64,000 nt of DNA, taken from assembly GCA_903838675.1 (NCBI GenBank), contig CAILZI010000111.1, positions 224-64,223 of the forward strand, read 5' to 3'. The notes beneath the pieces were generated by a model that ran no database searches, had not been told where the DNA came from, and saw only the letters and a list, made by a program, of their open reading frames with translations. Source of the stretch: an uncultured Verrucomicrobiota bacterium. Its GTDB lineage: Bacteria > Verrucomicrobiota > Verrucomicrobiia > Verrucomicrobiales > Verrucomicrobiaceae. Each line of letters begins with the position of its first letter. Position 1 is the stretch's first letter. Of the stretch, positions 1 to 64,000 are shown piece by piece. The translations under genes were made by a program, and so were the position numbers.

Positions 1-1
1 G

Positions 2-400
2 TATGAAAACCTCGCGGCATTTCGCTTCGCGCTGCGGAAGTTTCTGCGTTTCAGTGAAGATGCTGCGGGCGCGGCAGGACTCACGCCGCAGCAGCATCAG
101 GCGCTGCTGGCCATCAAGGGATTTCCTGGGCGCGACCACGTCACGGTGGGGGAGCTCGCCGAACGTCTGCAGATCAAGCCGCACAGCGCCGTGGGGCTGA
201 TCGACCGGCTGGTGCTGGAGAACTTGGTGGAACGCGATGCTTCTGCGAAGGACCGGCGGCAGGTGCGCATTCGCCTCACCTCCCGCGGGGAGGGCATGCT
301 GGAAGAGCTGTCCGCGATGCATCGGGAGCAACTGCGGCTGATCGGGCCCGAATTGAGCGCTTTGCTTCAGCGCCTGGGGCAGGGGGACGTTTTGTCTTGA
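2..400 (+). CDS. MarR-family transcriptional regulator, 5' truncated by the window edge
   Basis: Frame is open from base 2 (YENLAAFRFALRKFLRFSE...GLTPQQHQALLAI...TVGELAERL...DRRQVRIRLTSRG), a winged-helix MarR pattern; TGA at 398-400. Confidence 0.85.
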   Translation, partial: YENLAAFRFALRKFLRFSEDAAGAAGLTPQQHQALLAIKGFPGRDHVTVGELAERLQIKPHSAVGLIDRLVLENLVERDASAKDRRQVRIRLTSRGEGMLEELSAMHREQLRLIGPELSALLQRLGQGDVLS

Positions 401-431
401 GCGAGTCGGGACTTTCCCTGGTCGCTGCCGG

Positions 432-1958
432 CTACTTCCAAAACTTTTCCACTGCCGCTACTAGGCCGGGGATGCTGTTTTCCTTGGCTTCGACATCGAC
501 CTTGAGGCCGCGGGCCTTGATGGCGGCACTGGTGACGGGGCCGATGCTGGCGATCTTGATGCCGGCAGGGAGGGGGACTTTGAGGTTGAGGAAGTGCTCG
601 ACGGTGGAGGCGCTGGTGAAGGTGATCATGTCGGCGCCTTCTTCTTTCAGGCGGGCGAGGGCATCGAGGTTGTCCTCGGTCTCGCCGATGGTGCGGTAGG
701 CTTCGCATTCATCGACGATGGCCCCCATGCCTGCGAGTTCGTTGGCAATGACTTCACGTGTTTCCTGTGCACGTACCCAGAGGACCTTCACGTTTTCCAT
801 GTCCTGATGGTCTTTGAAAGCTTTGACGAGGCCTTCGGCGACGTAGTTCTTTTTGTCGGGCATGAGATCCACGGCGAGGTGGCGGGCCTTCACTTTTTCT
901 GCGGTGCCGGGTCCGATGCAGGCGATGCGCACGCCGCCGATGCTGCGGGCGTCGTTGTAGAGCTTGTCGAACATGGTGAAGAAGGCGTCCACGCCGTTCG
1001 GGCTGGTGAAGATGATCCAGTCGTAGGTATGGCAGTCCTGAACGAGCTCGCCGAAGGACAACTGATCTTCCACAGGGGCGATGCGGATGGTGGGAAGCTC
1101 GATGACATTGGCACCGAGTACGGAGAGCTGCTTGCTCAGCACGCTGGCCTGGGCGCGGGTGCGGGTGACGACGATCTTTTTGCCAAAGAGCGGGCGGTCT
1201 TCAAACCAGTTCAACTGCGGGCGCTCGGTGACGACGTCGCCAATCACGGCAACGGCGGGGGCTTTGAAGCCTGCGGCCTTCACCTTGGCAGCGATGTCGC
1301 TCAGGGTGCCGACGAGTGTCTGCTGGTGGCTGTGGGTGGCCCAGCGCACAAGGGCGACGGGGGTTTCTGGTTTCGCGCCGTGCTTGAGGAATTCGCGGGT
1401 GATTTCCTCAATGCGCTCCACGCCCATGAGGAAGACCTTGGTGCCGTCTGCCTGGGCGAGCTTGGCGTAGTTGAGCGAGGTATCAGGCTTGGTGGGGTCT
1501 TCGTGGCCGGTGAAAATGGTGAGTTGGGAGGCGTGGGAGCGATGCGTGACCGGAATGCCGGCGTAGGCTGGCCCGGCGATGGCGGAGGTGATGCCGGGGA
1601 CGATTTCAAACTTCACGCCGGCTTCGTAGAGCTCGGCTGCTTCTTCGGCGCCACGGCCAAAGAGGACGGGATCACCGCCCTTCAGGCGCGTGACGGTTTT
1701 GCCTTCGGTGGTTAGCTTGACGATGAGTTTGTTGATCTCTTCCTGTGACAGCGTGTGGTCGCCCGCCTTCTTGCCCACGTAGATGCTGGCGGCACCGTCC
1801 TTGGCGTAGCGGAGGTGCTCTGGGTTGCAGAGATAGTCGTAAACGAGCACGTCGGCGGCCTCGATGCATTCCTTCCCCTTAAGCGTGAGAAGTCCGGGAT
1901 CGCCGGGACCGGCGCCGACGAGGTAACAGATGCCAGGGGTGATTTTCTTGGTGGCCAT
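432..1958 (-). CDS. cobA/hemD: Fused uroporphyrinogen-III C-methyltransferase / uroporphyrinogen-III synthase
   Basis: N-terminal YLVGAGPGDPGLLTLKG, RLKGGDPVLFGRG and VPGITSA (CobA/CysG methyltransferase); C-terminal KKIVVTRTRAQA, IIFTSPNGV and ITFTSASTV (HemD). Start moved to ATG 1958 (MATKK). Confidence 0.95.
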   Translation of the reverse strand: MATKKITPGICYLVGAGPGDPGLLTLKGKECIEAADVLVYDYLCNPEHLRYAKDGAASIYVGKKAGDHTLSQEEINKLIVKLTTEGKTVTRLKGGDPVLFGRGAEEAAELYEAGVKFEIVPGITSAIAGPAYAGIPVTHRSHASQLTIFTGHEDPTKPDTSLNYAKLAQADGTKVFLMGVERIEEITREFLKHGAKPETPVALVRWATHSHQQTLVGTLSDIAAKVKAAGFKAPAVAVIGDVVTERPQLNWFEDRPLFGKKIVVTRTRAQASVLSKQLSVLGANVIELPTIRIAPVEDQLSFGELVQDCHTYDWIIFTSPNGVDAFFTMFDKLYNDARSIGGVRIACIGPGTAEKVKARHLAVDLMPDKKNYVAEGLVKAFKDHQDMENVKVLWVRAQETREVIANELAGMGAIVDECEAYRTIGETEDNLDALARLKEEGADMITFTSASTVEHFLNLKVPLPAGIKIASIGPVTSAAIKARGLKVDVEAKENSIPGLVAAVEKFWK

Positions 1959-2059
1959 GGTGGGAAGGGGGCGTACAAGGTGTCGAAACCATGGCACACC
2001 GCAAGGATGGATGATGGTTTCGCTTTTACTGATCGATGGGTGAGGTTAAATCGTTAAGG

Positions 2060-3031
2060 ATGCCATCTGTGCCTGCCATCCTCTTAAATCTGCCTGCTGC
2101 CTGTGATCCTGCCGAACCGGTGCTGCTGGCAATCTCAGGCGGGCGGGACTCCGTGGCGCTGCTGCACCTGCTGCGGGAGGCGGGATACACCCAGCTCATT
2201 CTCTGCCACTTGAACCACGGTTTGCGCGGCAAGGAATCGATCGACGATGCGGCGTTTGTGCGGCGGCTGGCGAAGAAGCTGGGGCTGAAATGCGAGATCG
2301 AGACGGAAGACGTGGCAGCGCTGGCGGAAAAAAGCCGTACTTCGACTGAGACGGCCGCCCGAGAGGCACGGCATGCGTTTTTGCTGCGAATGGCGGAGAA
2401 ATATGACGTGTGGGTCGTCCTGCTCGCGCATCATGCCGAGGATCAGGTGGAGACGATTTTTGCGAATCTTTGCCGTGGCAGCGGCCTGGCCGGAGTGGCG
2501 GGCATGCATGCGGTGCAGAGGCTGGATACGGGCCTGCATCTGGTGCGGCCATTGCTGCAAGTCCGGCGCAGCGAGATCGATGCCTATCTCAAATCAAAGC
2601 GCTTCAAGTTCCGGGAGGACTCCAGCAACACCTCGCCAAAACACCGCCGCAACCGGCTGCGGCATGAGGCGCTGCCACTGCTGAACGATATTTTTGCCCG
2701 TGACGTGGTGCCGCAGGTGCTGCGGCTGGGATCACTGGCTGAGCAAGATGATGACGCACTGCACCGGCAGGCGCTGGCGTTTCTGACGGCGGAAGGGCAG
2801 GTGAAGGATGATCGCTCGTTGGTGGTGACGCCGGAACTGCTGGCGCTGCATCCGGCGGTGTCGTCACGCGTGTTTGCGCTCTGGCTGCGCGAGGCGTGGG
2901 AACTGCCGGGCATCGAGCATGATGTCATTGAAGCGGCGATGGAAATGCTGGCCCCGGATGGTGCGGCCAAGATCAACTTGCCCGGAGACAAGCACCTGCG
3001 CCGCAAGGCAAAGCGGATGTGGGTGGAGTAA
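2060..3031 (+). CDS. tilS: tRNA(Ile)-lysidine synthetase
   Basis: PP-loop AISGGRDS, HLNHGLRG, AHHAEDQVET, RPLL, EDSSN, RNRLRH. Start is either ATG 2036 or 2060. Confidence 0.93.
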   Translation: MPSVPAILLNLPAACDPAEPVLLAISGGRDSVALLHLLREAGYTQLILCHLNHGLRGKESIDDAAFVRRLAKKLGLKCEIETEDVAALAEKSRTSTETAAREARHAFLLRMAEKYDVWVVLLAHHAEDQVETIFANLCRGSGLAGVAGMHAVQRLDTGLHLVRPLLQVRRSEIDAYLKSKRFKFREDSSNTSPKHRRNRLRHEALPLLNDIFARDVVPQVLRLGSLAEQDDDALHRQALAFLTAEGQVKDDRSLVVTPELLALHPAVSSRVFALWLREAWELPGIEHDVIEAAMEMLAPDGAAKINLPGDKHLRRKAKRMWVE

Positions 3032-3067
3032 CGAGGCTGAAGGCATCAACTCGCTCTGGGACTTCCA

Positions 3068-3083
3068 GAACGAGCTGAAGTTC
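3068..3083. repeat. Copy of a short dispersed GAACGA(G/A)CT-(G/A)AAG element
   Basis: gaacgagctgaagttc resembles 5537-5554 and 10793-10811; all three lie between convergent genes. Confidence 0.35.
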
Positions 3084-3095
3084 CAGCAGTCAATC

Positions 3096-4061
3096 TCAGC
3101 CGAGCGGATCATTGACGATGGCTAGAGCATGGCTGCCCACGCTGTAGGTCACATCGGTGATGCCGATGACGGAGCGGAGTTTGCCGGGCTCCACTGTGAG
3201 CGGGCCGGGCTTGGGCGCGCTGCCGGGCGCGGGCTGGGGGAAGGCGGTGGACATGCCGGTGTGGAAGGTGACGCTGCCTTCCACTTTCTGCAGCGCCTGA
3301 TGAATGTGGCCATTGAGCACGGTGACGGAGCCAAAGCGCTTGAGCAGGCCCAGAGCGCGTTCGCCATCGGTGGTGCCCCAGCCCCATTGCTCATAGACCA
3401 TCCAGAGCGGGATGTGGGCGAAGAGGACGACAGGCGTGCTGTCTTTGACGGCACGAAGGTCGTCCTCCATTCAGGCAAGCTGTTCCTCGCCAAGCTGGCC
3501 TAGGCGGCCTTCACGTTGCAGCATCACGTTGTTCAAGCCGATGAAGTGGGTGCCTTTGTGGTCGAAGCTGAACCAGCCGTGGCCCTTGGTGCTTTTGCCG
3601 AAGCGCTCAAGGTAGAGCTTGCCGTGGGCCTCCATCACATCGTGCTCGCCGGGGACGTAAAAGATCTGCTTGGTTTTGCAGCCCTTGAGGATTTGCTCAA
3701 GCGTGTCGAATTCCTCGGCTTCGGAGAGGTGGGTGAGATCCCCGGTGTGGAGGATGAAATCGGGAGCCACGGGGAGGGCGTTGATTTTATCGACTGCGGC
3801 CTGCAGCGTGCCGAGTACATCTTTGTTGGCCTCCTTGCTGAAGCCGATGTGGCTGTCGCTGATCTGGACGAAGCTGAAGTCAGCGCCGCTGACAACGGGA
3901 GCGTCTGCCGCATGTGCGCCCGCTGGCGAGAGGATACTGGAGGCCACCACGCCGCCCACGGCATTGAAGAGCACGCCGGTGCCGGCCCAGGCCATGCAGT
4001 TGAGGAAGCCGCGGCGGTCGATGCCGTCGTTGGTTTGATTTTGGAGCAGGATTTTGTTCAT
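3096..4061 (-). pseudogene. Tat-exported calcineurin-like metallophosphoesterase interrupted by one in-frame TGA (3471-3473)
   Basis: ORFs 3471-4061 and 3096-3470 are in the same frame (GEEQLA-TGA-MEDDL). Motifs DRRGFL (Tat), QISDSH, HTGDL and PGEHD are in the first half; FAHIP and NGHIH are in the second. Confidence 0.8.
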
Positions 4062-4096
4062 GTTTTTGTGGGTGTCGGTTTGGATTGACATGAGCC

Positions 4097-4125
4097 CAAC
4101 CAGCGTCGGCATTGGTTTATTCCCG
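4097..4125 (-). promoter_or_regulatory. Putative ECF-sigma promoter for the phosphoesterase (GGAATAAA-N15-GTTG)
   Basis: CGGGAATAAAC on the minus strand at 4115-4125 is identical to the plus-strand copy at 4146-4156, with the same 15-nt spacing to a GT(C/T) element. Confidence 0.6.
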
Positions 4126-4145
4126 TGCCAAAATTCTTTTTGGGG

Positions 4146-4174
4146 CGGGAATAAACTTATCCCTGCCGAAGTCT
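4146..4174 (+). promoter_or_regulatory. Putative autoregulatory ECF-sigma promoter (GGAATAAA-N15-GTCT)
   Basis: cgggaataaac ttatccctgccgaa gtct lies just upstream of the sigma gene; it is mirrored on the other strand. Confidence 0.6.
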
Positions 4175-4195
4175 GGAACCGAAAGCCCCTCGCTT

Positions 4196-4726
4196 GTGGA
4201 ACTCCGAATCGATCCCTTTGAACATACCATCCTCCCCCATCTGGATGCCGCCTACAACCTGGCGCGCTGGCTGGCGGGCAATGAGCATGATGCGCAAGAC
4301 ATCGTGCAAGAGTCGTGCCTGCGTGCGGTGAAGTTCTTTGAGGGATTTCGCGGCGGCAATCCGCGTGCCTGGCTGCTCACCATTGTGCGCAACACCAGCT
4401 ACACCTGGCTGAAGAAACGAGGCGCTGCCCACATGCATGCCAGCATCGACGATGAGGAATTCGAACTGGAAGATGTGGCGGCGAATCCGCAGCAGTTGGA
4501 AATGGCGATGGACTATGTCGAGCGCATGAGGGCGGCCATTGATCAACTGCCGCCGGAGTTCCGCGAGGTCATCGTACTGCGCGAAATGGAAGAGTATTCC
4601 TACAAGGAGATCGCCGACATTGCCGCAGTTCCCATCGGAACGGTGATGTCGCGACTGGCACGGGGACGCCAGCAACTGCGCATGATTCTCTGCGCTGAAA
4701 CCCAGACTGAGGGAGGACAACCATGA
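4196..4726 (+). CDS. ECF RNA polymerase sigma-70 factor
   Basis: LPHLDAAYNLARWL...DAQDIVQESCLRA (region 2) and REVIVLREMEEYSYKEIADIAAVPIGTVMSRLARGR (region 4). GTG 4196 preferred because it lies downstream of the predicted promoter. Confidence 0.92.
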   Translation: MELRIDPFEHTILPHLDAAYNLARWLAGNEHDAQDIVQESCLRAVKFFEGFRGGNPRAWLLTIVRNTSYTWLKKRGAAHMHASIDDEEFELEDVAANPQQLEMAMDYVERMRAAIDQLPPEFREVIVLREMEEYSYKEIADIAAVPIGTVMSRLARGRQQLRMILCAETQTEGGQP

Positions 4727-5490
4727 ACTGCCAAGAAACACAACACTGGCTCTCCGCCTATTGCGATGGTGAACTGCCGATGCCGCTGACACTTGAGATC
4801 GAGCGGCATTTTGGCGGCTGCCAGAACTGTGCGCTGATGAGGGATAACAGCACGCTCATGAGCAAGCGCCTACGTGCCGCAGCCTTCACGGTACCTGAGG
4901 GGCTGAGGCAGAGTGTGCGTGCCGCTGTGCAGCCGCAGGCCCAAGCCGCACGCGTCGTCCGGCCAGGCCGCAATTGGTGGACGGGCATTGCTGCCGCTGC
5001 TGCCATTGTCATCGCTGCCTTCCTGGTGCAGACGCATGACCGTGCGCAGGACAAGCGCCTGCTGTTGAGTGAAGTCACTGACAGCCACATTCGCTCGCTC
5101 ATCGGCGATCATTTGGTCGATGTCGCCTCATCGGACAAGCACACCGTGCGTCCGTGGTTTGAGGGCAAAGTGGACTTTGCACCCGCAGTGCCGGACCTAT
5201 CCGCGCAGGGATTTAAAACCATTGGCGGAAGGCTCGACTACATTGGCGGTCATTCGGCTGCCGCGCTTGTGTATCAATGCCGCAAGCACTACATCAGCCT
5301 GCTTCTCTGGCCTGCCGGGGTGGATGAGAATGCCTCATCGGGCATTCAATCTGAGGCAGCGCAGCGGGGCTACAGCATCGTGCGCTGGAACGCGGGAGGG
5401 CTGTGCTACTGGGCCATTTCAGAGATCAGTCAGGAGGATCTGAAGTCCTTTGCAAAAGCTTTTCAGGGAGAGGTCGGAGGCGTGCAATAA
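4723..5490 (+). CDS. Membrane anti-sigma factor with N-terminal zinc-finger (H-x3-C-x2-C)
   Basis: ATGA overlap with the sigma gene; LSAYCDGEL...RHFGGCQNC, one TM helix (WWTGIAAAAAIVIAAFLV), periplasmic DVASSDKHTVRPWFEGKVDFAP domain. Confidence 0.88.
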   Translation: MNCQETQHWLSAYCDGELPMPLTLEIERHFGGCQNCALMRDNSTLMSKRLRAAAFTVPEGLRQSVRAAVQPQAQAARVVRPGRNWWTGIAAAAAIVIAAFLVQTHDRAQDKRLLLSEVTDSHIRSLIGDHLVDVASSDKHTVRPWFEGKVDFAPAVPDLSAQGFKTIGGRLDYIGGHSAAALVYQCRKHYISLLLWPAGVDENASSGIQSEAAQRGYSIVRWNAGGLCYWAISEISQEDLKSFAKAFQGEVGGVQ

Positions 5491-5536
5491 GCAGCCGAGT
5501 ATACAGCTCGGTCTGGGTGAAGCGTACGCGCCTTCC

Positions 5537-5554
5537 GGAACGAGCTAAAGCTCG
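5537..5554. repeat. Copy of the short dispersed GAACGAGCT-AAAG-CTCG palindromic element
   Basis: ggaacgagctaaagctcg contains the hairpin cgagc-taaa-gctcg; it lies in a convergent intergenic gap. Confidence 0.4.
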
Positions 5555-5569
5555 AGAGTACTTTATGGC

Positions 5570-6805
5570 TCAGCCTTCCAGCGTGTGGACGAATAGGCCG
5601 CTGCGGAGCTTGGGTTCAAACCAGGTGCTCTTAGGGGGCATGATCTGGCCGACGTCGGAGATGGCCATGAGTTGATCGACGGTGGTGGGGAACATGGAGA
5701 AGGCCACGGTGTGCTCCTTGGCATTTACCAATTTTTCCAGTTCAGCCGTGCCACGGATGCCTCCGATGAAGTCGATGCGCTTGCTGGTGCGCGGGTCGTC
5801 GATGCCGAGGATCGGCTTGAGCAGGCGGTCCTGGAGGATGCTGACGTCGAGCTGTTCGATGGGGCTGGCATCCTTGGCGGGCTCCCAGTTAAGCTCATAC
5901 CACTGGTCCTTGAGGTACATGCAGCACTGGCCGGGTTTGGTGGGGGACTTGAGGGTGGTGGGCTTGATGGTGAAGACTTCGCCGACCTTCTTGAGAAACT
6001 CCTCGCGGTCGTTGCAGTTGAGATCTTTGACCGCGCGGTTGTAGGGAAGGATTTTGAGTTCGTTGCCGGGGAAGAGCACGCTGAGGAACCAGTTGTAGTT
6101 TTCCTCGCCTGTGTGGTTCGGGTTGGCCTCGCGGCGCAGCTTGCTGACGCGGAAGGCGCTGGCGGCGCGGTGGTGGCCATCGGCGACGTAGGCGCAGGGA
6201 ACCTGGCTTTCAAACAGGCCGGTCAAGGACACGCAGAGGCCGAGCGAGATGCGCCAGAGCTGATGGCGCACGCCATCGGGGGCGGTGAAGTCGTTGATGG
6301 GCTTCTCGGTCTTCATGAAGCTTTCGATCAGAGCGCTGATGCCGGGACGCTGGCGGTAGGTGAGGAAAATGGGGCCGGTGTTGGCATTGAGGGCATCGAC
6401 GAGATTGGTGCGGTCGTCCTCTTTGTCCTGGCGGGTCTTCTCGTGCTTCTTGATGATGTCCTTCTCGTAGTCCTCGGTGTGGCAGACGGTGACGAGGCCG
6501 GTCTGGCTGTGGCCGGCGATGACCTGGCGGTAAAGGTACATGCAGGGCTTGGCCTCGCGGACGAGGATGCCATCCTTCTGCAGGCGGTCGAAGTTTTCGC
6601 GGGCCTTGGCGTAAACGGGGGCGGAATAGGGATCGATTTCAGGATCGAGATCGATTTCGGCGCGGTCCACATGCAGGAGGCTGAAGGGCTTGCCCTTGGC
6701 CAGGGCGGCGGCTTCCTCCCGGTTCACCACGTCGTAAGGAACGGCGGCGACTTCGGGGGCGTTTTTCTGGGTGGGGACGAGACCTTTGAATGAGCGGATG
6801 CGCAT
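5570..6805 (-). CDS. DUF1015 family protein
   Basis: PYDVV, HEKTR, YVADGHHR, IDFIGG and C-terminal MPPKSTWFEPKLRSGL are typical of DUF1015. Confidence 0.88.
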   Translation of the reverse strand: MRIRSFKGLVPTQKNAPEVAAVPYDVVNREEAAALAKGKPFSLLHVDRAEIDLDPEIDPYSAPVYAKARENFDRLQKDGILVREAKPCMYLYRQVIAGHSQTGLVTVCHTEDYEKDIIKKHEKTRQDKEDDRTNLVDALNANTGPIFLTYRQRPGISALIESFMKTEKPINDFTAPDGVRHQLWRISLGLCVSLTGLFESQVPCAYVADGHHRAASAFRVSKLRREANPNHTGEENYNWFLSVLFPGNELKILPYNRAVKDLNCNDREEFLKKVGEVFTIKPTTLKSPTKPGQCCMYLKDQWYELNWEPAKDASPIEQLDVSILQDRLLKPILGIDDPRTSKRIDFIGGIRGTAELEKLVNAKEHTVAFSMFPTTVDQLMAISDVGQIMPPKSTWFEPKLRSGLFVHTLEG

Positions 6806-6835
6806 GGGGCGGGATAAGGCGAGGGGGGGCGGTTG

Positions 6836-6871
6836 TCAATCCGCACTCTTGGGCGGATTTGCTTCGTGATT
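6836..6871 (-). other. Orphan diverged copy of the last 11 codons plus stop of the cbiX-like gene
   Basis: Reads NHEANPPKSAD* versus NHEANAAKSAV* at 7423-7458; 26/36 nt identical, 5 differences synonymous. Confidence 0.7.
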
Positions 6872-6947
6872 CCGAACAATGCAAGGCATACTGGGGCAGA
6901 GCCTCAAGGGGCTGGTAAAAATGACTTAGATGAGGTATGAATGACTC

Positions 6948-7376
6948 GTGGACGACGACCTGGTGTTTTCAGAAAACGAAAGACCGCGCTACCTGCTGCC
7001 GGAAGGCTGCAAGGACCTTTATGACGTGATTCGGATGCAAGAGCGGGATGCCGCCATTGAAAAGGAGAGGGCTGCCATCCGTTCCAGTGCTCTTGAAAAA
7101 TATGCCAGCAAGGAAATGGAAGATCCCATGAGCACTTTGGCGCAGCTTGCGGAAGCCTTTGAAAAGCACCTCGGTGCGCCCGCCAAGGAATTGCCTCAAT
7201 GTATCGCGATTCCAATACCCGTGACCGTTGGTGAGCTGGCTGGCCTGCTTTTTATGCAGCCTTTCAAGATCATTTCTTTGCTGATTAAGCTCAAAATCTT
7301 TGCCAGCAAAGATTCAGAGATCAGCTACGAAACCGCTTCCAAAATTTGCGCTTTCTTTGGAGTGGCGGTGAAATAG
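6948..7376 (+). CDS. Small protein with a C-terminal IF2 N-terminal (IF2_N-like) domain
   Basis: IPIPVTVGELAGLLFMQPFKIISLLIKLKIFASKDSEISYETASKICAFFG matches the IF2_N pattern (xTVxELAxxL...IIxxLxxL...IxxETAxxIxxxFG); visibly AT-richer than its flanks. Confidence 0.7.
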   Translation: MDDDLVFSENERPRYLLPEGCKDLYDVIRMQERDAAIEKERAAIRSSALEKYASKEMEDPMSTLAQLAEAFEKHLGAPAKELPQCIAIPIPVTVGELAGLLFMQPFKIISLLIKLKIFASKDSEISYETASKICAFFGVAVK

Positions 7377-7422
7377 CCATGCGAATCCTTAAACTGACTG
7401 CTTCAGAGATAGGTCATTCTTT

Positions 7423-8898
7423 TCAAACAGCACTCTTCGCAGCATTCGCCTCATGGTTCTCCCGAGCCAACTTGCGTGCCGCAGAGACGACGTGGGTGCA
7501 GGCCTCAATGCAGAGCAGGGGCATGGCGTTGAGGGCGTGATTGGGCTGCGTTTTGGCAGCGGCCGCTCCGGCCATGGGCTGGGTGGGGGTGAGGGGCCAG
7601 AGGATGCGGCGGAGGCATTTGGTATTGGCGCAGGTTTTGCCGATCAGTGCGTGGGCCTGATCATCGGTGATGGTGTTGACGAAGCGATACATGCCGGTCT
7701 GGCGGCCGAGGAGGTCGCGCAGGGGGACGGCGGCGAGCTTTTCCTGCCCCAGTGCACGAGCCAGGCCGATGGCGGCGGGGTAGAAGAAATCGAGCGCGAG
7801 GCGCAGTTCGTCGAGATCGGCGAGATCGAGACGCCAGCCGCGATTTAGGGTGGGCGCGGAATGCAGGGGGCGGAAGGTGCCGCTGGCATCGTTTCGCGCG
7901 ATGAAGAGGGCATCGTGCGCTTCATGGTGGACCTGGAGATCCTCTTGGCCGCGATCGGCGATATGGCAGAGCGAATAGGTGCCATCGTCATTGGTGGCGA
8001 TGAGGATCTCTCCGATCTCATCGAGGCCTGAGTTCAACCAGTAGGCTAGGGAGGATTTCACCTCGTCGTTCGGCATGCCTTTTTTGTCCTTCACCTGATG
8101 CTTGGCATCGAAGTCGTGCACCTGATCGAGGATGACGTCTGCCATGAGAGGCTCGGTGCCGATGGCACCGCTGTAGTAGATCTGACGGCCTTGGAGCTGA
8201 TGCGGGTTTTGATGAAAGACGCCGATCTCGCTGAGCGCGGCACCGACTTCTTCGCGCATGCCGAGGAGGACGGGGATGTCCTGAAAGCTATGGAGGCCAT
8301 CGGCAATGAAGAAGGGGACGACGACGACATTCGGAGCTGTGGTGAGTTTGGCCCATTCAGCGACGAGGGGGGCTTCCTCCATGTAGGCGTCGATGACTTC
8401 GGCGAAGCCGTAGTGGCCGCTGCGAATGAGGACTACTTGATCCTGGATGGCCTTGGTGGAGTTCTCGTTCAGACTGGTGCCGTGGCCGACGATGACGAGG
8501 CTGGTCTGCTCGCGTGGCACATGGGGTGCGACTTCATCGGCACGCTGGATGAGGAGGCGCGTCATGTTGGGGTGGACGCCCACGGGATCGCAGTAGTGGA
8601 TCGTTTTGCCATCGCGGTGCGTGGTGGGGCCGTCGAGCTGGAGTTCACGCGGGAGCACCTGCTGGCAGAAGTAGCCTTCGCTGATGAAATTCGGGACGAT
8701 GTAGATGACCTCGCTGTCCACCATCTCGTACACTTCGCGCATGTTGGGCTCCTCTTTCCAGAAGCAGCAGACGACCTCGCGGAAGAGGCCGCGGCGGCGG
8801 ATGGAGTCGGCGTGCAGGTGAGTCGGGGCGCTGGAGTCCGGATTCGTGGTGGAACCGTGACCGACGATGATGAGGGCTGCGTGGGAGTAAGAGCTCAA
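7423..8898 (-). CDS. Tandem CbiX/SirB chelatase domains fused to a DR2241-like, Cys-containing C-terminal region
   Basis: Two chelatase repeats (LIIVGHGS...CCFWKEEP; LVIVGHGT...AYMEEAP...VVPFFIADGLHS), then LGRQTGMYR...CANTKCLRRILW...LCIEAC. TTG start. Confidence 0.8.
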   Translation of the reverse strand: MSSYSHAALIIVGHGSTTNPDSSAPTHLHADSIRRRGLFREVVCCFWKEEPNMREVYEMVDSEVIYIVPNFISEGYFCQQVLPRELQLDGPTTHRDGKTIHYCDPVGVHPNMTRLLIQRADEVAPHVPREQTSLVIVGHGTSLNENSTKAIQDQVVLIRSGHYGFAEVIDAYMEEAPLVAEWAKLTTAPNVVVVPFFIADGLHSFQDIPVLLGMREEVGAALSEIGVFHQNPHQLQGRQIYYSGAIGTEPLMADVILDQVHDFDAKHQVKDKKGMPNDEVKSSLAYWLNSGLDEIGEILIATNDDGTYSLCHIADRGQEDLQVHHEAHDALFIARNDASGTFRPLHSAPTLNRGWRLDLADLDELRLALDFFYPAAIGLARALGQEKLAAVPLRDLLGRQTGMYRFVNTITDDQAHALIGKTCANTKCLRRILWPLTPTQPMAGAAAAKTQPNHALNAMPLLCIEACTHVVSAARKLARENHEANAAKSAV

Positions 8899-8990
8899 GA
8901 AAGTGAGAAGTGGTGTGTCTGGTTCGTCCTCGTCCTCTTACTCGAACTCGAACTCGATCACGGCGTGTGCGCAGGCTGAGGCGATACGGA

Positions 8991-9039
8991 GAAACTGAAA
9001 ACTGAAAACTGGGAACTGAGAATTGAAAACTGGAAATTT
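8991..9039. repeat. Imperfect tandem heptamer array (consensus AAAACTG, about 7 units)
   Basis: gaaactg aaaactg aaaactg ggaactg agaattg aaaactg gaaattt. Confidence 0.8.
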
Positions 9040-9149
9040 AAGAAAGGATGCGCGGAGTGATGGAGGGGTGGGATGATGAACGGCCCGTGATTACGTCACG
9101 GGAGGCACGGTTGGAAACAATTCGTCATGCGGGTTTCCTCATTTCTCAT

Positions 9150-9527
9150 TCACCCGTGGCGGAAGCGCACGTCCTTGATCTTTGCATCGGGCAGCTTCTC
9201 CTGAAGGCGCTTGAGAATTTTCACTTTCTCCTGCATCAGCGCGTGGTGTGCGGTGGGCTGCATGAGACGGACGGTCAGGATGCCGCGCTCAAAGGTGTCC
9301 GGGCGGGTGAGTTTGAAGAGGAATGCACCGACGATCTCCTGCCAGGCGGCGAGGATGTCCTCAAGCTTCACGCGGTTGGCCATGCCGGCCTTGGCCATGA
9401 TCTGCGTGGCGAGGTCTCCCACTCTGAGCGTGGGCAGGTCCATCAGCGGCCCGTCCTCCACGCCGCGCCAGGCCGAGATGAGGCTGTGGCGCCTGCGCAT
9501 GGCGGCGGTGGGCTTGCGTTTGTCCAT
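9150..9527 (-). CDS. DUF721 / DciA-like protein
   Basis: LAAWQEIVG...TRPDTFERGILTV...LKRL...IKDVRFR fits the DUF721 pattern. Confidence 0.7.
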   Translation of the reverse strand: MDKRKPTAAMRRRHSLISAWRGVEDGPLMDLPTLRVGDLATQIMAKAGMANRVKLEDILAAWQEIVGAFLFKLTRPDTFERGILTVRLMQPTAHHALMQEKVKILKRLQEKLPDAKIKDVRFRHG

Positions 9528-9628
9528 GGGCGCATCCTAGACGGCAATTGGCGGGTGCTAAATCGCAATTTTCAAATCTCGCATTCCGCCGGGTCACCGC
9601 TAAAGATGCCCTCCCCCGACCACCCGCC

Positions 9629-10756
9629 ATGTCCGCCGCCCCTCTTCCCACCGACCACACTGACCCGATCAACGCGCAAATCCTCGCCGTGAGCGAAGAC
9701 CGCATCAAAGGCTTCACCCCCACACCGTTTCAGGACATCGCGCAGTTGTCCGGCCTGCCGCTGGAGACGGTGGTGGAGCGCATCCAGGCGATGCTGAAGG
9801 CCGGGGTGATCCGCCGCGTGCGGCAAACCCTGCTGGCCAACAAGCTGGCTGAAGGCGCGCTGGTGGCCTGGAAAGTGCCCACGGAAAAGCTCGATGCCGC
9901 CTTTGAATTCCTCTTCAAGCAGGACCCCTTCAGCGGGCATGTGGTGCTGCGCTCCACAGACCGCGAAGTGAGCGGCAGTGACTACCGCCTGTGGACTACG
10001 CTGAAAGTGCCGCAGGGGTATGATATCAACCAGCATTGCGATGTGCTGGCGAAGCTGATCGGTGCGGAAAGCTACTACACCATGGAAGCGCATGGCATTT
10101 TCGCCCTGGGCGTGGGCCATGTGCGCCGCAAGACGCTGGAGCCCGGCGATAGAGCCGATGTGCCTGCTGTGATGATGACCACCAACATCGCCGAGCTGGA
10201 TGAAGAAGAGTGGAACGTGCTGCTGCATCTCAAGGGAGATCTGAGCGTGGACGAAGTTGGCCCAAATCCATGGGAAGGCCGCGCCAAGGCTGCGGGTGTC
10301 TCGTTTGAGAAATTCTGTGAAGTCGCCAAACAGCTCGACAAAAAAGGCGTCATTGGCCGCTTCTCCACTTTCTTGGAGCACGTGAAGCCCAGCTCCACGG
10401 GCGTGCGCGTGACGCGCTTCAATGCTCTGTTCCACTGGAAGGTGCCCAAAGGCATGGAAGAACGGGCAGGCGGCGAAGTGGGCCGCCACACCATCATGAC
10501 CCACGCCTACTGGCGTGAAGGCGGTGAGCGCTTTGCCAACGTGAACATCATGGGTGTCATCCACGGCACCGACAAAGAGATGGTGCTGGCTCACAAGGCC
10601 GCCATCGACAAGCATCTGGCCGAAGAAGGCATCCCGCTGGAATACACGAATGTGTTCTGGGGCGGCCGCAGCGAAATCAAGCCCAGCGAGATCTCACCGA
10701 TCGTGTTCAAGGAATGGCACGCGAAGTGGAAGGATGTGGCGGGGCCGGTGGTGTGA
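9629..10756 (+). CDS. Fused AhbA-AhbB / NirDL-type siroheme decarboxylase (Lrp/AsnC-like fold, two repeats)
   Basis: Two HTH+Lrp units (PFQDIAQLSGL...AGVIRRV; PWEGRAKAAGVS...KGVIGRF), each followed by a GALVAWKVP / NALFHWKVP segment and an HxxxR motif (GHVVLR, THAYWR). Start moved to ATG 9629. Confidence 0.78.
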   Translation: MSAAPLPTDHTDPINAQILAVSEDRIKGFTPTPFQDIAQLSGLPLETVVERIQAMLKAGVIRRVRQTLLANKLAEGALVAWKVPTEKLDAAFEFLFKQDPFSGHVVLRSTDREVSGSDYRLWTTLKVPQGYDINQHCDVLAKLIGAESYYTMEAHGIFALGVGHVRRKTLEPGDRADVPAVMMTTNIAELDEEEWNVLLHLKGDLSVDEVGPNPWEGRAKAAGVSFEKFCEVAKQLDKKGVIGRFSTFLEHVKPSSTGVRVTRFNALFHWKVPKGMEERAGGEVGRHTIMTHAYWREGGERFANVNIMGVIHGTDKEMVLAHKAAIDKHLAEEGIPLEYTNVFWGGRSEIKPSEISPIVFKEWHAKWKDVAGPVV

Positions 10757-10790
10757 GGAGAATCGATACTGATCGAGTCATGATGCCAGT

Positions 10791-10818
10791 GTGGAACGAA
10801 CTTGAAGGTTCGCTCCAC
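10791..10818. repeat. REP-like hairpin, possibly a bidirectional terminator
   Basis: gtggaacgaac-ttgaag-gttcgctccac: 11-bp arms with one mismatch, between convergent genes. Confidence 0.55.
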
Positions 10819-10858
10819 TGCGGCGTCCTGATGCTGCTTCAGGCAATCTTTCTATGCC

Positions 10859-11446
10859 TCAATCCACAGCATAGACGATGCAAGCAAAGCTGAATGTGGC
10901 ATCCGTCTGCAACTCGCAGCGGCCGGTGCTGTTTTTCATGTCGGTGCGCTCAAACGTAATGATGCCGTGAAAATCAGGCAAAGCGTCAAGCCCCGGAAAG
11001 TCGGTTGTGGTGAAATAGAGATGATCTGGCTGGTAGTCGCTGCGGGTGAAGGGCGGACGCGCAAGAATGGCGCGCAGGCTTGCGGGATCGCAGCGGAAGT
11101 AGGCTTTCACCACATAGTCGGTCCACGCGTCTTCCTGGATGTGCAGATCATGGATTCCGGCAGGTATGTTTCCTGCAAATGCGACTCTGAGCGCCTGGGT
11201 GTCTCTTCCGCCGGTGATGAACAGACTGCCTGCGAGGATGAGAGCTGGCAGCAGCATGGCGCTGCGACGCAACCACACCGGGGAGCGAAAGCGGCGGAAA
11301 ACCCAGCGCACGCACCACTGGCCCAAAAGGACCAACGGCAAGATGATGATGAGGTGGAAGCCGCCCACAAAAGCGTCCCTTGTGGACGCTGCTAACAGGA
11401 CGAACAGCAGCAGGGTGGCCCAAAAGACTGGAAAACGGGGAGGCAA
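10859..11446 (-). CDS. Hypothetical membrane-anchored protein
   Basis: 195-aa ORF with three hydrophobic N-terminal segments and a soluble C-terminal domain; TTG start; no family recognised. Confidence 0.6.
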   Translation of the reverse strand: MPPRFPVFWATLLLFVLLAASTRDAFVGGFHLIIILPLVLLGQWCVRWVFRRFRSPVWLRRSAMLLPALILAGSLFITGGRDTQALRVAFAGNIPAGIHDLHIQEDAWTDYVVKAYFRCDPASLRAILARPPFTRSDYQPDHLYFTTTDFPGLDALPDFHGIITFERTDMKNSTGRCELQTDATFSFACIVYAVD

Positions 11447-11521
11447 GGGACTCGATTAGAGGTTGAGTCGCAGGGTATTTCAAACCGGTTGGTGATGTCC
11501 AACTCTTTAACGTCTCTTGTT

Positions 11522-11573
11522 TTCAAGGAATGGCACGCGAGGTGGAAGGATAAGGTGGGCCGGTGGTGTGAGG
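11522..11573 (+). other. Orphan diverged copy of the 3' end of the ahbAB-like gene
   Basis: 48/53 positions match 10706-10758 (FKEWHA(K/R)WKD...gtgtgagg), with one gap. Confidence 0.85.
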
Positions 11574-11611
11574 GCTCTGGACGTTCGCTGTATCTTTTTA
11601 ATGATGCACGC

Positions 11612-12187
11612 TCATGCACTCTCCAGGCTCCGGGTCATGCGCACCACGGGCAGACTCAAGCCGTCAAGCATCGGTATCTCGTAACGCTCCAGGACGGCAT
11701 AGCCGAATGTGGCGTACAGCGGCTCGCCTGCCAGTGTGGCTACGATGTCCACTCGCTGAAAGCCTGCCGCGATGATCGCCTGCTCACATGCGACCATGAT
11801 GGCACGGCCGATGCCGCGCCGCGCCCAGGCCGGATGCACGAAGAAGGCGCGTACGCGTGCGGCGTCGCGCTGGGGATTGAGCAAGGGGTCTTCGCCAGTT
11901 CGGTGGCCGTCTCCGCCGTAGAGTGAACTGCGGCGGCTCCAGCCACCACAGCCGACAATTACGCCCGCGCTTTCGGCGACGAAGTAGGTGCCGTCGCGAA
12001 TGAGTTGGCGGTCAACGCCGAAGACCGGTCCCAGGGCTGCATCCATCTGGTCCTGAGTGTAGTAGGGGGCCTGCAGGCTGCGGACTGAGAGAGGGATCAG
12101 AGCTTCCAAATCCGGTGCGTCTGACTCAAGAGCCAAGCGAAGCTGCCACGTTTGCGGTGTTGGAGCTGAGTGCGTGGGAGTGGTCAT
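11612..12187 (-). CDS. GNAT-family N-acetyltransferase
   Basis: GTYFVAE...IVGCGGWS...RVRAFFVHPAWARRGIG...ATLAGEPLY acetyl-CoA motif A/B pattern. Confidence 0.9.
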   Translation of the reverse strand: MTTPTHSAPTPQTWQLRLALESDAPDLEALIPLSVRSLQAPYYTQDQMDAALGPVFGVDRQLIRDGTYFVAESAGVIVGCGGWSRRSSLYGGDGHRTGEDPLLNPQRDAARVRAFFVHPAWARRGIGRAIMVACEQAIIAAGFQRVDIVATLAGEPLYATFGYAVLERYEIPMLDGLSLPVVRMTRSLESA

Positions 12188-12199
12188 TCACGGATTGAT

Positions 12200-12285
12200 T
12201 GTAAACGCCCGAGTTGAAGCAAGCCCGAGAGCGGGGTTGGCATGGAGACGGATTTGCGGCGGCCCGCAGCAGCGCTTGCTTAGAC
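12200..12285 (-). other. Possible degenerate integron attC site
   Basis: Minus strand GTCTAAG-CAAGC-GCTGCTGC...GCTTCAAC-TCGGGC-GTTTACA resembles R''-L''...L'-R'. It sits between a stop codon and the next start; core boxes carry mismatches. Confidence 0.3.
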
Positions 12286-12291
12286 CTCAGT

Positions 12292-12714
12292 TCACTTCTT
12301 TCGCTGCCATGGAATCGCAATGGTGACGGAGTAGTATCCGGCACCATTGGGTGAGTCGTCGAGATACAGGACAAAGCCGCAGCAGTTTGGCTCCAGTGCG
12401 ATGACGTCGCGCCCTTTGCGACGGACGATTGTGGCATGGGAGAGATCAAGATTGGCAAACTCACTCCATTGGGTCGGTGTCTTGTCTAGGTCTAGCCAGC
12501 GCTTGCCCTGAAACTTCATGCTCACAGGCTCGGACCAATGGAGGTGTGTCCATTTCACGCGCTCCTTAGTGAAGGTAAACTTGTCGCTGCCGTCAATGAC
12601 TCCAGAGATCGTCAGATATTCATAGGGATCCACCGGAGGCTTGGGGGCAGAGGTGCAGCTGCTGAGCAAAGTGAGCATGAACAAAACGGACAGGAAGGCG
12701 GGCATTGACTTCAT
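12292..12714 (-). CDS. Hypothetical lipoprotein
   Basis: MKSMPAFLSVLFMLTLLSSC lipobox; AT-richer than flanks; start moved to ATG 12714. Confidence 0.65.
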   Translation of the reverse strand: MKSMPAFLSVLFMLTLLSSCTSAPKPPVDPYEYLTISGVIDGSDKFTFTKERVKWTHLHWSEPVSMKFQGKRWLDLDKTPTQWSEFANLDLSHATIVRRKGRDVIALEPNCCGFVLYLDDSPNGAGYYSVTIAIPWQRKK

Positions 12715-12845
12715 GGTATGAAAAATTAGGAGGTAAACGTTGTCTGAGACTATCTGAAACAAGGTTGCCCTTGCCAAACCATTCTTTTGCCAATTCTCAA
12801 CGTGTCCGTGCTGTCAGAGCCTGATGTTAATGGCCAGATGCGTTA

Positions 12846-13925
12846 TCAGTCCGCCTGCCACCCCACCCGCACCTTCTTCGTGCCATCGGCATGCACGGTG
12901 ACCCATGGCTTGGGTGGCAGCGGAGCCTTGCTGGGTGGCGGGGGCTGGGCCTCGGTGAGGAGGGTTGCATCGGAAAAATGGTTGTCGGTTTCGGTGAGGT
13001 CTGTCGCGCCTCCGCCGTTCCAGAAAGAGAATTCTTCGCCTTCCTTGTTCACCCAGTGCACGCGATTGCGTGCGAGGGTGATGTGGTCGCAGGGCTGCTT
13101 GCTCTGGTTCCACACGTACATGCCCAGGCTGGTGACGTTTGATTTCAGGCCGAGGACGTAGTTGTCCTCCACGCGGATGAAATGGCCGCCGGCCACGCCG
13201 ATGCCCATCTGCCCGGCGGAGAGGATGGTGTTCTTGCGGCAGAGGATGTGCGCACCGCCGAAGTCGCCAAGCATGATGCCGGAGCCGTTGGGGCTTTTGT
13301 CCAGGCTGCCGGAGACGGGATCGCCGGTGAGGTAATTGTTTTCGATGAGGATGGGTGACTCGGCGGTGCCGGTGCAATTGAAGAGGTTGATGCAGTCTTC
13401 GGGCAGGCTCTTGCCGCGCTCGTTGATGACGTAGTTGCTGCTGATGGCATTGTTTGCGCCGGTCACGGTGTCGAACTGCGCGGCCTGACCGCGCGGGAAG
13501 GGGCCCTTCACATTGTGCACGAAGTTTCCCTGCACGCGGATGCCATGGCCGCCGACGGCATAGACGCCCGACACCACGTTTTCGATCCGGCAGCCTTCCA
13601 CGATCAGATTCCGGCAACTGCCCGCCTGCACGGCGATGCGCTCGGAATCATGGATCCAGCAATTGCGAATGGTAATGTCCTCGCAGTCGATGAGCTCGAT
13701 GGAGTTCAGGTCACAGGCGGTGATGACGATGCCCTTGCAGCTCTCCAGCTTGATGGAAAGCGGCCCGCCGATTTTCTGCGCATCCAACGTTTCACTGTTG
13801 CGCAGCTCCCAGTTGATGGCGGGTGCTGGCGTGAGTTTGACGGATTCATAGACGACTGCATCGCCCGCGTGTCCCCAGGTGAATGCGGCGAGGGTGAGGA
13901 GAGCGGTAAGGAGTGGTTGTTTCAT
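12846..13925 (-). CDS. Secreted right-handed parallel beta-helix (pectin-lyase-like fold) protein
   Basis: Signal peptide MKQPLLTALLTLAAFTWGHA; repeated I(T/V)I(R/E)N(C/N)xI motifs. Confidence 0.75.
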   Translation of the reverse strand: MKQPLLTALLTLAAFTWGHAGDAVVYESVKLTPAPAINWELRNSETLDAQKIGGPLSIKLESCKGIVITACDLNSIELIDCEDITIRNCWIHDSERIAVQAGSCRNLIVEGCRIENVVSGVYAVGGHGIRVQGNFVHNVKGPFPRGQAAQFDTVTGANNAISSNYVINERGKSLPEDCINLFNCTGTAESPILIENNYLTGDPVSGSLDKSPNGSGIMLGDFGGAHILCRKNTILSAGQMGIGVAGGHFIRVEDNYVLGLKSNVTSLGMYVWNQSKQPCDHITLARNRVHWVNKEGEEFSFWNGGGATDLTETDNHFSDATLLTEAQPPPPSKAPLPPKPWVTVHADGTKKVRVGWQAD

Positions 13926-14001
13926 GGGGTTGGATGGGGGCCAAAATTCAGCACCTGCGAATTCGTTCACCACGGCACATGGTCAAGCGACGTTCGCGAT
14001 T

Positions 14002-14502
14002 TCAATGCCGGTCGTACCATTGCCTGACCTGTTCGCGTGCCCAGGCATGGTGGTGGTTCCAGGCTGCCCAGGTGGACTGACCCCAGGCCTGGGCGCGTGC
14101 TGAGTGGTCTTCGGCATTCTGTGCTTCGAGGACGGAAGCGACGGTCAGCGCACCCACATTGGCCGGGGGGTCCAAAAACGGAAAATCGCGGTAGTCTTGT
14201 TCGCGGGCGTTGTAGAAGGCACGGCCTCCGGCCCGCACCTGGCGGATGCTGGGATTGCCAGCGTGCTCGAGCAGCCAGCACAGGCGCATCAAATGAAAGG
14301 CGTTTGAGCGCGGGCCGCACTGCGCCGAGTGCTGCAGGCAAAAGGCATCGACGGTGTAGAGATGTGCTTCACCAAAGGCCGGGTTGCTGTATTCACGCTC
14401 CAGCACCGCGTTGAACATGGCGCGGCAGCTTCCAAAGCCCTCCAGCAGCATGGCACCACAGCAACTGCACGTCGTCGTGGCTGTTTGGGTTGAGGCTTGC
14501 AT
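14002..14502 (-). CDS. DUF5946-like protein
   Basis: CSCCGA...SCRAMF...HLYTVDAFCLQH...HLMRLC...WAAWNHHH matches my recollection of DUF5946. Confidence 0.6.
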   Translation of the reverse strand: MQASTQTATTTCSCCGAMLLEGFGSCRAMFNAVLEREYSNPAFGEAHLYTVDAFCLQHSAQCGPRSNAFHLMRLCWLLEHAGNPSIRQVRAGGRAFYNAREQDYRDFPFLDPPANVGALTVASVLEAQNAEDHSARAQAWGQSTWAAWNHHHAWAREQVRQWYDRH

Positions 14503-14523
14503 AAGGGATTCAGAATCAGAATT

Positions 14524-14604
14524 CGCTCAATGATCCAGGCTCAGTGAAGGATGCGGACAGCCGGTGAGACAGCCGGAGCCGTTGGTTGCCGCGCATGATG
14601 AGCG
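14524..14604 (-). other. Possible degenerate integron attC site
   Basis: Minus strand CGCTCATC-ATGCG-CGGCAAC...ACTGAGC-CTGGATC-ATTGAGCG; terminal cgctca/tgagcg pair; 81 bp between two co-oriented short genes. The GTT and AAC cores each have one mismatch. Confidence 0.35.
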
Positions 14605-14615
14605 CAGTTCCATGC

Positions 14616-14849
14616 TCATGCAATCTCCTCAAGAAACTCCGCCTCAAGCCGGATATCGTTCATCAAGCCTCCGGAGCGCTGGTCGATTTCATGGCTCACG
14701 TCGAGCACGAACAGGCCATGGCTGTCAATTTCCTCGATGCGATACTTGCGTCCGAGGCAGAACGCAAAGACGCGACGGCTCTCTTCGGGAAGCTGCGCGA
14801 CCCACTCTGGCATTCTGGCGAATTTGACGGTGCTGCCGGGTTGAATCAT
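14616..14849 (-). CDS. Small hypothetical protein (77 aa)
   Basis: Compact ORF with normal composition filling the gap between the SDR gene and the attC-like site. Confidence 0.55.
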   Translation of the reverse strand: MIQPGSTVKFARMPEWVAQLPEESRRVFAFCLGRKYRIEEIDSHGLFVLDVSHEIDQRSGGLMNDIRLEAEFLEEIA

Positions 14850-14903
14850 GGGCTGAAAAGCAGGAAGCGCCCGCTAAAGCACATGCACCGTCCTTTTTCA
14901 ATC

Positions 14904-15617
14904 TCACACCAAAACGCCGCCGCCATCGACGTCGAGGGTGACGCCGGTGATGAAGCCGTTGGTCATCAGCATGAGCGTTGCGGCGGCGATGTCTTCGGCG
15001 GTGCCGACGCGACCGACAGGAAGTTTTGATGCGATGGAAGAGTACATGCCTTCGCGGGCGGCCTCGGGCATGGAGAGGTAGGCGCTGGTGCCGCGCGTCA
15101 TGCCAGGAGAGACGGTGTTGACGCGCACCGGTGCAAGGTCACGCGCCAGAGCGCGGCCCATGGCTTCGACGGCGGCATTGACGCCTGCGAGAACGGCGTC
15201 GTTGTGGCCGGGGCGGCGGGAGAGGATGCCGGAGAAGAAAGTGATCGAGCCGGTGGGGTTCATCTGGGCATACTTGGCGCAGAGGTAAGGCCCAAAGAAT
15301 TTGCTGCGGAAGGTGAACTCACCATCCGCCAGCGGGGCATCCTTGAGTGTGCCTGTGCGGACGGAGCTGCCCGTCACCACCAGATGGTCCACCGGGCCGA
15401 CGGCGGCAAAAAAGTCACGGACCGAGGCCTCGTCTGAGGTGTCGAGCGTTTTGCCTGTGGCACCCAGCTCAGCGGCTGCGGCTGCCACTTTGTCGGCCGA
15501 GCGACTGGCGACGGTCACGTCAGCACCGTGGGCAATGGCCAGCCTGGCAATGGCGAACCCCATGCCAGAGGTGCCGCCGACGACGATGACAGTTTGATGA
15601 GAGAGATCGGAATGCAT
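14904..15617 (-). CDS. Short-chain dehydrogenase/reductase
   Basis: VIVVGGTSGMG Rossmann motif, DHLVVTGS, RVNTVSPG, PVGRVGTAEDIA. The frame stays open upstream to ATG 15830. Confidence 0.92.
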   Translation of the reverse strand: MHSDLSHQTVIVVGGTSGMGFAIARLAIAHGADVTVASRSADKVAAAAAELGATGKTLDTSDEASVRDFFAAVGPVDHLVVTGSSVRTGTLKDAPLADGEFTFRSKFFGPYLCAKYAQMNPTGSITFFSGILSRRPGHNDAVLAGVNAAVEAMGRALARDLAPVRVNTVSPGMTRGTSAYLSMPEAAREGMYSSIASKLPVGRVGTAEDIAAATLMLMTNGFITGVTLDVDGGGVLV

Positions 15618-16134
15618 GAGCTGAGGAATGAACGAGTGCTGCGGCGTGTGGGATGCGGGGAAATGCGAACGCATTGAGTTCAGTGGCGGATGTGAGCGGG
15701 CGCTGCTGTGCATCCTTGCGCCGTGGCCGGGTGGCGGCGGGATGCTGGGCCTGTAGGCCGGGCGCGCCATGAGTTCCTCGGTGATGTCCGTGAGTTGATT
15801 CTGGCCTGATGTGTTTGAGTGTTCGTACATAGCAGTAAGTAGTTTGTATTGGTATTAAAGTTGAGCCTGAAGGCATGCGGGTGCGCAGAGGCGCAGGAGT
15901 GCGCGGCGGCGGGCCGGATGCGTGAGCAAGGCGTGGCGGCAGACCGAGGTGGCGGGTTCATGGACCGCCGTGAGCGGCTGGCCGGATGCCTTGCTCCGCT
16001 GTTCCCCTCAGGCCCCCGCGTTCTGCACGACGAAGCACCTGAGGATGAAGATGTGTCTTGGGCCGGTTTTGAGAATGTCAAAGAGAAAGGTGAGGCGAGG
16101 GGGGGCGTGTGGCCCGGCACATACGGGAGCGCGA

Positions 16135-16288
16135 AGCGTCTTGGAGTGCGGTGACAGAGATGCACGGCGCAAGCCTGCATCGACGACACCGCTTTCGCGA
16201 GATCTTGAGTAATCTGTGGCCTTAAACTGCAGTCCGGCCTGCGAAAGCGGCGTCGCGCCAAGGCTTGCCGCACGCAGTCCAAGACGCT
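16135..16288. repeat. 154-bp nested palindromic REP/MITE-like element
   Basis: Outer arms agcgtcttggagtgcg (16135-16150) and cgcagtccaagacgct (16273-16288); inner arms cgacaccgctttcgc (16184-16198) and gcgaaagcggcgtcg (16241-16255); one mismatch each. Confidence 0.85.
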
Positions 16289-16350
16289 GTCGCGTGGCAC
16301 GAGAGCCCCCCCACCCAAACTCGCGACACTCCGCCTTCTCCAGCTGTCCT

Positions 16351-16947
16351 TCACTCCAATCCTTCTTTCCCCGCATGCAAATTCACAAAGGCCCCATCCA
16401 CCCCCAGCTCCTTCACGCTCCGCCTGGAGCGCAGTTCCCACACGCAGCTCGCGAAGACTTCATATCCCCGCTGCTGCAGCGCCTTGACGAGCCAGGGCGT
16501 CAGCACTACTTGGTTGATCATGCAGCACTGCCAGGGCTGCTGCTTCCACAGCGCCACCAGGGCTGGAAGCAGACCAAAACGCGCCAGACGCGCGGTCGGC
16601 ATCAACTTCCGCACTCTCCGCAAAACGCTGCTTCGATGAGAGGCAAAGATCACCTTCTCCAAGGGGAGATGTGGCGCCAGGTACTTGGCTGCGCGCAGGA
16701 GATCTGCATCGGCATAATTTCCCTTCAAATGAGCGACGAGGCCCATGTCCTCGCGGAGTTCCGCCAGGCAATCGCGCAATTCGGATTTCGAGTTCCACCC
16801 ATGATGCGCGCAGTGGAATCCGCCGTGCGAAGCGCGCACCACGTCGAGCTCCACGAAATTCGCTTGGTGCTGTGCGGCGAGGCGCATCCCGGCAGGGGTA
16901 TTCTGCATTCCCTTTCCCATGCCTCCACGGTGCGCGATGGTTTTCAT
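16351..16947 (-). CDS. Glycerophosphodiester phosphodiesterase-like protein (short, divergent)
   Basis: MKTIAHRGG...QNT...FVELDV...HCAHH...GYEVFA...GVDG resembles the GDPD TIM barrel. Confidence 0.6.
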   Translation of the reverse strand: MKTIAHRGGMGKGMQNTPAGMRLAAQHQANFVELDVVRASHGGFHCAHHGWNSKSELRDCLAELREDMGLVAHLKGNYADADLLRAAKYLAPHLPLEKVIFASHRSSVLRRVRKLMPTARLARFGLLPALVALWKQQPWQCCMINQVVLTPWLVKALQQRGYEVFASCVWELRSRRSVKELGVDGAFVNLHAGKEGLE

Positions 16948-16972
16948 GGCTGAGTATTAAGGATGGCAGGTC

Positions 16973-17257
16973 TCAGCGGTCTCGTCTTGCGAACACCCCC
17001 CAAAGAATGGCAATGCCTGAAAGCGCGGAAAAGGCACCCGCCACCCGCGCTCCGGTTTTCGACACATGTTCAAACTTAGCGTCGGTTCTCGGGGAACCCG
17101 GGCGTGACACAGCCATCTCGGTGGGGTGAATGACCAAGGCTGTGCCAGAGATCAGCAGGAAAGCGCCCAGCAGAACAAGGCCCAGTTCGAATCCAGAGGG
17201 GCGGCGCATGAGGCAAGGTTCCGGTGGTTGATGATGTAGGTCATTCATGCCTGACAT
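16973..17257 (-). CDS. Small two-TM hypothetical protein; start uncertain
   Basis: Two hydrophobic helices (LGLVLLGAFLLISGTALVI; VAGAFSALSGIAILWGVF). Confidence 0.5.
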   Translation of the reverse strand: MSGMNDLHHQPPEPCLMRRPSGFELGLVLLGAFLLISGTALVIHPTEMAVSRPGSPRTDAKFEHVSKTGARVAGAFSALSGIAILWGVFARRDR

Positions 17258-17929
17258 CTATAATTTTTTAATTGCCGCTCCTGTTCTGTTGGAGACTATG
17301 ATTTTGTTCCAAAGGGAGGTGGCGACGCCAGTCCACACATATTTGCATTGCTTCGATCCATGGCTTCGCTTTATGTTTTCGACAGTGAGCGGCGTTGATT
17401 GATACACGGCACGGGCTTCTAACTCACGCTCTTCGCCTGCCTTCATGGGAAATGGTAGAGTCCACTCGCTCAAAAAATCCACATTGACCAGAAGGTCATC
17501 TCCTGGCGCGAGTGTCATCACTTTAGGAAACCCCATGCTGCAGGTGTAACCGCGGCTAGTGTGTGCCTGAAAGACCTTGTCTCGCGCACGTGGATACCGA
17601 AACTCTATTGCCATTGCAGAATCTCCTTGTGGACAATAGGGGGCCCATAAGGTCAATGCTTTCTTCGTGGTGTTCGAGATTTTCAAATGGATTATCGTAT
17701 GTGGAGCGAAGAGAATGAGGTTTAACAGCCCATCACGAGTTGAGCGGGCGGACCGACCGCTCGAGTCGTAAATTGTCACTGCGACATCGCTGCTACCCTT
17801 CTCGTGCGAGGCCAACGTTAAATGAGAATGGCCTTTCGAGGCGCATGAAGACAAAGTGCTCATGGTTGCAATTGCCAGCACCTTGATGATCAACTGCTTC
17901 GTTAGCTTAATGCAAAGTCTAGCGCGCAT
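17258..17929 (-). CDS. Hypothetical exported protein, probable lipoprotein
   Basis: IIKVLAIATMSTLSSC lipobox-like segment; AT-rich relative to the window; start moved to ATG 17929. Confidence 0.55.
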   Translation of the reverse strand: MRARLCIKLTKQLIIKVLAIATMSTLSSCASKGHSHLTLASHEKGSSDVAVTIYDSSGRSARSTRDGLLNLILFAPHTIIHLKISNTTKKALTLWAPYCPQGDSAMAIEFRYPRARDKVFQAHTSRGYTCSMGFPKVMTLAPGDDLLVNVDFLSEWTLPFPMKAGEERELEARAVYQSTPLTVENIKRSHGSKQCKYVWTGVATSLWNKIIVSNRTGAAIKKL

Positions 17930-18023
17930 GGGAATAGTTTTACACGACAGTGGTCTATTCAGGCAACTCATATGTGAGTCTGGACCTAGTGGGTGCTGAA
18001 GGCTGTATGTCATTGCCTGACAC

Positions 18024-18056
18024 AAAAACGCCCTCTCCCGAACGGAAGAGGGCGTT
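18024..18056 (-). terminator. Intrinsic terminator of the isomerase gene
   Basis: aacgccctct...agagggcgtt stem with an A5 run on the plus strand (U-tract on the minus strand), 39 bp past the stop. Confidence 0.8.
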
Positions 18057-18094
18057 GAATCTCAAGAGTGTTTTGTTCTCTGCGATGCAGCTAC

Positions 18095-18958
18095 TTACGC
18101 CACGATCGGATGCAGATTGGCTTTGCACCACTCGCCATTCTGCTTGGTCACGCCATCGGGGTCATCGACGGCGACATGGGCTTCGTCTTCGCAGATGATC
18201 CAGCCGGAGTAGTTGCGGGAGACGAGCCATTCGGTGATCTTGTGGAAGTCGAGCTTGCCGGTGCCCATTTGCGCCCAAGGCTCGGCGCCGTTGCCGGAGA
18301 AGTCTTTGTAATGGATGTGGTTCACCAGGTGCTGCCACTTGTTGAGGGTGGCGATGACGTCCATGCCGCCGCGGATGATGTGGCCCACGTCGGGAGTCCA
18401 GCCGGTGACTTTGGGGTCGAGGCTGCTGAGGACGACGTCGTAGTCTTCCTGGGTGCGGACGAGGGAGGCGGGCGGGGAGTTCGGGTGGTAGGAGGCCTTG
18501 ATGCCGAGATCAGCGGCGCGCTGGGAAACGCGGTTGACGTTCTTGGCGATGTTGAGGCGGCGGCTCTGGAGGTTGTCTTTGCGGCCGCTTGGCAGCGTCA
18601 CCGTGCCGAGCATGGAGCCGGGGAAGTGCTTGAGGAAGTTGAGGGTGAAGTCAGCGGCTTCCTTTTCATTGGGCGCTTCGGTTTCACCATCCCAGGCGCA
18701 GACGAGAGCGAGGCCAGCGAGCTGCACGTTGTACTTCTGCAGCACGTCCTTGAGCTTGATGGGGTCGATGAAGTCACCGAGCCAGTACTTGGAGCAGCCG
18801 AGGGCGCTCTGGGAGATTTCCAGCACCATGGGTTCGATGCCGGTGAAGCCTGCTTCGCCTGCGACCTTGATCATGTGGTCGAGCTTGTTGTCGTAGCCTT
18901 TGCCGGTGCCCTGCATGAACCAGGTGTAGACTTCGGAACCGAATTGGATTTTGCCCAT
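18095..18958 (-). CDS. Sugar phosphate isomerase/epimerase (IolE / xylose-isomerase-like TIM barrel)
   Basis: AGFTGIE, SYHPNS, PDVGHI, HIHYKD, MGTGKLDF, WIICEDE metal-binding motifs. Confidence 0.85.
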   Translation of the reverse strand: MGKIQFGSEVYTWFMQGTGKGYDNKLDHMIKVAGEAGFTGIEPMVLEISQSALGCSKYWLGDFIDPIKLKDVLQKYNVQLAGLALVCAWDGETEAPNEKEAADFTLNFLKHFPGSMLGTVTLPSGRKDNLQSRRLNIAKNVNRVSQRAADLGIKASYHPNSPPASLVRTQEDYDVVLSSLDPKVTGWTPDVGHIIRGGMDVIATLNKWQHLVNHIHYKDFSGNGAEPWAQMGTGKLDFHKITEWLVSRNYSGWIICEDEAHVAVDDPDGVTKQNGEWCKANLHPIVA

Positions 18959-19087
18959 GGTGTGAGTGTGGTGGTGGATTGCTTTGGAGAAATCACGACG
19001 GCCAGTGCGGCCGGTGGAGCGGCATTGGAGCGAACGAGCGTGAACTGTAAAGCGGCAAAATGCTGTGGGAGCCTACTGATCAGATCA

Positions 19088-19158
19088 ACACCGCAGAGAT
19101 GGGAACGCCGAAGAGTTCTTCTGAAACCACCTCTGCGGCGTTCCTCACTCTGCGGTGT
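19088..19158. repeat. Long imperfect inverted repeat (REP-like)
   Basis: acaccgcagag...ggaacgccgaagag paired with ctctgcggcgttcc...ctctgcggtgt. Confidence 0.8.
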
Positions 19159-19181
19159 AAATCTCAATGTTTTCTAGAGTA

Positions 19182-19805
19182 CTACGGCTTCTCCGGCGGT
19201 GGTGGAAGTCCTGCTGGGATGGTGGGCTTGTCGCGGTCCCGGATGTCGTGGGCGATCTCGGCGATGACGTTGGTGCTTTCGCGGCTCTTGGTTTTGGTCA
19301 AGGTAAGAGGGATGTGGAGGGTGCTGCGGCTGAGTCCGCTGCGGCGCATGACGAGCACCTCGGCATCCATGACGATGTCGTGCTGCTTTTTGGCATCGAG
19401 GCTGACGTAGGGCCCCAGGAGCAGGCTGGCGCGGGTGGTTGCGGGAGTCAGGGTGGGCTTGAACTCGGCGCGGCCGGCAAAGCCCCGGGCTTCCATGACG
19501 GCGTTGAATCCCCCGGCACCGCTGAGGCGCATGCTTTTGACTTCAAACCACTGCTGATCTCCCGGCTGGCCAAAGGCGTGCAGGCGCATCTGGTAGGGGC
19601 CGACTTCGGAAATCAAGGCCCCGCCGACGACCATGGCACTGAGGGCGATGCCTGATTCCCGGGCCTTGGGGATGAACTCCACCCTAAAAGCGCTGCCCGC
19701 TGCCGTGGGGGCGGGTGATTTGGACTGGTAGTCGTAATGCGTGGTGAAAGTGTGGATGCAGGAGGGCAGCCAAAGGAGGGCAAGCAAGGAGAGCAGGGGA
19801 CGCAT
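19182..19805 (-). CDS. Hypothetical lipoprotein
   Basis: MRPLLSLLALLWLPSC lipobox, host-like codon usage. The upstream part of the 366-aa track ORF is antisense to the PEP-CTERM gene. Confidence 0.7.
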   Translation of the reverse strand: MRPLLSLLALLWLPSCIHTFTTHYDYQSKSPAPTAAGSAFRVEFIPKARESGIALSAMVVGGALISEVGPYQMRLHAFGQPGDQQWFEVKSMRLSGAGGFNAVMEARGFAGRAEFKPTLTPATTRASLLLGPYVSLDAKKQHDIVMDAEVLVMRRSGLSRSTLHIPLTLTKTKSRESTNVIAEIAHDIRDRDKPTIPAGLPPPPEKP

Positions 19806-19890
19806 GAGCGCCAAAATGCAGGGGTGGAAGGCGGGAAGCGAGCCCGAAATGGGGGCAAGAAACTTCGGATTAGGAAAACAATCAGTGGCA

Positions 19891-19919
19891 TTGACAATAT
19901 ATGTGATATTTAATATAAT
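19891..19919 (+). promoter_or_regulatory. Perfect sigma70 consensus promoter TTGACA-N17-TATAAT
   Basis: ttgaca 19891-19896, tataat 19914-19919; ATG only 9 nt after the -10 box. Confidence 0.85.
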
Positions 19920-19928
19920 TACAATAAC

Positions 19929-20555
19929 ATGCCGGTTTCTCGCATTCTCGCTTTGCTTGCTGCTCTCGCCCTGCCCCTTGGCTCGGCGCAGGCGCTGACT
20001 TGGGATGAGACGATCAACGGAGACCTGTCCGGCGATGGCACTGCGCCGACGCTGCTCGGTACTTTGTCCTCTGGGGACAATCTGATTAGCGGCACCATGG
20101 GTTCTCTCAATGGCACAGGGCCTCTGGATGCGGACATCTGGAATTTCACCGTCGCCTCTGGCTATGACCTGACGGGGATCAATCTGACGTATTATAAAGC
20201 CGCCAGCGGCAGCTTGTTGAATGAGTCCTTCATGGCGATCGCCACCGGTGGATCGATCGACCAGAACGATCCGTCGAATCACCTGAGCAATGCGCTGTGG
20301 GGCTACGGGCAGGACAGTTTTGGCAACACCTACACCGACCTTCTGGCGTTGCTGGATGCGGGTCCGGCGTTTGGGGGCATCGGGTTCAATGGGCCGCTGA
20401 CGCCGGGGAACTACACCTTCTGGATTCAGGAGGGGTCTGACCAGATCAACTACAAAATCGATTTTGTGACGTCTCCCGTTCCTGTGCCAGAGCCGGGCAG
20501 CCTGCTGCTGCTGGGAGTGGCTGGTTTGTGGACGCTGCGCCGTCGGCGGCGGTGA
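19929..20555 (+). CDS. PEP-CTERM exosortase-target surface protein
   Basis: Signal peptide; C-terminal VPEPGSLLLLGVAGLWTLRRRRR. Confidence 0.93.
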   Translation: MPVSRILALLAALALPLGSAQALTWDETINGDLSGDGTAPTLLGTLSSGDNLISGTMGSLNGTGPLDADIWNFTVASGYDLTGINLTYYKAASGSLLNESFMAIATGGSIDQNDPSNHLSNALWGYGQDSFGNTYTDLLALLDAGPAFGGIGFNGPLTPGNYTFWIQEGSDQINYKIDFVTSPVPVPEPGSLLLLGVAGLWTLRRRRR

Positions 20556-20598
20556 ATGGTTTGCAAAGCGCCGTGGCCGCAGCTAAGGCGGCACGCAC

Positions 20599-22095
20599 AT
20601 GATTCGGAATCTATTGTTCGACTGGTCCGGCACGCTGGTGGATGACCTGCCAGGCGTGGTGTTTGCCGTGAACGGCATGCTGCGCGCCGCTGGAGTGGCG
20701 GAAATGACGCGGGAGGAATTCAAGACGCGGTTTCGCCTGCCCTACACCGAGTTTTTTGCGGAGGTGCTGCCGGGCCTGCCGCTGGAGCGCCTGCAGCAGC
20801 TTTATCTGGAGCACTTCACACATGCACATGCAGACATCCGCCTGCTGCCCCACGCGCTGGAGTGCCTCAAGCACGCCGCCGCCACGGGGCGCCGACTCGT
20901 GGTGCTGAGCAGTGCGCCGCTGCCGCATGTGGCGGCCCAGGCGGAGGCTCTGGGGGTGCGGGATCTGTTTGAAGTCATGCGCTGCGGAGTCATCGACAAA
21001 CGCACCGAAATCCACGGGCTGCTGGCGGAGCTGGACATGGCCGCCGCAGAGACTGCCTTCATCGGCGACATGCGGCATGACATTGATGCGGGCCATGCCG
21101 CCGGGGTGGTGACCATCGCCACGTGTACCGGCTACGAAAGCGCCGAGACGCTCATGACATCTGCGCCAGACATGCTGGTGCCCGATCTCTCGCGTCTGCC
21201 TGCCTGGCTGGGGCCTCTGGGCGGGAGTGATGGGGCCTACCCGGTGTCCACCGTGGGGGCGCTCATTTTGAACTCAAAAGGTGAGATGCTGCTCATCCGG
21301 ACGCACAAGTGGAGCCACCGCTGGGGCATCCCCGGGGGGAAGATCAAACGCGGCGAAACCTGCGAGGAGGCGCTCATTCGCGAGATCCAGGAGGAAACTG
21401 CGCTCACGCTGCAGGGCATCGAATTCGTCATGGTGCAGGACTGCATTGAGCCGGTGGAGTTTCAGCGGTCCGCTCACTTTCTGCTGCTGAACTACATCGC
21501 ACGCTGTGCCGATGACGCACCGCCGGTGGTGCTGAATGAGGAGGCGCAGGCCTTTCAATGGCTGCCGCTGGCCGAGGCCCTGCAGATGGATCTGAACATC
21601 CCCACGCGAGTTCTGCTGGACGAATGCATGAGGCAGGGGCTGCTGGGCGAAAAGCCGAATGAAGCTCCAGCACCGCAAGCCCTGGCCGGGACTTCCGCAT
21701 TGTCAGATCCCCATCCCCGGCTAAAACCACCACCCCACATGCTTCCTCCTGACGAAATACGTATTTCCGCCCTGCGCCTGACCACGCACATCGGTGTTCC
21801 TGAGGAGGAGCGGGCCGGGAGCCAGGTGCTGGAGGCGGACGTCACCCTGCGCATTCGCCGGCGTTTTGAGGCGATGGACGATGACCTTGCGGCGACGATC
21901 GACTACGCCGCAGTCGCCGCGCGGCTGCAGGCACTGGCGGCGGAGCGGCCCCGGCGGCTGATCGAAACCCTCGCAGCCGAGATGGCGGCGTGTGTGCTGG
22001 AGGAATTTCAAGCCATTGGTGTGACCCTGGAATTGCGCAAACGCATCCTGCCGGACACGGATCATGTGGCGGTGCGTCTTGTGCGTGGAGACTGA
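20599..22095 (+). CDS. folB: Three-domain fusion: HAD phosphatase, Nudix hydrolase, dihydroneopterin aldolase (FolB)
   Basis: HAD motifs FDWSGT / LSS / DK / IGDMRHD; Nudix box GGKIKRGETCEEALIREIQEET; FolB HIGVPEEER...DDDLAATIDYA...LIETLA...LELRK. No stop codon in 498 codons. Confidence 0.88.
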   Translation: MIRNLLFDWSGTLVDDLPGVVFAVNGMLRAAGVAEMTREEFKTRFRLPYTEFFAEVLPGLPLERLQQLYLEHFTHAHADIRLLPHALECLKHAAATGRRLVVLSSAPLPHVAAQAEALGVRDLFEVMRCGVIDKRTEIHGLLAELDMAAAETAFIGDMRHDIDAGHAAGVVTIATCTGYESAETLMTSAPDMLVPDLSRLPAWLGPLGGSDGAYPVSTVGALILNSKGEMLLIRTHKWSHRWGIPGGKIKRGETCEEALIREIQEETALTLQGIEFVMVQDCIEPVEFQRSAHFLLLNYIARCADDAPPVVLNEEAQAFQWLPLAEALQMDLNIPTRVLLDECMRQGLLGEKPNEAPAPQALAGTSALSDPHPRLKPPPHMLPPDEIRISALRLTTHIGVPEEERAGSQVLEADVTLRIRRRFEAMDDDLAATIDYAAVAARLQALAAERPRRLIETLAAEMAACVLEEFQAIGVTLELRKRILPDTDHVAVRLVRGD

Positions 22096-22192
22096 ACGGA
22101 ATGGCAGGTGCGGCGTCCAAAGACCCCAGTCTTGCCGGTCAGAGCCAGCCCGCCTGGTGCACGTCCACACAAGAAAACCATTCTACCAAACC

Positions 22193-22399
22193 ATGAAATC
22201 TTTGCACCTTATCGTGGCCGCATTGCTTGCCTCCACTCTTCTCATCTCCTGCGGCACCCATGCCGATTCGCGGCAACCCACAGTGTCCCAGCAGGATGCC
22301 TATGATTTGAGCTGGGGACTGACACCGCGCAAAGCGCGTGGCAATCCGAAGATGCGCTATCAGTACAATTCCAGAGCCGAGCAGGCCTCCGCGCCCTGA
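22193..22399 (+). CDS. Small lipoprotein, paralog 1 (68 aa, apparently truncated by a 1-nt deletion)
   Basis: MKSLHLIVAALLASTLLISC lipobox; shares RGNPKMRYQYNSRAEQ with the next gene. Confidence 0.7.
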   Translation: MKSLHLIVAALLASTLLISCGTHADSRQPTVSQQDAYDLSWGLTPRKARGNPKMRYQYNSRAEQASAP

Positions 22400-22423
22400 G
22401 TTTCGGCCCCGCAGCACCTGCCT

Positions 22424-22453
22424 GTGGCCAGGCGTGGTGAGCCTGGAGACTGA
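22424..22453 (+). other. Orphan diverged copy of the folB 3' end
   Basis: gtggccaggcgtggtgagcctggagactga versus 22066-22095: 23/30 nt, V-A-x-R-x-x-x-G-D-stop; downstream intergenic sequence is also duplicated (offset 358). Confidence 0.7.
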
Positions 22454-22550
22454 ACGAAAAGGCTGGCGCAGCGTCCAAGACTTCGATCTTGCCAGCCAGT
22501 GCCAGCCCGCCTAGTATCGTGGCTCGTTAAGAATTCAATTTTGCCAAACA

Positions 22551-22865
22551 ATGACATCTCTGCGCTACCTTTTTGCCGCTCTGCTTGCCTCCACTCTTCT
22601 CGTTTCCTGCGGTTCCTTTGAGCATGTTGACTCACGTCATCCCACAGTGGCCCAGCAGGATGTTTTCGATGTGAGCTGGGGCCTGCCCCCACGTAAATCT
22701 CGTGGCAACCCGAAGATGCGCTATCAGTACAACTCCAGAGCTGAGCAGTCCGCCGCTCCTATGAGTCTCGAGCCTGCGGCACGTACCGCTCCCGTGCTGG
22801 CACCCACACCTGCGCCGAGCCAAGCCGCCCCGAGCAGCCCAACGATCCCGCCCAATCTGCGCTAA
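22551..22865 (+). CDS. Small lipoprotein, paralog 2 (104 aa, Pro/Ala-rich tail)
   Basis: LLASTLLVSC lipobox; conserved SWGLxPRKxRGNPKMRYQYNSRAEQ core. Confidence 0.75.
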   Translation: MTSLRYLFAALLASTLLVSCGSFEHVDSRHPTVAQQDVFDVSWGLPPRKSRGNPKMRYQYNSRAEQSAAPMSLEPAARTAPVLAPTPAPSQAAPSSPTIPPNLR

Positions 22866-22911
22866 CTGCGGCATGGCTTTTGCTTTCCTGTTTTTTTAAT
22901 TCGTACGACAC

Positions 22912-23853
22912 GTGAAGACTCCGCTTCTGACCTGCCTGCTGGCCTTTGGCTGCCATGCCGCATTGACCGCCCAGCAGATAAAGGCTCCGGAATCGCTCCG
23001 GCCAAGCACGGCTCCGGCTGTGCCAGCTCCAACCAAAACTCCGTCCACCGAGGAGATCGACAAGCTGGCTGAAGAAGCGCAGAAGGCGCTGTTTAAGTCC
23101 GTGGACAAGGCTGGCGGCGGGACGGCCACCACCGGCGCAAATGACAGCTCCAAATACACCCCATACGCCTCCTCCACCCCGATGCGCCTGCCGGTGCAGC
23201 GTGCGGAAGATCCTGCGCTTTGGGCCAAAGATTCAGTGCACAAGCTTGCAGTCATGGATGTGGCGATTGGAGGCTCTCGTGAAACGGTCATGATCGAGCT
23301 GTTTCCGAACGACGCGCCGCAGACGGTGAACAATTTCATCGATCTATGTGACAGCGGTTTCTACAACGGTCTGGCCTTCCACCGTGCCATTGAAGGCTTT
23401 CTGGTGCAGACCGGCGATCCGCTGACATCGGATGAATCCGCACGCCTCAAATGGGGTACGGGTGGCGAAGACAAAACGATTCCTGCCGAGATCAAACTCC
23501 CACATCGTGTCGGAGCCGTGGCCATGGCACGCCGCTCAGACAAGGTCAATCCTGAACGCCGCTCGAACGGTTCGCAGTTTTACGTGACTCTGGGCAATTA
23601 CGGTGTGCTTGAAGGCAAATACACTGTCTTTGGCCAGGTGGTGTCGGGCATCGAAACTTTCAAGAGCATCTCCATGATGCCAGTGGATGCCAACGATTGT
23701 CCCGTGGCCCGGATCGAGATCAAATCCGTCAAAGTCATCACTCAGAAGGGGCCCATGCAGCTGCCTGCGATGTCTGCTGGCGAAGGCCGGCGCTACATCA
23801 AACCGGATGCGGCGCGCAGCCTGATGGGCCGGTTCTTCCACCATGTGTGGTAA
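22912..23853 (+). CDS. Exported cyclophilin-type peptidyl-prolyl isomerase
   Basis: IELFPNDAPQTVNNF, FYNGLAFHRAIEGFLVQTGDP, GAVAMAR, NGSQFYV, YTVFGQVVSG; signal peptide and Pro/Ala linker. Confidence 0.93.
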   Translation: MKTPLLTCLLAFGCHAALTAQQIKAPESLRPSTAPAVPAPTKTPSTEEIDKLAEEAQKALFKSVDKAGGGTATTGANDSSKYTPYASSTPMRLPVQRAEDPALWAKDSVHKLAVMDVAIGGSRETVMIELFPNDAPQTVNNFIDLCDSGFYNGLAFHRAIEGFLVQTGDPLTSDESARLKWGTGGEDKTIPAEIKLPHRVGAVAMARRSDKVNPERRSNGSQFYVTLGNYGVLEGKYTVFGQVVSGIETFKSISMMPVDANDCPVARIEIKSVKVITQKGPMQLPAMSAGEGRRYIKPDAARSLMGRFFHHVW

Positions 23854-23892
23854 GTCCGCTTCGACACGAGCTTTTGCGTGAGGTCTGCTGCA

Positions 23893-25422
23893 TCACTTGG
23901 CAGGCAGTTCAAAACAGACGGCTTCGCGGTCATTGCGCACCAGCAGCCAGCGCCCTGCCAGCGTTGGCGGATTCCAAGTCTTGGCATGCAGGGCCTCCAG
24001 CCGTGAGACTTCCTCCAGCTTTTCAGGGTTGGCTTTGACCAGTGCGACGAATCCTTTCTCCGCCTGTACGAGCATCCAGTGGTCTCCCACGCGCATCTGC
24101 TGGCCAAAGCCGTAGCGTCCTTCGCGCCAGCCGCGCTCACCGGTGGCCAGATCCACACAGCAGAGGGTGCCTTCATCCAGGGCGTAGCCATGGGTGCCGA
24201 ACACACTGGCGCTGCTAAACTTCGTGCGCGGAGCGCTGGCCGCCCAGACGGATGACACGGCCAGCTTGCCGTCGGCCCCGGCCTTGATCTCCAGCAGATG
24301 GCTCTTCAAGCCGTAGCTGGTGGTGATGAGAATTCTCTCCGGTGTCACCTGTACGGGCTGGCAGACTTTGGGGAACATGCCGGGCCAGTCAAACTTCCAC
24401 AGCACGGTGCCGGTGTCAGGATCATGCCCGGTGACGGAGTTGCTATTCACGCTCAGGATTTGTTCACGGCCCGCCAGCGACATGAGTACGGGTGAGCTGT
24501 AGCTGCCGCCATCCTCCCCGGCCTTCCAGACCAGTTGTCCGTCAGTGAGGCGGCAGGCGATGAGCGTGGCGCCGTTGTCACCACCACTGCATACGATATT
24601 GTTCCCCACGATCAAGGGGGCGGCACTTTTGCCCCACTCCGGGCTTTTGGTCGTGCCTGACTCCTTCAGGATGTCTTTGCTCCAGCGGACTTTCCCGTTG
24701 GCCAGATCCAGGCAGTTGAGCAAGCCCTTGGAGCCCATCGTGAAAACCATGTTTTGCGCCAGATCGACCGTGGGCGTCGAGCGCGGGCCGATGCCGCCCA
24801 TCGGCTCATCGAAGCGGGTCACATCGGCATGCGCCCAGAGCAGCTTGCCGGTGGCGATGTCATAGCAGGTCACGTATTCCTCCGTACCCCGCTGCTCTTG
24901 CGTAAGCGCGCGGCCCCCGGCGACGGCAAAACCGGCCCAGCCGTCACCCACCTTGATGCGCCATACCTCACGCGGCGGGTGCGCTTTCCAGTCGGTCTGC
25001 CAGTCGGGTTCGGGCAATACACCGTCTCCCTTGGTGCCGAGGAAGCGTGGCATGTCCGCCACTCCTGTCGGGATGGCGGAGGGAACTGCTGCAGCGTCTG
25101 CACCGCCGTGGAGTTTCGGCAGCGCTTCCTGCTGCTGCCAGCGCCAGGCGAGGCTTGGAAAGGCTGAGCCGTCTGCAGAGCCATCGTAGCGGATCAGGAA
25201 CTTGAACGCGGCCATGACGGCAATGACTCCCAGGATGAACAGACCCAGGCGCTTCAGCCGCACTCCACGAAGGTGCAGGGCCCACCAGAGACTGAAGAGG
25301 AGCAGCCAAAGAGGGATGAGAATCATCAAACCGCCGGAGCGAAAAACGTGGTCAGTGGCCCAGAGCCAGGCAAGCAATCCACCAAACAGGAGGGTGAGGA
25401 AAAGAGGGAATTTCGGGATCAT
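23893..25422 (-). CDS. Membrane-anchored PQQ-like beta-propeller (BamB-like repeat) protein
   Basis: Three N-terminal TM segments, then repeated xCxDxxTGKxxW motifs, GPRSTP, YSSP. Confidence 0.85.
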   Translation of the reverse strand: MIPKFPLFLTLLFGGLLAWLWATDHVFRSGGLMILIPLWLLLFSLWWALHLRGVRLKRLGLFILGVIAVMAAFKFLIRYDGSADGSAFPSLAWRWQQQEALPKLHGGADAAAVPSAIPTGVADMPRFLGTKGDGVLPEPDWQTDWKAHPPREVWRIKVGDGWAGFAVAGGRALTQEQRGTEEYVTCYDIATGKLLWAHADVTRFDEPMGGIGPRSTPTVDLAQNMVFTMGSKGLLNCLDLANGKVRWSKDILKESGTTKSPEWGKSAAPLIVGNNIVCSGGDNGATLIACRLTDGQLVWKAGEDGGSYSSPVLMSLAGREQILSVNSNSVTGHDPDTGTVLWKFDWPGMFPKVCQPVQVTPERILITTSYGLKSHLLEIKAGADGKLAVSSVWAASAPRTKFSSASVFGTHGYALDEGTLCCVDLATGERGWREGRYGFGQQMRVGDHWMLVQAEKGFVALVKANPEKLEEVSRLEALHAKTWNPPTLAGRWLLVRNDREAVCFELPAK

Positions 25423-25524
25423 GAGGGTGTTGTTCGCGTCTTTCTACGTCTGCCGCAGTTCAAAGGAAATGGCTGGCGTTTATTTGGCGTATGTCTCAAC
25501 CTCCGCCAGTTCCCACCAATCCAC

Positions 25525-26520
25525 ATGAAACAGTTTCTCCTCTCTTTGCTTGCCGCGTCCGGCCTGATGGCTGCCGACCACGTCGTCTATGAACCCGCCG
25601 GTATGGCGAAAGGGAAGCACATTGTGCTGCTCTCTGGCGATGAGGAGTACCGCAGTGAGGAGGCCATGCCCATGCTCGGCAAGATCCTCAGCCAGCGCCA
25701 CGGCTTCAAATGCACCGTGCTCTTCAGCCTCGGAGCCGATGGCACGATCGATCCTAACAACGGCACCAGCCTGAGCCATCCCGAGGCGCTGGATTCCGCC
25801 GATGCCATCGTCATGCTGCTGCGCTTCCGCCACTGGGATGAGGCCACCAGCAAGAAATTTGAAGCCGCCGTGAACCGTGGCGTGCCGATCATCGGCCTGC
25901 GCACCAGCACGCATGCCTTCAACGGCTACGCGAAGGACAGCCCCTTTGCGGCGTGGAACTTCAACAACGACGGCGGCTGGGGCCGCAAATTCCTCGGCGA
26001 GACCTGGGTCAGCCACTGGGGCAAGCACAAGTCTGAAGCCACCAAGGGCATCATCGAAGCCGCGAACGCGAATCATCCCGTGCTGCGTGGTGTCAGCGAT
26101 CTCTTTGCCAACACCGATGTCTATGAAGCCGCTCCGCCCGCTGATGCCGTGATCTTGGTGAGGGGTCAGATTCTCCAAGGCATGACCGCCGACACGCCAC
26201 CGGCGAGCTACACGAAGGCCACTGCCGCCAAGGTGGAGCAGGATGTGAATACACCCATGATGCCCGTGGCCTGGCTACGCGTGGTGAAGAACGACGCCGG
26301 CACCGCAAACAAAATCCTCGCCACGACGATGGGCGCCGCCACCGACCTCAGCAACGAAGGCCTGCGCCGCCTTGTTGTGAACGGGGTCTTCTGGGGCCTC
26401 GGGCAGGAAGTGCCGGAGAAGGCGGATGTTTCCATCGTGGGTGAGTACAAGCCCACAATGTACGGCTTCGGCGGCTTCCAAAAGGGCGTGAAGCCGGAGA
26501 GTTTTGAGCTGGCGAAGTAG
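25525..26520 (+). CDS. Exported ThuA-like domain protein
   Basis: HIVLLSGDEEYRSEE, GLRTSTHAF, GETWVSHWG, RRLVVNGVFW; signal peptide from ATG 25525. Confidence 0.75.
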   Translation: MKQFLLSLLAASGLMAADHVVYEPAGMAKGKHIVLLSGDEEYRSEEAMPMLGKILSQRHGFKCTVLFSLGADGTIDPNNGTSLSHPEALDSADAIVMLLRFRHWDEATSKKFEAAVNRGVPIIGLRTSTHAFNGYAKDSPFAAWNFNNDGGWGRKFLGETWVSHWGKHKSEATKGIIEAANANHPVLRGVSDLFANTDVYEAAPPADAVILVRGQILQGMTADTPPASYTKATAAKVEQDVNTPMMPVAWLRVVKNDAGTANKILATTMGAATDLSNEGLRRLVVNGVFWGLGQEVPEKADVSIVGEYKPTMYGFGGFQKGVKPESFELAK

Positions 26521-26523
26521 TTT

Positions 26524-27300
26524 TTACTTCAGCTCAAACACAAAAGGCAGTCCCTGCGCGGTCATCATGGCTTTTTCCTTGGCCATGAAGCGTTCGGCGA
26601 GTTTGGTGAAGCTGCCGTCGGTGCGCATGCGGGCCAGGACTGCGTTGACCTTGGTCTTGAGTTCGTCATTGCCCTGCTTCAAGCCGACGGCCCAGACTTC
26701 CTCGCGCAGCGGGGCGAGCAGGGCGCGCGTCTTCCCTTCGTATTTGGCGTGGTAGTTCATGATCGAGAGCTGATCGTAGATCCAGGCATCGACGCTCGAA
26801 TTCACCACTTCCATCACGCAGGACACATCGGCATCCAGGGCGATGATTTTGGCGTCTTTGAGGTTTTCCCGCGCCCAGCTTTCACCCGTGGTGCCGAGGC
26901 GGACGACGACCTTGCGGCCCGGTGTTTTCAAATCGGCTGCGCTTTGAATCGTGGAGCTGTTGGCGACGAGAACGGCAAGACCCGTTTTCACGTAGGGCTC
27001 GGAGAAGTCGATGGATTTGCGCCGTTCGGGTGTGGCCGTCATCGCCGAAAGCACGAGGTCGATGGAGCCGGTGCGCAGCGCGGTGACGAGGCCGTCGAAG
27101 TTGATGTTGCGGAACTCCACCTCACGTCCGAGCGCCTTGCCGATTTCGCGCCCCACCTCGATGTCCACACCGCTGATCTGGCCTGATGAATCAACGAACT
27201 CAAACGGCGGATAGGTCGCATCGGTGCCGATGATGAGCTTGTTGCTGCGTGAGCAGGCGCAGAGGGTGAAAAACAGGCTGAGGACGAGGTATCGAAGCAT
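26524..27300 (-). CDS. Polar amino-acid ABC substrate-binding lipoprotein (family 3), with no transporter genes adjacent
   Basis: LCAC lipobox, IGTDATYPPFE, GVDIE, ALRTGSIDLVLSAMTATPERRKSIDFSEPY. Confidence 0.9.
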   Translation of the reverse strand: MLRYLVLSLFFTLCACSRSNKLIIGTDATYPPFEFVDSSGQISGVDIEVGREIGKALGREVEFRNINFDGLVTALRTGSIDLVLSAMTATPERRKSIDFSEPYVKTGLAVLVANSSTIQSAADLKTPGRKVVVRLGTTGESWARENLKDAKIIALDADVSCVMEVVNSSVDAWIYDQLSIMNYHAKYEGKTRALLAPLREEVWAVGLKQGNDELKTKVNAVLARMRTDGSFTKLAERFMAKEKAMMTAQGLPFVFELK

Positions 27301-27308
27301 GGGATCAA

Positions 27309-29261
27309 TCAGGAGTTCAAATCACCGGCATAGTCGCTCGGCATGCGCCAGTCGCTACGCGGAGAGAGGGCCACGGAGCCGACCTTGGGGCCGTCCGGCA
27401 CGCTGGAGCGCTTGAACTGGTTTTGGGCGAAGCGTTTGAAGAAAAGCGCGAGCCACTTGGCGATGGTTTCATCGTCGTATTTGCCGGCAAAAGCCTGCGC
27501 CGCGAGCCAGCGGATTTTCTCGGCGTTGCTGCCATGGCGCACGAAATGGAACAGGAAGAAATCATGCAGCTCATACGGGCCGACGGTGTCCTCGGTCTTC
27601 TGTTGAAGCGATTCATCTGCGGCGAGAGGCAGCAGCTCGGGGGAGATCGGCGTGTCGGCGATGTCCAGCAGGATGGCACCTGCTTTTTCGGCGAAGGGGC
27701 CGGCGGCGCACCACTCGATGAGGTAGCGCACCAGGGTCTTCGGCACGCCAGAGTTCACATGATACATGGACATGTGGTCGCCATTGAAGGTGCACCAGCC
27801 CAGCGCTGCCTCGGAGAGATCGCCCGTGCCCACGACGATGCCGCCGGTCTTGTTGGCGAGGTCCATGAGGATCTGCGTGCGCTCACGGGCCTGTGAGTTC
27901 TCGTAAGTCGCGTCATGCTGATGTTCCGAATGACCGATGTCCGCAAAGTGCTGATGCACGGCGTCATTGATCGAGATGGTGCGCAGTTCGATGTTTAGCG
28001 CGTCGGCGAGTTTTTCGGCATTGCCCTTTGTTCGTGTGGTGGTGCCGAAGCCTGGCATCGTGACCGTCAGCGCGGCGGTCGTCGGCATGCCCGCACGTTT
28101 CAAGGCTTCGAGCATTACTAACAATGCGAGTGTGGAATCGAGTCCGCCGGAGAGTCCGAGCACGGCGGTTTTGGCGCGTGCTTGTTTCAATCTGCGGGCG
28201 AGACCGGTGGCCTGAATGGCGAAGATTTCCTCGCACACCGCCGCACGATCGACTTTGGCCGAGGGCACAAAAGGATGAGCTGAGATCGGGCGCAGAAGTC
28301 TGTCATCACCGCCGAGGGCTGCGCCGAGACTGAACGCGACACGCCGGAAGCCGATGCTGCCTGCTTCATCGCGGAAGGCGGAACTCTTCAGGCGGTCGTG
28401 CGCCAGCTGGTGCAGATCGACATCGGTGACGATGGCGCGGGTCTCGAAGGAGAAGCGTTCGGTTTCACCAAGAAGTATGCCATTTTCAGCCACGATGCCA
28501 TGGCCCGAGTACACCACGTCCGTGGTCGACTCACCCGCGCCTGCTCCGGCATAGACATAGGCTGCCAGACAGCGTGCCGCCTGCTGTGCCACGAGGTGGC
28601 GGCGGTAGGGGGCCTTGCCGAGAACTTCGGTGCTGGCGGATGGATTGGCCAGCAGCGTGGCTCCGGCGAGTGAGAGATGGCAGGATGGTGGAATCACCGT
28701 CCACAAGTCCTCGCAGATTTCCACACCGAGCACGAAGCCCGGGACATCCAGCACCTCAAACAGCAGCTCCGCGCCGATGGCGACATCCTGGTCATTCAAG
28801 CGCAGGGTTGAAACGTTCAGCGTATGAGAAGGCGAGAACCAACGGCGCTCGTAGAACTCCGCAGAGTTTGGCAGAAAGGTCTTGGGCACCAGTCCGAGCA
28901 GGCGGCCTTTGGCCAGCACCGCCGCCATGTTGTAAAGGCGGTCCTGCACGCGCAGGGGCAGACCTACTACCAGCACGCATGGCAGATCCTGGGTGGCCTG
29001 CACGAGTTCTGCCAGGCCCTTCACGCTCGCATCCAGCAGTGCGGTGGTGTGAAACAGATCGGCGCAGGAGTAGCCGGTGAGGCTCAGCTCCGGGAACACC
29101 ACCAGCCGGCAGCCGCGCTGCGCCAGCGTGCGCGCTTCACGGGCGAGGATCGCGACATTCTTCATCACATCCCCCAGCACCAGTTCCGGGGACACGGCAG
29201 CGACGCGTACAAAGCCAAGGCGTTCGCGCGTGGTGATCGGGGTGGGGGATGCTTGCGGCAT
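27309..29261 (-). CDS. nadE: Glutamine-dependent NAD+ synthetase
   Basis: Nitrilase-type glutaminase domain (VFPELSLTGY, VPKTFLPN, EICEDLW) plus synthetase domain (LGLSGGLDST, TYENSQARERT, GTGDLSE, NSGVPKT, QFKRS). Confidence 0.95.
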   Translation of the reverse strand: MPQASPTPITTRERLGFVRVAAVSPELVLGDVMKNVAILAREARTLAQRGCRLVVFPELSLTGYSCADLFHTTALLDASVKGLAELVQATQDLPCVLVVGLPLRVQDRLYNMAAVLAKGRLLGLVPKTFLPNSAEFYERRWFSPSHTLNVSTLRLNDQDVAIGAELLFEVLDVPGFVLGVEICEDLWTVIPPSCHLSLAGATLLANPSASTEVLGKAPYRRHLVAQQAARCLAAYVYAGAGAGESTTDVVYSGHGIVAENGILLGETERFSFETRAIVTDVDLHQLAHDRLKSSAFRDEAGSIGFRRVAFSLGAALGGDDRLLRPISAHPFVPSAKVDRAAVCEEIFAIQATGLARRLKQARAKTAVLGLSGGLDSTLALLVMLEALKRAGMPTTAALTVTMPGFGTTTRTKGNAEKLADALNIELRTISINDAVHQHFADIGHSEHQHDATYENSQARERTQILMDLANKTGGIVVGTGDLSEAALGWCTFNGDHMSMYHVNSGVPKTLVRYLIEWCAAGPFAEKAGAILLDIADTPISPELLPLAADESLQQKTEDTVGPYELHDFFLFHFVRHGSNAEKIRWLAAQAFAGKYDDETIAKWLALFFKRFAQNQFKRSSVPDGPKVGSVALSPRSDWRMPSDYAGDLNS

Positions 29262-29341
29262 GGGGGAACCTAGCACGCGGGGTTTGGGGTGCGCGAGGAG
29301 TAAGTTCAAAGGTGCCGAGTGTGGCGCGGGTGCTTAGCATG

Positions 29342-29758
29342 TTATTCCACCATGCGCGCCTTTAGCTCCGCCGTGGGCATCATGCAAGATTCATCTTTGC
29401 CGAACCAGCGGTAGCGGTTGCGGGCGATGAAGTGGTAGGCGGCGTCGCGCAGGGCACGTGGCAGGGTTTTGAAGATGAGTGCGAGCTTCCACAGTCCACC
29501 GAGCGTGCGGGCGATTTCGAGGACTGCGTCGCTGGCTTTAAAAGCGCCCTGCGGGGTGAGAAAAAGCATCGCGTTTGGCGCTGCGGGATCGAGACCGTGC
29601 TGTGCGTAGAGCTGGCTGCCCATGGGGCTTTGAATCGGCGCGAATTTGATTTTACCAAGCGGATCACGCTTCACGATGAAGCGCACGCTGGCATCGCAGA
29701 GATGGCAGACGCCATCAAAGAGCAGGAGGTGGTCGTGGCTGGGATCGTAGTGGGGCAC
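29342..29758 (-). CDS. DCC1-like thiol-disulfide oxidoreductase (DUF393)
   Basis: LLFDGVCHLC (DxxCxxC), FAPIQS, YHFIARNRYRWFG. Confidence 0.9.
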   Translation of the reverse strand: MPHYDPSHDHLLLFDGVCHLCDASVRFIVKRDPLGKIKFAPIQSPMGSQLYAQHGLDPAAPNAMLFLTPQGAFKASDAVLEIARTLGGLWKLALIFKTLPRALRDAAYHFIARNRYRWFGKDESCMMPTAELKARMVE

Positions 29759-29760
29759 GG

Positions 29761-30435
29761 CTAGTCGATCTTACGACTGTCCGGTGCCGTTGGCGCGGCC
29801 GAAAACCAAAAGAGGTAGGCGAAGATCAGCAGGGTGCCAAAGCCAAGGGTAAAACCCCAGGTGCGGGTATGTGCCAGGGGATGGAGAATGTAGGAGGCGA
29901 TGCGGGTGAGCAGAGAAGCGGGCCGGTGCAGGAGGTCCCAGCTGTTCCAGCGGTCAAAGCGGCCGAGGTAAACACCAAAGCCGCTCAATGCGAGCGAACC
30001 CAGCGTGACACACCAGGCGGTGGCGTGGGAAAATTTCCGCACAAACCAGTGCTGGACGATGTGCAGCGACTGAAAACCGAACCAGAGCGCGACGAAGGCA
30101 AAGGAGAGCAGCATGAGGAGATCGAGCCACTTGGGGACGTTGCCGTTGTGTTCATTGAGATGAATCAGGTCGGTGAGGACGTAGGGAGCATTGGGGAAGA
30201 ACAGCAGCCAGACCGCCAGCAGCGGCAGCGCCAGTACGAGGCGATTGATCTGGCGCAGGCCGAGGCTGAGGCCGAGCGGGATGGCCGCCAGGAAGAGATT
30301 CCACAGCATGAAGTCGTAGTAATAATGTCCGGCGAGATGGAAGCGCAGGTTCAGCACAATGCAGCACCACAGGCAGGCAAAGAGATTCAGCAAAAAGACG
30401 CGGGTGGACATGGCTGGCTCAACGATACGCTTCAA
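29761..30435 (-). CDS. DUF1361 family membrane protein
   Basis: WNLFLAAIP, WLLFFPNAPYVLTDLIHL, GVYLGRFDRWNSWD. Confidence 0.88.
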   Translation of the reverse strand: MKRIVEPAMSTRVFLLNLFACLWCCIVLNLRFHLAGHYYYDFMLWNLFLAAIPLGLSLGLRQINRLVLALPLLAVWLLFFPNAPYVLTDLIHLNEHNGNVPKWLDLLMLLSFAFVALWFGFQSLHIVQHWFVRKFSHATAWCVTLGSLALSGFGVYLGRFDRWNSWDLLHRPASLLTRIASYILHPLAHTRTWGFTLGFGTLLIFAYLFWFSAAPTAPDSRKID

Positions 30436-30576
30436 TGCGCGATCACGGCAAGTGGTGGTCGATTTATGAAGATGAATTCACGCTGGGTTCACGGGAAATT
30501 CATACGAAGGACTGCCGCAACCTCCTCTTTTAAGGTTTGTCTTGATTTAGGTGTGCTTATTACAATCTTGCTCAAA

Positions 30577-31074
30577 ATGAGTCGTCTCTGCCGAAGCTGC
30601 CTATTCGTTGCAATCCTTACGCTTGCTACATTGACTGTGGCTGAGGATGAAAAGACACCGTTGCAATCCAAGATCACTCAAAAAGGAAACAATCGTACGA
30701 CTGTTTGGTCTCGGGGCAAAGAACGTGTAATGCTTAGTCTTGAGTCATCTACAAAAGGAGACGGAGTTTACGACCGACTCATTGAAGCTTTCTATTTGAA
30801 CGGTAATCAAGTATTCACCTGCTCGCATTTTAAACCATCGCCACCAGGAAGGATGTACTTGTCAAATCGGGGCATGGAAGGGCCTTTCATTTTCAGTGGC
30901 AGCATAGGAATCAACTTTCCGGAAGAAGTCTTATTCATTGGGAATCCGTTCGTGGAGCAATTTGAATGTTTTGCTTTTGAAAACGGACGGCATCGGCCAA
31001 TGACATTACCAGAGCGAGAGCAGCTCAAGAAAAGAATGTCTGAGTTTTTTCCAAATCAGCCTGCGGAGAAATAA
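30577..31074 (+). CDS. Hypothetical exported protein (AT-rich)
   Basis: 3' part of the 401-aa track ORF; signal-like MSRLCRSCLFVAILTLATLTVA; codon usage unlike neighbours. Confidence 0.6.
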   Translation: MSRLCRSCLFVAILTLATLTVAEDEKTPLQSKITQKGNNRTTVWSRGKERVMLSLESSTKGDGVYDRLIEAFYLNGNQVFTCSHFKPSPPGRMYLSNRGMEGPFIFSGSIGINFPEEVLFIGNPFVEQFECFAFENGRHRPMTLPEREQLKKRMSEFFPNQPAEK

Positions 31075-31087
31075 AAAAGCCAGGTTC

Positions 31088-32161
31088 TCAAGCCGCCACT
31101 TTACGCCGATTCTTCGCCGCCTTGAGCTGGCCGCAGCCAGCCGCCACATCGATGCCCCGGCGCTGGCGGATGGTGCAGGGAAATCCGGCTTCCTGAAGGA
31201 TGCGGTGGAAGGTGTCGGCTGAGCTGTCGCTGCTTTCGGTGCCGGTGTAACCGTCGGTGCGGTTGAGGGGGATGAGATTGATGTGGGCGTCCAGGCCGTG
31301 GAGCAGCTCGGCGATCCGCTGCGCGTGCTGGGGCGTGTCGTTGACGCCTTCGATCAAGGTCCAGGCAAAGAAGATGCGGCGGCCGGTCTGCGCATTGTAG
31401 CTGCGGCACGCGGCGATGAGATCGGCCAGGGGCCAGCGCTGATTGGCGGGGATCAGTTTGGCGCGTTCCTCCTCCGTGGCGGCATGGAGACTGACGGCGA
31501 GGTTGTAGGGCCGCTTTTCCGCCGCCATGCGCAGGATGCCAGGCACGACGCCGACGGTGGAGACGCTGATCTTGCTGGGGCCGATGTTCAGGCCCCGGGT
31601 GTCGCAGATGATGTCGAGGGCGGTCATCACGGCGTCGTAATTGTGAAGGGGCTCGCCCATGCCCATGAAGACGAGATTGCGCAGGCCTTTTTTCTCACCT
31701 TTGGCGCGCACGGCGCGCTGGGCATGCAGCACCTGGGCCACGATTTCGCCGGGCCGAAGATGCCGCACGAAACCCATCTGGCCGGTGGCGCAAAAGACGC
31801 AGCCCATGGCGCAGCCCGCCTGGGTGCTGACGCAGGCGGTGTGGCGGCCGGTGTAGCCCATGATGACGGTCTCGATCTCCTGCGCATCCGCCATGCGGAG
31901 GAGGAACTTGTGCGTCAAACCATCGCTGCTGGGGGTGTCCAAAGAGACGGGCGGGACATCGAGCGTCCAGGAGCCGTCGCCGAGCACCTGCGTGAGCCAT
32001 TTGCGCAGGGGGGGGAGGAGATCCTCGCGGGCGAGGGGATCCGCCATCGCTTTGAAGTGCAGGGTGTTCCAAAGTGTGCCGGCATGAGCCGGACGCAGGC
32101 CTGCCGCCACGATCTGCTCACGCAGCTGGTCAAAGGTCAGGTCATGGAATGATTGTGGCAT
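31088..32161 (-). CDS. rlmN: RlmN-family radical SAM RNA methyltransferase
   Basis: CVSTQAGCAMGCVFCATG (CxxxCxxC), FMGMGEPL, LAVSLHA, INLIPLN, RRGIDVAAGCGQL. Confidence 0.92.
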   Translation of the reverse strand: MPQSFHDLTFDQLREQIVAAGLRPAHAGTLWNTLHFKAMADPLAREDLLPPLRKWLTQVLGDGSWTLDVPPVSLDTPSSDGLTHKFLLRMADAQEIETVIMGYTGRHTACVSTQAGCAMGCVFCATGQMGFVRHLRPGEIVAQVLHAQRAVRAKGEKKGLRNLVFMGMGEPLHNYDAVMTALDIICDTRGLNIGPSKISVSTVGVVPGILRMAAEKRPYNLAVSLHAATEEERAKLIPANQRWPLADLIAACRSYNAQTGRRIFFAWTLIEGVNDTPQHAQRIAELLHGLDAHINLIPLNRTDGYTGTESSDSSADTFHRILQEAGFPCTIRQRRGIDVAAGCGQLKAAKNRRKVAA

Positions 32162-32778
32162 CAGGTGAGGTAGGGATTCTCGCGCTTCTCACGGCCGATG
32201 GTGGTGTCGTCGCCGTGGCCGGGGTAGACGCGGGTGGCATCAGGCAGGACGAACAGCTTCTTAATAATGCCGCTGAGCAGCAGGGCTCCGGAGCCATTGG
32301 GGAAGTCGGTGCGACCGACACTGTCCAGAAAGAGAACGTCGCCGCCAAAGAGGAGATTTTGGGATGGGAGATGGAAGCAGAGACTGTCCGGAGAATGGCC
32401 GGGTACGTGGTAAAGTTTCCAAGTCTCGCCGAGGACTTCGATCTGGCTTTTGCCTTCGAGGACTTCATCGACCTCAAAAGGTGGGACGGAGAAGGGGCTG
32501 CCCGTCACGGCTCCGTAGAGGATTTCCAGCGTCAGTTCGCGTGAGTAGGAGGCAAAGGAGTAAACCCGGCAGCCGTGCTCCGCTTTAAGAGTGGCGGCGT
32601 CAAGGACATGGTCAAAGTGCTGATGAGTAAGGAATAGCACGTCCACCTTCACTTTTTGCTTCTTGAGCCAGGCTGAGATGCCGTCAGGCGCATCCACGAG
32701 GAGGGTGCCCCCGGGCAGGGTAAGAAGGTGGCCGTTCGTGGCGGCGATGCCGCCGGTGTAGGTGGAGATTTCAGGCAT
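32161..32778 (-). CDS. MBL-fold metallo-hydrolase (glyoxalase II-like)
   Basis: LTHQHFDH, VPGHSPD, GDVLF...GRTDFP, YPGHG, EKRENPYL; TGA/ATG overlap with rlmN. Confidence 0.9.
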   Translation of the reverse strand: MPEISTYTGGIAATNGHLLTLPGGTLLVDAPDGISAWLKKQKVKVDVLFLTHQHFDHVLDAATLKAEHGCRVYSFASYSRELTLEILYGAVTGSPFSVPPFEVDEVLEGKSQIEVLGETWKLYHVPGHSPDSLCFHLPSQNLLFGGDVLFLDSVGRTDFPNGSGALLLSGIIKKLFVLPDATRVYPGHGDDTTIGREKRENPYLT

Positions 32779-32885
32779 GGAGAAGGCGAAAGACGGGAAA
32801 GAGTTGGACATTTCAACCCATAAAAGGCAAAATCTGGAAGCAAAACGCGCCGCGAGGTTCGTTATTGATTCGGACGACCCCCACC

Positions 32886-35267
32886 ATGACTCGCTACCTA
32901 CTCTCCCCCGTCGCGGCTGCGGCCACCGCCCTCGCGCTCCTTATTCCTGCAGCGCAAGCGGAAACCAATTTTGGCCAGGTGGCCATGCACGTGGCCTACA
33001 TGCTGCAAAACCACCATTACTCGAAGCAGGACTTTGATGACAAGGTGTCTGGCGAGATGCTGCACAACTATCTGAACATGCTCGACTTCAAGCACATCTT
33101 CTTCACCGAGCAGGATGTCGCGGGCTTCAAGGACAAGTATGAGACCACGCTCGACGACCATGTGCTGATGCGGAACATCAGCCCGGCCATCGAGATCTAC
33201 GACATCTACAAACAGCGCGTGAAGGAGCGCGTGGACTTCCTCAAGAAGGCGCTGGAGACCAACAAGTTCACCTTTGACTCAAAGCGATCCATCGAGATCA
33301 AGCGTGATAAGGCCCCTTGGCCTAAGGACAAAGCCGCGCAGGACAAGCTGTGGCTCGACATCATCGAAGACAATCTTCTGGCAGAGCGCATCGCCGATGA
33401 GACGCGCGAGCGTGATGAAAAAAAGAAGGCTGAAAAGGCTGCCGCCAAAAAAGCCGGCACCGCCGAGGCCAAGAGCGAGAGCGTGCCTGATGACAAAAAG
33501 GTGGCCGAAGCTCCCAAGCCGGCAGCCGAAGGAGACAAGACTCCCAAAGTGGCTGCCAAAAAGGACAAGGACGAAAAGGATCTGACCCCCAAGGAGCGCG
33601 TGCTCAAAGACTACACTCGCCTGCTTGAGAGCATCGACGAGAACGACACCAAGGACGTGGTGAACTTCTTCCTTTCCAGCCTTGCCACCGCCTATGATCC
33701 GCACACCGAGTACATGAGCACGGATGAGAGCGACAACTTCAAGATCCACATGCAGCACAAGCTCGTGGGCATCGGCGCCTTGCTCGGCCAGAAAGATGAT
33801 GGCGCAGAAATTCAGGGCATCGTCGTCGGTGGTCCTGCTGACAAACAGGGGCAGCTCAAGCTCAATGACCGCATCATCGCCGTCGCCCAGGGAGACGACG
33901 AGTTCGTCGATGTGAAGTATCTGAAGCTGCAGAAGATCGTCGATATGATCCGTGGTGAAAAGAGCACCACTGTCCGCATTAAGATTGTCCCGGCTGATGA
34001 CCCCTCCGGAACACGCATCATCGCCATCGTTCGTGATGAAGTTCCGCTCAAAGAGAAGCTCGCCAACGCCGAACTCCTCGTCACCCCGCCGGATCTCGGC
34101 AAGACGCTCAGAGTCGGCTGGATCAACCTGTCCAATTTCTACGCCGACATGGAAAACAACACGGTCAGCACAAGTGTTGACGTGGAGCGCCTGCTGCGTC
34201 GTCTGATGAAGGAAAAAATCGACGGCCTTGTGCTGGATCTGCGCGACAACGGTGGTGGCTCCCTGGATGAAGCCATCAAGCTCACCGGTCTCTTCATTCC
34301 TGCCGGCCCCGTGGTGCAGGCCAAGGACTGGCGCGGCAGCATCACCTGGCGTGACTGCGAAAATGAGAAGCCTGTGTATGACGGCCCCATGATCGTCCTC
34401 ATCAACAAGGCCAGCGCCTCGGCTTCTGAGATTTTGGCGGCGGCGCTGCAGGACTACCGTCGTGCACTCATCGTGGGGGACAAGTCCTCCTTCGGCAAAG
34501 GCACCGTGCAGACCATCCTCCCGGTTGAGCGTTACATGCCTTTCTTCAGCGACAAAAAGGGCGCTGGTGACCTCAAGGTGACGATTCAGAAGTTCTACCG
34601 CATCGCCGGTGGTTCCACCCAGCTCAAAGGTGTTGAATCCGACATTCCACTTCCTTCGATCCGCGACGTGCTGGACATCGGCGAATCCTCCGCTGAAAAT
34701 CCGCTGCCCTACGACACCATCCCCCCCCGGAAATATCCCCTCTTCCGCAAGGATGCGTTCCCGATCGACGAAATCAACGCTCGTGTGAAGAGCCGGGTCG
34801 CCGCAAATCCGGAGTTCCAAAACGTGGTCGAAGAGTCCAAGCGCCTGAAGGAAAAAATCGACAAGAACACCGTCTCTTTGAACCTGCAGGAGCGTGAGAA
34901 GGAACGCACCGACACCGAAGCTCGCCGTGACAAGCAGACTGAGGAACGGGCAAAGCGCGCCAAGGAAGTCGCGGAGCGCATCAAAGACAATGGCTTCAAG
35001 GCCTATCACCTCACGCTCGACAACGTGGACAAGGCGGATCTGGTGCCTGAGTCTGCCTTCAGCAAGGAAATGAATTCCGGCATGCGCACGGCCTCCAAGG
35101 ATGACGACAGCGGCAATGACGAGTCCAAGTTCCCCTATGCTGTTGAGCCCGTGAAACTGGAGACGATTCATATCCTGCGTGATCTGCTCGAACTTGATCA
35201 CAAGCCCACCACTGCGGCCAAGACCGAGGACAAATCACAGGTCAGCACCAAGCCTCAGGCGCAGTAA
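32886..35267 (+). CDS. prc: Carboxy-terminal processing protease (S41A, Prc/Tsp type)
   Basis: YDPHTEY, PDZ GIGALL, LDLRDNGGGSL, catalytic SASASEI and GKGTVQ, QKFYRIAGGSTQLKGV. Confidence 0.92.
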   Translation: MTRYLLSPVAAAATALALLIPAAQAETNFGQVAMHVAYMLQNHHYSKQDFDDKVSGEMLHNYLNMLDFKHIFFTEQDVAGFKDKYETTLDDHVLMRNISPAIEIYDIYKQRVKERVDFLKKALETNKFTFDSKRSIEIKRDKAPWPKDKAAQDKLWLDIIEDNLLAERIADETRERDEKKKAEKAAAKKAGTAEAKSESVPDDKKVAEAPKPAAEGDKTPKVAAKKDKDEKDLTPKERVLKDYTRLLESIDENDTKDVVNFFLSSLATAYDPHTEYMSTDESDNFKIHMQHKLVGIGALLGQKDDGAEIQGIVVGGPADKQGQLKLNDRIIAVAQGDDEFVDVKYLKLQKIVDMIRGEKSTTVRIKIVPADDPSGTRIIAIVRDEVPLKEKLANAELLVTPPDLGKTLRVGWINLSNFYADMENNTVSTSVDVERLLRRLMKEKIDGLVLDLRDNGGGSLDEAIKLTGLFIPAGPVVQAKDWRGSITWRDCENEKPVYDGPMIVLINKASASASEILAAALQDYRRALIVGDKSSFGKGTVQTILPVERYMPFFSDKKGAGDLKVTIQKFYRIAGGSTQLKGVESDIPLPSIRDVLDIGESSAENPLPYDTIPPRKYPLFRKDAFPIDEINARVKSRVAANPEFQNVVEESKRLKEKIDKNTVSLNLQEREKERTDTEARRDKQTEERAKRAKEVAERIKDNGFKAYHLTLDNVDKADLVPESAFSKEMNSGMRTASKDDDSGNDESKFPYAVEPVKLETIHILRDLLELDHKPTTAAKTEDKSQVSTKPQAQ

Positions 35268-35311
35268 CTGCCAGCCTGTCCTCCGAAGTTCTCACACATT
35301 CCACTGGTAGC

Positions 35312-35797
35312 ATGCATCCAATGCAGGTCGGTATCATCACTGTTTCCGACCGTGCCAGCCAGGGTGTTTATGAAGATCTCGGTGGTCCAGCCTTGAAGCA
35401 GGCGGCGGATGGTTATGGCTGGGTGGTCGCTGCTGAAGCGATCGTCCCGGACGACCTCCTGCGCATTCAAGAGACGATTCGCTCCTTCTCGGCCCAGGGC
35501 TGTGCTCTCATTCTCACCACGGGTGGAACCGGAATCGCCGGGCGTGATGTCACCCCCGAGGCGATTCGCGGCATCATGCGCGTGGAGATTCCCGGTTTTG
35601 GCGAACTGATGCGAATGAAGTCGCTCGAACTGACCCCGAACGCCATACTCTCCCGCAGCCTGGCGGCAGTGGTCGAGCGCAGCCTGGTCATTGCGCTGCC
35701 AGGGAAACCGCAGGGAGCCGTCGATTGCCTCAGCTTTGTGCTCGGTGCCATTCCTCACACGGTGAAGCTGGCCCAGCGGGTGCCTACGAGCTGCTGA
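35312..35797 (+). CDS. mogA: Molybdopterin adenylyltransferase (MogA/MoaB family)
   Basis: ITVSDRAS...D..G, VPDD, ILTTGGTGIAGRDVTPEA, IPGFGE, LPGKP. Confidence 0.88.
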   Translation: MHPMQVGIITVSDRASQGVYEDLGGPALKQAADGYGWVVAAEAIVPDDLLRIQETIRSFSAQGCALILTTGGTGIAGRDVTPEAIRGIMRVEIPGFGELMRMKSLELTPNAILSRSLAAVVERSLVIALPGKPQGAVDCLSFVLGAIPHTVKLAQRVPTSC

Positions 35798-36136
35798 GTA
35801 CGATAGACACTGCTGTCTGTCGATTAGCGCGCTCGCAAGCCGCATCGCCACTGAATCGACAGCCGACTTTATCATCCGGGTGATTTCGCTGGAGCGTGGG
35901 AGTGACGAGTCGTTTATTCCGATTGCGGTGTCTTTGTGGCAAAGCGGAGGGTTGGTGCTGTTGAAAGCGTTTGGGAAAATCGCACGCCAGTGTGTATGCG
36001 GTGCCACTGATCGACGGGCAAGAGTGCCCATCGTACCAAAGCGGTTCGTGAACTATTCAGCACCACGCACGCATTTTGCGGCTGGACTTGGGGGCAGACT
36101 TTCGATTAAAACTCTACTGCCAGCCAAACCACTCCC

Positions 36137-37516
36137 ATGAAACGCATTCCAGTTTCCTCCCGCCGTCAGTTCCTCACGAAGTCTGCCGCCGCCATCGGCT
36201 TTCCCACCATCATTCCTGCCAGTGTGATTGGGCAGAATGCTCCCTCCAGCAAGATCACCATGGCCGTCTTCGGCTGGGGCATGATGGGGCCGAGCAACAC
36301 GAGCAAATTTCTCCAGGAGCAGGACTGCCAGATTGTGGCTGCGTGCGACATCGACAAACGCAATCTGCAGAAGGCACTGGATACCATCAACGGCGCCTAC
36401 AAGAACCAGGACTGCAAACCCTACCATGACTATCGCGAGGTGATGGCCCGCAAGGACATCGACACCGTGATGCTGGCGCTGCCTGACAACTGGCATGCGC
36501 TCACCGCCATCGAAGCAGCGAAGAACGGCAAGGACATCTATGGTGAGAAGCCGCTGGCGCGGACCATCGCCGAGCAGCAGGCGATTGTGAAAGCGGTGCA
36601 GAAGCACGGGCGCGTCTGGCAGACCGGTTCCTGGCAGCGCAGCGAGGACAATTTCCGCATCGGGGCTGAGATCGTGCGCAACGGTCTCATTGGAAAGCTG
36701 AAGGAAGTTCACGTGGGCCTGCCGAGCGGGCACAACGACTTTGCCAAGACCGGCGATAAGCGCAGCGTCACAGCACCGCCGCCCGAGCTGGACTACGAGA
36801 TGTGGATTGGTCCTGCAACGATGCAGGACTACATCGAGTGCCGCGTGCACAAAAACTGGCGCTGGGACTACAACATCGGCGGCGGTCAGTTGCTCGACTG
36901 GATCGGCCACCATTGCGATATCGCGCACTGGGGAATGGACATGGACAGCAGCGGCCCGAATGAGGTGAGCCCCATCCAGGTGGACATGCCGCTGCGCACC
37001 GACATCTGGAACACCGCCACCAAGTACCGCGCCGAAGCCAAGTATGCGGGTGACATCACCATGACCATCGCAGGCGGTCATCCGGACATCCAGTCAGGCA
37101 CCAAGTGGATCGGCACTGACGGCTGGGTCTATGTGAATCGTAACGGAGCTTACGACTGCTCGAATCCAGCGTTCAAACAGCTGGTCAAAAAGCGGAAGGA
37201 CGAAAAGGATCCGAAGAGCGAGATCATCGAAGTCGCCAAAGCGCCGAAGCTGGGAGATGACATCATCAAGATGCGTCTCTACGAAACCAAGGGGCACCAT
37301 CGCAATTTCCTAGACTGCGTGAAGAGCCGCCAGCCCACCGTTACGCCGGTGGAGACGGCGCATCGCAGTGCCAGCCCGGGTCACCTCGCCCTCATTTCCT
37401 TCCTCACCAACCGTTCCATCAAATGGGATCCTGTGAAGGAAGAGATCCTTGGTGATGCAGATGCCAGCAAGCTGCTGGGACGAGAGTATCGCGGGCCGTG
37501 GAAACTGGAGGTGTAG
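36137..37516 (+). CDS. Tat-exported Gfo/Idh/MocA oxidoreductase
   Basis: SRRQFL twin-arginine signal, PDNWHA, YGEKPL, QTGSWQRS, DWIGHHCD. Confidence 0.92.
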   Translation: MKRIPVSSRRQFLTKSAAAIGFPTIIPASVIGQNAPSSKITMAVFGWGMMGPSNTSKFLQEQDCQIVAACDIDKRNLQKALDTINGAYKNQDCKPYHDYREVMARKDIDTVMLALPDNWHALTAIEAAKNGKDIYGEKPLARTIAEQQAIVKAVQKHGRVWQTGSWQRSEDNFRIGAEIVRNGLIGKLKEVHVGLPSGHNDFAKTGDKRSVTAPPPELDYEMWIGPATMQDYIECRVHKNWRWDYNIGGGQLLDWIGHHCDIAHWGMDMDSSGPNEVSPIQVDMPLRTDIWNTATKYRAEAKYAGDITMTIAGGHPDIQSGTKWIGTDGWVYVNRNGAYDCSNPAFKQLVKKRKDEKDPKSEIIEVAKAPKLGDDIIKMRLYETKGHHRNFLDCVKSRQPTVTPVETAHRSASPGHLALISFLTNRSIKWDPVKEEILGDADASKLLGREYRGPWKLEV

Positions 37517-37528
37517 GCTGATGTGAAA

Positions 37529-37586
37529 ACAGGCTGCCAGCCTGTGCAGATCGCATAAACCGGATGTGAACAGGCTGGCAGCCTGT
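37529..37586. repeat. Inverted pair of the 17-bp palindrome ACAGGCTG(C/G)CAGCCTGT (REP-like); partial copy at 35268-35279
   Basis: acaggctgccagcctgt (37529-37545) is the exact reverse complement of acaggctggcagcctgt (37570-37586). Confidence 0.85.
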
Positions 37587-37600
37587 TTCACGTTCAATGC

Positions 37601-39004
37601 CTACGTGATCACATCGCGGAGAACATTGCCATGCACATCGGTGAGGCGCAAATCCCGCCCACTGAAGCGGTAGGTGAGCTGTTCGTGATCAATGCCCATG
37701 AGGTGCAGCACAGTGGCCCACATGTCATAGACAGTGCAGGCGTTTTCGATGGCGTGGTAGCCGAAGTCATCCGTCGCACCGTAGATGTGGCCAGGTTTGA
37801 CGCCACCACCGGCCATCCAGATGGTGAAGCCGTAGGGATTGTGGTCGCGGCCGTCGGTGCCTTGCGCAAAGGGTGTGCGGCCAAATTCACCGGCCCAGAT
37901 GACGAGGGTGCTGTCGAGCAGGCCGCGTGATTTGAGGTCTTTGACCAGCGCTGCGATGGGTTGGTCCACCTGATGAGCCATGTTGGCGTGGCCTTTTTTG
38001 ATCTGCCCGTGCTGATCCCATGGATTTGGTGCCTGGCCACCACCGAGCGTTTGCGGCAGGCAGCTCAGCTCCACAAAGCGCACGCCACGCTCCACCAGAC
38101 GCCGCGCCAGCAGGCACTGCCGCGCATACGCTGTGAGGGTGGAGTCGGGGCCGTCCATGCCGTAGAGCTTCTTTGTCGCCTCGGTTTCACCCGTGATGTC
38201 GCACAACTCCGGCACCGCGGACTGCATGCGCCGGGCCATCTCGTAATTTGCAATCGCCGCATCCACATGAATGTCATGCTGCGCGGTGCTGGCAAAACGG
38301 TGGTCCATTGTGCCGATGAAGTCGAGCTGCCTGCGTTGCGTATCGCGTGGCTGGCGCGAGCGGATGTTTTTCACCGCCTCCTGCGCATCTGCCTGCACGA
38401 TGCTTGCCTGATGCTGCGCTGGCAAAAAACCATTGCTGAACAAACCCACCCCGCCATGCGGCACGGCGGCACCACCACTTTGTAGCACGATGTAGCCGGG
38501 CAGATCACGCGACTCGGTGCCGAGGCCATAACTTGCCCAGGCACCGGCACTCGGATAGCCAAGAAACGGGAAGCCACTGTGCATGAAGAAATTTCCCTGC
38601 GCATGCTCGCTGAACTTCGCCGTCATGCTGCGGATGACACAGAGCTCATCCGCGACTGTTGCCATGTGGGGAAAGAGCTCGCTCACGGGCATGCCGCTCT
38701 GGCCGCGCTGACGATACTCCCAGTGTGCGGGCTGCACGGTGCCGTTGTTGTTGAACTGTGTTTTCTTCACCTCGACCGGCATGGGCTGCCCCGCGTATTT
38801 TTCCAGCAGCGGCTTCGGATCGAAGGAGTCAAGGTGGGACACTCCGCCGCTCATGTAGCAGAAGATCACGCTGCGGGCCTTGGGTGCAAAGCGCTTCGCA
38901 CGATTAACCGGCGACTCCGCCTGCATCAATCCTGCGAGCGCGGCCATGCCAAAGCCGGTGGAGGCATTGGCAAGAAGCTGGCGGCGTGAAAAGGGGGCGT
39001 TCAT
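37601..39004 (-). CDS. DUF1501 family protein, copy 2 (Tat signal)
   Basis: [48 protein letters not shown]. Confidence 0.92.
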
Positions 39005-40419
39005 CAGGCGATGATGTCTTTGAGTACATTACCATGTACGTCTGTGAGGCGCAGGTCTCGTCCGCTAAAGCGGTAGGTGAGCTGTTCGTGATCGATTCCC
39101 ATGAGATGCAGCACGGTGGCCCACATGTCATAGACGCTGGAGATGTTTTCGACAGCGTTGTAGCCGAAATCATCCGTGGCACCGTGAACGTGGCCGCCTT
39201 TGACGCCGCCGCCAGCCATCCAAACGGTGAAGCCGTAAGGATTGTGGTCGCGACCATTCGAACCCTGAGCAAAGGGCGTGCGGCCAAACTCACCGGCCCA
39301 GACGAGAAGCGTGCTGTCGAGCAGACCGCGTGCGCGCAGGTCCTTGATGAGAGCGGCGATGGGCTGATCGATCTGATTGGCCATCTTGCCGTGGCCTTCC
39401 TTGATCGCACCGTGGTGGTCCCAGGGATTGGCTCCGTTTCCTCCGCCGATGTTGTAGGCAAGCGTGCTGAGCTCGATGAAGCGCACGCCGCGTTCGACGA
39501 GTCGGCGCGCGAGCAGGCACTGGCGCGCGTAGGCGGCTTTCTTCGGCTCGGGATCATCGAGGCCGTAGAGTTTTTTGGTCGCTTCGGTTTCGCCGGAGAT
39601 GTCGCAGAGATCGGGCACGGCGGACTGCATGCGCCAGGCCATCTCGTAGTTTGAGATGGCAGCCTCCACGTGCATGTCATGCTGCGTGGTGCTGACGAAG
39701 CGGCGGTTCATCGCGCCGATGAAATCGAGCTGTTTGCGCTGCGTGTCCTGCGGCTGACGTGGACGGATGTTGACGACCGCCTCCGCTTCATCGGCTTTCA
39801 CAATGCTGGCCTGATGCTGCGCAGGCAGGAAGCCGTTGCTGAACAAGCCCACGCCGCCATGCGGGGTGGATGCCCCTCCACTTTGCAGCACGAGGTAGCC
39901 GGGCAGATCGCGCGACTCGGTGCCAAGCCCATAGCTCGTCCACGCACCCGCGCTGGGGAAGCCGAGGAAGGGGAAGCCGGTGTGCATGAAGAAATTGCCC
40001 TGCGCATGCTCGCTGAATTTGGCCGTCATGCTGCGGATCATGCACATCTCATCCACCACCCCGCCGATCTGTGGAAACAGATCGCTCACCTCCAGGCCCG
40101 ACTGACCGTAGCGTTTGTAGTCCCAGTGCGAGGGCTGCACGGTGCCGTTGTTGTTGAACTGCGTCTTCTTCACCGCACCCGGCATCGGCTGGCCCGCAAA
40201 TTTCTTGAGCAGTGGTTTGTGATCGAAGGAATCGACATGCGACACACCGCCGCTCATGTAGAGAAAGATCACGCTGCGTGCTTTGGGCGCGAATTTCTTC
40301 GCGCGATGCACGAGCGGCATGTCTGCGAGCGCCTGCTCTTGCATAAGCCCTGCAAGTGCGGCCAGGCCGAAGCCAGTGGAGGCGTGGGAAAGGAGCTGGC
40401 GGCGATTGATCGTATTCAT
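39004..40419 (-). CDS. DUF1501 family protein, copy 1 (Tat signal)
   Basis: Same motifs as copy 2; TGATG overlap with it. Confidence 0.92.
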
Positions 40420-43400
40420 TGCAGGTAAATGAACTCCTTCAGGTTAATGAGTGACTGTGCGAGGCTGGTCCAGGACTGGATGATGGAGTCATCTCCGGCG
40501 GTGGATTCGCGGAGGGATTCGAGCTGGCGGGACTGGAGGTCGCGCTGGGATTGAAGTTGGGTGAGTTGTTTGCTTTGGTCGGGAGTGAGTGTGGCTATGA
40601 TGTCTGACTCGGTGATGGAACTGGATTCGATGCGGACGGTTTGCGCGATCTCTGCGGGAGTCAGTGCATGATCATAAAGGCGGGCGCGGAAGATGCGACC
40701 GCTCAGTCCTTTGTTGCCTGCGGGGGTGGCGTGGCGGCAACCGAGGAGGATCTGGGAGGAATCTGCTTCAAAGAAGGCTGCGGGGGCTTTGCGATAGGTG
40801 CGGCCGTAGGGTTTGCCATCGCGGTAGCCGCTGATGGTGCCATCGGGTTGATAGACGACGGCCACATGCACGGGGCGTGTCGCGGCTTCGGTTTCGGCGC
40901 TGCCTTCGAAGAGTTCGCTGCGGTCAAAGAAGTTGCTGCCAGCGACCCAATGCTGCGGGGTCTTCTCGGCAAAGACGATGGAGTCAAACTGTCCGCCGTC
41001 TTTGTGCTGCACGGTGACGACGCCGCCGCCGCGCTGGGTGAGGTTGTCGAGCATGACCCAGGCTTCGAGGGTTTTAGCGGTGAGTGCTTTGGGCAGGGAG
41101 CCGGATTTGGCCATCGACTTGCCATCGAGAACGAGCGCACCGTTTTCGACTCGGGCGGAGCCGACGAGTTCGAGGTTCATGCGGCCCTCGGTATCGCGGG
41201 CATCTTTGTCGAAGGTCCATTCGGCGAGCGGTGCGGGTGTGTTGAGCGGCGCTGCGGGCAGCTTGCGCTGGGCCTGCAGCTTGGTGCGTGCGGGTTCGAG
41301 GAGAGCGGAGATTTGCTGGTTCAAACCGGCCAGCTTTTGCTCCTGGGTGGCAAGTGCCTGTGCACGCACGCTGTTCTCCTGCTGCAAGGCCGCGAGGTAG
41401 GCGAGGCTTTGCTTCACCTCATCCGCCGTGGCTTCGCGGGCGAAGGCTTCGTGAAACATTTCTTTCACGCGCTGTTCGTCCGTAACTTTGGTGGAGCGCA
41501 GCGCCCATTCGCGGGACCAGCGGATGACGTTGTTGTCGTTGAGCAGGGTGAGTGACTGAGCGGGGACGTTGGTGGTGTCGCGCTTGCCACGGGTGCTGAA
41601 GGGCACGGGGGAGTCGAAGGTGGTGAGGAATGGATCGAGGGCGTTGCGGATGACTTTGACGTAGATGCTGCGGCGCGGCACGCCGCTGCCAGTGGATTCG
41701 CCGTAGAGCTTGGGTTCGAGTTTGCCGGTCAAAGCGATGATGGAATCACGAATGGCTTCGGCTTCGAGGCGATGAATGCTCCAGTGACTCAGCAGCTTGT
41801 TTTCGGGGTCCTTCTGCATGGCGATGTCGGAGGCCTGCGCGCTGCGCTGAAAGGCTTTGGAACTCATGATGAGCTTCAGCATGGCTTTGATGGAGCCGCC
41901 GCTGTCGATGAAACGCTGCGCGAGGAAGTCGAGCAGTTCGGGATGCGTGGGCAAGTCGCCGAGTTTGCCGAAGTTATCGACGCTGGCGACGATGCCGCGA
42001 CCGAAGACGTGATGCCAGAGGCGGTTGACAATGACGCGCGCAGTGAGCGGGTTGTTCTTCATGTCCGCCATGTGTTCGGCCAGTTGCAAACGACCGCTGC
42101 CATTGGTGTTGAAGGGCGTGGGATCGAGGGCGTCGAGGAAGCGGCGAGGGACGATATCAGAAGGTTGTTTGTGATCGCCACGGACAAAGAGCGGCGCGTC
42201 CTTGGCATCGGCCTCAATGACGCCGGGGACGCGGGTGGGCATGGGCAGTGCAGCTTCGACTTCGCGGTAGCGTGCGACCAGTTTGGCTGCAGCAGGAATA
42301 TCCTTCATCTGGTTCGGCAGTGTGCCATCCTGAACAAGCCGGTCGAGCGCCTCGGCCTGGCCGTTGCTGAGCTTGCCCTGCTGCCATAGCTGAATGATTT
42401 CTGCGGTGGAGGATTGCGCGCGCGCTTCGCCTGAGGGTGGTGATTTATCCTTGGTGATGACGACATCGGTGAGGCCAAACCAGGAGCGCGCGTCTGCGTT
42501 GTATTCAGCCGGGAGGTCGGCGGAGGTGGTGATCTGAATGAAGATTTCATCACCCTTCCAGAATTCGAGATCGAGCGAGCGCCACTCAAGCTTCGCGTCC
42601 TTGGCCTCGCTGAGCTGAACTGCCTTATGAATTGTTCCGGTGCGCGGGTAGTTCTCCACGACGTACTTGGCTTTCACACCGCCATTGCCAGCCACGCGGA
42701 ACCACAGCGTGCCGCCTTCGCATTTGAAGCGATTTGAAAACACGACCGCGCGTTCCTTGGTGGTGAGCAGATTGCTGAAATAACCGCCGGGATGAATTTG
42801 CGAAACGATGCCGTTGCCTTCAAGCGCGACTGAGAACTCGCCTGGAGGGGTGAGGCTGACGCCATGGGTGAACCATTGATATTTGCCAAGACCGGGATGC
42901 GCAGGGCCAGAGGTCTCATAGGACACGGTCTTGGGTGCTACCTTCAGCCATTGCGCAGCCACGGCGTCTTTGATCTGTTGTTTGAGCTGCGTGAGTTGTT
43001 CGCGTTCTGCTTTGCCGGTGCCAGGCGCATTCACATCAATCACGGCAGGGTGGGTGCTGGTGAAGATGCCGTAGAGGGAATAGAAGTCGGCCTGGGAGAT
43101 GGCGTCGAATTTGTGATTGTGGCAGCGCGCGCAGCTCACCGTGAGTGACTGAAAGGCCTTGGTGACCGTGTCGATCTGGTTGTCCGTGAAGGTGACCATT
43201 TCATCGAGCGAATCGACGGGCGAAAATCCGTGCAGCACCATGCGCAGTTGCGCGATGCCGATGGCGCTTTCGTTGATGCCGTTCTTGATGCGTGGCTTGG
43301 CCAGAAGATCTCCGGCAATGGCTTCCTTGACGAGTTGCGGGTAAGGCACGTCTTCATTGAAGGCGCGGATGAGGTAATCGCGGTACTGGTAGGCGTAGGG

Positions 43401-44126
43401 GATGGCGGGGTCGCCTTCGGAGCCGTAGCTTTCTGCGTAGCGCACCCAGTCCATGAAGTGGCGGGCCCATTGTTCGCCGAAGTGCGGGGACGCAAGAAGG
43501 GCATCGATGCTCTGTTCACCGGAAGGAGGAAGTCCGGTGAGGACGTAACTCATTCGGCGGCGCAGTGTTTGGGCATCAGCGGGCGGTGCGGCGGGAATGC
43601 CTTGTTTGGAGAGTTCTGCGTCGATGTAGTCATCGATGGTTTTGTTCGCAGGCTGCTTCGAGACGGGCACAAAGGCCCACCATTGCTTGCGGCGTTCAAT
43701 GATGCTCTTCCAGTCAGTTTCTTTGGCGATCTCTGCTTTGGAGGGCGGCGTATCGCGTGGATCGGCAGCGCCATCACGAATCCATTGTTCAAAGTCAGCG
43801 ACGACTTTGTCATCGAGCTTGGCCCCGGCTTTGGGCATCTTGATGTCTTCGTGCTCGTGCTTGATGGTTTGCACGAGCAGGGAGCCGGCGGGATCTCCGG
43901 GCTTGATGACATCGCCGGATTCACCACCGGTCTGCCAGCCGGGGCGGGAGTCGAGCACGAGGCCGCCTTTCTTCTTGGTGCCGGTGCTGTGGCATTCATA
44001 GCACTCCTGCGCGAGGATGGGGCGGATCTTCGATTCGAAGAACTCGATCTGTGCAGGCGTGGGTGCTGCGAGAAGCCTGCTGCAAAGCAGCATGGCGGCG
44101 AAGTGTATGACGAGGGACTTTCTCAT
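40416..44126 (-). CDS. Planctomycete cytochrome c / DUF1549 / DUF1553 (PSD1) protein with a LamG-like domain
   Basis: CYECH heme motif, [50 protein letters not shown]; LamG-like TLEAWV...HVAVVY. Start moved to ATG 44126. Confidence 0.9.
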
Positions 44127-44908
44127 GCCAGGAGCCTCCGGGTGATGGTGGCTGCGGCTTCGAGGCAGAGCTTGCCGGCTTTGTCGAACTGGTCGCGTTT
44201 CAGACGGAAGGAAGGGGACATGACGGTGATGGCGGCAACGGGGTAATGGTATTCGTCGAGGATGGCTGCGGCGACACAATGAATGCCTTCGAGCCCCTCG
44301 GCGATGTCGGTGGCAAAGCCTCGCTTGCGCGTTTTGACGAGGTCGGTTTCGAGCGAATCTGAAGTGGCGAGTGTGGTGGGCGTGTACTGCTTGAGCTGTA
44401 CGGCGGCGAAAAACTTTTCGAGCTCCGATGGAGGGAGGTGGGCCAGCACCGCCTTGCCGGGGGCGCAGGAGTACATGGGCACCTGCAGGCCGACGGTGCT
44501 GCTGACCTTGATCGGCTGCGAAGAGATGCACTGCTCCAGCACGGTCATCTTGTGATTCACGCTGGCGAGGATTTGAGTGGTCTCGCCGGTTTCATCACGC
44601 AGCCATTTGAGGGATTCCAAGGCGCAGACGACGAGGCTTTTCTCGCGCACCACCGGGCGGGAAAGGTCGAAGAGCTTGTTGGTGAGCACGAAGCGTTTGT
44701 CATCCTCACGGCGCTGCAGGTAGCCGCGGCTGTGCAGCGTGCCGGTGATGCGGAAGACGGAATTGACCGGCAGATCAAGCTCGCGTGCGATCTCAGTGAG
44801 GCTGAGTCCGGCGCGGTGGCGGCCGAGGAGTTCGAGGATGGCAAGCGTGCGCTCCGTGCCGGGCGCAAGCGTATCGTCTGTGAGTGGGATGGCGGCTTCT
44901 TTGAGCAT
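44123..44908 (-). CDS. IclR-family transcriptional regulator
   Basis: ERTLAILELL...SLTEIARELDLPVNSVFRITGTL HTH; PMYSCAPGKAVLA; GIHCVAAAI. Confidence 0.92.
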   Translation of the reverse strand: MLKEAAIPLTDDTLAPGTERTLAILELLGRHRAGLSLTEIARELDLPVNSVFRITGTLHSRGYLQRREDDKRFVLTNKLFDLSRPVVREKSLVVCALESLKWLRDETGETTQILASVNHKMTVLEQCISSQPIKVSSTVGLQVPMYSCAPGKAVLAHLPPSELEKFFAAVQLKQYTPTTLATSDSLETDLVKTRKRGFATDIAEGLEGIHCVAAAILDEYHYPVAAITVMSPSFRLKRDQFDKAGKLCLEAAATITRRLLA

Positions 44909-45011
44909 TCTGAATTTAGAAACGCTCCCACATTTGGAAAACTATCGCACTATCTGGAACAGATGTTCATCGCGTTTGCATTCTCGGCGCTCTCCCGCAT
45001 TCTGCACTGAC

Positions 45012-45443
45012 ATGAGTCAGGAAAAAGACCTCACATTGCTCGGACGTTCTGAAAATCGCCTCCCCGCCTCGCCGGACGTGGCGGTGCTGGAGACGTTTCC
45101 CAATCGCACCCCCGGAAGGAACTACCGCATTCACCTCAGCGCGCCGGAATTCAGCTCGATCTGCCCCGTGACCGGGCAGCCGGATTCGGCGCATCTGGAG
45201 ATTCTCTACATCCCAGAAGCGACGTGCGTGGAAACGAAGTCGCTGAAATTCTATCTGGCCTCCTATCGAAATCACGCCTCCTTCAATGAGGCGATCGTGA
45301 ACCGCGTGCTGGACGACATCGTGAAAGCGTGTGCGCCGAAGCAGGTGGTGGTGCGTGGCAAATTTGGCGCGCGTGGCGGCATTCAGCTCACCTGCGAGGC
45401 ACGGTATCCTGATCTGGAAGAAACCCTGCGTCTGCCGGAATGA
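45012..45443 (+). CDS. queF: PreQ0 reductase (type I QueF)
   Basis: EFSSICPVTGQPD (catalytic Cys), ETKSLKFYL, ARGGI. Start moved to ATG 45012. Confidence 0.92.
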   Translation: MSQEKDLTLLGRSENRLPASPDVAVLETFPNRTPGRNYRIHLSAPEFSSICPVTGQPDSAHLEILYIPEATCVETKSLKFYLASYRNHASFNEAIVNRVLDDIVKACAPKQVVVRGKFGARGGIQLTCEARYPDLEETLRLPE

Positions 45444-46102
45444 AAACGGTCGTGCTGCTCTCTGGCGGGATGGACTCGGTGACGGCGCTGCACTGGGCGC
45501 TGCGGGAGCATGAGGTCGTGGGAGCGGTGAGTTTTGACTACGGTGCGAAGCACAACCACCGCGAGATTCCACTGGCTGCATGGCAGTGTGCGAACTCCGG
45601 CGTGAAGCATGACATCATCGACCTGGATTTTGTGAACCGGCTGTTTGCTTCCGATCTGCTCAAATCCGGCGGTACGATTCCCGAGGGGCATTACGCCGAC
45701 GAAAACATGAAGAAGACCGTCGTGCCGTTTCGCAACGGCATCATGCTTTCCATCGCCTGCGGTTTGGCGGAGAGCTGTGAGGCCGAGGGACTCGTCATTG
45801 CTGCGCACGCTGGAGATCACACCATCTACCCCGACTGCCGGGAGCCTTTCATGGAGGGAATGGCTGCGGCGATGCGTGAGGGCACCTACGCCCGGATCGA
45901 GCTGCTGCGTCCGTTCATTCATCTCGACAAAGCAGGCATCGCCAAACTCGGCGATAATCTGGGGGTGGATTACGGCAGGACGTGGTCGTGCTACAAGGGC
46001 GGAGACTTGCACTGCGGGAAGTGCGGCACGTGTGTGGAGCGCATCGAGGCGTTTGTGCTCGCGGGCCTCCCGGACCCGACGATCTACGAGACCAATTCTT
46101 GA
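45440..46102 (+). CDS. queC: 7-cyano-7-deazaguanine synthase
   Basis: LLSGGMDS, FDYGAKH, TVVPFRN, YPDCR, TWSCY...CGKCGTC; ATGA overlap with queF. Confidence 0.95.
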   Translation: MKTVVLLSGGMDSVTALHWALREHEVVGAVSFDYGAKHNHREIPLAAWQCANSGVKHDIIDLDFVNRLFASDLLKSGGTIPEGHYADENMKKTVVPFRNGIMLSIACGLAESCEAEGLVIAAHAGDHTIYPDCREPFMEGMAAAMREGTYARIELLRPFIHLDKAGIAKLGDNLGVDYGRTWSCYKGGDLHCGKCGTCVERIEAFVLAGLPDPTIYETNS

Positions 46103-47562
46103 GGCGGTGTCGTCACACGGCGGCGGTGCGTGCGGACCATGTTGAGGTCCTTGAGCTTGCGCTGCAGGGTGCGGCGGCTCATGCCGAGCATCTCGGCGGC
46201 CACGGTGCGGTTGTTGCCGCTGCGCTGCAAAGCGGTGAGGATGAGATGGTGCTCGGCTTCGGTGATGTCGAGATCACTCTTCGGCTTGATTGCGGGATCG
46301 GCAGTGGCCCCGGTGGGTATGGCGGCGGTAGCGGCATCCTTGGCGGCGATCAATGACGGGGCGCGCAAACCAATGCCCAGGCCGTGCGGATTGAGCAGGT
46401 AAGAGGGCAGGTGCTTGAGCATGACGCGGTTGCTGTTGCTCATGACCACGCCGTGCTCGATGGCGGCGCGCAGTTCGCGGATGTTGCCGGGCCAGTCGTA
46501 ATTCATCATCGCAGGCAGGGCGTCTTCGCCGAGCGGCTTGTAAGTTTTACCATTGGCCTTGGCGAGTTCCTTCAGGAAGTGATCCGCCAGCACGGAGATG
46601 TCGCTCTTGCGGGCGCGTAGCGGGGGAAGCTGGATGGTGACCACTCGCAGACGCCAGTAGAGATCCTCACGGAATTTACCTTCCTCCACCATCTTGGCGA
46701 GGTCGCGGTTCGTGGCGGCAATGACGCGGACGTTGATCGAGATCGGTTTGCTGCTGCCGACGCGTTCGATGGTCTGCTCGCCAAGAGCGCGAAGAAGCTT
46801 CACTTGGGTGCTGGCGTCGATCTCACCGATTTCATCGAGGAAGAGCGTGCCACCATTGGCCTGCTCAAAGCGGCCGATGCGGCGCTCCTGAGCACCGGTG
46901 AAGGCGCCTTTCTCGTGGCCGAAGAGTTCGCTTTCGAGGATCTGCGGGGAGAGCGCCGCGCAGTGTACGGAAACGATGTTCGCCTTGGGCCGGCCGCTGA
47001 GATTGTGAATGGCACGCGCCACGAGCTCTTTGCCGGTGCCGCTCTCGCCTTCGATCAAGACGGTGGCGCGGGAGGGGGCCACCTGCTGGATGGTGTCGAT
47101 GATGGGTTTCATCACCTCCGCCTGACCGAGGATGCCTTCGATGGAGAACTTGCGCTCCACCTGCTGCTTCAACGCGACGTTTTCATGCTCCAGCGAGCGG
47201 CTGCGGAGGGCACGCTTGATGAGAATCTCCACCTCATCGAGATTCAAAGGCTTGGTGACGAAATGGTAGGCACCCCGGCGCATGGCCTCCACGGCGGTGT
47301 CGACGCTGCCATAGGCCGTCATCATGATGCAGACCGGCGGCTTGGGAAGAGCCAGGGCGGCATCGAGCAGCTTCATGCCATCGTCCTCGCCGAGGCGGAG
47401 GTCGGTGAGCATGACGTCGATGCGGTCGTTGTTGAGGTATTCCATCGCCTCGGCGGCGTTTGAAGCCACGTAGCAGTCGAAGTCATCCTCCAGCGAAAGG
47501 CGCAGGCCATCGCGGGTGTGCTTTTCGTCATCGACGATCAGAACTGTGGCTTGGTCGTTCAT
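46084..47562 (-). CDS. Sigma54-dependent NtrC-family response regulator
   Basis: Receiver LIVDDE / LTD / MMTAY / KP; AAA+ GESGTGKE, GAFTGA, LFLDEIG, RVIAATN, WPGNIREL; C-terminal Fis-type HTH. No kinase adjacent. Confidence 0.95.
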   Translation of the reverse strand: MNDQATVLIVDDEKHTRDGLRLSLEDDFDCYVASNAAEAMEYLNNDRIDVMLTDLRLGEDDGMKLLDAALALPKPPVCIMMTAYGSVDTAVEAMRRGAYHFVTKPLNLDEVEILIKRALRSRSLEHENVALKQQVERKFSIEGILGQAEVMKPIIDTIQQVAPSRATVLIEGESGTGKELVARAIHNLSGRPKANIVSVHCAALSPQILESELFGHEKGAFTGAQERRIGRFEQANGGTLFLDEIGEIDASTQVKLLRALGEQTIERVGSSKPISINVRVIAATNRDLAKMVEEGKFREDLYWRLRVVTIQLPPLRARKSDISVLADHFLKELAKANGKTYKPLGEDALPAMMNYDWPGNIRELRAAIEHGVVMSNSNRVMLKHLPSYLLNPHGLGIGLRAPSLIAAKDAATAAIPTGATADPAIKPKSDLDITEAEHHLILTALQRSGNNRTVAAEMLGMSRRTLQRKLKDLNMVRTHRRRVTTPPQELVS

Positions 47563-47627
47563 GTGTGAAGGAATGGCACACTATGGAAGGTGAAGGCGCG
47601 GGCGGCAATCGTGGAGGTGGAATAATT

Positions 47628-47646
47628 GTTGACTGACCGTCTAGTC
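47628..47646. promoter_or_regulatory. Putative TetR operator overlapping the tetR -35 box (TTGACT)
   Basis: GACT-N8-AGTC palindrome; 13/19 match to the reverse complement of 48302-48320. Confidence 0.55.
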
Positions 47647-47680
47647 TGTTTTAAACCTCGCCACCTTTCTTTAAATTGCC

Positions 47681-48277
47681 ATGGGACGCACCTCCACTGC
47701 CAAAGATCGTCTGATTGATGCCATGATCGAACTGATCTGGGCGGGCAGCTATGGCAGCACCTCGGTGGATCATATTTGCGACAGGGCAGGGGTGAAGAAA
47801 GGCAGCTTTTACCACTTCTTTGAGTCCAAAACTGAGCTGGCCCTCACCGCCATCGAACATAGCTGGATAGAGCACCGCAAGGAGCTGGACCAGATCTTTT
47901 CCCCTGTGGTACCCCCGGTGGAGCGCATCCTGAACTGCTTCCGCAATTTCCGGCAGGAGCAGGAGGAACTCTTTAAAAAGCATGGCCGGGTGCTGGGCTG
48001 CCCGATCCATTCCCTGGGGGCGGAGGTCAGCACGGTGGACGAGCGCCTGCGCGACAAACTGCAGGAGATCCTGAGCCAGTTCATCCGCTACTACGAGAGC
48101 GCCATCCGCGATGCCCAGGCACAGGGCAGCATTGTCACACATGATGCTATGGCCCTGGCACGCATCGTGTTTGCCTACAGCGAGGGGCTGCTGCTCCACG
48201 CCCGCATGTGGAATGACCTCGGCCGGCTGGATGAATTTGAGTCCGGCGCCAAGATCATCTTGGGCGTCAAAGGCTGA
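47681..48277 (+). CDS. TetR/AcrR-family regulator (NemR/ComR-like)
   Basis: SVDHICDRAGVKKGSFYHFFESK HTH; GCPIHSLGAEVS. Confidence 0.92.
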   Translation: MGRTSTAKDRLIDAMIELIWAGSYGSTSVDHICDRAGVKKGSFYHFFESKTELALTAIEHSWIEHRKELDQIFSPVVPPVERILNCFRNFRQEQEELFKKHGRVLGCPIHSLGAEVSTVDERLRDKLQEILSQFIRYYESAIRDAQAQGSIVTHDAMALARIVFAYSEGLLLHARMWNDLGRLDEFESGAKIILGVKG

Positions 48278-48301
48278 TCCTGTGCCCATTTTTTGCTTTC
48301 A

Positions 48302-48320
48302 AACTAACCGACTAGTCAAC
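48302..48320. promoter_or_regulatory. Second putative TetR operator, upstream of the RND operon
   Basis: aactaaccgactagtcaac, related to 47628-47646. Confidence 0.5.
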
Positions 48321-48345
48321 TTCACACCCAAAACCAACGCGCCTC

Positions 48346-49500
48346 GTGAAACTTCAAACCCTTCTCCCCTTCGTCCTGCTCCTCGCCGCCTGTGGCAAAC
48401 CGCCTGCGGGTGGTCACGGCGGCGGTCAGATGCCTCCGGCTCCGGTGACGCTCGCGCCGGTCGAGCAGAAAGAACTCGTCGAGTGGGAAGAATTCACCGG
48501 GCGTGTCGAGCCGATGGAGACCGTGGAACTGAAACCGCGTGTGTCCGGCTACATCACCGAAGTTCATTTCCAGGCCGGGGCCATGGTCAAGAAGGGGGAC
48601 GTGCTGTTCATCATCGACCAGCGTCCGTTTGAGACCCGGCTGCGTTCCACGGGTGCCGAGGTGGCACGTGCCGAGGCCAATGCGCAGGGGATGAAGCGTG
48701 AGTTTGACCGCGTGCAGACCCTGCTCGCGGCGAAAGCCATCGCCCCAGAGCAGGCGGAAGCGCGTGAGTCGATGAACCTGCAGGCACTCGCCGGACTGGA
48801 AGCCGCCAAGGCTGCGCAGCACAGCGCGGAAATTGAATTCGAGCACAGCTCGGTGAAGGCACCAATCAGCGGCCGCATCAGCCGTGCGATCACGACCACG
48901 GGCAATTTTGTTACTGCAGGCAGCACGCTGCTTACGACCATCGTGACGGTGGACCCCGTGTATGTGTATGCGGACATCGATGAAAACAGCCTGCTGAAAC
49001 TGCAGGCGATGCAGCGCAGCAAGACGACCTTCACCAATGGTGACGGCCGCGTGCCCGTGGAGCTCCAGCTCTCCAATGAGAAGGGCTTTCCGCATCAAGG
49101 ACACATTGAGTCCTTTGACAACCGCCTGGACGCAGGCACCGGCAGCATGGTGTTGCGTGCAGAGTTTTCGAATGCTGACAACATTCTCACCCCCGGCCTG
49201 TTTGCGCGCATTCGCATCCCCATGACGGGCAAATACAAGGCGCTGCTGGTCGATGAAAAAAGCATTCTCACCGATCAGGCCAACAAGTTTGTACTTGGGA
49301 TTGATGAATCCAAAACGCCTGCGTTGTCGGTTTACAAACCCATCGTGATCGGGCCAAACATCGACGGCAAGCGCATCATCCGCAGCGGCCTGGTGCCGGG
49401 AGACAAGATCATTGTCAATGGACAGGCGCGTCTGCCGCAGCCCGGCATGCCGGTGCAGCCGGTGGAAGCACCGCCAGCCAAGGAAACGGCGGCCAAGTAA
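48346..49500 (+). CDS. RND efflux periplasmic adaptor (MexE/AcrA-like lipoprotein)
   Basis: LLAAC lipobox, EFTGRV, KPRVSGYI, VKAPISGRI, TPGLFAR. Confidence 0.93.
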   Translation: MKLQTLLPFVLLLAACGKPPAGGHGGGQMPPAPVTLAPVEQKELVEWEEFTGRVEPMETVELKPRVSGYITEVHFQAGAMVKKGDVLFIIDQRPFETRLRSTGAEVARAEANAQGMKREFDRVQTLLAAKAIAPEQAEARESMNLQALAGLEAAKAAQHSAEIEFEHSSVKAPISGRISRAITTTGNFVTAGSTLLTTIVTVDPVYVYADIDENSLLKLQAMQRSKTTFTNGDGRVPVELQLSNEKGFPHQGHIESFDNRLDAGTGSMVLRAEFSNADNILTPGLFARIRIPMTGKYKALLVDEKSILTDQANKFVLGIDESKTPALSVYKPIVIGPNIDGKRIIRSGLVPGDKIIVNGQARLPQPGMPVQPVEAPPAKETAAK

Positions 49501-49530
49501 TCACGAAGCGAAACAACCCTCACACGCTTC

Positions 49531-52500
49531 ATGAACATTTCACGTTTCTTCATCACTCGCCCCATATTCGCGGGGGTGCTCTCGCTGCTGATTTTCATCC
49601 TCGGCGCCATCTCGTTGTTTCAACTGCCGATTTCCGAATACCCGGAAGTTGCGCCACCGACAGTCATTGTCACCGCGACCTATCCCGGTGCTAATCCGAA
49701 GACCATTGCCGAAACCGTGGCTTCGCCTTTGGAGCAGACGATCAACGGCATTGAGAACATGCTTTACATGTCATCGCAAAGCACGGCGAACGGCGTGATG
49801 ACGCTCACGGTCACCTTCAAGATCGGCACGGAGCTGGACCTCGCGCAGATGCAGGTGCAGAACCGAGTGGCTCAGGTGCTGCCAAAGCTGCCTGAGGAAG
49901 TGCGCCGCTTTGGGGTCACCACGGTGAAGTCATCGCCCAACATGACGCTCGTCGTGCATCTGCTGTCCCCAAATGACCGATATGACGAGATCTACCTGCG
50001 CAATTACGCGACGCTTAATGTGAAGGACGAACTGACACGCCTCTCGGGTGTCGGCCAGGTCAACATCTTCGGTGGCGGTGAGTATGCGATGCGCGTGTGG
50101 ATTGATCCCGACAAGGCGGCCGCGCGAGGCCTGACCTCGGGCGACATCGTGAACGCCATTCGCGAGCAGAACATCCAGGTGGCGGCAGGCACCATCGGCC
50201 AGCAACCCACTCAGGATTCCGCCTTTGAACTGACGGTGAATGCCAAGGGGCGCCTCATCAGCGAGGAGGAGTTTGACCAGATCATTGTCAAAATCGGGCC
50301 GCATGGTGAGAAACTTCGCCTGCGCGATGTCGCACGCGCTGAGATGGGATCGGGTGATTATTCGCTGCGCGCCCTGCTAAACAACAAGCGCGCTGTAGGC
50401 ATGGGCGTGTTTCAGCTGCCTGGAGCGAACGCACTCGCTGTGTCCAAGGCCGTGCGTTCCTGCATGACGGAACTGAAAAAGAAAATGCCCGAAGGCGTTG
50501 ATTACGCCATCGCCTACGACCCCACGGTGTTCGTTGAGAAATCCATCGACGCCGTCATTCACACGCTCATTGAGGCGCTGCTGCTCGTCGTGCTCGTCGT
50601 CGTGCTCTTCCTGCAGACCTGGCGTGCTTCGATCATCCCGCTGGCGGCAGTGCCGGTGTCGCTCGTCGGCACCTTTGCGGTGATGCATGCCCTCGGTTTT
50701 TCCATCAACAACCTCTCGCTCTTCGGCCTCGTGCTGGCGATTGGCATCGTGGTGGATGACGCCATCGTGGTCGTCGAAAACGTCGAGCGAAACATTCAGA
50801 ACGGTCTCAAGCCGCTGGCGGCGACTCAGCAGGCCATGACGGAGGTGACCGGGCCCATCGTTGCCACGGCGCTGGTGCTATGCGCGGTCTTCATCCCGAC
50901 GGCGTTCATCAGCGGATTGAGCGGCCAGTTCTATAAACAGTTCGCCGTCACCATTGCCATCTCCACCGTCATTTCAGCCATCAATTCCCTCACGCTTTCC
51001 CCGGCGCTCTCCGCTTTGCTGCTGAAAGGGCATGGCGACAAGCGCGACATGCTCACCAAGCTGATTGATGCCCTGTTTGGCTGGTTCTTCCGGCCGTTCA
51101 ACCGCTTCTTTGAATGGTCCTCCAACGTGTACGTGGGCATTGTGAAGCGCATCATCCGCTTCAGCGCAATTGCGCTCATCATTTACGGCGGACTTGTCTG
51201 GGCGACGTGGAAAGGCTTTGAAATCGTGCCTGAAGGCTTCGTGCCTGGACAGGACAAGCAGTACCTCGTCGGCTTCGCGCAGTTGCCGGACGGCGCATCT
51301 CTCGACCGCACTGACGATGTCATGCGCCGCATGTCGAAGATAGCCATGGACCATCCCGGGGTGAAAGACGCCATCGCCTTCCCGGGCTTGTCGATCCAAG
51401 GATTCACCATCAGCCCCAATGCAGGCATCGTTTTCGTCGGCCTCGACAATTTCGAAGAACGCACCACACCCGAGCTGAGCGGCGGAGCCATCGCCAATGC
51501 GCTCAACGGAAAATTCATGGCCATTCAGGATGCAATGATCATGATGTTCCCACCGCCGCCCGTCAATGGCATCGGTACCACGGGCGGGTTCAAACTCATG
51601 GTCGAAGATCGTGGCAATCAGGGCTACGCAGCACTTTACCAGGCCACACAAAAGCTCGTTGGCATGGCGTATGGCAGCCAGAAGCTCACGCAGGTTTACT
51701 CCGGCTACACCGTCAACGTCCCGCAGATCGAAGCGGATGTGGATCGTGAAAAAGCCAAGATCCAGGGCGTGCCGCTCGCGAATCTCTTTGAAACCCTGCA
51801 GATCAATCTGGGCAGTCTGTACGTGAATGACTTCAATCGCTTCGGCCGCACCTATCAGGTCGTCGCCCAGGCTGAGCAGCAGTTCCGTGACAACGCCAGC
51901 GACATCACGCGGCTCAAGACGCGCAATGCTGCGGGAGAAATGGTTTCTGTCGGGTCGTTGGTGAAAGTGAAGGAGGGATTCGGGCCGGATCGAGTCACGC
52001 ATTACAACGGCTATCTTGCCGCCGACCTGAATGGCGCACCGCTGCCACCGCTGAGTTCCGGCCAGGCTGAAGAGCTCATCTCCAAGCTGGCGAAAGACGG
52101 TCTGCCGGGGGGATTTGAATTTGAGTGGACCGACCTCACGTACCAAAAGATCATCGCAGGCAATACGGCCATCTACATTTACCCGCTCTGCATCCTGCTG
52201 GTTTTCATGGTGCTCGCTGCCCAGTATGAAAGTCTGCGGCTGCCGCTGGCCATCATCTTGATCGTGCCGCTGTGCCTGTTGTTTGCCCTGGCTGGTGTGA
52301 TGATCACTGGAGGGGACAACAACATCTTCACGCAGATTGGGTTCATCGTGCTGATTGGTCTCGCGTGTAAAAACGCCATTCTCATCGTTGAGTTTGCGAA
52401 GGAGAAATTCGACCACGGCCTGAGCCCCTTGGAGGCGGCCATCGAGTCCTGCCGCCTGCGTCTGCGTCCGATTTTGATGACATCCATCGCCTTCATCGCC

Positions 52501-52713
52501 GGGGTGTATCCGCTTGTTGTCTCCACCGGTGCGGGTGCTGAGATGCGCCGCGCCATGGGCACCGCCGTGTTTGCCGGCATGATCGGGGTGACCTTCCTCG
52601 GTCTGTTCTTCACGCCGGTGTTCTATGTGCTGGTGATGAAGCTTGGGCGGAAGAAAAAAGCCGCCGCTCCTGCTGCTGAGATTCCCGCCACCGTCCTTCC
52701 TGTCCCTCATTGA
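49531..52713 (+). CDS. RND efflux permease (HAE1, MexF-like)
   Basis: FFITRPIFA, LPISEYP, GIVVDDAIVVVENVER, KNAILIVEFA, RLRPILMTS. Confidence 0.96.
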   Translation: MNISRFFITRPIFAGVLSLLIFILGAISLFQLPISEYPEVAPPTVIVTATYPGANPKTIAETVASPLEQTINGIENMLYMSSQSTANGVMTLTVTFKIGTELDLAQMQVQNRVAQVLPKLPEEVRRFGVTTVKSSPNMTLVVHLLSPNDRYDEIYLRNYATLNVKDELTRLSGVGQVNIFGGGEYAMRVWIDPDKAAARGLTSGDIVNAIREQNIQVAAGTIGQQPTQDSAFELTVNAKGRLISEEEFDQIIVKIGPHGEKLRLRDVARAEMGSGDYSLRALLNNKRAVGMGVFQLPGANALAVSKAVRSCMTELKKKMPEGVDYAIAYDPTVFVEKSIDAVIHTLIEALLLVVLVVVLFLQTWRASIIPLAAVPVSLVGTFAVMHALGFSINNLSLFGLVLAIGIVVDDAIVVVENVERNIQNGLKPLAATQQAMTEVTGPIVATALVLCAVFIPTAFISGLSGQFYKQFAVTIAISTVISAINSLTLSPALSALLLKGHGDKRDMLTKLIDALFGWFFRPFNRFFEWSSNVYVGIVKRIIRFSAIALIIYGGLVWATWKGFEIVPEGFVPGQDKQYLVGFAQLPDGASLDRTDDVMRRMSKIAMDHPGVKDAIAFPGLSIQGFTISPNAGIVFVGLDNFEERTTPELSGGAIANALNGKFMAIQDAMIMMFPPPPVNGIGTTGGFKLMVEDRGNQGYAALYQATQKLVGMAYGSQKLTQVYSGYTVNVPQIEADVDREKAKIQGVPLANLFETLQINLGSLYVNDFNRFGRTYQVVAQAEQQFRDNASDITRLKTRNAAGEMVSVGSLVKVKEGFGPDRVTHYNGYLAADLNGAPLPPLSSGQAEELISKLAKDGLPGGFEFEWTDLTYQKIIAGNTAIYIYPLCILLVFMVLAAQYESLRLPLAIILIVPLCLLFALAGVMITGGDNNIFTQIGFIVLIGLACKNAILIVEFAKEKFDHGLSPLEAAIESCRLRLRPILMTSIAFIAGVYPLVVSTGAGAEMRRAMGTAVFAGMIGVTFLGLFFTPVFYVLVMKLGRKKKAAAPAAEIPATVLPVPH

Positions 52714-52720
52714 TCCTGTT

Positions 52721-54232
52721 ATGCGCCTCTTACTTACCTTTCTTCTCGCGACCAATGCCCTCGCCCAAATCGGGCCGGATTACGAACGTCCTGAAACGGT
52801 GACGCCGCCGAACTACAAATCCGCCATCCAGTGGCGTGAGGCGCGTCCGTTGGACTCCTTGCCAAAGGGCGCATGGTGGCGCGTGTATGGTGATGCGAAA
52901 CTGAACGATCTGATGGAACGCGCCACGGCGCACAACCAGACGTTGAAGGCGGCGGTCGCGCGTTTCGACCAGGCGCGTGCCGGCACCGGCATCGCCCGTG
53001 CCGCCTTCTTTCCCTCGGCGGACATCAATTCGACGTTCTATACGCAGCGGACCTCGCCGAACATGCCGAGCGCCTTTCCTCTGCATGGCCTGCATTATGT
53101 CGGGCCTGGCTACAACGTGCCGATCGATTTCACCTGGGAGCTTGATCTGTGGGGCAAGATCCGCCGGCAGGTGGAAAGCGCACGTGCGGATGCCTCCGCC
53201 GTGGCCAGCGTGATGCAAAATGTACTGCTCGGCATGCATGCCGATGTCGCCACCAATTACTTCCGCATCCGTGCTCTCGATGGCGAACTGCAAACCGTGC
53301 GTGCCGCAGTCGGCTGGCGCAGGCAGGCGCTGGACATTGCGCGTGCACGCGTCAAAGCCGGTGCGGGCAGCGAACTGGAGCAGGCGCAGGCGGAGACTGA
53401 AGTGGCCACCGCCGAGGCGGAGGTGAGCGCCCTGCAGAATCAGCGCGACCAGCTTGAAAACGGCATCGCCCTGCTGACCGGCACGAATCCCAGCGCCTTC
53501 AAGTTCAGCGGCAATGCCAGCCTGCTGCCCACACCTCCGGTCATACCCACAGGTATTCCCAGCGACCTGCTGGAACGCCGCCCCGATGTGGCTGCGGCAG
53601 AACGCACGCTCGCCTCAGCCACAGCGCAAATCGGTGTGGTGAAAGGAAACTTCTTTCCCAGCATCAAGCTGATCGGGCATGGTGGCTACCTCAGCGGTGA
53701 TGCGGCCAAGCTCTTCGAGGTCAGCAGTCTCAACTGGAACGTCGGACCCAGCATCAGCGTGCCTTTGATGGCGGGTGGCAGGAACCGGGCTGCGGCAGAG
53801 CGCAGCCGCGCCGCGCATGATGAGGCGCTGGCCAACTACAGGCAGGCCGTTCTGGTCTCCTTTGGCGATGTCGAAAACGCACTCGCCGCCCTGCGCAATC
53901 TCAGCAATCAGACCGAGGCGCAGCATCGTGCGCGCGACAGCGCCCAGCTGGCGGCCAAGATCGCTCATGCTCGCTACGAGGCGGGCACGAGTCCTTATCT
54001 GGATGTGATCGAAGCCAACCGCTCCCTGCTCACCACAGAACGTGCCTGCGCCACGCTTGCCGGGCAGCGTTTGATCGCCAGCGTCAGTTTGATCAAGGCG
54101 CTCGGTGGCGGTTGGGATCAAAGCCTGCCTGTCACGGTTCCCGTCGCGACGGCTGACCCTGCGGCGCGTGGTTCGACCGCTGAGAAGAAAGGCTTCTTCA
54201 CGAAGGTGAAGGGCTGGTTCAAGCGGGATTGA
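52721..54232 (+). CDS. RND outer-membrane factor (NodT/OprN-like)
   Basis: GPDYERP, WWRVYGD, WELDLWG, PSDLLERRPDV, LIKALGGGW. Start moved to ATG 52721. Confidence 0.92.
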   Translation: MRLLLTFLLATNALAQIGPDYERPETVTPPNYKSAIQWREARPLDSLPKGAWWRVYGDAKLNDLMERATAHNQTLKAAVARFDQARAGTGIARAAFFPSADINSTFYTQRTSPNMPSAFPLHGLHYVGPGYNVPIDFTWELDLWGKIRRQVESARADASAVASVMQNVLLGMHADVATNYFRIRALDGELQTVRAAVGWRRQALDIARARVKAGAGSELEQAQAETEVATAEAEVSALQNQRDQLENGIALLTGTNPSAFKFSGNASLLPTPPVIPTGIPSDLLERRPDVAAAERTLASATAQIGVVKGNFFPSIKLIGHGGYLSGDAAKLFEVSSLNWNVGPSISVPLMAGGRNRAAAERSRAAHDEALANYRQAVLVSFGDVENALAALRNLSNQTEAQHRARDSAQLAAKIAHARYEAGTSPYLDVIEANRSLLTTERACATLAGQRLIASVSLIKALGGGWDQSLPVTVPVATADPAARGSTAEKKGFFTKVKGWFKRD

Positions 54233-54279
54233 GATCCCTTTCCTCGCGCATGGAGAACTGTGCTCTCCATTGTCTTGAA

Positions 54280-56115
54280 CTACTTCGCCTGCTTCGGCTT
54301 GAAGATATTGATTCCGGCTATCTGCAGCAGGGCGTTGTTGGTGATGTAGAAAATATCGGGATCGTTTTTGATCTGACCAAAATAGAATGCAGTGCTGGCA
54401 TTGGGCTGTGTTGGTGAGAAGAGAATTTCGATTTCACGCACAGGGCCGTCGGTGCGGCCGGGTTCGCCGAGAACGATCTGGATGGTGATGAAGGGAGTTT
54501 TCAAGGCTTGGAGCGCATCGCTGCGGTCGGCCGCCCAGTCCTGCACGGTGAAGCGCGAGAGGTTGCCGGCAAGCTGATCAGCTTTCACACGGTCGATCTC
54601 AGCGGTGACATCATGGCCGGCTTTTGAGACTTTCCATTCGGCAGTGACGGGGTTGTAGTCGAGCACGGTGGGTGCATTCGCACCTTGGGCCATGGTGATG
54701 CGGCGCAGGGCGAAGGTGGTGAATCGCAGGGCTCCGAGGCCTTTCCATTTGATGCCGTCGGTGGGCAGAGAAGGAAGCAGGGAGGCATCAATGCGGTAGA
54801 CGAAGGGCTCGTTGTCGTATTTGGCAAAGAACTGGGTGTTTTCCGCATTGTGGCCAAACATGAGCTTCACCGGCTTTTCACGCTGCGGAGTCCAGGTGAC
54901 GGTCTGGAAGGGATCGTCCAGGCCAAAGGGGGTGAGATCAGCGGCGGAATCCGCGGCGAACTGGAGAATTTCATAGGTGTTGAGTGCGTTGAGGCAGCGT
55001 GAGACACGATCGCCGTTGGCGGGGTCCCAGTTGCCATGGCGCTGGAGGTACCATGAACCGCCTTCGTTGCGCAGGTTGATCTCCGGGTGGGTCTTGCTGG
55101 TGATGGTGATGAAGTCGAGCCGCTCGCCGTCGATCTGCGCCAGCAGGTGGTCGCGCAGGGCATTGGGACTGACCCAGAGGGAGAGGAGGTTTTTGGCTAC
55201 GACGGTAAAAGCAGGTTTGCGATAGGCGGTGGTCGCGGTGGTGACCGCCTGTTTGTCATCGGCGGGTTTCTTGAGCGTGTACTCAAAAGACTTGCCGCGT
55301 GTCTTGGATTCGACGGTGACTTTGATTTCGTCGGCATGGGCGGTCTGCGCGTCTTCCTTGGTCGTGGCGGTGACATCCTTGGCCTCGGTGATTTCGATGT
55401 TGAGGATGGTGGAGAGCAGTTCGGTGATGCGTTCCTTGCTGCCGCGTGTCTTGAGCGGTTTTTCGAGCAGCCAGGGCGCATGCTCGTTTTCACGACTGAG
55501 CACGATCTGACCGGAGGGCTGGTTCAAGGTGATGCTGGTGATGACCTCCGCCGGCAGCCGCAGGAGCTTGGGGTCGCGCCAGGAGGCGGCGGGAATCTGC
55601 AGGACCTCGGGGGCTTCGCTTTTGGCGAGATACCAGGATGTGCCAGAGTGGCCGGGGTCTGGAATGCCGATGTAGAGGCTGTTTTCGACGACTGCGGGGG
55701 AGCCGAACCAGCATTCATAGAGCGGCGCATCCCCGGCGAGAAGGCGCACCTTAAAGCGGGGTTTGTCGAGTCCGGTTTTCTGCCACTCGGCCGCATCAAA
55801 TTCCTCCCGATGAATGCGCTCGATCCACTCGACTCCGTGGAGGGTGAGAATGAGCGCGGCGACTTTTTGCGGATCGGCCAGATCGTCATAGGGCGCTTCG
55901 ATCCGCCAGGCAGAGCCGTCACGCACGAGGGTGAGCGGCACATTTTCAGCGGTGAGGATTTCGATGCGGGTGACCTTCTCTCTTTCGAAGCGAGTGGGGC
56001 CCCGCCTGACATCAATTCTATCCACCGCGGATGGGAAGTAGCGCTCGATGCCGAGGATGATCGCCCCCATGGCGGCAACGAGCAGGAACAGGAGAAGAGT
56101 GGTGCGTGCGCTCAT
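54280..56115 (-). CDS. DUF4340 domain protein (two repeats)
   Basis: N-terminal TM anchor; repeated W-x-L/I...AD/GS...V..LL..L and FGL(D/E)xP motifs; last gene of a Gld-like ABC operon. Confidence 0.75.
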   Translation of the reverse strand: MSARTTLLLFLLVAAMGAIILGIERYFPSAVDRIDVRRGPTRFEREKVTRIEILTAENVPLTLVRDGSAWRIEAPYDDLADPQKVAALILTLHGVEWIERIHREEFDAAEWQKTGLDKPRFKVRLLAGDAPLYECWFGSPAVVENSLYIGIPDPGHSGTSWYLAKSEAPEVLQIPAASWRDPKLLRLPAEVITSITLNQPSGQIVLSRENEHAPWLLEKPLKTRGSKERITELLSTILNIEITEAKDVTATTKEDAQTAHADEIKVTVESKTRGKSFEYTLKKPADDKQAVTTATTAYRKPAFTVVAKNLLSLWVSPNALRDHLLAQIDGERLDFITITSKTHPEINLRNEGGSWYLQRHGNWDPANGDRVSRCLNALNTYEILQFAADSAADLTPFGLDDPFQTVTWTPQREKPVKLMFGHNAENTQFFAKYDNEPFVYRIDASLLPSLPTDGIKWKGLGALRFTTFALRRITMAQGANAPTVLDYNPVTAEWKVSKAGHDVTAEIDRVKADQLAGNLSRFTVQDWAADRSDALQALKTPFITIQIVLGEPGRTDGPVREIEILFSPTQPNASTAFYFGQIKNDPDIFYITNNALLQIAGINIFKPKQAK

Positions 56116-56131
56116 GCGTCAAAGTCGGTGT

Positions 56132-57628
56132 TCATGCGGCCCGGCGGCTGGCCCAGACCATGCAGCCGAAGGCAAGCACGATGCCCGGCATGGTGATGGA
56201 GGTGATCCAGAAGATCAGCTCATGCTGCTTGTTGCTGAGCTGAATGCGGTAGGAGTGTTTCGACTTGGCAGGAATGCCGATGAAGCTTTCGCGGTTCATC
56301 AGCCAGTTCAGGCCGGCTGCAGCAAAGTCACGGCTCACGGCGAGCATGGTCTGCTTGTCGAGCAGGGTGGCGTTCGAGACCACCACCATGCGTGAGGTGT
56401 CCGCGCGCTGGGTTTCATCACCCAGGGCGCCGCGCTCGATGCTGGCGGCGACATAGATGGGCGGCAGAGTGTCCTCTTCATCGACGACGGGCAGTTCTTC
56501 CAGAAACTGCCGTTCACCCCAGAAGCGTGGTGCGGCCTGGATCAACGGCTGAACTTTGATGGACTGTTCCTTGAGCGAGGTGTTCTCGGCGAGAATTTCC
56601 AAGGACTCCGACTGGCCGGCCAGAGTGATCGCGGAAGAGGTGAGGTGGTGAATAAAAGGCACGATTTTGGAGAATTCACCCAGCACGGAAAACTCCTTCT
56701 TGGGGCCGGTGCTGGTGCTTTCCGCCATCAAGACGCGGTCGCCACGGGGATGCACGCCGTTGGCGGTGAGGAAGGCGTTGAGGCGCGAGGTTTCACCGCC
56801 GGGATCAAGCATGATGAAAATGCCGGCCCGCTTGGTCTGCCAGTAGTTGTTGAGCATGACGATCTCACGTTCTGAAAAATCGTAGCGTGCGCCGAGGATG
56901 AGCAGGCCGTCGGTGTCCGTGGGAATGTGACTGACTTCGGAGAGATTGACCTGAACGACTTCGAAGTTCTGCTGCTTGCCGAGATCAATGGCGGCGTTGT
57001 AGGCATCACCCTGGCCCACACCTGAGCGGCTGCCTTTGCCGACGACATAATAGAAACGCCGCACGCGGCCTTCCACGACGGAGATGAGAGCCGAGGAGAT
57101 GGCGTCTTCACCGCGAAATTCGATGATCTGCTTGTTGGTGCTGGTGCCCTTTTCCCTGACCACGAGCTCTTCCTCGGTGATGAAGCGCTTGTTCACACCG
57201 CACCGGATCAGCACGCCGTTTTGCGAGAGCGAGAGGCCTGTGTCTGCCTTGAGCTGCTCGGCACGCTCGATGTCGCGCACGGGATCGATGGAGCGCACCT
57301 TGATGCGCTGCCTGCCATGCAGGTGGTATTCCTCCAGGAGGGACTGCACTTCTCCATAGACTTTTGAATCACGACCAAAGACGATGTAGATCTGCACATC
57401 GCGAGAGAGGCTGTCGAGGTACTTCAGGGTGGCCGGGCTGAGGGTGTAGTCCTGGCTGGGGCTGAGATCCCAGCGCCAGTAATGGTAGTAGTTGAGGCGG
57501 TTCACACCAGCAAACAGCGCCAGTGCCAGGAGCACCTGCATGGCGACGTTCAAGCCGATGCCGTAACGCTTCGGCATGGGTTTGGTGTCGGCGCTGGCTG
57601 GTGGGTTGTTCTGTTCGGAATCCGGCAT
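56132..57628 (-). CDS. GldG-like ABC auxiliary protein
   Basis: RWDLS...YTLSPAT...L, VRSIDP, GEDAISSALISV, C-terminal TM helix. Confidence 0.82.
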   Translation of the reverse strand: MPDSEQNNPPASADTKPMPKRYGIGLNVAMQVLLALALFAGVNRLNYYHYWRWDLSPSQDYTLSPATLKYLDSLSRDVQIYIVFGRDSKVYGEVQSLLEEYHLHGRQRIKVRSIDPVRDIERAEQLKADTGLSLSQNGVLIRCGVNKRFITEEELVVREKGTSTNKQIIEFRGEDAISSALISVVEGRVRRFYYVVGKGSRSGVGQGDAYNAAIDLGKQQNFEVVQVNLSEVSHIPTDTDGLLILGARYDFSEREIVMLNNYWQTKRAGIFIMLDPGGETSRLNAFLTANGVHPRGDRVLMAESTSTGPKKEFSVLGEFSKIVPFIHHLTSSAITLAGQSESLEILAENTSLKEQSIKVQPLIQAAPRFWGERQFLEELPVVDEEDTLPPIYVAASIERGALGDETQRADTSRMVVVSNATLLDKQTMLAVSRDFAAAGLNWLMNRESFIGIPAKSKHSYRIQLSNKQHELIFWITSITMPGIVLAFGCMVWASRRAA

Positions 57629-57646
57629 GGTGGTGGATCAATCGGC

Positions 57647-58405
57647 TCACGGGCGCCAGCGGCGGAACTCGACCACGTGGTGGGTGAATGAGAGGAACAG
57701 CAGCGACATGCTGAGGTAGTAGATGATTGGCCGGCTGTCGATGAGGCCGGCGGTGAAGATGCGGATGTGCTCTGTGGCGGCGAAGTAATTGACGATGTCC
57801 ACGATGGTGTCGGAAATCTTGCGGCCCACGACGAGGATGAAAATGCCCAGCAGGAAATGCATGAGGCTCAGGGTGAAGGAGATGATGGCGGCGACGATTT
57901 GATTCGACGTCAGAGAGGAGGCAAAGCAGCCGATGGCCAGATTGAACATGCCCATGACCACCAGGATGAGATACGCGCCGCGCATGGCTCCGGAAGGCAG
58001 CTCCACCTGGCCGGCGGAGATCCAGTGGGCAAACTTGAAATTGATCAGGCTGGGCAGCCACAGCACGCAATACACGATGACAGCGGCCAGATATTTGGAG
58101 CCGACCACCTGCCACGCACGCACCGGGGCGGTGAACAGAGTCTCCAGCGTGCCCATCTTTTTCTCCTCGGCAAAGAGGCGCATGGTCAGCAGCGGGAAGA
58201 TGAAGAAGTAGGAAAGCCAGAACCACATGGCGTGAAAGGTCCAGCTCACGATGGAGCCGTCGCTGGGCGCGTTTTCCAGCACGGAGAGGGCCGCACGGAA
58301 GGCGAAACCATTGAGCACCATGACCAGCGCCAGCACCACGTAGGCGACGGGGGAGACAAAGAAGGCGTGCAGTTCTTTCTTGAGCAGAATCCAGAATATC
58401 CTCAT
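57647..58405 (-). CDS. GldF-like ABC-2 permease
   Basis: KKELHAFFVSPVAY, PLLTMRLFAEEKKMGTLETLFTAPV, SSLTSNQIVAA. Confidence 0.9.
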   Translation of the reverse strand: MRIFWILLKKELHAFFVSPVAYVVLALVMVLNGFAFRAALSVLENAPSDGSIVSWTFHAMWFWLSYFFIFPLLTMRLFAEEKKMGTLETLFTAPVRAWQVVGSKYLAAVIVYCVLWLPSLINFKFAHWISAGQVELPSGAMRGAYLILVVMGMFNLAIGCFASSLTSNQIVAAIISFTLSLMHFLLGIFILVVGRKISDTIVDIVNYFAATEHIRIFTAGLIDSRPIIYYLSMSLLFLSFTHHVVEFRRWRP

Positions 58406-59367
58406 AGGACGTGGGTGGGGATGTCGGTGGGTGTGCCCGCGTTCATGGAAAGTTCGACGAAGACATCCTCCAGGGTGGGGAGCTGGCGGTGCATCTCGCG
58501 GATGCGCCATTTTTGCTGCGTGGCGAGTTCCATCACTTCATCACGTACGTCGTGGTCGGGCTCGACCCGCAGGGTGAAGCGCCGCCAGGGATGAACGAGC
58601 AGCTCCTCTTCGGTGGCCTTGCGCACGGCGGTGATGGCGGAGAATTTTTCCGCCAGATTGCCGCTGCCTTCGATTTCCAAATGCAGCAGCGTGGTGGAGC
58701 GCAGCTGCCGTGTCAGGTTCGCCGGCGTGTCATTGGCACGGATGCGTCCATTGTGGATCATGATCACGCGATCGCAGGACTGCTCAACTTCATGCAGGAT
58801 GTGCGTGGAAAGCAGCACGGTGTGCTTGGACTTCAGATTGCGCAGCAGGTCGCGCACATGGCGGATTTGCACGGGGTCGAGGCCGTTGGTGGGCTCGTCG
58901 AGGATGAGCAGCTTCGGTTTGTGCACCAGGGCATCTGCCAGCGCCACACGCTGGCGGTAGCCTTTGGAGAGATTGCCGATGAGGCGCTTGCGCATGTCGG
59001 TGACGCCGGTGAGTTCCATCACTTCGCCGATGCGGCGGCGCATGGCCGTGCCGGAGAGGCCTTTCAGCTCGGCCCGGAAGTGCAGGTACTCTTTGACCCG
59101 CATGTCGGTGTAGAGCGGGGCGTTTTCCGGCATGTAGCCCACGGACTGGCGCACCTGGATGGACTGGTGGAAGACATCAAATCCCGCCACAACGGCCCGC
59201 CCCGAGGTGGCCGGCATGTAGCCGCTGAGGATGCGCATCGTGGTGGATTTCCCCGCCCCATTCGGGCCCAGAAAGCCCACGATCTCCCCCGGTTCCACCT
59301 GGAAGGAGATGTTGTTCACCGCAGTGCGTCCGGCATACTGCTTGGTGAGGTCCTGAACATCAATCAT
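58402..59367 (-). CDS. GldA-like ABC ATP-binding protein
   Basis: GPNGAGKST, LSKGYRQR, LILDEPTNGLDP, LSTH. Confidence 0.93.
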   Translation of the reverse strand: MIDVQDLTKQYAGRTAVNNISFQVEPGEIVGFLGPNGAGKSTTMRILSGYMPATSGRAVVAGFDVFHQSIQVRQSVGYMPENAPLYTDMRVKEYLHFRAELKGLSGTAMRRRIGEVMELTGVTDMRKRLIGNLSKGYRQRVALADALVHKPKLLILDEPTNGLDPVQIRHVRDLLRNLKSKHTVLLSTHILHEVEQSCDRVIMIHNGRIRANDTPANLTRQLRSTTLLHLEIEGSGNLAEKFSAITAVRKATEEELLVHPWRRFTLRVEPDHDVRDEVMELATQQKWRIREMHRQLPTLEDVFVELSMNAGTPTDIPTHVL

Positions 59368-59496
59368 GACTGGGAGGGAGAGGGAAAGGGAGTGCTGGGT
59401 TGGAAATGGTAAATTTAAGCCTATGCGCGCCTGAATGACAATTCGCAATGAGGCATTCGCAAAAATGAATGGGCGGAGGGGCGAGGCAGGCGAGAA

Positions 59497-59560
59497 ATCA
59501 TCCTGATCCCTCCACGCTCAGCCGCACCCACCGCTTCCAAACGGGGATCAAGATGATCCC
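59497..59560. repeat. REP-like inverted repeat
   Basis: atcatcctgatccc (59497-59510) pairs with gggatcaagatgat (59544-59557), one mismatch; the right arm is itself palindromic. Confidence 0.7.
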
Positions 59561-59579
59561 CCTCCTCCTGGCCAGTCCC

Positions 59580-59672
59580 CTGCTTGCCCGCCTGGCGGGT
59601 GCCGGTGCCTTTGGGCATCTTCATGAGGCTGTCTCCCAGTTCGGCGCGGATGGTGGTGGCGTGCTTTTGCAG
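59580..59672 (-). other. Orphan diverged copy of the sulfatase 3' end
   Basis: 83/93 nt identical to 61040-61132 (offset 1460); LQKHATTIRAELGDSLMKMPKGTGTRQAGK versus LQKHAATIRTELGDSLMRMPKGSGTREAGK; TAG changed to CAG. Confidence 0.9.
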
Positions 59673-59697
59673 GCTGCTTGAAGACGATGTGGGTCGA

Positions 59698-60915
59698 TCA
59701 TTTCTTAAGCTCGGCTTCAATCGCGGCAATCGCCGCCTCAGCGCGCTGACGAATTTCTGGAACCGGATCCGTTGCTTTCATGTGAATGAGCGAAGGGAGA
59801 ACGTGTTGTTGGAACAAAGTACGCATCTCCGCAAAATCCGAAGGTGAACAGGGGTTGGCAAGGCCGCTTTTGGGATTCGTTCGCGCCGCCACTTCACATT
59901 GATGGATCGCGGCCTCCCGCAAGAACGCATCGCCGTTTTGTAGAAATCCTTCAATCACTGCCAGCCCATCACGTTTAAACTCAAAGAGGGGAATGTTCTG
60001 TGGATGGAGTCCGCTCTTCTGGCAGTTGGAAAACACTTGTGTTAACAAGGGCAGGGCGTACTCGTAACGTGCCGATCCAAGCTGTGAAAGTGAGCCTTCA
60101 AGCTTGTTTTTGTCTTCATAGCTAAGCATGTTGAAACCTCGATAATTCGTCTGTACGAAGCTCATGCTTAGCAGGCACTGCGCATCGCGCACGTGTTCGC
60201 CCCCGCCGACATACCTCAAAACTTCAGTCCTCTCGGGCCTTCTGCGTTCGGCGGCTTCTATTCCAAGATACTCCTCGGGTGTGGTCAGCCAGGCAAGTGC
60301 TTCGAAAGCCCAACCCAAGCGCTGCCTGTTAGTAGCGGTTTTGATGTAGGTGAGCAGGGGTTTTTTCAATACATAAGGTTGCAACGCCTTGGCTCCTGCA
60401 TCGCTTGGACTAGCCGCAACCATTGCTCTGTAGGGGTTGCCCTCGATTTCGATGGCTTGTACCGCTTCGGCCTGGGCAACGAGCCGATAGGCAAACGAGG
60501 TGAGCGGGTCCAAGGAGGGGGCATTGGTAAAAGAGGCCGTGTTCGACCAGCCATCGCAATGAACAGAGATGGAAGTTAAACCTCCGTCCATACCAGCCTG
60601 GGTTTCAGCCATGCGAGCCTCTCTAAAGCCTGTTGCCACGATGGTTTCCAGCAGCGCGCTTATCTCATACTCCGACAGCTTCGTCTCGTAAGCAGGAATG
60701 GCGGGCTTGTTTTCAGACCCGTACTTTGAAAGACTCACTTTAACTTCACCGGTGGGGCTGATCTCCACCTCAAGGTGTTGGTAGGCGGAGAGTGATCCTC
60801 CGTGCCGTAATTGGAACAAGGGGGGCTGCGCTGCGGCGGGCCAGACACCAGCAAACATGAGGCAAACGGACAGGGTCAGGGCATTCAAGCGAAACAGGGC
60901 GAAGATTGCACACAT
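59698..60915 (-). CDS. Hypothetical exported protein (AT-richer, HEAT-like C-terminus)
   Basis: Signal-like N-terminus ending WPAAA; C-terminal DPVPEIRQRAEAAI; no family recognised; start uncertain. Confidence 0.65.
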   Translation of the reverse strand: MCAIFALFRLNALTLSVCLMFAGVWPAAAQPPLFQLRHGGSLSAYQHLEVEISPTGEVKVSLSKYGSENKPAIPAYETKLSEYEISALLETIVATGFREARMAETQAGMDGGLTSISVHCDGWSNTASFTNAPSLDPLTSFAYRLVAQAEAVQAIEIEGNPYRAMVAASPSDAGAKALQPYVLKKPLLTYIKTATNRQRLGWAFEALAWLTTPEEYLGIEAAERRRPERTEVLRYVGGGEHVRDAQCLLSMSFVQTNYRGFNMLSYEDKNKLEGSLSQLGSARYEYALPLLTQVFSNCQKSGLHPQNIPLFEFKRDGLAVIEGFLQNGDAFLREAAIHQCEVAARTNPKSGLANPCSPSDFAEMRTLFQQHVLPSLIHMKATDPVPEIRQRAEAAIAAIEAELKK

Positions 60916-61039
60916 GGTTTCATCTATGCAGCTCAGCAGAATGGGAGTCAATCCAGCCCAGTGGTTCGGAAATGTTCTAAAAATGCCTTGTGCTCTTGCC
61001 CTACGGAGTGCGTGACAGTCCTGATTTCTCTAAATTCTG

Positions 61040-62467
61040 CTACTTCCCCGCCTCGCGCGTGCCACTCCCTTTGGGCATCCTCATGAGGCTGTCTCCCAGT
61101 TCGGTGCGGATGGTGGCGGCGTGCTTTTGCAGCAGGGCCACCTCGTCCGGGTTTTGGGCTGCCACGTTTTTGGACTCGCTGAGGTCGCCGTAGAGGTCGT
61201 AGAGCTCCGGCTCGGTGATCTTGACCGGGTTGTAATTGACCGGTTTGCCGCCGGTGGCTTTGGGGATGTCCGTGGGCAGGCTGCGGTAGGTGTGGGGGAG
61301 CTGGAGCTTCCAGCGGCCGTCTCCGCTGGTGATGGCCTGGAGCTGGTTTTGCTCGTAGTAGAAGGCGTAGAAATCGTGCGGGTTTCTGGCGTCGGGCACG
61401 CCTGAGACGATGGGCCAGCAGTTGAGGCCGTCGATGGGGTGATCGGGCAGTTTCGCCTCAAGGACGTGGGCGATGGTGGGCAAGAGATCGATGGTCATCA
61501 TCATCGTGTCCGTGGTGGTGCCCGCGGGGATTTTGCCGGGCCATTTCATGATGCCCGTCACCCGTGTGCCACCCTCCCAGCAGGTGCCTTTGCCTTCGCG
61601 CAGGGGGCCTGCACTACCGGCGTGTTCGCCATAGCTGAGCCAGGGGCCGTTGTCGGAGGTGAAGATGATCCAGGTGTTGTCTTCGAGGCCGTTTTTCTTC
61701 AGCGTGTCCACGATCTGGCCCACGGACCAGTCCACCTCCATCATGACGTCTGCAAACAGGCCTTTGCCGGATTTGCCTTTGAACTTGTCGCTCACAAACA
61801 GAGGCACATGCACCATGCTGTGCGCCAGGTAGAGGAAGAAGGGTTTATCTTTGTTCTTTTCGATGAACTGCACGCCGCGGGTGGTGTAGTCGGAGGTGAG
61901 GTGGGTTTGATCCTCAGGCGTTACATTTTCATCCACGACATGGTCGTTTTCGATCATCGGCAGACTGGGGTAGGCACCCTTTTTGGCCTGCGGATGGAAG
62001 GGCCACATGTCGTTGGAGTAGGGGATGCCGTAGTACTGGTCGAAGCCGTGCTTGGTGGGCAGGAACTGGGGCAGGGAACCGAGGTGCCATTTGCCCACGG
62101 CGGCGGTGGCGTAGCCTTTTTGTTTCACCAGCTCGGCCAGGGTCAGTTCATTGGCGCTGATGCCGTGCTTGGCATTGGGGCCCAGGGCACCGTGGATGCC
62201 AAGGCGGTTGGGGTAGCAGCCGGTGAGCAGGGCGGTGCGGGAGGCGCTGCACACGGGCTGGGCGACGTGGAAATTGGTGAATTTGCGGCCATCGGCGGCC
62301 AGTTTGTCGATGTTGGGGGTCTGATAGCCCTGCGCACCAAAGCAACCGACATCGGCATAACCCATGTCATCCATGAAAATAATGACGATGTTGGGGGCTG
62401 GAGCGGCCGAAAAGGATGCCCCTGAGGAGAGAATCAGGGCAAGGAATGATGAAAGCAGGAGGCGCAT
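61040..62467 (-). CDS. Sulfatase (formylglycine-dependent, Cys-type)
   Basis: PNIVIIFMDD, VCSASRTALLTG (CxxxR), VGKWHLG, FTSDNGP, WEGGTRV, PELYDL. Start moved to ATG 62467. Confidence 0.95.
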   Translation of the reverse strand: MRLLLSSFLALILSSGASFSAAPAPNIVIIFMDDMGYADVGCFGAQGYQTPNIDKLAADGRKFTNFHVAQPVCSASRTALLTGCYPNRLGIHGALGPNAKHGISANELTLAELVKQKGYATAAVGKWHLGSLPQFLPTKHGFDQYYGIPYSNDMWPFHPQAKKGAYPSLPMIENDHVVDENVTPEDQTHLTSDYTTRGVQFIEKNKDKPFFLYLAHSMVHVPLFVSDKFKGKSGKGLFADVMMEVDWSVGQIVDTLKKNGLEDNTWIIFTSDNGPWLSYGEHAGSAGPLREGKGTCWEGGTRVTGIMKWPGKIPAGTTTDTMMMTIDLLPTIAHVLEAKLPDHPIDGLNCWPIVSGVPDARNPHDFYAFYYEQNQLQAITSGDGRWKLQLPHTYRSLPTDIPKATGGKPVNYNPVKITEPELYDLYGDLSESKNVAAQNPDEVALLQKHAATIRTELGDSLMRMPKGSGTREAGK

Positions 62468-62559
62468 GGCTGGGAAGACGACAAAATGAATGAGTCGGAA
62501 TGAATTAGCCATCATGAAAACGCCTGAGAAAACTGCGCACTTCCGCACAATTTTTCTGC

Positions 62560-62587
62560 TTGCTGATTCCTAGCCCGCCTTTATGAT
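62560..62587 (+). promoter_or_regulatory. Candidate sigma70 promoter for nusA (TTGCTG-N16-TATGAT)
   Basis: Spacing and position upstream of the leader hairpin. Confidence 0.45.
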
Positions 62588-62624
62588 CCGCGTCCTTCCC
62601 GGACAGAATTAGCGTTTTCACGGC

Positions 62625-62652
62625 GAGAGTGGGGTCCTCCCCGCTCTTTTTT
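62625..62652 (+). terminator. Leader terminator/attenuator before nusA (rimP-leader-like)
   Basis: gagagtgggg-tcct-ccccgctctt followed by a T-run, 24 bp before the nusA ATG. Confidence 0.7.
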
Positions 62653-62676
62653 GTCTGGTGAAAACACGAATTTCAT

Positions 62677-63942
62677 ATGATCAGCGAACTCAAAGCCCTC
62701 TTCGACTATTACGAGAAAGAGAAAGGTATCGACCGTGCAAAAATGGTCGAGGCCCTGTCACAGGCATTGCTCGCCGCCTCCAAGAAAAGCATCGGTCCCG
62801 CCCGGGAGCTGCGCATCGACATTGATCCTGACAACGGAACGATCAAGGCCTTCGCCAAACTGATCGCGGTGGAGACCGTCACCAACCGCTGGGAGGAGCT
62901 CCAGCTCGCCACGGCCAAGCGCTTCAAGAAGAACGCCGAGCTGGGGGATGAGATCGAGGTCGAAGTCACTCCGAACAACATGGGCCGCATCGCCGCGCAG
63001 ACTGCCAAGCAGACGATGCTGCAGCGCCTGCGCATGGCGGAGAAGGAAAACCTCTATGAGGAATTCAAGGACCGCACCGGCGACGTCGTCAGCGGCGTGG
63101 TGCGCCGCTTTGAAAAGTCCGACGTGATCGTGGATCTCGGCAAATTTGAAGGTGTCATGACCTCCAAGGAGCGTGTGTCCACCGAGGACTACACTCCGGG
63201 TGACCGCATGCGCTTCTATGTGAAGGCGGTGGAAAAAGACAGCGGCCGTGGCCCTGAAATCATCCTTTCCCGTGCGCATCCGAACTTTGTGCGCCGCCTG
63301 TTTGAATTTGAAGTCAGCGAAATCGGTGACCGCACCGTTGAGATCGCCAGCATCGCTCGTGAGGCCGGCTACCGCACCAAGGTGGCCGTGCACAGCGCCG
63401 ATGAAAAGGTGGACCCCGTGGGTGCCTGCGTGGGCCTGCGTGGCGCGCGGGTGAAGAACATCGTCCGCGAGCTGAACAACGAAAAAGTGGACATCATCCG
63501 CTGGAAATCCGACCCCGCCGAGTTCGTTCGTGAAGCCTTGAAGCCGATCAAGGTCATCTCCATTTCCGTGAACACGGACAAGAAAGAAGCGCGGCTCACC
63601 GTCAGCGACGAAGACCTCTCGAAGGCCATCGGCCGCCGTGGTCAGAATGCGCGTCTGACTTCCCGCCTCGTGGGCATGGACCTCGTCATCGAGAAGGATG
63701 AACACGCCGCCGAGGTCTTCGAAGGCCAGATGGGCAGCGCGGTGCATCATCTCGTGGATGTCCTTGGCATCACTGCGGATGTCGCCCGCCTGCTGACACA
63801 AGGCGGCATGGGTGATCTCAAAACTCTGGCCACCGGGGTCGATGTCGCTGACATCGCCGAGGTGCTGGGTGGAGACACCGCCCTGGCGCAGCAGATTTTC
63901 GACAAAGCAGCAGCACATGCTCTCTCTCCTGCAAAGGAGTAG
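62677..63942 (+). CDS. nusA: Transcription termination/antitermination factor NusA
   Basis: GRIAAQTAKQ, S1 domain, ILSRAHP, IAREAGYRTKVAV, DPVGACVGLRGARV, AIGRRGQNARL. Confidence 0.97.
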   Translation: MISELKALFDYYEKEKGIDRAKMVEALSQALLAASKKSIGPARELRIDIDPDNGTIKAFAKLIAVETVTNRWEELQLATAKRFKKNAELGDEIEVEVTPNNMGRIAAQTAKQTMLQRLRMAEKENLYEEFKDRTGDVVSGVVRRFEKSDVIVDLGKFEGVMTSKERVSTEDYTPGDRMRFYVKAVEKDSGRGPEIILSRAHPNFVRRLFEFEVSEIGDRTVEIASIAREAGYRTKVAVHSADEKVDPVGACVGLRGARVKNIVRELNNEKVDIIRWKSDPAEFVREALKPIKVISISVNTDKKEARLTVSDEDLSKAIGRRGQNARLTSRLVGMDLVIEKDEHAAEVFEGQMGSAVHHLVDVLGITADVARLLTQGGMGDLKTLATGVDVADIAEVLGGDTALAQQIFDKAAAHALSPAKE

Positions 63943-64000
63943 CCCCTGTGCCGCCATGACAACGATTTCAAACCAACCCCCAACTTACGACCAGCCAGCC

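Follow-up and report, generated by a model that had tools for sequence, protein, structure and literature searches.

Genes for siroheme synthesis and decarboxylation cluster loosely in a Verrucomicrobiaceae genome and probably belong to a siroheme-dependent heme b pathway ending with ChdC

The route from siroheme to heme is assigned by reviews to archaea and sulfate reducers and is called oxygen-independent (PMC7242693, PMC8529089, PMC13564367). In Desulfovibrio and Methanosarcina this anaerobic Ahb pathway uses separate AhbA and AhbB subunits and AhbC on a siroheme precursor, has the radical-SAM enzyme AhbD at its last step and runs wholly independently of oxygen. In haloarchaea, represented by Haloferax volcanii with its AhbA/B, AhbC, AhbD and the ChdC-domain protein PitA, two-module AhbAB-type decarboxylation is followed by the formation of coproheme by AhbC and by an aerobic ChdC step, and neither HemE nor a ferrochelatase is present (PMC5746218, PMC8305020). 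H. volcanii employs ChdC aerobically and AhbD anaerobically on this route (PMC5746218), and about one third of haloarchaea have ChdC only (PMC8305020). Experimental demonstration of the combination of AhbAB, AhbC and ChdC is confined to haloarchaea. ChdC is also the last enzyme of the coproporphyrin-dependent pathway of Firmicutes and Actinobacteria, which consists of HemE, CgoX, CpfC and ChdC. Two further proteins are relevant here, namely the fused two-module decarboxylase NirDL of Hydrogenobacter thermophilus (PDB 4CH7 and 4CZC), which acts in heme d1 synthesis, and DR2241 of Deinococcus radiodurans (PDB 2JH3), whose own function is, to our knowledge, not established.

The source genome is a freshwater, Prosthecobacter-like metagenome-assembled genome of the Verrucomicrobiaceae (7.1 Mb, 265 contigs, 92.6% complete), from which a single stretch of 64,000 nucleotides, called the window below, was analysed. 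The original prediction held that cobA/hemD, a double-CbiX chelatase and an AhbAB-like decarboxylase lie close together in the window among unrelated genes, and both points are borne out: all three genes were recovered in place with their domains confirmed (Table 1), and they are separated by tilS, a metallophosphoesterase gene, an ECF sigma/anti-sigma pair, a DUF1015 gene, an IF2_N-like ORF and dciA. As was also predicted, the window encodes neither AhbC, AhbD nor a precorrin-2 dehydrogenase. The grouping is a loose cluster spread over both strands, not an operon. Since each of the three genes occurs as one copy without paralogues in the 7.1-Mb genome, their co-location within 10 kb is improbable by chance (about 5e-4 by a rough estimate). 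The order cobA-hemD/tilS/DUF1015/cbiX/dciA/ahbAB is conserved among close Prosthecobacter relatives alone and breaks down at greater distance.

Table 1. Genes of the cluster and dciA, with positions in the window
Feature	Position	Strand	Basis and remarks
cobA-hemD fusion	432..1997	-	521 aa; Pfam TP_methylase + HEM4; NCBIfam SUMT models
DR2241-type double-CbiX class II chelatase	7423..8898	-	491 aa; CbiX-CbiX-DR2241-Fer4_23 with four C-terminal Cys; Pfam and PDB 2JH3 match
Fused AhbA/AhbB (NirDL-type) siroheme decarboxylase, predicted	9629..10756	+	PF17805 x2 + PF22451; NirDL fold match
dciA (helicase-loader family)	9150..9527	-	Pfam DciA 58.7 bits; between cbiX and ahbAB, outside the pathway

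These three genes are probably those members of a siroheme-dependent heme b pathway that fall inside the window; the pathway would be carried by AhbAB, AhbC and ChdC, its last step being an oxygen-era one. In the scheme that we infer, which covers all enzymatic activities, the metal of the chelatase and the order of the steps, HemA, HemB, HemC and the HemD half of the fusion would make uroporphyrinogen III, and the CobA half would methylate it to precorrin-2. Precorrin-2 would then be oxidised to sirohydrochlorin by an enzyme that is not among the recognised matches, and the DR2241-type CbiX chelatase would put in iron to give siroheme. The siroheme pool would serve both as cofactor for CysI and NirA and as substrate of the fused AhbAB, which would decarboxylate it to 12,18-didecarboxysiroheme; an AhbC-like radical-SAM enzyme would form coproheme by taking off both acetates of rings A and B, and ChdC would convert this coproheme with H2O2 to heme b.

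This reading agrees with the suggestion of the original prediction that the organism may make heme by the alternative route, for which a complete HemE-dependent pathway was named as contrary evidence. The opposite was found: neither HemE/URO-D nor a ferrochelatase was detected in the source genome, and no ferrochelatase was detected in any of 61 Verrucomicrobiaceae genomes that we surveyed, 44 of them of high quality, complete ones included. With HemE and CpfC not found, coproheme must come from siroheme, and the three COX1 genes of heme-copper oxidases in the source genome mean that the organism needs heme. As to the later enzymes, the proposed search for ahbC and ahbD gave a match for the first alone. 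One radical-SAM/SPASM protein on another contig is AhbC-like, with a full-length match to TIGR04546/TIGR04054 (AhbC/NirJ1) of 500 bits against a cut-off of 650, whereas AhbD was not found in this 92.6% complete genome, which has that one SPASM protein and no second AhbC/AhbD-like match at E<=1e-40. ChdC, for which a search had likewise been proposed, is encoded on another contig and exceeds its equivalog cut-off (NF008913, 254.6 against 253 bits). It belongs with the Firmicutes-like ChdC proteins (E 1.5e-52 to Geobacillus HemQ). Aligned to Geobacillus and Listeria ChdC (1T0T and 9T54), it retains the catalytic Tyr in FYPM, the Lys in KRR and the proximal His in H..GRKY, and some 30 extra residues separate its two halves. 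Since ChdC is the most likely last enzyme and there is no AhbD, the route would be a hybrid Ahb/ChdC one rather than the fully anaerobic one, which amends the prediction.

The scheme resembles each of the described pathways only in part. Siroheme as precursor and the AhbAB and AhbC homologues are in common with Desulfovibrio and Methanosarcina, but the decarboxylase is fused and divergent here and ChdC comes last. It shares its sequence of AhbAB-type decarboxylation, AhbC and aerobic ChdC, as well as the lack of HemE and ferrochelatase, with haloarchaea; however, the organism is a bacterium of the Verrucomicrobiota, one fused AhbAB replaces two paralogues, ChdC is a standalone protein without an ABM domain, and neither AhbD nor a recognisable precorrin-2 dehydrogenase is present. 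It ends with ChdC as in Firmicutes and Actinobacteria, but lacks detectable HemE and CpfC.

For the early steps, the fusion protein matches Pfam TP_methylase with 168 bits (residues 25-235) and HEM4 with 202 bits (286-514), the latter domain being complete (201.6 bits, profile positions 2-231 of 231), and it lies above the NCBIfam SUMT cut-offs (NF004790, 302.9 against 198; TIGR01469, 297.9 against 185). These matches suggest a uroporphyrinogen-III synthase joined to an SAM-dependent uroporphyrinogen-III C-methyltransferase, which would yield precorrin-2. The upstream genes are found elsewhere in the genome, that is hemA with a CcsA-like gene, a HemC-like gene adjoining hemA, and hemB. A precorrin-2 dehydrogenase, either SirC or the N-terminal domain of CysG, was not found genome-wide, the sole NAD_binding_7 (PF13241) match being the NAD domain of HemA, and the absence predicted for the window hence extends to the whole genome. 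The genome has only two TP_methylase genes, cobA-hemD among them, and no cobalamin methylase set was found in it; there is thus no de novo B12 pathway vying for the chelatase.

The chelatase aligns over its full length with DR2241 (E 1.8e-36) and has the same four-domain architecture and cysteine set, with GHGS/GHGT His motifs in the two CbiX halves and cysteines arranged as CX4C...CX3C. We read it as a sirohydrochlorin ferrochelatase, specificity for Fe2+ rather than Co or Ni being suggested by the context, since no B12 methylase set and no other chelatase were found in the genome and siroheme enzymes are present (CysI and NirA, both above their cut-offs). The family occurs in 56 of the 61 surveyed genomes (43 of the 44 high-quality ones), and the controls of this survey, Deinococcus and Haloferax, gave matches as expected; a DR2241-type protein is thus another feature shared with Haloferax.

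At the level of the family, AhbAB and ChdC are each present in 58 of 61 genomes and in all 44 of high quality. A URO-D match was obtained in one genome of the 61; it is weak (199 bits), falls in the score range of paralogues and is probably a paralogue itself. That HemE and ferrochelatase are lacking throughout the lineage is a direct observation, like the gene content, the domain and fold assignments and the conserved residues, and it marks a trait of the lineage rather than a hole in one assembly. Moreover, across the phylum the fused AhbAB and true HemE (E<1e-100) occupy complementary families and are nearly mutually exclusive. In a genus that appears to be Akkermansia, the sole type of AhbAB is the same one (55% identical), and the genomes carry AhbC together with a second, AhbD-like radical-SAM protein. 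The siroheme route would be the standard heme route of an entire aerobic bacterial family, as far as sampled genomes go, and with the AhbC/AhbD form added it would serve much of the class that contains Akkermansia. In addition, direct work on the precorrin-2 dehydrogenase step could draw on aerobic bacteria of this lineage that can be cultivated and on its 0.9-Mb genome.

The distribution of AhbC is quite different. It was found in 22 of 61 family genomes (18 of 44 of high quality); it is absent from four closed family genomes, where the top radical-SAM matches reach 55-61 bits, and from two further families with AhbAB and ChdC (3/3 and 2/2 genomes). A complete symbiont relative of 0.916 Mb keeps hemA-hemC-cobA/hemD, hemB, cbiX, ahbAB, chdC and COX1, and neither AhbC (by tblastn) nor CysI and NirA were found in it, so that siroheme has no visible use there except as heme precursor. 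AhbAB and ChdC without AhbC are thus seen in 26 of the 44 high-quality family genomes, the four closed ones among them, as well as in the two further families of the class and the symbiont, which implies another enzyme for the conversion of didecarboxysiroheme to coproheme. We lean, by a small degree, towards the view that most Verrucomicrobiaceae make heme through AhbAB and ChdC without AhbC and AhbD, by means of an undescribed, probably oxygen- or peroxide-dependent enzyme or of ChdC performing both oxidative steps.

Because AhbC is missing from most relatives, it may not do the middle step in vivo under air even where it is encoded. The pathway of the source genome would then be the same, except that under air another oxygen-tolerant enzyme, or ChdC itself, would turn didecarboxysiroheme into coproheme, and the AhbC-like protein would be an accessory isoenzyme for low oxygen; the genome would hold the AhbC-independent enzyme beside its AhbC. 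The scattered occurrence of AhbC described above favours this alternative, but no candidate enzyme survived testing, and a second enzyme is not required in a genome that has AhbC. We give it slightly less than an even chance. The same gap had been pointed out in 2010 in Sulfolobus acidocaldarius, Haloquadratum and Nitrosopumilus (PMC3004389), and a 2026 review states that the reported enzymes cover all heme synthesis (PMC13564367), a statement to which an AhbC-independent step, if real, would run counter. The same Verrucomicrobiaceae lineage is suited to direct work on this step.

A more radical alternative takes the two-module protein for an Lrp/AsnC transcription regulator, with CobA and CbiX supplying siroheme to sulfite and nitrite reductases alone and with heme being imported. 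NCBI and JGI records do call orthologues Lrp/AsnC regulators, the genome encodes CysI and NirA, and the protein remains below the NCBIfam equivalog cut-offs of AhbA (NF040708, 56.2 against 140 bits) and AhbB (NF040707, 88.3 against 125 bits); such scores, like that of AhbC, mark divergent members. However, its single frame contains two PF17805 (AsnC_trans_reg2) modules and PF22451 (NirDL-like HTH), and its closest solved relative by sequence is NirDL 4CH7 (E 1e-13 over both halves, about 20% identity), with which it shares the fused two-module architecture. The AF2 model (pLDDT 92, two repeats) is nearer to siroheme decarboxylases in Foldseek, with NirDL 4CH7 at E 3e-21 (TM 0.77 by target), NirDL 4CZC at 1.4e-20 and AhbA/B 4CZD at 1e-5, than to Lrp/AsnC regulators, which come at 3e-4 or weaker. 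His93 and His226 of 4CH7, which we take to be the essential active-site histidines of NirDL, have H104 and H251 as their counterparts in the alignment; these two do not vary in a set of 32 or in one of 18 orthologues, nor does H292-x-Y-W-R in the 32. Furthermore, orthologues are 55-67% identical across the class, the distribution of the gene in the phylum complements that of HemE, the gene is kept with ChdC in the 0.9-Mb genome without a siroheme-dependent reductase, and UniRef calls the P. fluviatilis orthologue a siroheme decarboxylase. The regulator reading is thus very unlikely, and sequence and model together point to a siroheme decarboxylase that would give 12,18-didecarboxysiroheme. The regulator names of key-enzyme orthologues in NCBI and JGI hide the pathway from automated reconstructions.

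Still less credible is a role of the genes in making heme d1, rather than heme b, for a cd1 nitrite reductase by way of a NirDLGH-type decarboxylase and NirJ: NirDL is the top solved relative and the radical-SAM protein scores equally on NirJ1 and AhbC models, but NirJ1 is a former name of AhbC-type proteins, no Cytochrom_D1 (PF02239) protein, be it NirS, NirF or NirN, was matched in the genome, as the check proposed earlier also asked, and ahbAB is universal in a family without HemE and ferrochelatase and with heme-copper oxidases.

Next to these genes, an apparent ORF at 9048-9692 on the forward strand is a spurious antisense frame of dciA, its translation resembling antisense sequence. The open frame of ahbAB reaches upstream to a TTG at 9548, and the ATG at 9629 is the likelier start.

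The best explanation of the data is that this genome (7.09 Mb in 265 contigs, 92.6% complete, with the window on contig C111) makes heme b by a hybrid Ahb/ChdC route, in view of functions assigned from sequence, fold and gene content. In this route siroheme would be processed by the fused decarboxylase AhbAB, its product would be converted by AhbC into coproheme, and coproheme would be turned into heme b by ChdC. The original prediction had proposed an alternative heme route together with a search of the whole genome for genes of both pathways. The route is upheld by this search, for an AhbC-like gene and ChdC are present, while no match was found in the genome to URO-D/HemE or ferrochelatase (hemH); AhbD and Cytochrom_D1 were not found either.

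The clustering noticed in the original prediction, namely cobA/hemD, a double-CbiX chelatase and an AhbAB-like gene close together with unrelated genes between them, is borne out by domain matches. The intervening genes are tilS, a metallophosphoesterase gene, an ECF sigma/anti-sigma pair, a DUF1015 gene, an IF2_N-like ORF and dciA. The closest loci, with identity of 99-80%, are labelled as Prosthecobacter, Brevifollis and Verrucomicrobiaceae MAGs and as P. fluviatilis, and the order cobA-hemD/tilS/DUF1015/cbiX/dciA/ahbAB is retained in close Prosthecobacter relatives. In the nearest relatives (loci L010, L013 and L025) tilS and DUF1015 are not separated by the phosphoesterase/sigma/anti-sigma block, which looks like a lineage-specific insertion. 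In more distant members of the family and class the gene order is gone, and a comparison of 21 loci from the family and 12 at class level showed no conserved neighbour of ahbAB outside Prosthecobacter. The three genes are spread over both strands, and no convincing promoter/terminator pattern was seen around cbiX-dciA-ahbAB. The clustering is genuine, though loose, and the functional inference does not depend on it. The dciA gene, lying between cbiX and ahbAB here, adjoins chdC in the closed genome of a relative (G150, a symbiont), and these placements may be the remnant of an older chdC-dciA-ahbAB neighbourhood.

Locations of the features discussed, in the window unless another contig or locus is named
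Feature	Location	Strand	Remarks
CobA-HemD fusion	432-1997	-	TP_methylase and HEM4 domains; SUMT NCBIfam scores above cut-offs
Metallophosphoesterase/ECF sigma/zf-HC2 anti-sigma block	3471-5490	-/+/+	
DUF1015 gene	5570-6805		between cobA-hemD and cbiX
DR2241-type chelatase	7423-8898	-	two CbiX stretches, then DR2241 and Fer4_23
Discarded ORF	9048-9692	+	antisense frame of dciA, ruled out as a real gene
dciA	9150-9527	-	
AhbAB-type ORF	ends 10756	+	two AsnC_trans_reg2 modules and a NirDL-type HTH; start probably the ATG at 9629
HAD hydrolase-NUDIX-FolB	20599-22095	+	three-part fusion; FolB is dihydroneopterin aldolase
Radical-SAM gene	31088-32161	-	RlmN, rejected as pathway enzyme
hemA	C265:10179-11252		
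chdC	L004:1333-2217		
ThiG-like gene	C116, L004:2815-3597	+	directly downstream of chdC
400-aa radical-SAM protein	C100:29052-30263 (L152)	-	
G150 double-CbiX ORF	C1:819925-820755		
G150 DR2241/Fe-S ORF	C1:805714-806331		
G150 dciA	C1:317706-318161		

The identification of AhbAB is central to the route. Since its NCBIfam scores for AhbA and AhbB are below the cut-offs, the two-module protein should be regarded as a divergent member of the AhbA/AhbB family. Among proteins of known structure it comes closest to NirDL, a fused siroheme decarboxylase (4CH7, E 1e-13, with both halves aligned), and to AhbA and AhbB from Desulfovibrio. An AlphaFold model built with 18 orthologues as input (pLDDT 92) matched the fold of NirDL at E 3e-21, AhbA/B at about 1e-5 and Lrp/AsnC regulators at 3e-4 or weaker. 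The histidines aligned with His93 and His226 of NirDL, which we take to be the essential ones, are invariant in 32 orthologues across the class, and the second half also has an invariant H-x-Y-W-R motif. Within the class, orthologues share 55-67% identity, those from small genomes appearing to be Akkermansia among them. Their database names are in conflict: NCBI and JGI call orthologues Lrp/AsnC regulators, whereas UniRef calls that of P. fluviatilis a siroheme decarboxylase.

As for the steps leading to siroheme, HemB is encoded in the genome, and HemA, a CcsA-like gene and a HemC-like gene lie on one contig. The window chelatase matches Deinococcus DR2241 (PDB 2JH3, E 1.8e-36) along the entire length; the GHGS/GHGT motifs are conserved, and so are four C-terminal cysteines. 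Only two TP_methylase genes occur in the genome, which means no de novo cobalamin pathway and leaves iron as the likely metal of this chelatase. No precorrin-2 dehydrogenase (SirC or the CysG N-terminal domain) was detected in the whole genome, because the sole NAD_binding_7 match is HemA; one may speculate that the Fe-S domain of the chelatase plays this role. For the later steps, the match of the single SPASM radical-SAM gene spans the whole of the AhbC and NirJ1 models with 500 bits (cut-off 650). A second AhbC/AhbD-like match at E<=1e-40 was not found in this genome, and the same search did see one in genomes appearing to be Akkermansia. The one ChdC scores above the equivalog cut-off and retains the Tyr, Lys and His aligned with Firmicutes ChdC; in comparison with Geobacillus and Listeria ChdC, about 30 residues (about 144-174) are inserted between its two ferredoxin-like halves. 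The genome also encodes CysI, a NirA-family protein and three heme-copper oxidase subunit I genes.

The lack of HemE and ferrochelatase is not due to faulty assembly, because a survey of 61 Verrucomicrobiaceae genomes, 44 of high quality and four of them closed, gave the same picture. Ferrochelatase occurs in none of the 61 (0/44 high-quality), and URO-D in one (1/44), with a match of 199 bits that falls in the score range of URO-D paralogues elsewhere in the phylum. Fused AhbAB and ChdC are each found in 58/61 genomes and in all 44 high-quality ones, and the DR2241-type chelatase in 56/61 (43/44). Across the phylum (120 high-quality genomes), true HemE (E<1e-100) is found in families complementary to those with fused AhbAB, and a single genome has both.

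AhbC is less regular, being found in 22/61 family genomes (18/44 high-quality), so that 26/44 high-quality genomes are without it (this observation refers to family genomes G047, G003, G016, G020 and G010 and loci L090-L129). In five family genomes, four of them closed, no radical-SAM match exceeds 61 bits to the AhbC model. The threshold of the AhbC survey was too strict to catch AhbD-like matches, and the absence of AhbD in the family covers these five genomes plus the present one. AhbC is also absent from two other families of the class having AhbAB and ChdC (3/3 and 2/2 genomes). The small genomes appearing to be Akkermansia have AhbC and an adjacent AhbD-like gene, without ChdC. G150 (915,884 bp; loci L137, L143 and L158-L202), from an AhbC-lacking family of the class with AhbAB and ChdC, was examined over its whole length. 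It has hemA-hemC-cobA/hemD, a HemL-like gene, hemB, double CbiX, ahbAB, chdC, COX1 and a HemW-like gene, with the DR2241-type chelatase split into two ORFs 14 kb apart. No AhbC was found by tblastn, nor CysI or NirA, and siroheme has no visible use in G150 but as heme precursor. Its CxxxCxxC proteins, read by eye, are two MqnC/MqnE-like proteins, LipA, HemW, MiaB and a KamA-like one. No recognisable enzyme for the conversion of didecarboxysiroheme to coproheme is seen in the AhbC-less genomes; it is possible that a bifunctional ChdC covers this middle step.

To our knowledge, the only experimental precedent for the siroheme/AhbAB/AhbC/ChdC route is in Haloferax. There ChdC is used for growth under aerobic conditions and AhbD under anaerobic ones (PMC5746218), and roughly one haloarchaeon in three has ChdC alone (PMC8305020). 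The AhbC gap was already noted in 2010 for S. acidocaldarius, Haloquadratum and Nitrosopumilus (PMC3004389). Reviews assign the siroheme route to archaea and sulfate reducers only, with oxygen-independent enzymes (PMC7242693, PMC8529089, PMC13564367). Our literature search found no paper on siroheme decarboxylase or heme biosynthesis in Verrucomicrobia/Prosthecobacter, and nothing on an oxygen-dependent AhbC analogue.

None of the candidates considered for the middle-step enzyme survived, whether DUF1015, a radical-SAM protein with a NirJ-like core, or the neighbours of chdC and ahbAB. In G150 the genes next to ahbAB, chdC and the hem cluster are those for citrate synthase, succinyl-CoA ligase, a CCA-adding enzyme, NAD kinase and FtsJ and a heptosyltransferase-like gene, and small conserved ORFs 5' of chdC come from reading some short conserved gene in the wrong frame. 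The sole conserved neighbour of chdC (19/21 family genomes) looks like ThiG by eye; it has no NCBIfam match at 1e-8 and weak TIM-barrel matches only. DUF1015, though common in the family, is absent from G150, and a control search matched Bacteroides, Thermotoga and Methanosarcina, yet not Sulfolobus or Haloferax. The radical-SAM protein, of 400 aa and of no named family, has weak best matches to the NirJ, AhbC and AhbD models; it is absent from the families with AhbAB and ChdC but no AhbC, and present in those with HemE. Its orthologues (L153, L155 and L156) are 71-77% identical across genera, and it may be a selenoprotein, because several orthologues from other Verrucomicrobiota families contain one in-frame TGA.

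Follow-up and report, generated by a model that had tools for sequence, protein, structure and literature searches.

Displaced 3' gene ends beside small accessory genes at metabolic loci of Prosthecobacter and its relatives

Known routes of gene gain at gene ends

Most bacterial hotspots of gene gain carry no recognisable mobile-element genes, and the entry of the first copy into such a site is rarely visible. Integrative elements that insert into the 3' end of a gene and bring a replacement end, such as e14 and phage 21 in icd, ICESt1/3 and CIMEs in fda, or the islands in tRNA genes, depend on an integrase acting at a core site that is fixed. Homology-facilitated illegitimate recombination (HFIR) is said to have been described by de Vries and Wackernagel and by Prudhomme et al., both in 2002, and C-terminal displacement with orphan arrays was reportedly described by Jackson et al. 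in 2009. In E. coli, DNA with homology on one side integrates mostly by a single crossover of the re-circularised molecule, the commonest product being an insert with duplicated homologous sequence, 109-950 bp long, on its two sides (Amarir-Bouhram et al., 2011, PMC3240628). C-termini are also displaced in Rhs, CDI and T6SS effector-immunity loci, where a mechanism resembling HFIR has been suggested (Kirchberger et al., 2017, PMC5361080). In Neisseria, 'minimal mobile elements' and hotspots free of mobile genetic elements lie between core genes (PMC3787668, PMC1797815).

Here we describe small accessory genes that separate the working 3' end of a conserved gene from an older version of it that has been displaced (the orphan) in Prosthecobacter (Verrucomicrobia) and relatives, starting from one stretch of 64,000 nucleotides, the window. 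These loci resemble HFIR and single-crossover integration in having one homologous anchor, no recombinase and the same topology: homology lies on one side and ends where the repeat ends, and the homologous segment is duplicated on both sides of the insert. They differ in that the laboratory events involved engineered substrates, whereas the footprints here are natural, fixed and found in multiple species, with shorter repeats (29-146 nt) and, without exception, a conserved gene's 3' end as the anchor. As in the Rhs, CDI and T6SS loci, a new 3' end and a downstream gene are inserted, the old end moves downstream and arrays build up successively; the stacked array in one relative, L013 (gene, cargo 1, orphan 1, cargo 2, orphan 2), has the architecture of those arrays, the displaced ends being retained and stackable. 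However, the hosts in those systems are polymorphic toxins with cognate immunity genes, and their orphans are kept by selection, whereas the hosts here are metabolic genes (CbiX chelatase, AhbAB-like siroheme decarboxylase, cobA/hemD and sulfatase) and their cargo bears no relation to them. The C-termini encoded by working and orphan ends are nearly the same, and the new one does not differ in function. The 3'-end direct repeats, the restored gene and the displaced end left as a pseudo-fragment are also seen with the elements in icd, fda and tRNA genes, which differ from the present loci in that no integrase is found here and the boundaries vary among events. Minimal mobile elements likewise have variable content between conserved flanks, lack mobility genes and are exchanged through homologous recombination in the neighbouring conserved DNA. 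They account for the traffic of content but not for the origin of the first insertion, and to our knowledge no description of them includes a flanking gene whose 3' end is duplicated. The mechanism considered below is a variant of a known one, HFIR or the 'C-terminal displacement' of Rhs loci, here at ordinary metabolic genes.

Duplicated gene ends in the window

A sequence-only reading of the window had pointed to four genes with a second copy of their 3' end beyond an accessory gene, and all four pairs were found where it had placed them (Table 1). As an observation it stands in part: by self-blastn of the window the sulfatase and ahbAB pairs lie far above chance, and the cbiX pair is upheld by relatives, whereas the folB pair is the edge of a tandem duplication.

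Table 1. Features at the three insertion sites and at folB, in window positions
Feature	Position	Strand	Basis or remark
Sulfatase gene, 475 aa	61040..62467	-	Pfam Sulfatase E=3e-59; identical to P0001
Sulfatase working repeat copy, last 93 nt of gene	61040-61132	-	repeat pair E=2e-28
Sulfatase cargo, 405-aa ORFan with signal peptide	59698..60915	-	no Pfam/NCBIfam match
Spacer, 124 nt, arrived with the 405-aa cargo	60916-61039
Sulfatase orphan, displaced resident 3' end	59580..59672	-	83/93 vs working copy
Native sulfatase downstream region	59365..59579	-	alignment with L088, L089, L090; motif search; promoter scan
Hairpin GGGGATCATCTTGATCCCC in native downstream region	59543-59561
Conserved ABC-transporter promoter region, TTGTCA-18-TAAATT	59441-59412	-	promoter scan
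ahbAB-like siroheme decarboxylase gene	9548..10756	+	Pfam AsnC_trans_reg2, NirdL-like_HTH
ahbAB working repeat copy	10703-10758	+	repeat pair E=1e-12
ahbAB cargo, 195-aa membrane ORF, convergent with ahbAB	10859..11446	-	no family match
ahbAB whole insert	10759-11518
ahbAB orphan 3' end, decayed	11519..11573	+	~5 substitutions and a 1-nt deletion
CbiX-like chelatase gene	7423..8898	-	Pfam CbiX, DR2241, Fer4_23
cbiX working repeat end	7423-7461	-
cbiX cargo, 142-aa ORF, convergent with cbiX	6948..7376	+	weak IF2_N-like match
cbiX orphan 3' end	6836..6874	-	27/39 vs working end; matches empty-allele end ..CCCAAGAGTGCGGATTGA
Probable leaderless DUF1015 promoter: TTGACA, 17 nt, TATCCC, 5 nt, ATG	6803..6842	-	conservation
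folB tandem duplication, 358-bp unit	22065..22782	+	75% identity over 364 columns, E=2e-61

At the sulfatase-ABC site the 405-aa cargo has a GC3 of 0.58 as against 0.79 in its neighbours, and its homologs (64-81% amino-acid identity) always lie directly behind a sulfatase ortholog. The orphan has lost its stop codon (TAG to CAG). Together with the hairpin and the ABC promoter region it is colinear with the end of the gene and the DNA beyond it in the empty-site locus L088. The two copies differ at 10 sites, at 7 of which relatives side with the orphan, a polarity that has only these 10 sites behind it. The orphan junction recurs in L170 and L172. The structure is not an assembly artefact, because the region is 100% identical in two other assemblies (L081, L082) and a 2220-nt unitig from a lake-water run covers orphan, cargo and working end with zero differences. 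Inside the window's sulfatase gene, sliding identity to eight orthologs showed no clean breakpoint of a donor tract, and no such tract was clear upstream of the repeat; a phylogeny of the 93-nt ends returned mosaic alleles, too short to resolve.

The 56-column alignment of the ahbAB-GNAT pair has 89% identity and a single 1-nt gap (about 50 of 56 identical), and some 40 nt separate its orphan from the stop codon of GNAT, which is convergent. In the empty locus L003 an intact ahbAB stop occupies the same position relative to GNAT and is followed by homologous sequence, and L008 carries a homolog of the 195-aa cargo (82% amino-acid identity) with the same cargo-orphan junction.

The copies at the cbiX-DUF1015 site match at 26 of 36 positions, or 27 of 39 when extended, which is below significance in the window self-blastn. 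When the last 39 nt of 121 ORF ends were compared with the 2 kb downstream, most values fell at 19-25 of 39 and the cbiX pair ranked fourth, outranked only by the sulfatase pair and by the tandem paralogs of the DUF1501 region; judged by these scores the pair is borderline alone, and it becomes convincing only through relatives. Chance similarity, or a conserved regulatory motif mimicking a duplicated 3' end, might be suspected for this pair alone, given its non-significant match and its overlap with a conserved promoter and an inverted repeat. Such an origin is exceedingly improbable, however, as empty-site relatives show the orphan to be the ancestral cbiX end in its ancestral position: the empty alleles end in NQPKSAD and a stop codon 29-31 nt before the DUF1015 ATG, exactly as the orphan does. 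The 142-aa cargo (GC3 0.59) reaches 24.3 bits with Pfam IF2_N, under the cutoff of 25.3, and homologs with only 42-55% amino-acid identity occupy the same site in L002, L003, L004, L011 and L013, where the flanking genes are 88-99% identical.

At folB the proposed cargo insertion gave way to another picture. The copies (22065-22417 and 22423-22782) are homologous throughout by self-blastn, the unit comprises the last ~30 nt of folB, intergenic DNA and a whole small lipoprotein gene, and the two-copy layout is also present in L173, L175 and L176. The site reads as a plain, old tandem duplication of the lipoprotein gene and its upstream region, common to relatives, with no cargo inserted.

Recurrence and boundaries of displaced ends

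A systematic self-comparison of the window and 167 loci (2.1 Mb in total), rerun after more loci had been fetched, yielded 77 direct-repeat pairs 150-4000 bp apart. For about 13 of them the upstream copy stops -6 to +8 nt from the stop codon of a long ORF and the second copy is intergenic and downstream; the mirror classes of this geometry account for about 2 of the 77. At least seven independent events are distinguished at five genes: sulfatase, ahbAB (two), cobA/hemD (two), an 871-aa gene in L076, and cbiX. In every event the stop codon is, within the same -6 to +8 nt, the right end of the repeat, and similarity past it is absent, while the left edge is specific to the cargo. The sequence 3' of orthologs varies by species.

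It is conceivable that an orphan is what remains of a second full copy of the host gene that once lay beyond the cargo and was deleted down to its 3' end. Sulfatases are multi-copy in this phylum, and tandem paralogs exist in the window (the DUF1501 pair at 37601-40419). However, this origin is very improbable. The left edge of the orphan is identical across species whose cargo proteins are only 77-82% identical, so progressive trimming did not take place. The remnants in the self-comparison are 3' ends only, never 5' or internal pieces, and none of its repeat pairs is a convincing 5'-end analogue. Moreover, what comes after the orphan is the native downstream DNA seen in the single-copy layout, and cbiX, ahbAB and cobA/hemD were each detected once per relative locus, except for the ahbAB 3'-end orphan in L011.

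The earlier likening of these sites to islands in tRNA genes holds for the topology only. A tyrosine or serine recombinase acting in trans, or the remnants of larger elements, would leave the repeats as attL and attR if the element carried a replacement 3' end; the gene would likewise be restored and its old end displaced, and the stacked array in L013 resembles a tandem accretion of elements. Yet site-specific integration is quite unlikely here. The two ahbAB events start ~53 and ~80 nt before the stop codon and the two cobA/hemD events 97 and 75 nt before it, each with different cargo, and such differing boundaries at one gene argue against site-specific recombination and leave no fixed crossover core. 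At least five unrelated genes are targeted, the inserts measure just 0.5-2 kb, and many insertions at the same sites have no repeat or orphan, so that duplication is not obligatory. In agreement with the sequence-only reading, Pfam scans of essentially all window ORFs above ~130 aa found no integrase or transposase, nor was a recombinase found in any cargo segment whose ORFs were scanned for protein families.

The cargo of the various events comprises a toxin-antitoxin pair, an HNH nuclease, an SDR, regulators and ORFans, with a GC3 below that of neighbouring genes; it is sometimes more than the single gene that had been proposed. Neither the cargo proteins nor the two lipoprotein paralogs could be assigned to a family by NCBIfam searches. 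Among possible sources of the repeats, a diversity-generating retroelement with template and variable repeats was rejected on the grounds that the 10 sulfatase differences involve all four bases and that no RT domain was found. REP or MITE involvement was rejected as well: the hairpin GGGGATCATCTTGATCCCC has a single occurrence in the window and another in L009, the palindrome CCAGTTGCGCCGCAACTGG, present after cbiX in relatives, was not found in the window, and the repeats are explained by neither.

The insertions at sulfatase, ahbAB and cbiX are old, with identical junctions in other species, and do not represent fresh events in this genome. Layouts without an orphan, as expected of a donor, occur in L168 (sulfatase followed by the 405-aa cargo in another neighbourhood) and in L057 (a 129-aa ORF after ahbAB). 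Between L011 and L057 the body of ahbAB is 80-93% identical, and identity rises to 97-100% from 3 nt before the repeat start, past the stop codon and ~440 nt into the cargo. Between L013 and L001 the gene body is 94-98% identical, falling to 78-86% at the repeat start. These breakpoints lie at most 3-11 nt from the start of the repeat, whereas the window's three sites are too old and too altered by gene conversion to show one. In L013, orphan 1 and its downstream DNA correspond to the working end and the start of cargo 2 in L006. The same cassette and junction are followed by unrelated DNA beyond the orphan when the window is compared with L008, and L001 with L013.

Perhaps the resident gene was duplicated in situ, template switching or the repair of a staggered break having inserted foreign DNA and re-copied the last 30-150 nt of the gene. 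The copies would then be resident-derived and initially identical, like a very long target-site duplication. Indeed, both copies have lineage-specific variants in common (GATGAA in L008, type A in L001, CTG in L172, TAC in L011), the copies in L011 are 98.7% identical, and hairpins lie just past several of the stop codons, where they could stall replication forks. Nevertheless, in-situ duplication is unlikely. Young events (L011, L008) and all others alike have the stop codon as their right edge, with no similarity beyond, as would be expected if the homology of two genomes ends there and not from random duplication. The same cargo and junction stand in differing downstream contexts, the near-identical tract of L011 and L057 takes in the 440 nt of cargo along with the repeat, and the sulfatase orphan of the window is closer to the consensus of relatives than is the working copy. 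The variants common to both copies point to gene conversion. Orphans also decay, as is seen in L172 from stops and indels and in the window from the loss of one stop and from a frameshift. The earlier argument that synonymous differences mark both copies as former coding alleles is weak in view of this decay and of the probable exchange of sequence between copies.

A route of entry and its possible reach

The sites at cbiX, ahbAB and sulfatase are probably best explained by homology-anchored integration of DNA from a relative, through a single crossover or one-sided event, followed by spread and loss through homologous recombination; the duplication at folB has no part in it. The core of the earlier proposal, capture of a new 3' end with downstream DNA that displaces the resident end, held on testing with relatives, as did its prediction that empty alleles finish like the orphan, which is seen at cbiX, in L003 for ahbAB and, for sulfatase, in the colinearity with L088 and the agreement of relatives at 7 of 10 sites. 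For the founding event we infer both the molecular route and the dependence on RecA. The incoming DNA would have carried the same conserved gene with different downstream DNA and would have recombined with the resident chromosome through the conserved coding sequence, the sole homology. The likeliest route would be a single Campbell-type crossover of a re-circularised fragment; an equivalent one would be one-ended strand invasion followed by end joining, and either would duplicate the homologous stretch. The upstream copy would then complete the gene, the cargo would come next, and the resident 3' end would be shifted downstream as the orphan, which keeps its native terminator and the adjoining promoter of the following gene. 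On this integration model the repeat would end at the stop codon because the homology of donor and recipient ends there, and its start would be arbitrary and cargo-specific because it marks the end of the incoming fragment. Afterwards the cassette would have gene-end homology on both sides and could be inherited, lost, stacked and moved among lineages by ordinary homologous recombination, its two copies converting each other while the orphan decays. Several points stand against homology-anchored integration. The polarity at sulfatase comes from just 10 sites, no clear donor tract was seen upstream of the sulfatase repeat, and many insertions at these sites lack an orphan. The variants common to both copies mean that a simple pattern of donor sequence upstream and resident sequence downstream is not kept, so that gene conversion or a duplication of resident sequence must be invoked. 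In addition, recombination over only 36-150 nt of imperfect homology is inefficient.

The findings suggest that a mechanism known from one-sided homology in the laboratory, and proposed for toxin loci, also acts on ordinary metabolic genes of a free-living genus of Verrucomicrobia. Displaced 3' ends would then be natural footprints of the first entry of a gene into a site, marking the anchor gene, the polarity (new DNA beside the gene, the old end pushed away) and the order of events. More tentatively, the orphan may be more than a scar, in that cargo flanked by copies of a conserved gene end could form a recombinase-free, 'self-addressed' cassette. If so, homologous recombination could drop the cassette into any genome that has the gene, regardless of the downstream DNA, and could also excise it precisely or stack it. 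This would provide toxin-antitoxin pairs, HNH nucleases and ORFans with a general route through hotspots without mobile-element genes, and orphans would be datable footprints of the founding illegitimate events. The signature for a genome-wide search is simple, a repeat bounded on its right by a stop codon and recurring 0.2-3 kb further downstream, and makes the share of recombinase-free gene gain measurable.

At cbiX the displaced end coincides with signals of the neighbouring gene. The orphan holds an inverted repeat (AATCCGC-N8-GCGGATT), and its TGA stop lies within an invariant TTGACA; TTGACAA, a TA.TC motif and their spacing are invariant in 30 loci, empty or occupied. This conservation points to a probable DUF1015 promoter that overlaps the ancestral cbiX stop codon and that a consensus promoter scan misses because its -10 box is TATCCC. 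Selection on the promoter and the hairpin explains the persistence of the cbiX orphan, not its origin.

Repeat pairs in the window and their recurrence

The sequence-only reading had proposed that accessory genes (cargo) lie between the intact 3' end of a host gene (the working copy) and a displaced second copy of that end (the orphan) at four genes: cbiX, ahbAB, folB and a sulfatase gene. The gene identities that it gave agree with domain matches (see table), and each of the four repeat pairs is present where it was placed. A scan with the CbiX-like protein identifies the source as a Prosthecobacter-like member of the Verrucomicrobiaceae, since the 80 genomic loci returned, at amino acid identities of at most 96%, are nearly all from Prosthecobacter, Brevifollis or Verrucomicrobiaceae.

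Host genes in the window
Gene	Position	Strand	Basis
CbiX/DR2241/Fer4_23 chelatase	7423-8898	-	domain matches
AhbAB-like siroheme decarboxylase	9548-10756	+	domain matches
HAD-NUDIX-FolB fusion, 498 aa	20599-22095	+	domain matches
Sulfatase, 475 aa	61040-62467	-	domain matches

Self-blastn of the window recovers the sulfatase pair (83/93 identical, E=2e-28) and the ahbAB pair (E=1e-12). At cbiX the two copies match at 26/36 positions (27/39 after extension), which falls below significance in that search, and the pair ranks fourth when each of 121 ORF ends is compared with its own downstream 2 kb, the usual best match being 19-25/39. The cargo-orphan structure is not an assembly artefact, since the sulfatase region is found at 100% identity in two independent assemblies and a lake-water unitig covers 59539-61758 with zero differences from the window.

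The folB site does not hold up as a cargo insertion. Its repeat pair makes up the opening 30 nt of the 358-bp tandem duplication at 22065-22417 / 22423-22782 (75% identity, E=2e-61). The duplication contains the lipoprotein gene, its two units are homologous end to end, and the two-copy arrangement is shared by three relatives' loci (L173, L175, L176). The site represents an old tandem duplication that took in the lipoprotein gene and its upstream region, which overlaps the folB end. The HAD-NUDIX-FolB fusion within one ORF is itself shared by only about six clusters among the matches listed, the Prosthecobacter homologs being mostly 350-aa HAD-NUDIX proteins without FolB. An ordinary tandem gene duplication also dominates the repeat statistics of the window, namely two DUF1501 paralogs of 467 and 471 aa (37601-39004 and 39004-40419, minus strand; ~77% nucleotide identity over 1.38 kb) that adjoin a 1371-aa PSCyt/PSD1 (DUF1549/DUF1553) gene.

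A self-comparison of the window and 167 fetched loci of relatives (2.1 Mb; direct repeats 150-4000 bp apart), rerun after more loci had been fetched, yielded 77 repeat pairs. In about 13 of these the upstream copy ends within -6 to +8 nt of a long ORF's stop codon and the second copy is intergenic downstream; the mirror classes hold about 2, and no convincing 5'-end analogue occurs among the 77. Once shared ancestry is collapsed, the pairs represent no fewer than seven events, spread over five genes.

Insertion events by host gene (L numbers denote relatives' loci)
Host gene	Cargo	Found in
Sulfatase		window, L170/171, L172
ahbAB	membrane ORF	window, L008
ahbAB	SDR and 129-aa ORF	L011
cobA/hemD	HNH and 73-aa ORF	L001, L013
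cobA/hemD	DUF417 and AraC	L006, L013
871-aa gene	PIN toxin-antitoxin pair	L076
cbiX	IF2_N-like ORF	window

The cargo occurs in both orientations and has a GC3 of 0.58-0.69 versus 0.76-0.84 in its neighbours. Protein-family scans detected no integrase or transposase domain in any cargo examined or across the window, in agreement with the earlier statement that none is nearby. Three further window ORFs without a Pfam match (16973-19177, 29869-31074 and 47651-48289) have a GC3 of 0.51-0.59 versus ~0.75, and may be additional accessory insertions without a recognisable orphan.

Orphans as resident gene ends

Alleles without cargo indicate which of the two copies is native. Twelve relatives have the cbiX stop 29-31 nt ahead of the DUF1015 ATG, and the majority of these genes terminate in ..NQPKSAD* (AAT CAG CCC AAG AGT GCG GAT TGA caa...); the window orphan reads ..AAT CCG CCC AAG AGT GCG GAT TGA caa.., with 30 nt from stop to ATG. 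The empty ahbAB site of L003 has its stop ~50 nt from that of a convergent GNAT gene, and the DNA downstream of the ahbAB stop is homologous to that beyond the ahbAB orphan of the window. Likewise, L088, L089 and L090 carry NusA-sulfatase-ABC with nothing intervening, and the window's sulfatase orphan, the subsequent hairpin and the ABC upstream region are colinear with the 3' end and downstream DNA of L088. At the 10 sites differing between the window's sulfatase copies, the relatives side with the orphan 7 times and with the working copy 3 times; orphan-specific changes number three, including loss of the stop codon. Thus, as the sequence-only reading had anticipated, empty alleles are orphan-like rather than ending like the working copy at cbiX, ahbAB and sulfatase, and at these three sites the orphan is the resident gene end. 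The possibility that orphans are remnants of decayed tandem paralogs is contradicted by the native DNA downstream of them and by the stability of the left repeat edges, and the repeat pairs include no remnant of a 5' end or of an internal gene part.

The sulfatase site offers further observations. In L170/L171 (6350-7280) a PIN-domain toxin-antitoxin pair sits exactly behind the orphan's stop and before the native terminator region, hence the orphan end seems usable as an insertion point like a working gene end. The sulfatase genes of L172, with cargo and orphan, and L088, which is empty, are 95% identical in nucleotide sequence, a difference compatible with precise loss via recombination between the repeat copies. 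The hairpin behind the window orphan, GGGGATCATCTTGATCCCC (59543-59561), has an exact copy beyond ahbAB in another species (L009, 8221-8239) and could be a dispersed element of REP-like or terminator type.

Edges of homology and the route of insertion

In every event, including the young ones, the repeat ends on its right side at the stop codon; the L011 copies, for example, are 98.7% identical and similarity ends abruptly past GGTGGT. On the left the boundary is sharp and cargo-specific (~53 versus ~80 nt in the two ahbAB events, 97 versus 75 nt in the two cobA/hemD events), and is identical between species with common cargo, even at 77-82% cargo protein identity. Donor-like arrangements exist in L168, where a 411-aa cargo homolog follows a sulfatase ortholog in a different neighbourhood, and in L057, where the 129-aa ORF follows ahbAB, both without an orphan. 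Between L011 and L057 identity is 80-93% along ahbAB and rises to 97-100% from 3 nt ahead of the repeat start, past the stop and into ~440 nt of cargo. In cobA/hemD, too, the breakpoint sits at the left edge of the repeat, L013 and L001 being 94-98% identical in the gene and dropping to 78-86% from the repeat start. The window and L008 share cassette and junction but have unrelated DNA beyond them, with identity going from 0.86 in the orphan to 0.38 right after it. The L011 orphan resembles the working copy except for its last 6 nt (GTCTAA), which are followed by L012-like downstream DNA, a switch of the kind expected from a crossover within the orphan.

Every boundary lies at a limit of the homology between genomes, and the insertions therefore appear to stem from homologous recombination by the host, with conserved coding sequence as the anchor. 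The other end would be closed by an illegitimate or circle-closing joint, and candidate routes for the founding junctions are single crossover of a circle, invasion by one end followed by end joining, and classical homology-facilitated illegitimate recombination (HFIR). A less likely reading is that the repeats arose in situ by template switching, which accounts for the lineage-specific variants common to both copies within one genome (L008, L001, L172, L011). However, template switching does not agree with the stop-codon edge, with the L011-L057 tract extending into cargo and with the same cassettes in different contexts, L001 and L013 sharing cassette and junction with unrelated DNA beyond the orphan. 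The common variants imply that the two copies exchange sequence, so that their divergence is no clock. Orphans do decay: that of L172 carries stops and indels, the window's ahbAB orphan is frameshifted and its sulfatase orphan has lost its stop.

In L013 both cobA/hemD cassettes stand in series (gene-cargo1-orphan1-cargo2-orphan2), with orphan1 and its downstream DNA matching the working end and cargo2 start of L006; the cobA/hemD site in the window (stop at 432) is empty. Integration by a trans-acting recombinase accounts for such stacking and for the topology, but not for the variable boundaries and many target genes, nor was a recombinase found in the cargo scanned or in the window. One cargo type, and only one, holds an HNH-type nuclease gene. 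This 139-aa HNH endonuclease (L013 15974-16393, L001 9090-9509) weakly matches the HNH region of IscB/Cas9d models and, if it cuts empty alleles, could help its cassette to spread by a homing-like process.

Precedents, and the cbiX end as an exception

That the cassettes are a real, recurrent footprint of recombinase-free, homology-anchored gene insertion is comparatively well supported, and they represent a known mechanism in variant form, not a new kind of element. When E. coli is given DNA with one-sided homology, most recombinants form when a partly degraded, re-circularised molecule integrates by single crossover, and the insert is then flanked on both sides by a 109-950 bp duplication of the homologous segment (PMC3240628). 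Rhs 'C-terminal displacement' and T6SS effector-immunity orphan arrays are a natural analogue of the cassettes described here, and an HFIR-like mechanism has been put forward for them (PMC5361080). In contrast to those loci, the host genes here have ordinary metabolic roles, cargo and host gene are unrelated and the swapped C-termini are nearly the same, and thus the scars are probably by-products rather than selected diversity. The cassettes make it possible to search for and test how insertions originate at hotspots that lack mobile-element genes.

The cbiX orphan is an exception to scars as by-products. In all 30 aligned loci of the cbiX-DUF1015 region (window 6803-6874, minus strand) the cbiX TGA is part of an invariant TTGACA, with a conserved TA.TC motif 17 nt further on and, after another 5 nt, the DUF1015 ATG. 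This arrangement probably represents a leaderless-mRNA promoter for DUF1015 that overlaps the end of the upstream gene, though a consensus promoter scan did not call it. An insertion at cbiX must keep this probable promoter, which explains both the placement inside the cbiX coding end and why an old orphan remains recognisable. The gap between the cbiX stop and the DUF1015 ATG is an insertion hotspot, 17 other relatives having it filled with 95-1477 bp of varied DNA. The 142-aa cargo ORF also occurs at this site in five relatives at only 42-55% amino acid identity, and DUF1015, where present in loci with this cargo, is 96-99% identical. Just upstream of TTGACA, the orphan contains the inverted repeat AATCCGC-N8-GCGGATT. 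Its arms match perfectly (7/7) in the orphans of the window, L003 and L004, L004 having one compensatory change, and at 5-6/7 positions in those of L011 and L013; it might serve as an operator between DUF1015 and the divergently oriented 142-aa cargo ORF. Many relatives (L001, L004, L006, L008, L010, L011, L012 and L057) carry a MITE-like palindromic element (AAGTTGTCCAGTTGCGCCGCAACTGG...) right behind the cbiX stop; it is absent from the window, and in L001 and L010 inverted copies occupy each end of the insert.

Follow-up and report, generated by a model that had tools for sequence, protein, structure and literature searches.

Genes and features at the locus

The window analyzed here is a stretch of 64,000 nucleotides from an uncultured bacterium of the Verrucomicrobiaceae. 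Between a DUF1015 gene and a chelatase-like gene, it contains a short gene on an inserted segment. The protein encoded by this gene has three parts, with a charged helical linker joining an N-terminal tag to a C-terminal IF2_N-fold domain. The features, in window coordinates, are as follows.

5570..6805, minus strand: gene for a DUF1015 protein (Pfam DUF1015, 349 bits), divergent from the small gene
6833..6872: left direct repeat (repeat family D2), the former 3′ end of the CbiX-like gene, which survives as a non-coding relic
6873..7459: inserted segment of ~587 bp carrying this gene only, delimited by comparison with relatives and by a GC dip; its register within the repeat is arbitrary
6948..7376, plus strand: gene for the tagged IF2_N protein, 142 aa, GTG start and TAG stop (open reading frame [ORF] list and sequence)
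6978..7034, plus strand: N-terminal tag, residues 11-29 (ERPRYLLPEGCKDLYDVIR), from alignments, counts over 102 ORFs and dN/dS
7035..7193, plus strand: variable charged helical linker, residues 30-82, from AlphaFold2 helices and variability among homologues
7194..7373, plus strand: C-terminal IF2_N-fold domain (C-domain), residues 83-142, from Pfam, fold and identity to IF2
7420..7459: right direct repeat, which supplies the current 3′ tail of the CbiX-like gene and continues into the ORF at 7423..8898 (minus strand)
7423..8898, minus strand: double-CbiX/DR2241/Fer4_23 chelatase-like gene (Pfam CbiX, DR2241, Fer4_23), convergent with the small gene

The small gene is monocistronic within the window, and a promoter and terminator scan gave nothing above shuffled expectation. 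Its GTG start (V in gene-caller translations, before DDDL) recurs among orthologues, and the reading frame is intact in every one of them. A word-indexed search found eight close homologues of the 142-aa protein; one of them (P0005, in genome G016) is named "hypothetical protein [Prosthecobacter sp.]." An RNA element in place of a protein was considered and rejected, as an Rfam scan of positions 6500-7800 returned no match at E ≤ 1 and orthologues differ synonymously within the tag motif. In a Verrucomicrobium of the Prosthecobacter type, the ORF at 6948..7376 is a real accessory gene under selection.

The gene lies on an inserted segment between copies of a duplicated gene tail

The initial annotation, made from the window sequence, had placed the gene on an inserted segment. 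Flanking repeats, an empty site in relatives and low GC all support this. The two 40-nt direct repeat copies are 73% identical and are spaced 587 bp apart. The left copy is identical to the uninterrupted CbiX-like tail of G006 at 36 of 40 positions, and G016 and G013 have this relic too. The gap between the CbiX-like and DUF1015 genes is 35 to 36 bp in G006, G011, G020, G028 and G030. GC dips to 0.50 at the insertion; GC is 0.51 and GC3 0.585 there, compared with a GC3 of 0.73 to 0.85 for the neighboring genes.

The annotation had also called the protein mobile, and this claim held only in part. On the one hand, the site is a hot spot for accessory DNA. A Phd-like/PIN (VapBC) pair lies beside the small gene in G016, and the pair is found without the small gene in G017. 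The site in G021 carries an IS200-like (RAYT-type) gene flanked by REP palindromes, while G005, G001 and G036 have REP-like palindrome remnants only. In G013, the small gene is followed at the contig end by an ORF that we take to be IS630-like, having identified it by eye from its N-terminal sequence. On the other hand, the 587-bp segment contained no integrase, transposase or terminal inverted repeats, only the 40-nt direct repeat, and the gene is kept at the same junction by four related genomes (the host genome G000, G016, G013 and a Lac Pavin metagenome-assembled genome [MAG]). An autonomous mobile element (insertion sequence, MITE, integron cassette or prophage) was rejected on the grounds of no mobility gene, no inverted repeats and no phage match. 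A type II toxin-antitoxin module was likewise rejected, given that the gene is monocistronic in the window, that the VapBC pair also occurs alone in G017 and that there was no PADLOC match.

A tree of the DUF1015 protein, which is 97 to 98% identical in G016 and G013, splits an "empty-site" clade from an "occupied-site" clade. The simplest history looks to be one gain in a sub-clade, followed by at least three losses, at a site that attracts accessory DNA. The small gene is dispensable, being rare in the phylum and lost in the closest relatives. A second case of a single-gene insertion bracketed by a duplicated gene tail is present elsewhere in the same window.

The C-terminal domain is a free-standing relative of the IF2 N2 domain

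The initial annotation described a stand-alone IF2_N-fold protein without a GTPase domain, in which a motif and a charged helix precede the domain. Each element of that description was recovered. Pfam IF2_N (PF04760) matched residues 91-138 (nt 7218-7361) at an E value of 2.7e-5 and 24.3 bits, 1 bit under the gathering score of 25.3. The same stretch reached 25.3 bits, at the cut-off, in a six-frame search of the genome, and other family members score 33 to 38 bits. The sole NCBIfam match was to the start of the IF-2 model TIGR00487, with 11.4 bits against a cut-off of 424.4 and coverage of profile positions 3-61 only. Since this model matched over its first ~60 positions only, the 142-aa protein contains no GTPase. 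The protein is not translation initiation factor IF-2 itself, as at 142 aa it is without the G domain, domain II and the C1/C2 tRNA-binding domains.

An AlphaFold2 model built on a 41-sequence alignment had a mean pLDDT of 84.6. In this model the C-domain is compact (pLDDT 92-97) and is preceded by helices at residues 21-55 (charged, pLDDT 86-96) and 60-74. Its predicted beta-alpha-alpha-beta-alpha-beta fold is superposable on IF2 N1 and N2 domains. The top four Foldseek matches in the PDB were 9a4o_A (E 2.3e-5), 7uiu, 7unv_x and 9h9h_Y, all IF2 N-type domains and three of them on ribosomes; 7uiu is the N2 sub-domain of Pseudomonas aeruginosa IF2 on the 30S subunit, and 9h9h_Y comes from a 30S-IF1-IF2-IF3 complex. 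E values for the IF2 domains ranged from 2e-5 to 6e-3, and an earlier model gave an agreeing ranking. Thermus thermophilus IF2 structures superpose with the C-domain with an rmsd of 1.2 to 1.3 Å over 48 to 50 residues. By score, membership of the C-domain in Pfam IF2_N is borderline; by predicted fold it is clear.

The host infB gene begins ~32 nt beyond the end of the window. It encodes an IF2 with a long disordered N-terminus, followed by a single IF2_N directly before the G domain. Comparison with the host infB, which the annotation had proposed, showed the C-domain to be 44 to 50% identical to the IF2 domain (50% over 48 aa). The close-family profile matches residues 293-365 of Escherichia coli IF2, which form the N2 (G-proximal) copy and not N1. 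Sequence and predicted fold together show the C-domain to be a homologue of IF2 N2 (N/G1).

In P. aeruginosa, N2 packs against 16S rRNA helix h16 at the 30S shoulder, with contacts at R259 and S277-V278-K279 (Basu et al., PMC9192638). These contact residues were aligned with the family through E. coli IF2 residues 308 and 326-328. The h16-contact lysine (P. aeruginosa K279, E. coli 328) is Lys in host IF2 and in most family members, and the loop that holds it, L-K-[PG]-[FY], is common to IF2 and most of the family. In the window protein and its nearest relative the residue is Gln, which counts against simple h16 binding by this copy. The position matching the contact arginine is variable.

The small-protein domain co-varies with the host IF2

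The small-protein domain and IF2 N2 were extracted from the same genome for 11 genomes, of which 8 to 11 were used in each comparison. Cognate pairs were 41 to 45% identical, versus 34% for non-cognate pairs (the 11-genome average for cognate pairs was 41%). The best IF2 match was the cognate one, a tie, or an identical same-genus Prosthecobacter sequence in 7 of 11 cases. Label permutation reached the observed excess in 0 of 20,000 trials, and p was 5e-5 when a single Prosthecobacter was kept. Individual stretches show the same pattern. Small protein and IF2 both contain LMxxDIFxNP in G466, KIISxLIxxKxFASxD in Prosthecobacter, and IIADLMxxGVFAxVNQ in Limisphaerales-type genomes. Genome-wide amino-acid bias could account for part of the excess identity of cognate pairs.

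In a domain tree (~57 columns), IF2 domains form one clade and the small proteins lie outside it. The domain of the host small gene is 53% identical to infB at the nucleotide level and uses the same codon at 11 of 25 identical residues, which is ordinary codon sharing. Recent gene conversion or capture from infB was therefore rejected; the monophyly of IF2 and the 53% nucleotide identity instead imply old paralogy with co-variation. The alignments and the tree together show what appears to be an old IF2 paralogue that co-varies with the cognate IF2 of its host. Independent evolution does not predict such co-variation, whereas a shared, co-evolving binding partner would.

Constraint is strongest in a conserved N-terminal tag

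The N-terminal motif PRYLLPEGCKDLYDVIR is invariant, and PRYLLPEGCKDLYDV (residues 13-27) is invariant across 10 homologues. The tag spans about 25 residues (...R-Y-L-L-P-x-G-C-K-D-L-x-D-V-I/L...). Its columns are invariant in alignments A1 and A3. The core, L-L-P-x-G-C-K-D-L-x-D, served as the search pattern in our scans, so its invariance across the scans holds by construction; HMM-derived alignments provide the independent evidence. Over 102 complete ORFs, the consensus is M-E-x-D-Y-x-K-R-G-Y-L-L-P-x-G-C-K-D-L-I-D-V-L-K-L. The tag begins 4 to 14 residues past the start codon in most of these ORFs, and about half of them have the Tyr at position 10. Residues 1-20 had a pLDDT of 57 to 62 and are probably flexible. 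The linker that follows differs between homologues in both length and sequence.

The string L-L-P-x-G-C invites reading as a lipoprotein signal. This was rejected, as the preceding residues are acidic or polar in the window protein (MDDDLVFSENERPRY) and in the consensus (M-E-x-D-Y-x-K-R-G-Y), with no hydrophobic stretch and no signal peptide. The PVC "signature protein" CT421.2, of 53 to 80 aa, is universal in PVC bacteria (PMC3444138). Identity with CT421.2 was rejected because the tagged family is rare and no second tag-like gene was found in the host genome (7.1 Mb in 265 contigs). No Pfam, NCBIfam, PHROG or PADLOC model covers the tag, and a literature search returned no paper with GCKDL-type strings. 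The tag and the set of domains that carry it are new to the literature as searched.

dN/dS values were calculated from four orthologues, and dS values are rough on such short, diverged sequences. Within that limit, the small gene overall had a dN/dS of ~0.25 to 0.6 (dN 0.33-0.48, dS 0.76-1.8), and the flanking DUF1015 gene one of 0.02 to 0.05 (dS 0.29-0.61). Values within the small gene were 0.06 to 0.19 for the tag (residues 11-32), 0.3 to 0.8 for the linker and 0.2 to 0.5 for the C-domain. Of the three parts, the tag is the most constrained and is under strong purifying selection. The C-domain retains an invariant core (P83, P89, V94, L97, A98, L112, F118, A130, C134 and V139). Its dN of 0.34 to 0.58 is about equal to the dS of the neighboring gene, its surface changing about as fast as the neighbor's synonymous sites. 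A domain that binds a conserved rRNA helix would not be expected to evolve so fast; relaxed constraint and conflict fit such a rate equally well.

The tag is portable and also precedes domains copied from other factors

A profile search of 1.84 billion representative sequences found 574 clusters (at 50% identity) with E ≤ 1e-3, 97 of them with E ≤ 1e-10. Nearly all are 100 to 160 aa long and contain both modules, the tag and the IF2_N-fold domain, and every named member is a "hypothetical protein." Judged by these matches, the window protein is a member of a large Verrucomicrobiota family and not a lone oddity. A degenerate DNA pattern for [YF]LLPxGCKDLxD occurred at 31 loci in 185,579 species genomes, most of them labelled Verrucomicrobiota. 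One oddly labelled MAG (G464) was checked, and its IF2 N2 sequence is near-identical to that of verrucomicrobial genomes. The same pattern was present in >120 metagenome contigs. When the phylum was sampled evenly, 2 of 401 species had the tag, and a reversed control gave 0 matches. Tag-bearing genomes have one or two tagged genes each.

The modularity of the tag was assessed in the 102 complete tag-bearing ORFs, which fall into the following combinations.

Tag and IF2_N-like domain: 68 of 102 ORFs (Pfam 37.6 bits in a sample)
Tag and Hsp20-like domain: 15 of 102 ORFs (HSP20 21.9 bits in one and none in two others; the assignment is weak for some)
Tag and IF3 N-terminal domain (IF3_N): 4 of 102 ORFs (104.5 bits)
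Tag and NusA KH1-KH2 copy: 3 of 102 ORFs (KH_5 34.6 bits; 30-34% identity to NusA, residues 44-180)
Tag and sigma-70 region 4-like domain (sigma70_r4): 2 of 102 ORFs (16.9 bits, under threshold; weak)

The remaining ORFs are a few singletons. As far as sequence goes, the combinations show the tag to be a modular, portable peptide common to copies of other factor domains. One peptide on copies of IF2, IF3, NusA, sigma-like and small heat shock protein domains implies one common partner, which would be linked to several gene-expression hubs. The Hsp20-type genes have a fixed context between hemA-hemC and rplX-rplN. No conserved partner gene was found beside 12 IF2_N-type loci, whose neighbors are unrelated to one another (a leucine-rich repeat protein, squalene-hopene cyclase, beta-galactosidase, Ser/Thr kinase, ornithine carbamoyltransferase and other ORFs).

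A phage or viral origin and a known defense system were both rejected. There was no tblastn match in 50,697 phage records, no occurrence of the tag pattern in 2.9 million viral contigs, no meaningful PHROG match and no PADLOC match.

Interpretation and alternatives

We tentatively favor, at somewhat less than an even chance, the reading that the protein is an accessory tag-linker-IF2 N2 paralogue that docks as IF2 N2 docks and modulates initiation. The C-domain would dock on the site or partner used by N2 of the host IF2, such as the 30S shoulder at h16. Docking may compete with IF2 anchoring, or it may place the tag and its bound partner beside initiating ribosomes. The decoy role that the annotation had suggested gains indirect support from the match of the domain to N2 and not N1, and from its co-variation with the cognate IF2, and would be a candidate role. 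The tag would serve as a short linear motif on which a putative conserved cellular partner docks, and would bring or sense that one common partner. Translation initiation or early coupling would be modulated as a result. For this protein, binding to the 30S subunit or to a partner of IF2 is inferred, as are the sign of any effect and the function of the tag.

The same domain may instead serve as a NusA-directed adaptor that modulates early transcription-translation coupling by binding NusA and not the 30S subunit, which we regard as unlikely but well worth weighing. E. coli IF2 N1 binds NusA directly at KH2-AR1, as demonstrated by pull-down and in-cell cross-links (Metelev and Johansson 2025, PMC12297416), and N1 and N2 have a common fold (PMC9192638). 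The tag also heads stand-alone NusA KH1-KH2 copies, so both sides of this interaction exist in tagged form, and the single IF2_N of the host IF2 may have to fill both roles. However, the family profile aligns to E. coli N2 and not to N1, and the best Foldseek matches are to N2 domains on the 30S subunit. Further, the interaction is known for E. coli only and involves AR1, a region that verrucomicrobial NusA (ORFs of 420 to 494 aa) may or may not have. It is also conceivable, at rather low probability, that the gene belongs to a genetic conflict system. It could be a selfish gene, or its product could arrest growth as a decoy or act as an effector against phages or other bacteria. The tag would then signal trafficking, activation or degradation, and the variable C-domains would jam essential machinery. 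This reading draws on the patchy distribution, with repeated loss, the hot-spot location (adjoining VapBC in G016, REP/RAYT and the IS630-like ORF elsewhere) and the fast surface evolution of the C-domain; the atypical GC3 is also in its favor, as is the resemblance of a fixed N-terminal module with swappable C-domains to polymorphic effector architecture. It sits poorly with tagged loci that have no conserved partner, immunity or secretion gene nearby, with the negative PADLOC, PHROG, phage and viral searches, with C-terminal modules that are non-enzymatic docking domains and with the conserved housekeeping context of the Hsp20-type members.

Two other explanations are less likely still. A small DNA-binding regulator, with an excisionase- or MerR-like helix-turn-helix left from a decayed mobile element, is suggested by lower Foldseek matches to the DNA-binding domains of pSK1 Par, RacA, BldC and Xis and by the position of the gene on an insertion. 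We consider it improbable, as those matches have E values of 0.7 to 3 and a TM score of ~0.25, far from those of the IF2 domains, the sequence homology and co-variation are specific to IF2, and the segment has neither integrase nor transposase. That the ORF is spurious, or a non-functional relic of a partial infB duplication, is scarcely credible. Low GC3, a Pfam score just below threshold and dispensability in close relatives speak for such a relic, but hundreds of homologues have kept both modules, the tag is under strong purifying selection with invariant core residues, the frame is intact in all orthologues, and the divergence from infB is old at the nucleotide level.

The favored reading, modulation of initiation by a docking IF2 N2 paralogue, can be extended to the whole tagged set. 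In this extension, which is bold and which we hold to be doubtful, M-x-[DE]-[YF]-x-K-R-[GD]-Y-L-L-P-x-G-C-K-D-L-I-D-V-L would define a new Verrucomicrobiota class of "tagged decoy" mini-proteins. Each protein would couple one docking or effector peptide, common to all, to a free-standing interaction domain taken from the central machinery of gene expression and proteostasis. Each copied domain would home to the site of its parent factor and co-evolve with it, and the tag would recruit a shared partner, perhaps a protease, modifier or scaffold. The domains seen in such copies are IF2 N2, the N-terminal domain of IF3, KH1-KH2 of NusA, region 4 of sigma and the alpha-crystallin domain of small heat shock proteins. 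If true, tagged decoys would be a modular means of tuning or shutting down initiation and coupling, which would be categorically new.

Significance and comparison with known systems

The N-terminal sub-domains of IF2 are poorly understood; one anchors IF2 at h16 (PMC9192638) and another binds NusA, in an interaction proposed to start transcription-translation coupling (PMC12297416). A natural free-standing copy that tracks the host IF2 is a ready-made probe of what this domain binds. Competition with IF2, if it takes place, would make the small protein a novel type of small regulator of initiation. Molecular genetics has barely touched the Verrucomicrobiota, in which naming the partner of the tag would give access to a new mechanism of regulation or conflict. 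In addition, the locus documents a recurrent mode of insertion, in which single genes come to lie between copies of a duplicated gene tail.

The closest known counterpart is IF2 N2 (PF04760), with which the C-domain has in common its predicted fold, detectable homology and, in most family members, the L-K-[PG]-[FY] loop. Unlike N2, the window protein is free-standing, without a G domain or C1/C2, and its domain is preceded by the tag and the helical linker. The window copy also has Gln in place of the h16-contact lysine, and the family differs from all IF2s in the tree by an I-P-D-P start, a D-F after helix 2 and a different C-terminal strand. The complex of E. coli IF2 N1 with NusA is similar in that an isolated IF2_N-fold domain suffices there for partner binding in vivo (PMC12297416). 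It differs in that the tagged family is closer to N2 than to N1, in a comparison by sequence between unrelated organisms.

The insertion resembles islands that insert into gene 3′ ends, with a 40-nt repeat of the end of the target gene, the old tail left as a relic and reuse of the site by other accessory cargo in relatives. In contrast with such islands, the segment is only 587 bp long and has no integrase.

Short terminal targeting or docking peptides joined through a linker to diverse cargo are found in other systems, for example the encapsulation peptides of microcompartments and the N-terminal trafficking modules of polymorphic effectors. The tagged family is like these systems in its short conserved terminal peptide, variable linker and interchangeable folded domains. 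To our knowledge, the tag has no sequence resemblance to those targeting peptides. Unlike the genes of those systems, tagged genes have no shell, secretion or immunity genes nearby, and their cargoes are docking domains of the gene-expression machinery.

Insertions at and near the small gene

The intergenic site of the small gene, which encodes the tagged IF2_N-like protein, is an integration hot-spot. In some relatives the site holds a Phd-like antitoxin and a PIN toxin, while elsewhere it carries an IS200-like (RAYT-type) gene between CCAGTTGCGCCGCAACTGG palindromes. REP remnants are found there in further relatives; one relative has an IS630-like ORF, located at the end of a contig. The occupants in relatives lie at:

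L024 (genome G016), 10060-10757
L039 (G017), 714-1393
L033 (G021), 663-1376
L025 (G013), 1-200

A second tail-duplication insertion was found in the window, with these features:

9548..10756, AhbAB/NirDL-like gene, whose 3′ tail is the source of the repeats
10703-10743 and 11519-11559, direct repeat pair, 41 nt, 88% identical
10859..11446, minus strand, 195-aa ORF between the repeats, a single-gene insertion

The 195-aa ORF had no match in a Pfam search. The insertion resembles that of the small gene in that one gene is flanked by the duplicated tail of a neighboring gene. The presence of two tail-duplication insertions inside a 5-kb span suggests that some mechanism produces them repeatedly in this lineage.

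An extra block is also present between tilS and the DUF1015 gene:

2036..3031, tilS, bordering the block
3096-5490, extra block, ~2.5 kb, missing from relatives
3096-4112, minus strand, interrupted metallophosphoesterase gene, with an in-frame TGA at 3471-3473

Besides the metallophosphoesterase gene, the block carries genes for an ECF sigma factor and a zf-HC2 anti-sigma factor; it has no counterpart in G016, G013, G005, G006 and other relatives, where tilS directly adjoins DUF1015. At the break in the metallophosphoesterase gene, the TGA is followed at once by ATG (...GCC TGA ATG GAG...), and this divides a single frame into two ORFs, one of 213 aa and one of 124 aa. This arrangement could reflect a pseudogene, read-through or a split gene.

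Other architectures of the tag and the IF2_N-like domain

Tagged proteins with other C-terminal domains were found at these loci:

L095, L101, L109, L110 and L113, tag plus Hsp20-like domain, ~105 aa
L091 2533-3456 (minus strand), L132, L150 and L162, tag plus IF3_N domain

The Hsp20-like genes occupy a fixed position, 3′ of hemA-hemC and beside rplX/rplN, and look like core genes of their lineage, in contrast with the patchy IF2_N type. Stand-alone IF3_N forms are 109 to 119 aa long. In one MAG, the tag-IF3_N frame runs on into a DUF1697 domain (307 aa in total), which could be a genuine fusion or else an artefact of assembly or gene calling.

Further IF2_N-like architectures were seen among search proteins P0088, P0081, P0140, P0154, P0042 and P0048. 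A 2614-aa protein has 13 stretches matching the domain, and proteins of 567 to 1066 aa carry it close to the C terminus. One 185-aa protein has the tag and two tandem IF2_N-like domains; in another, of 137 aa, a CxxC...CxxC zinc ribbon replaces the tag. An open frame of 176 aa (G458:C1:563795-564226) is 37% identical to residues 33 to 180 of the tagged NusA-KH protein. Because this alignment leaves the tag uncovered, the frame may be an untagged stand-alone NusA KH1-KH2 copy.
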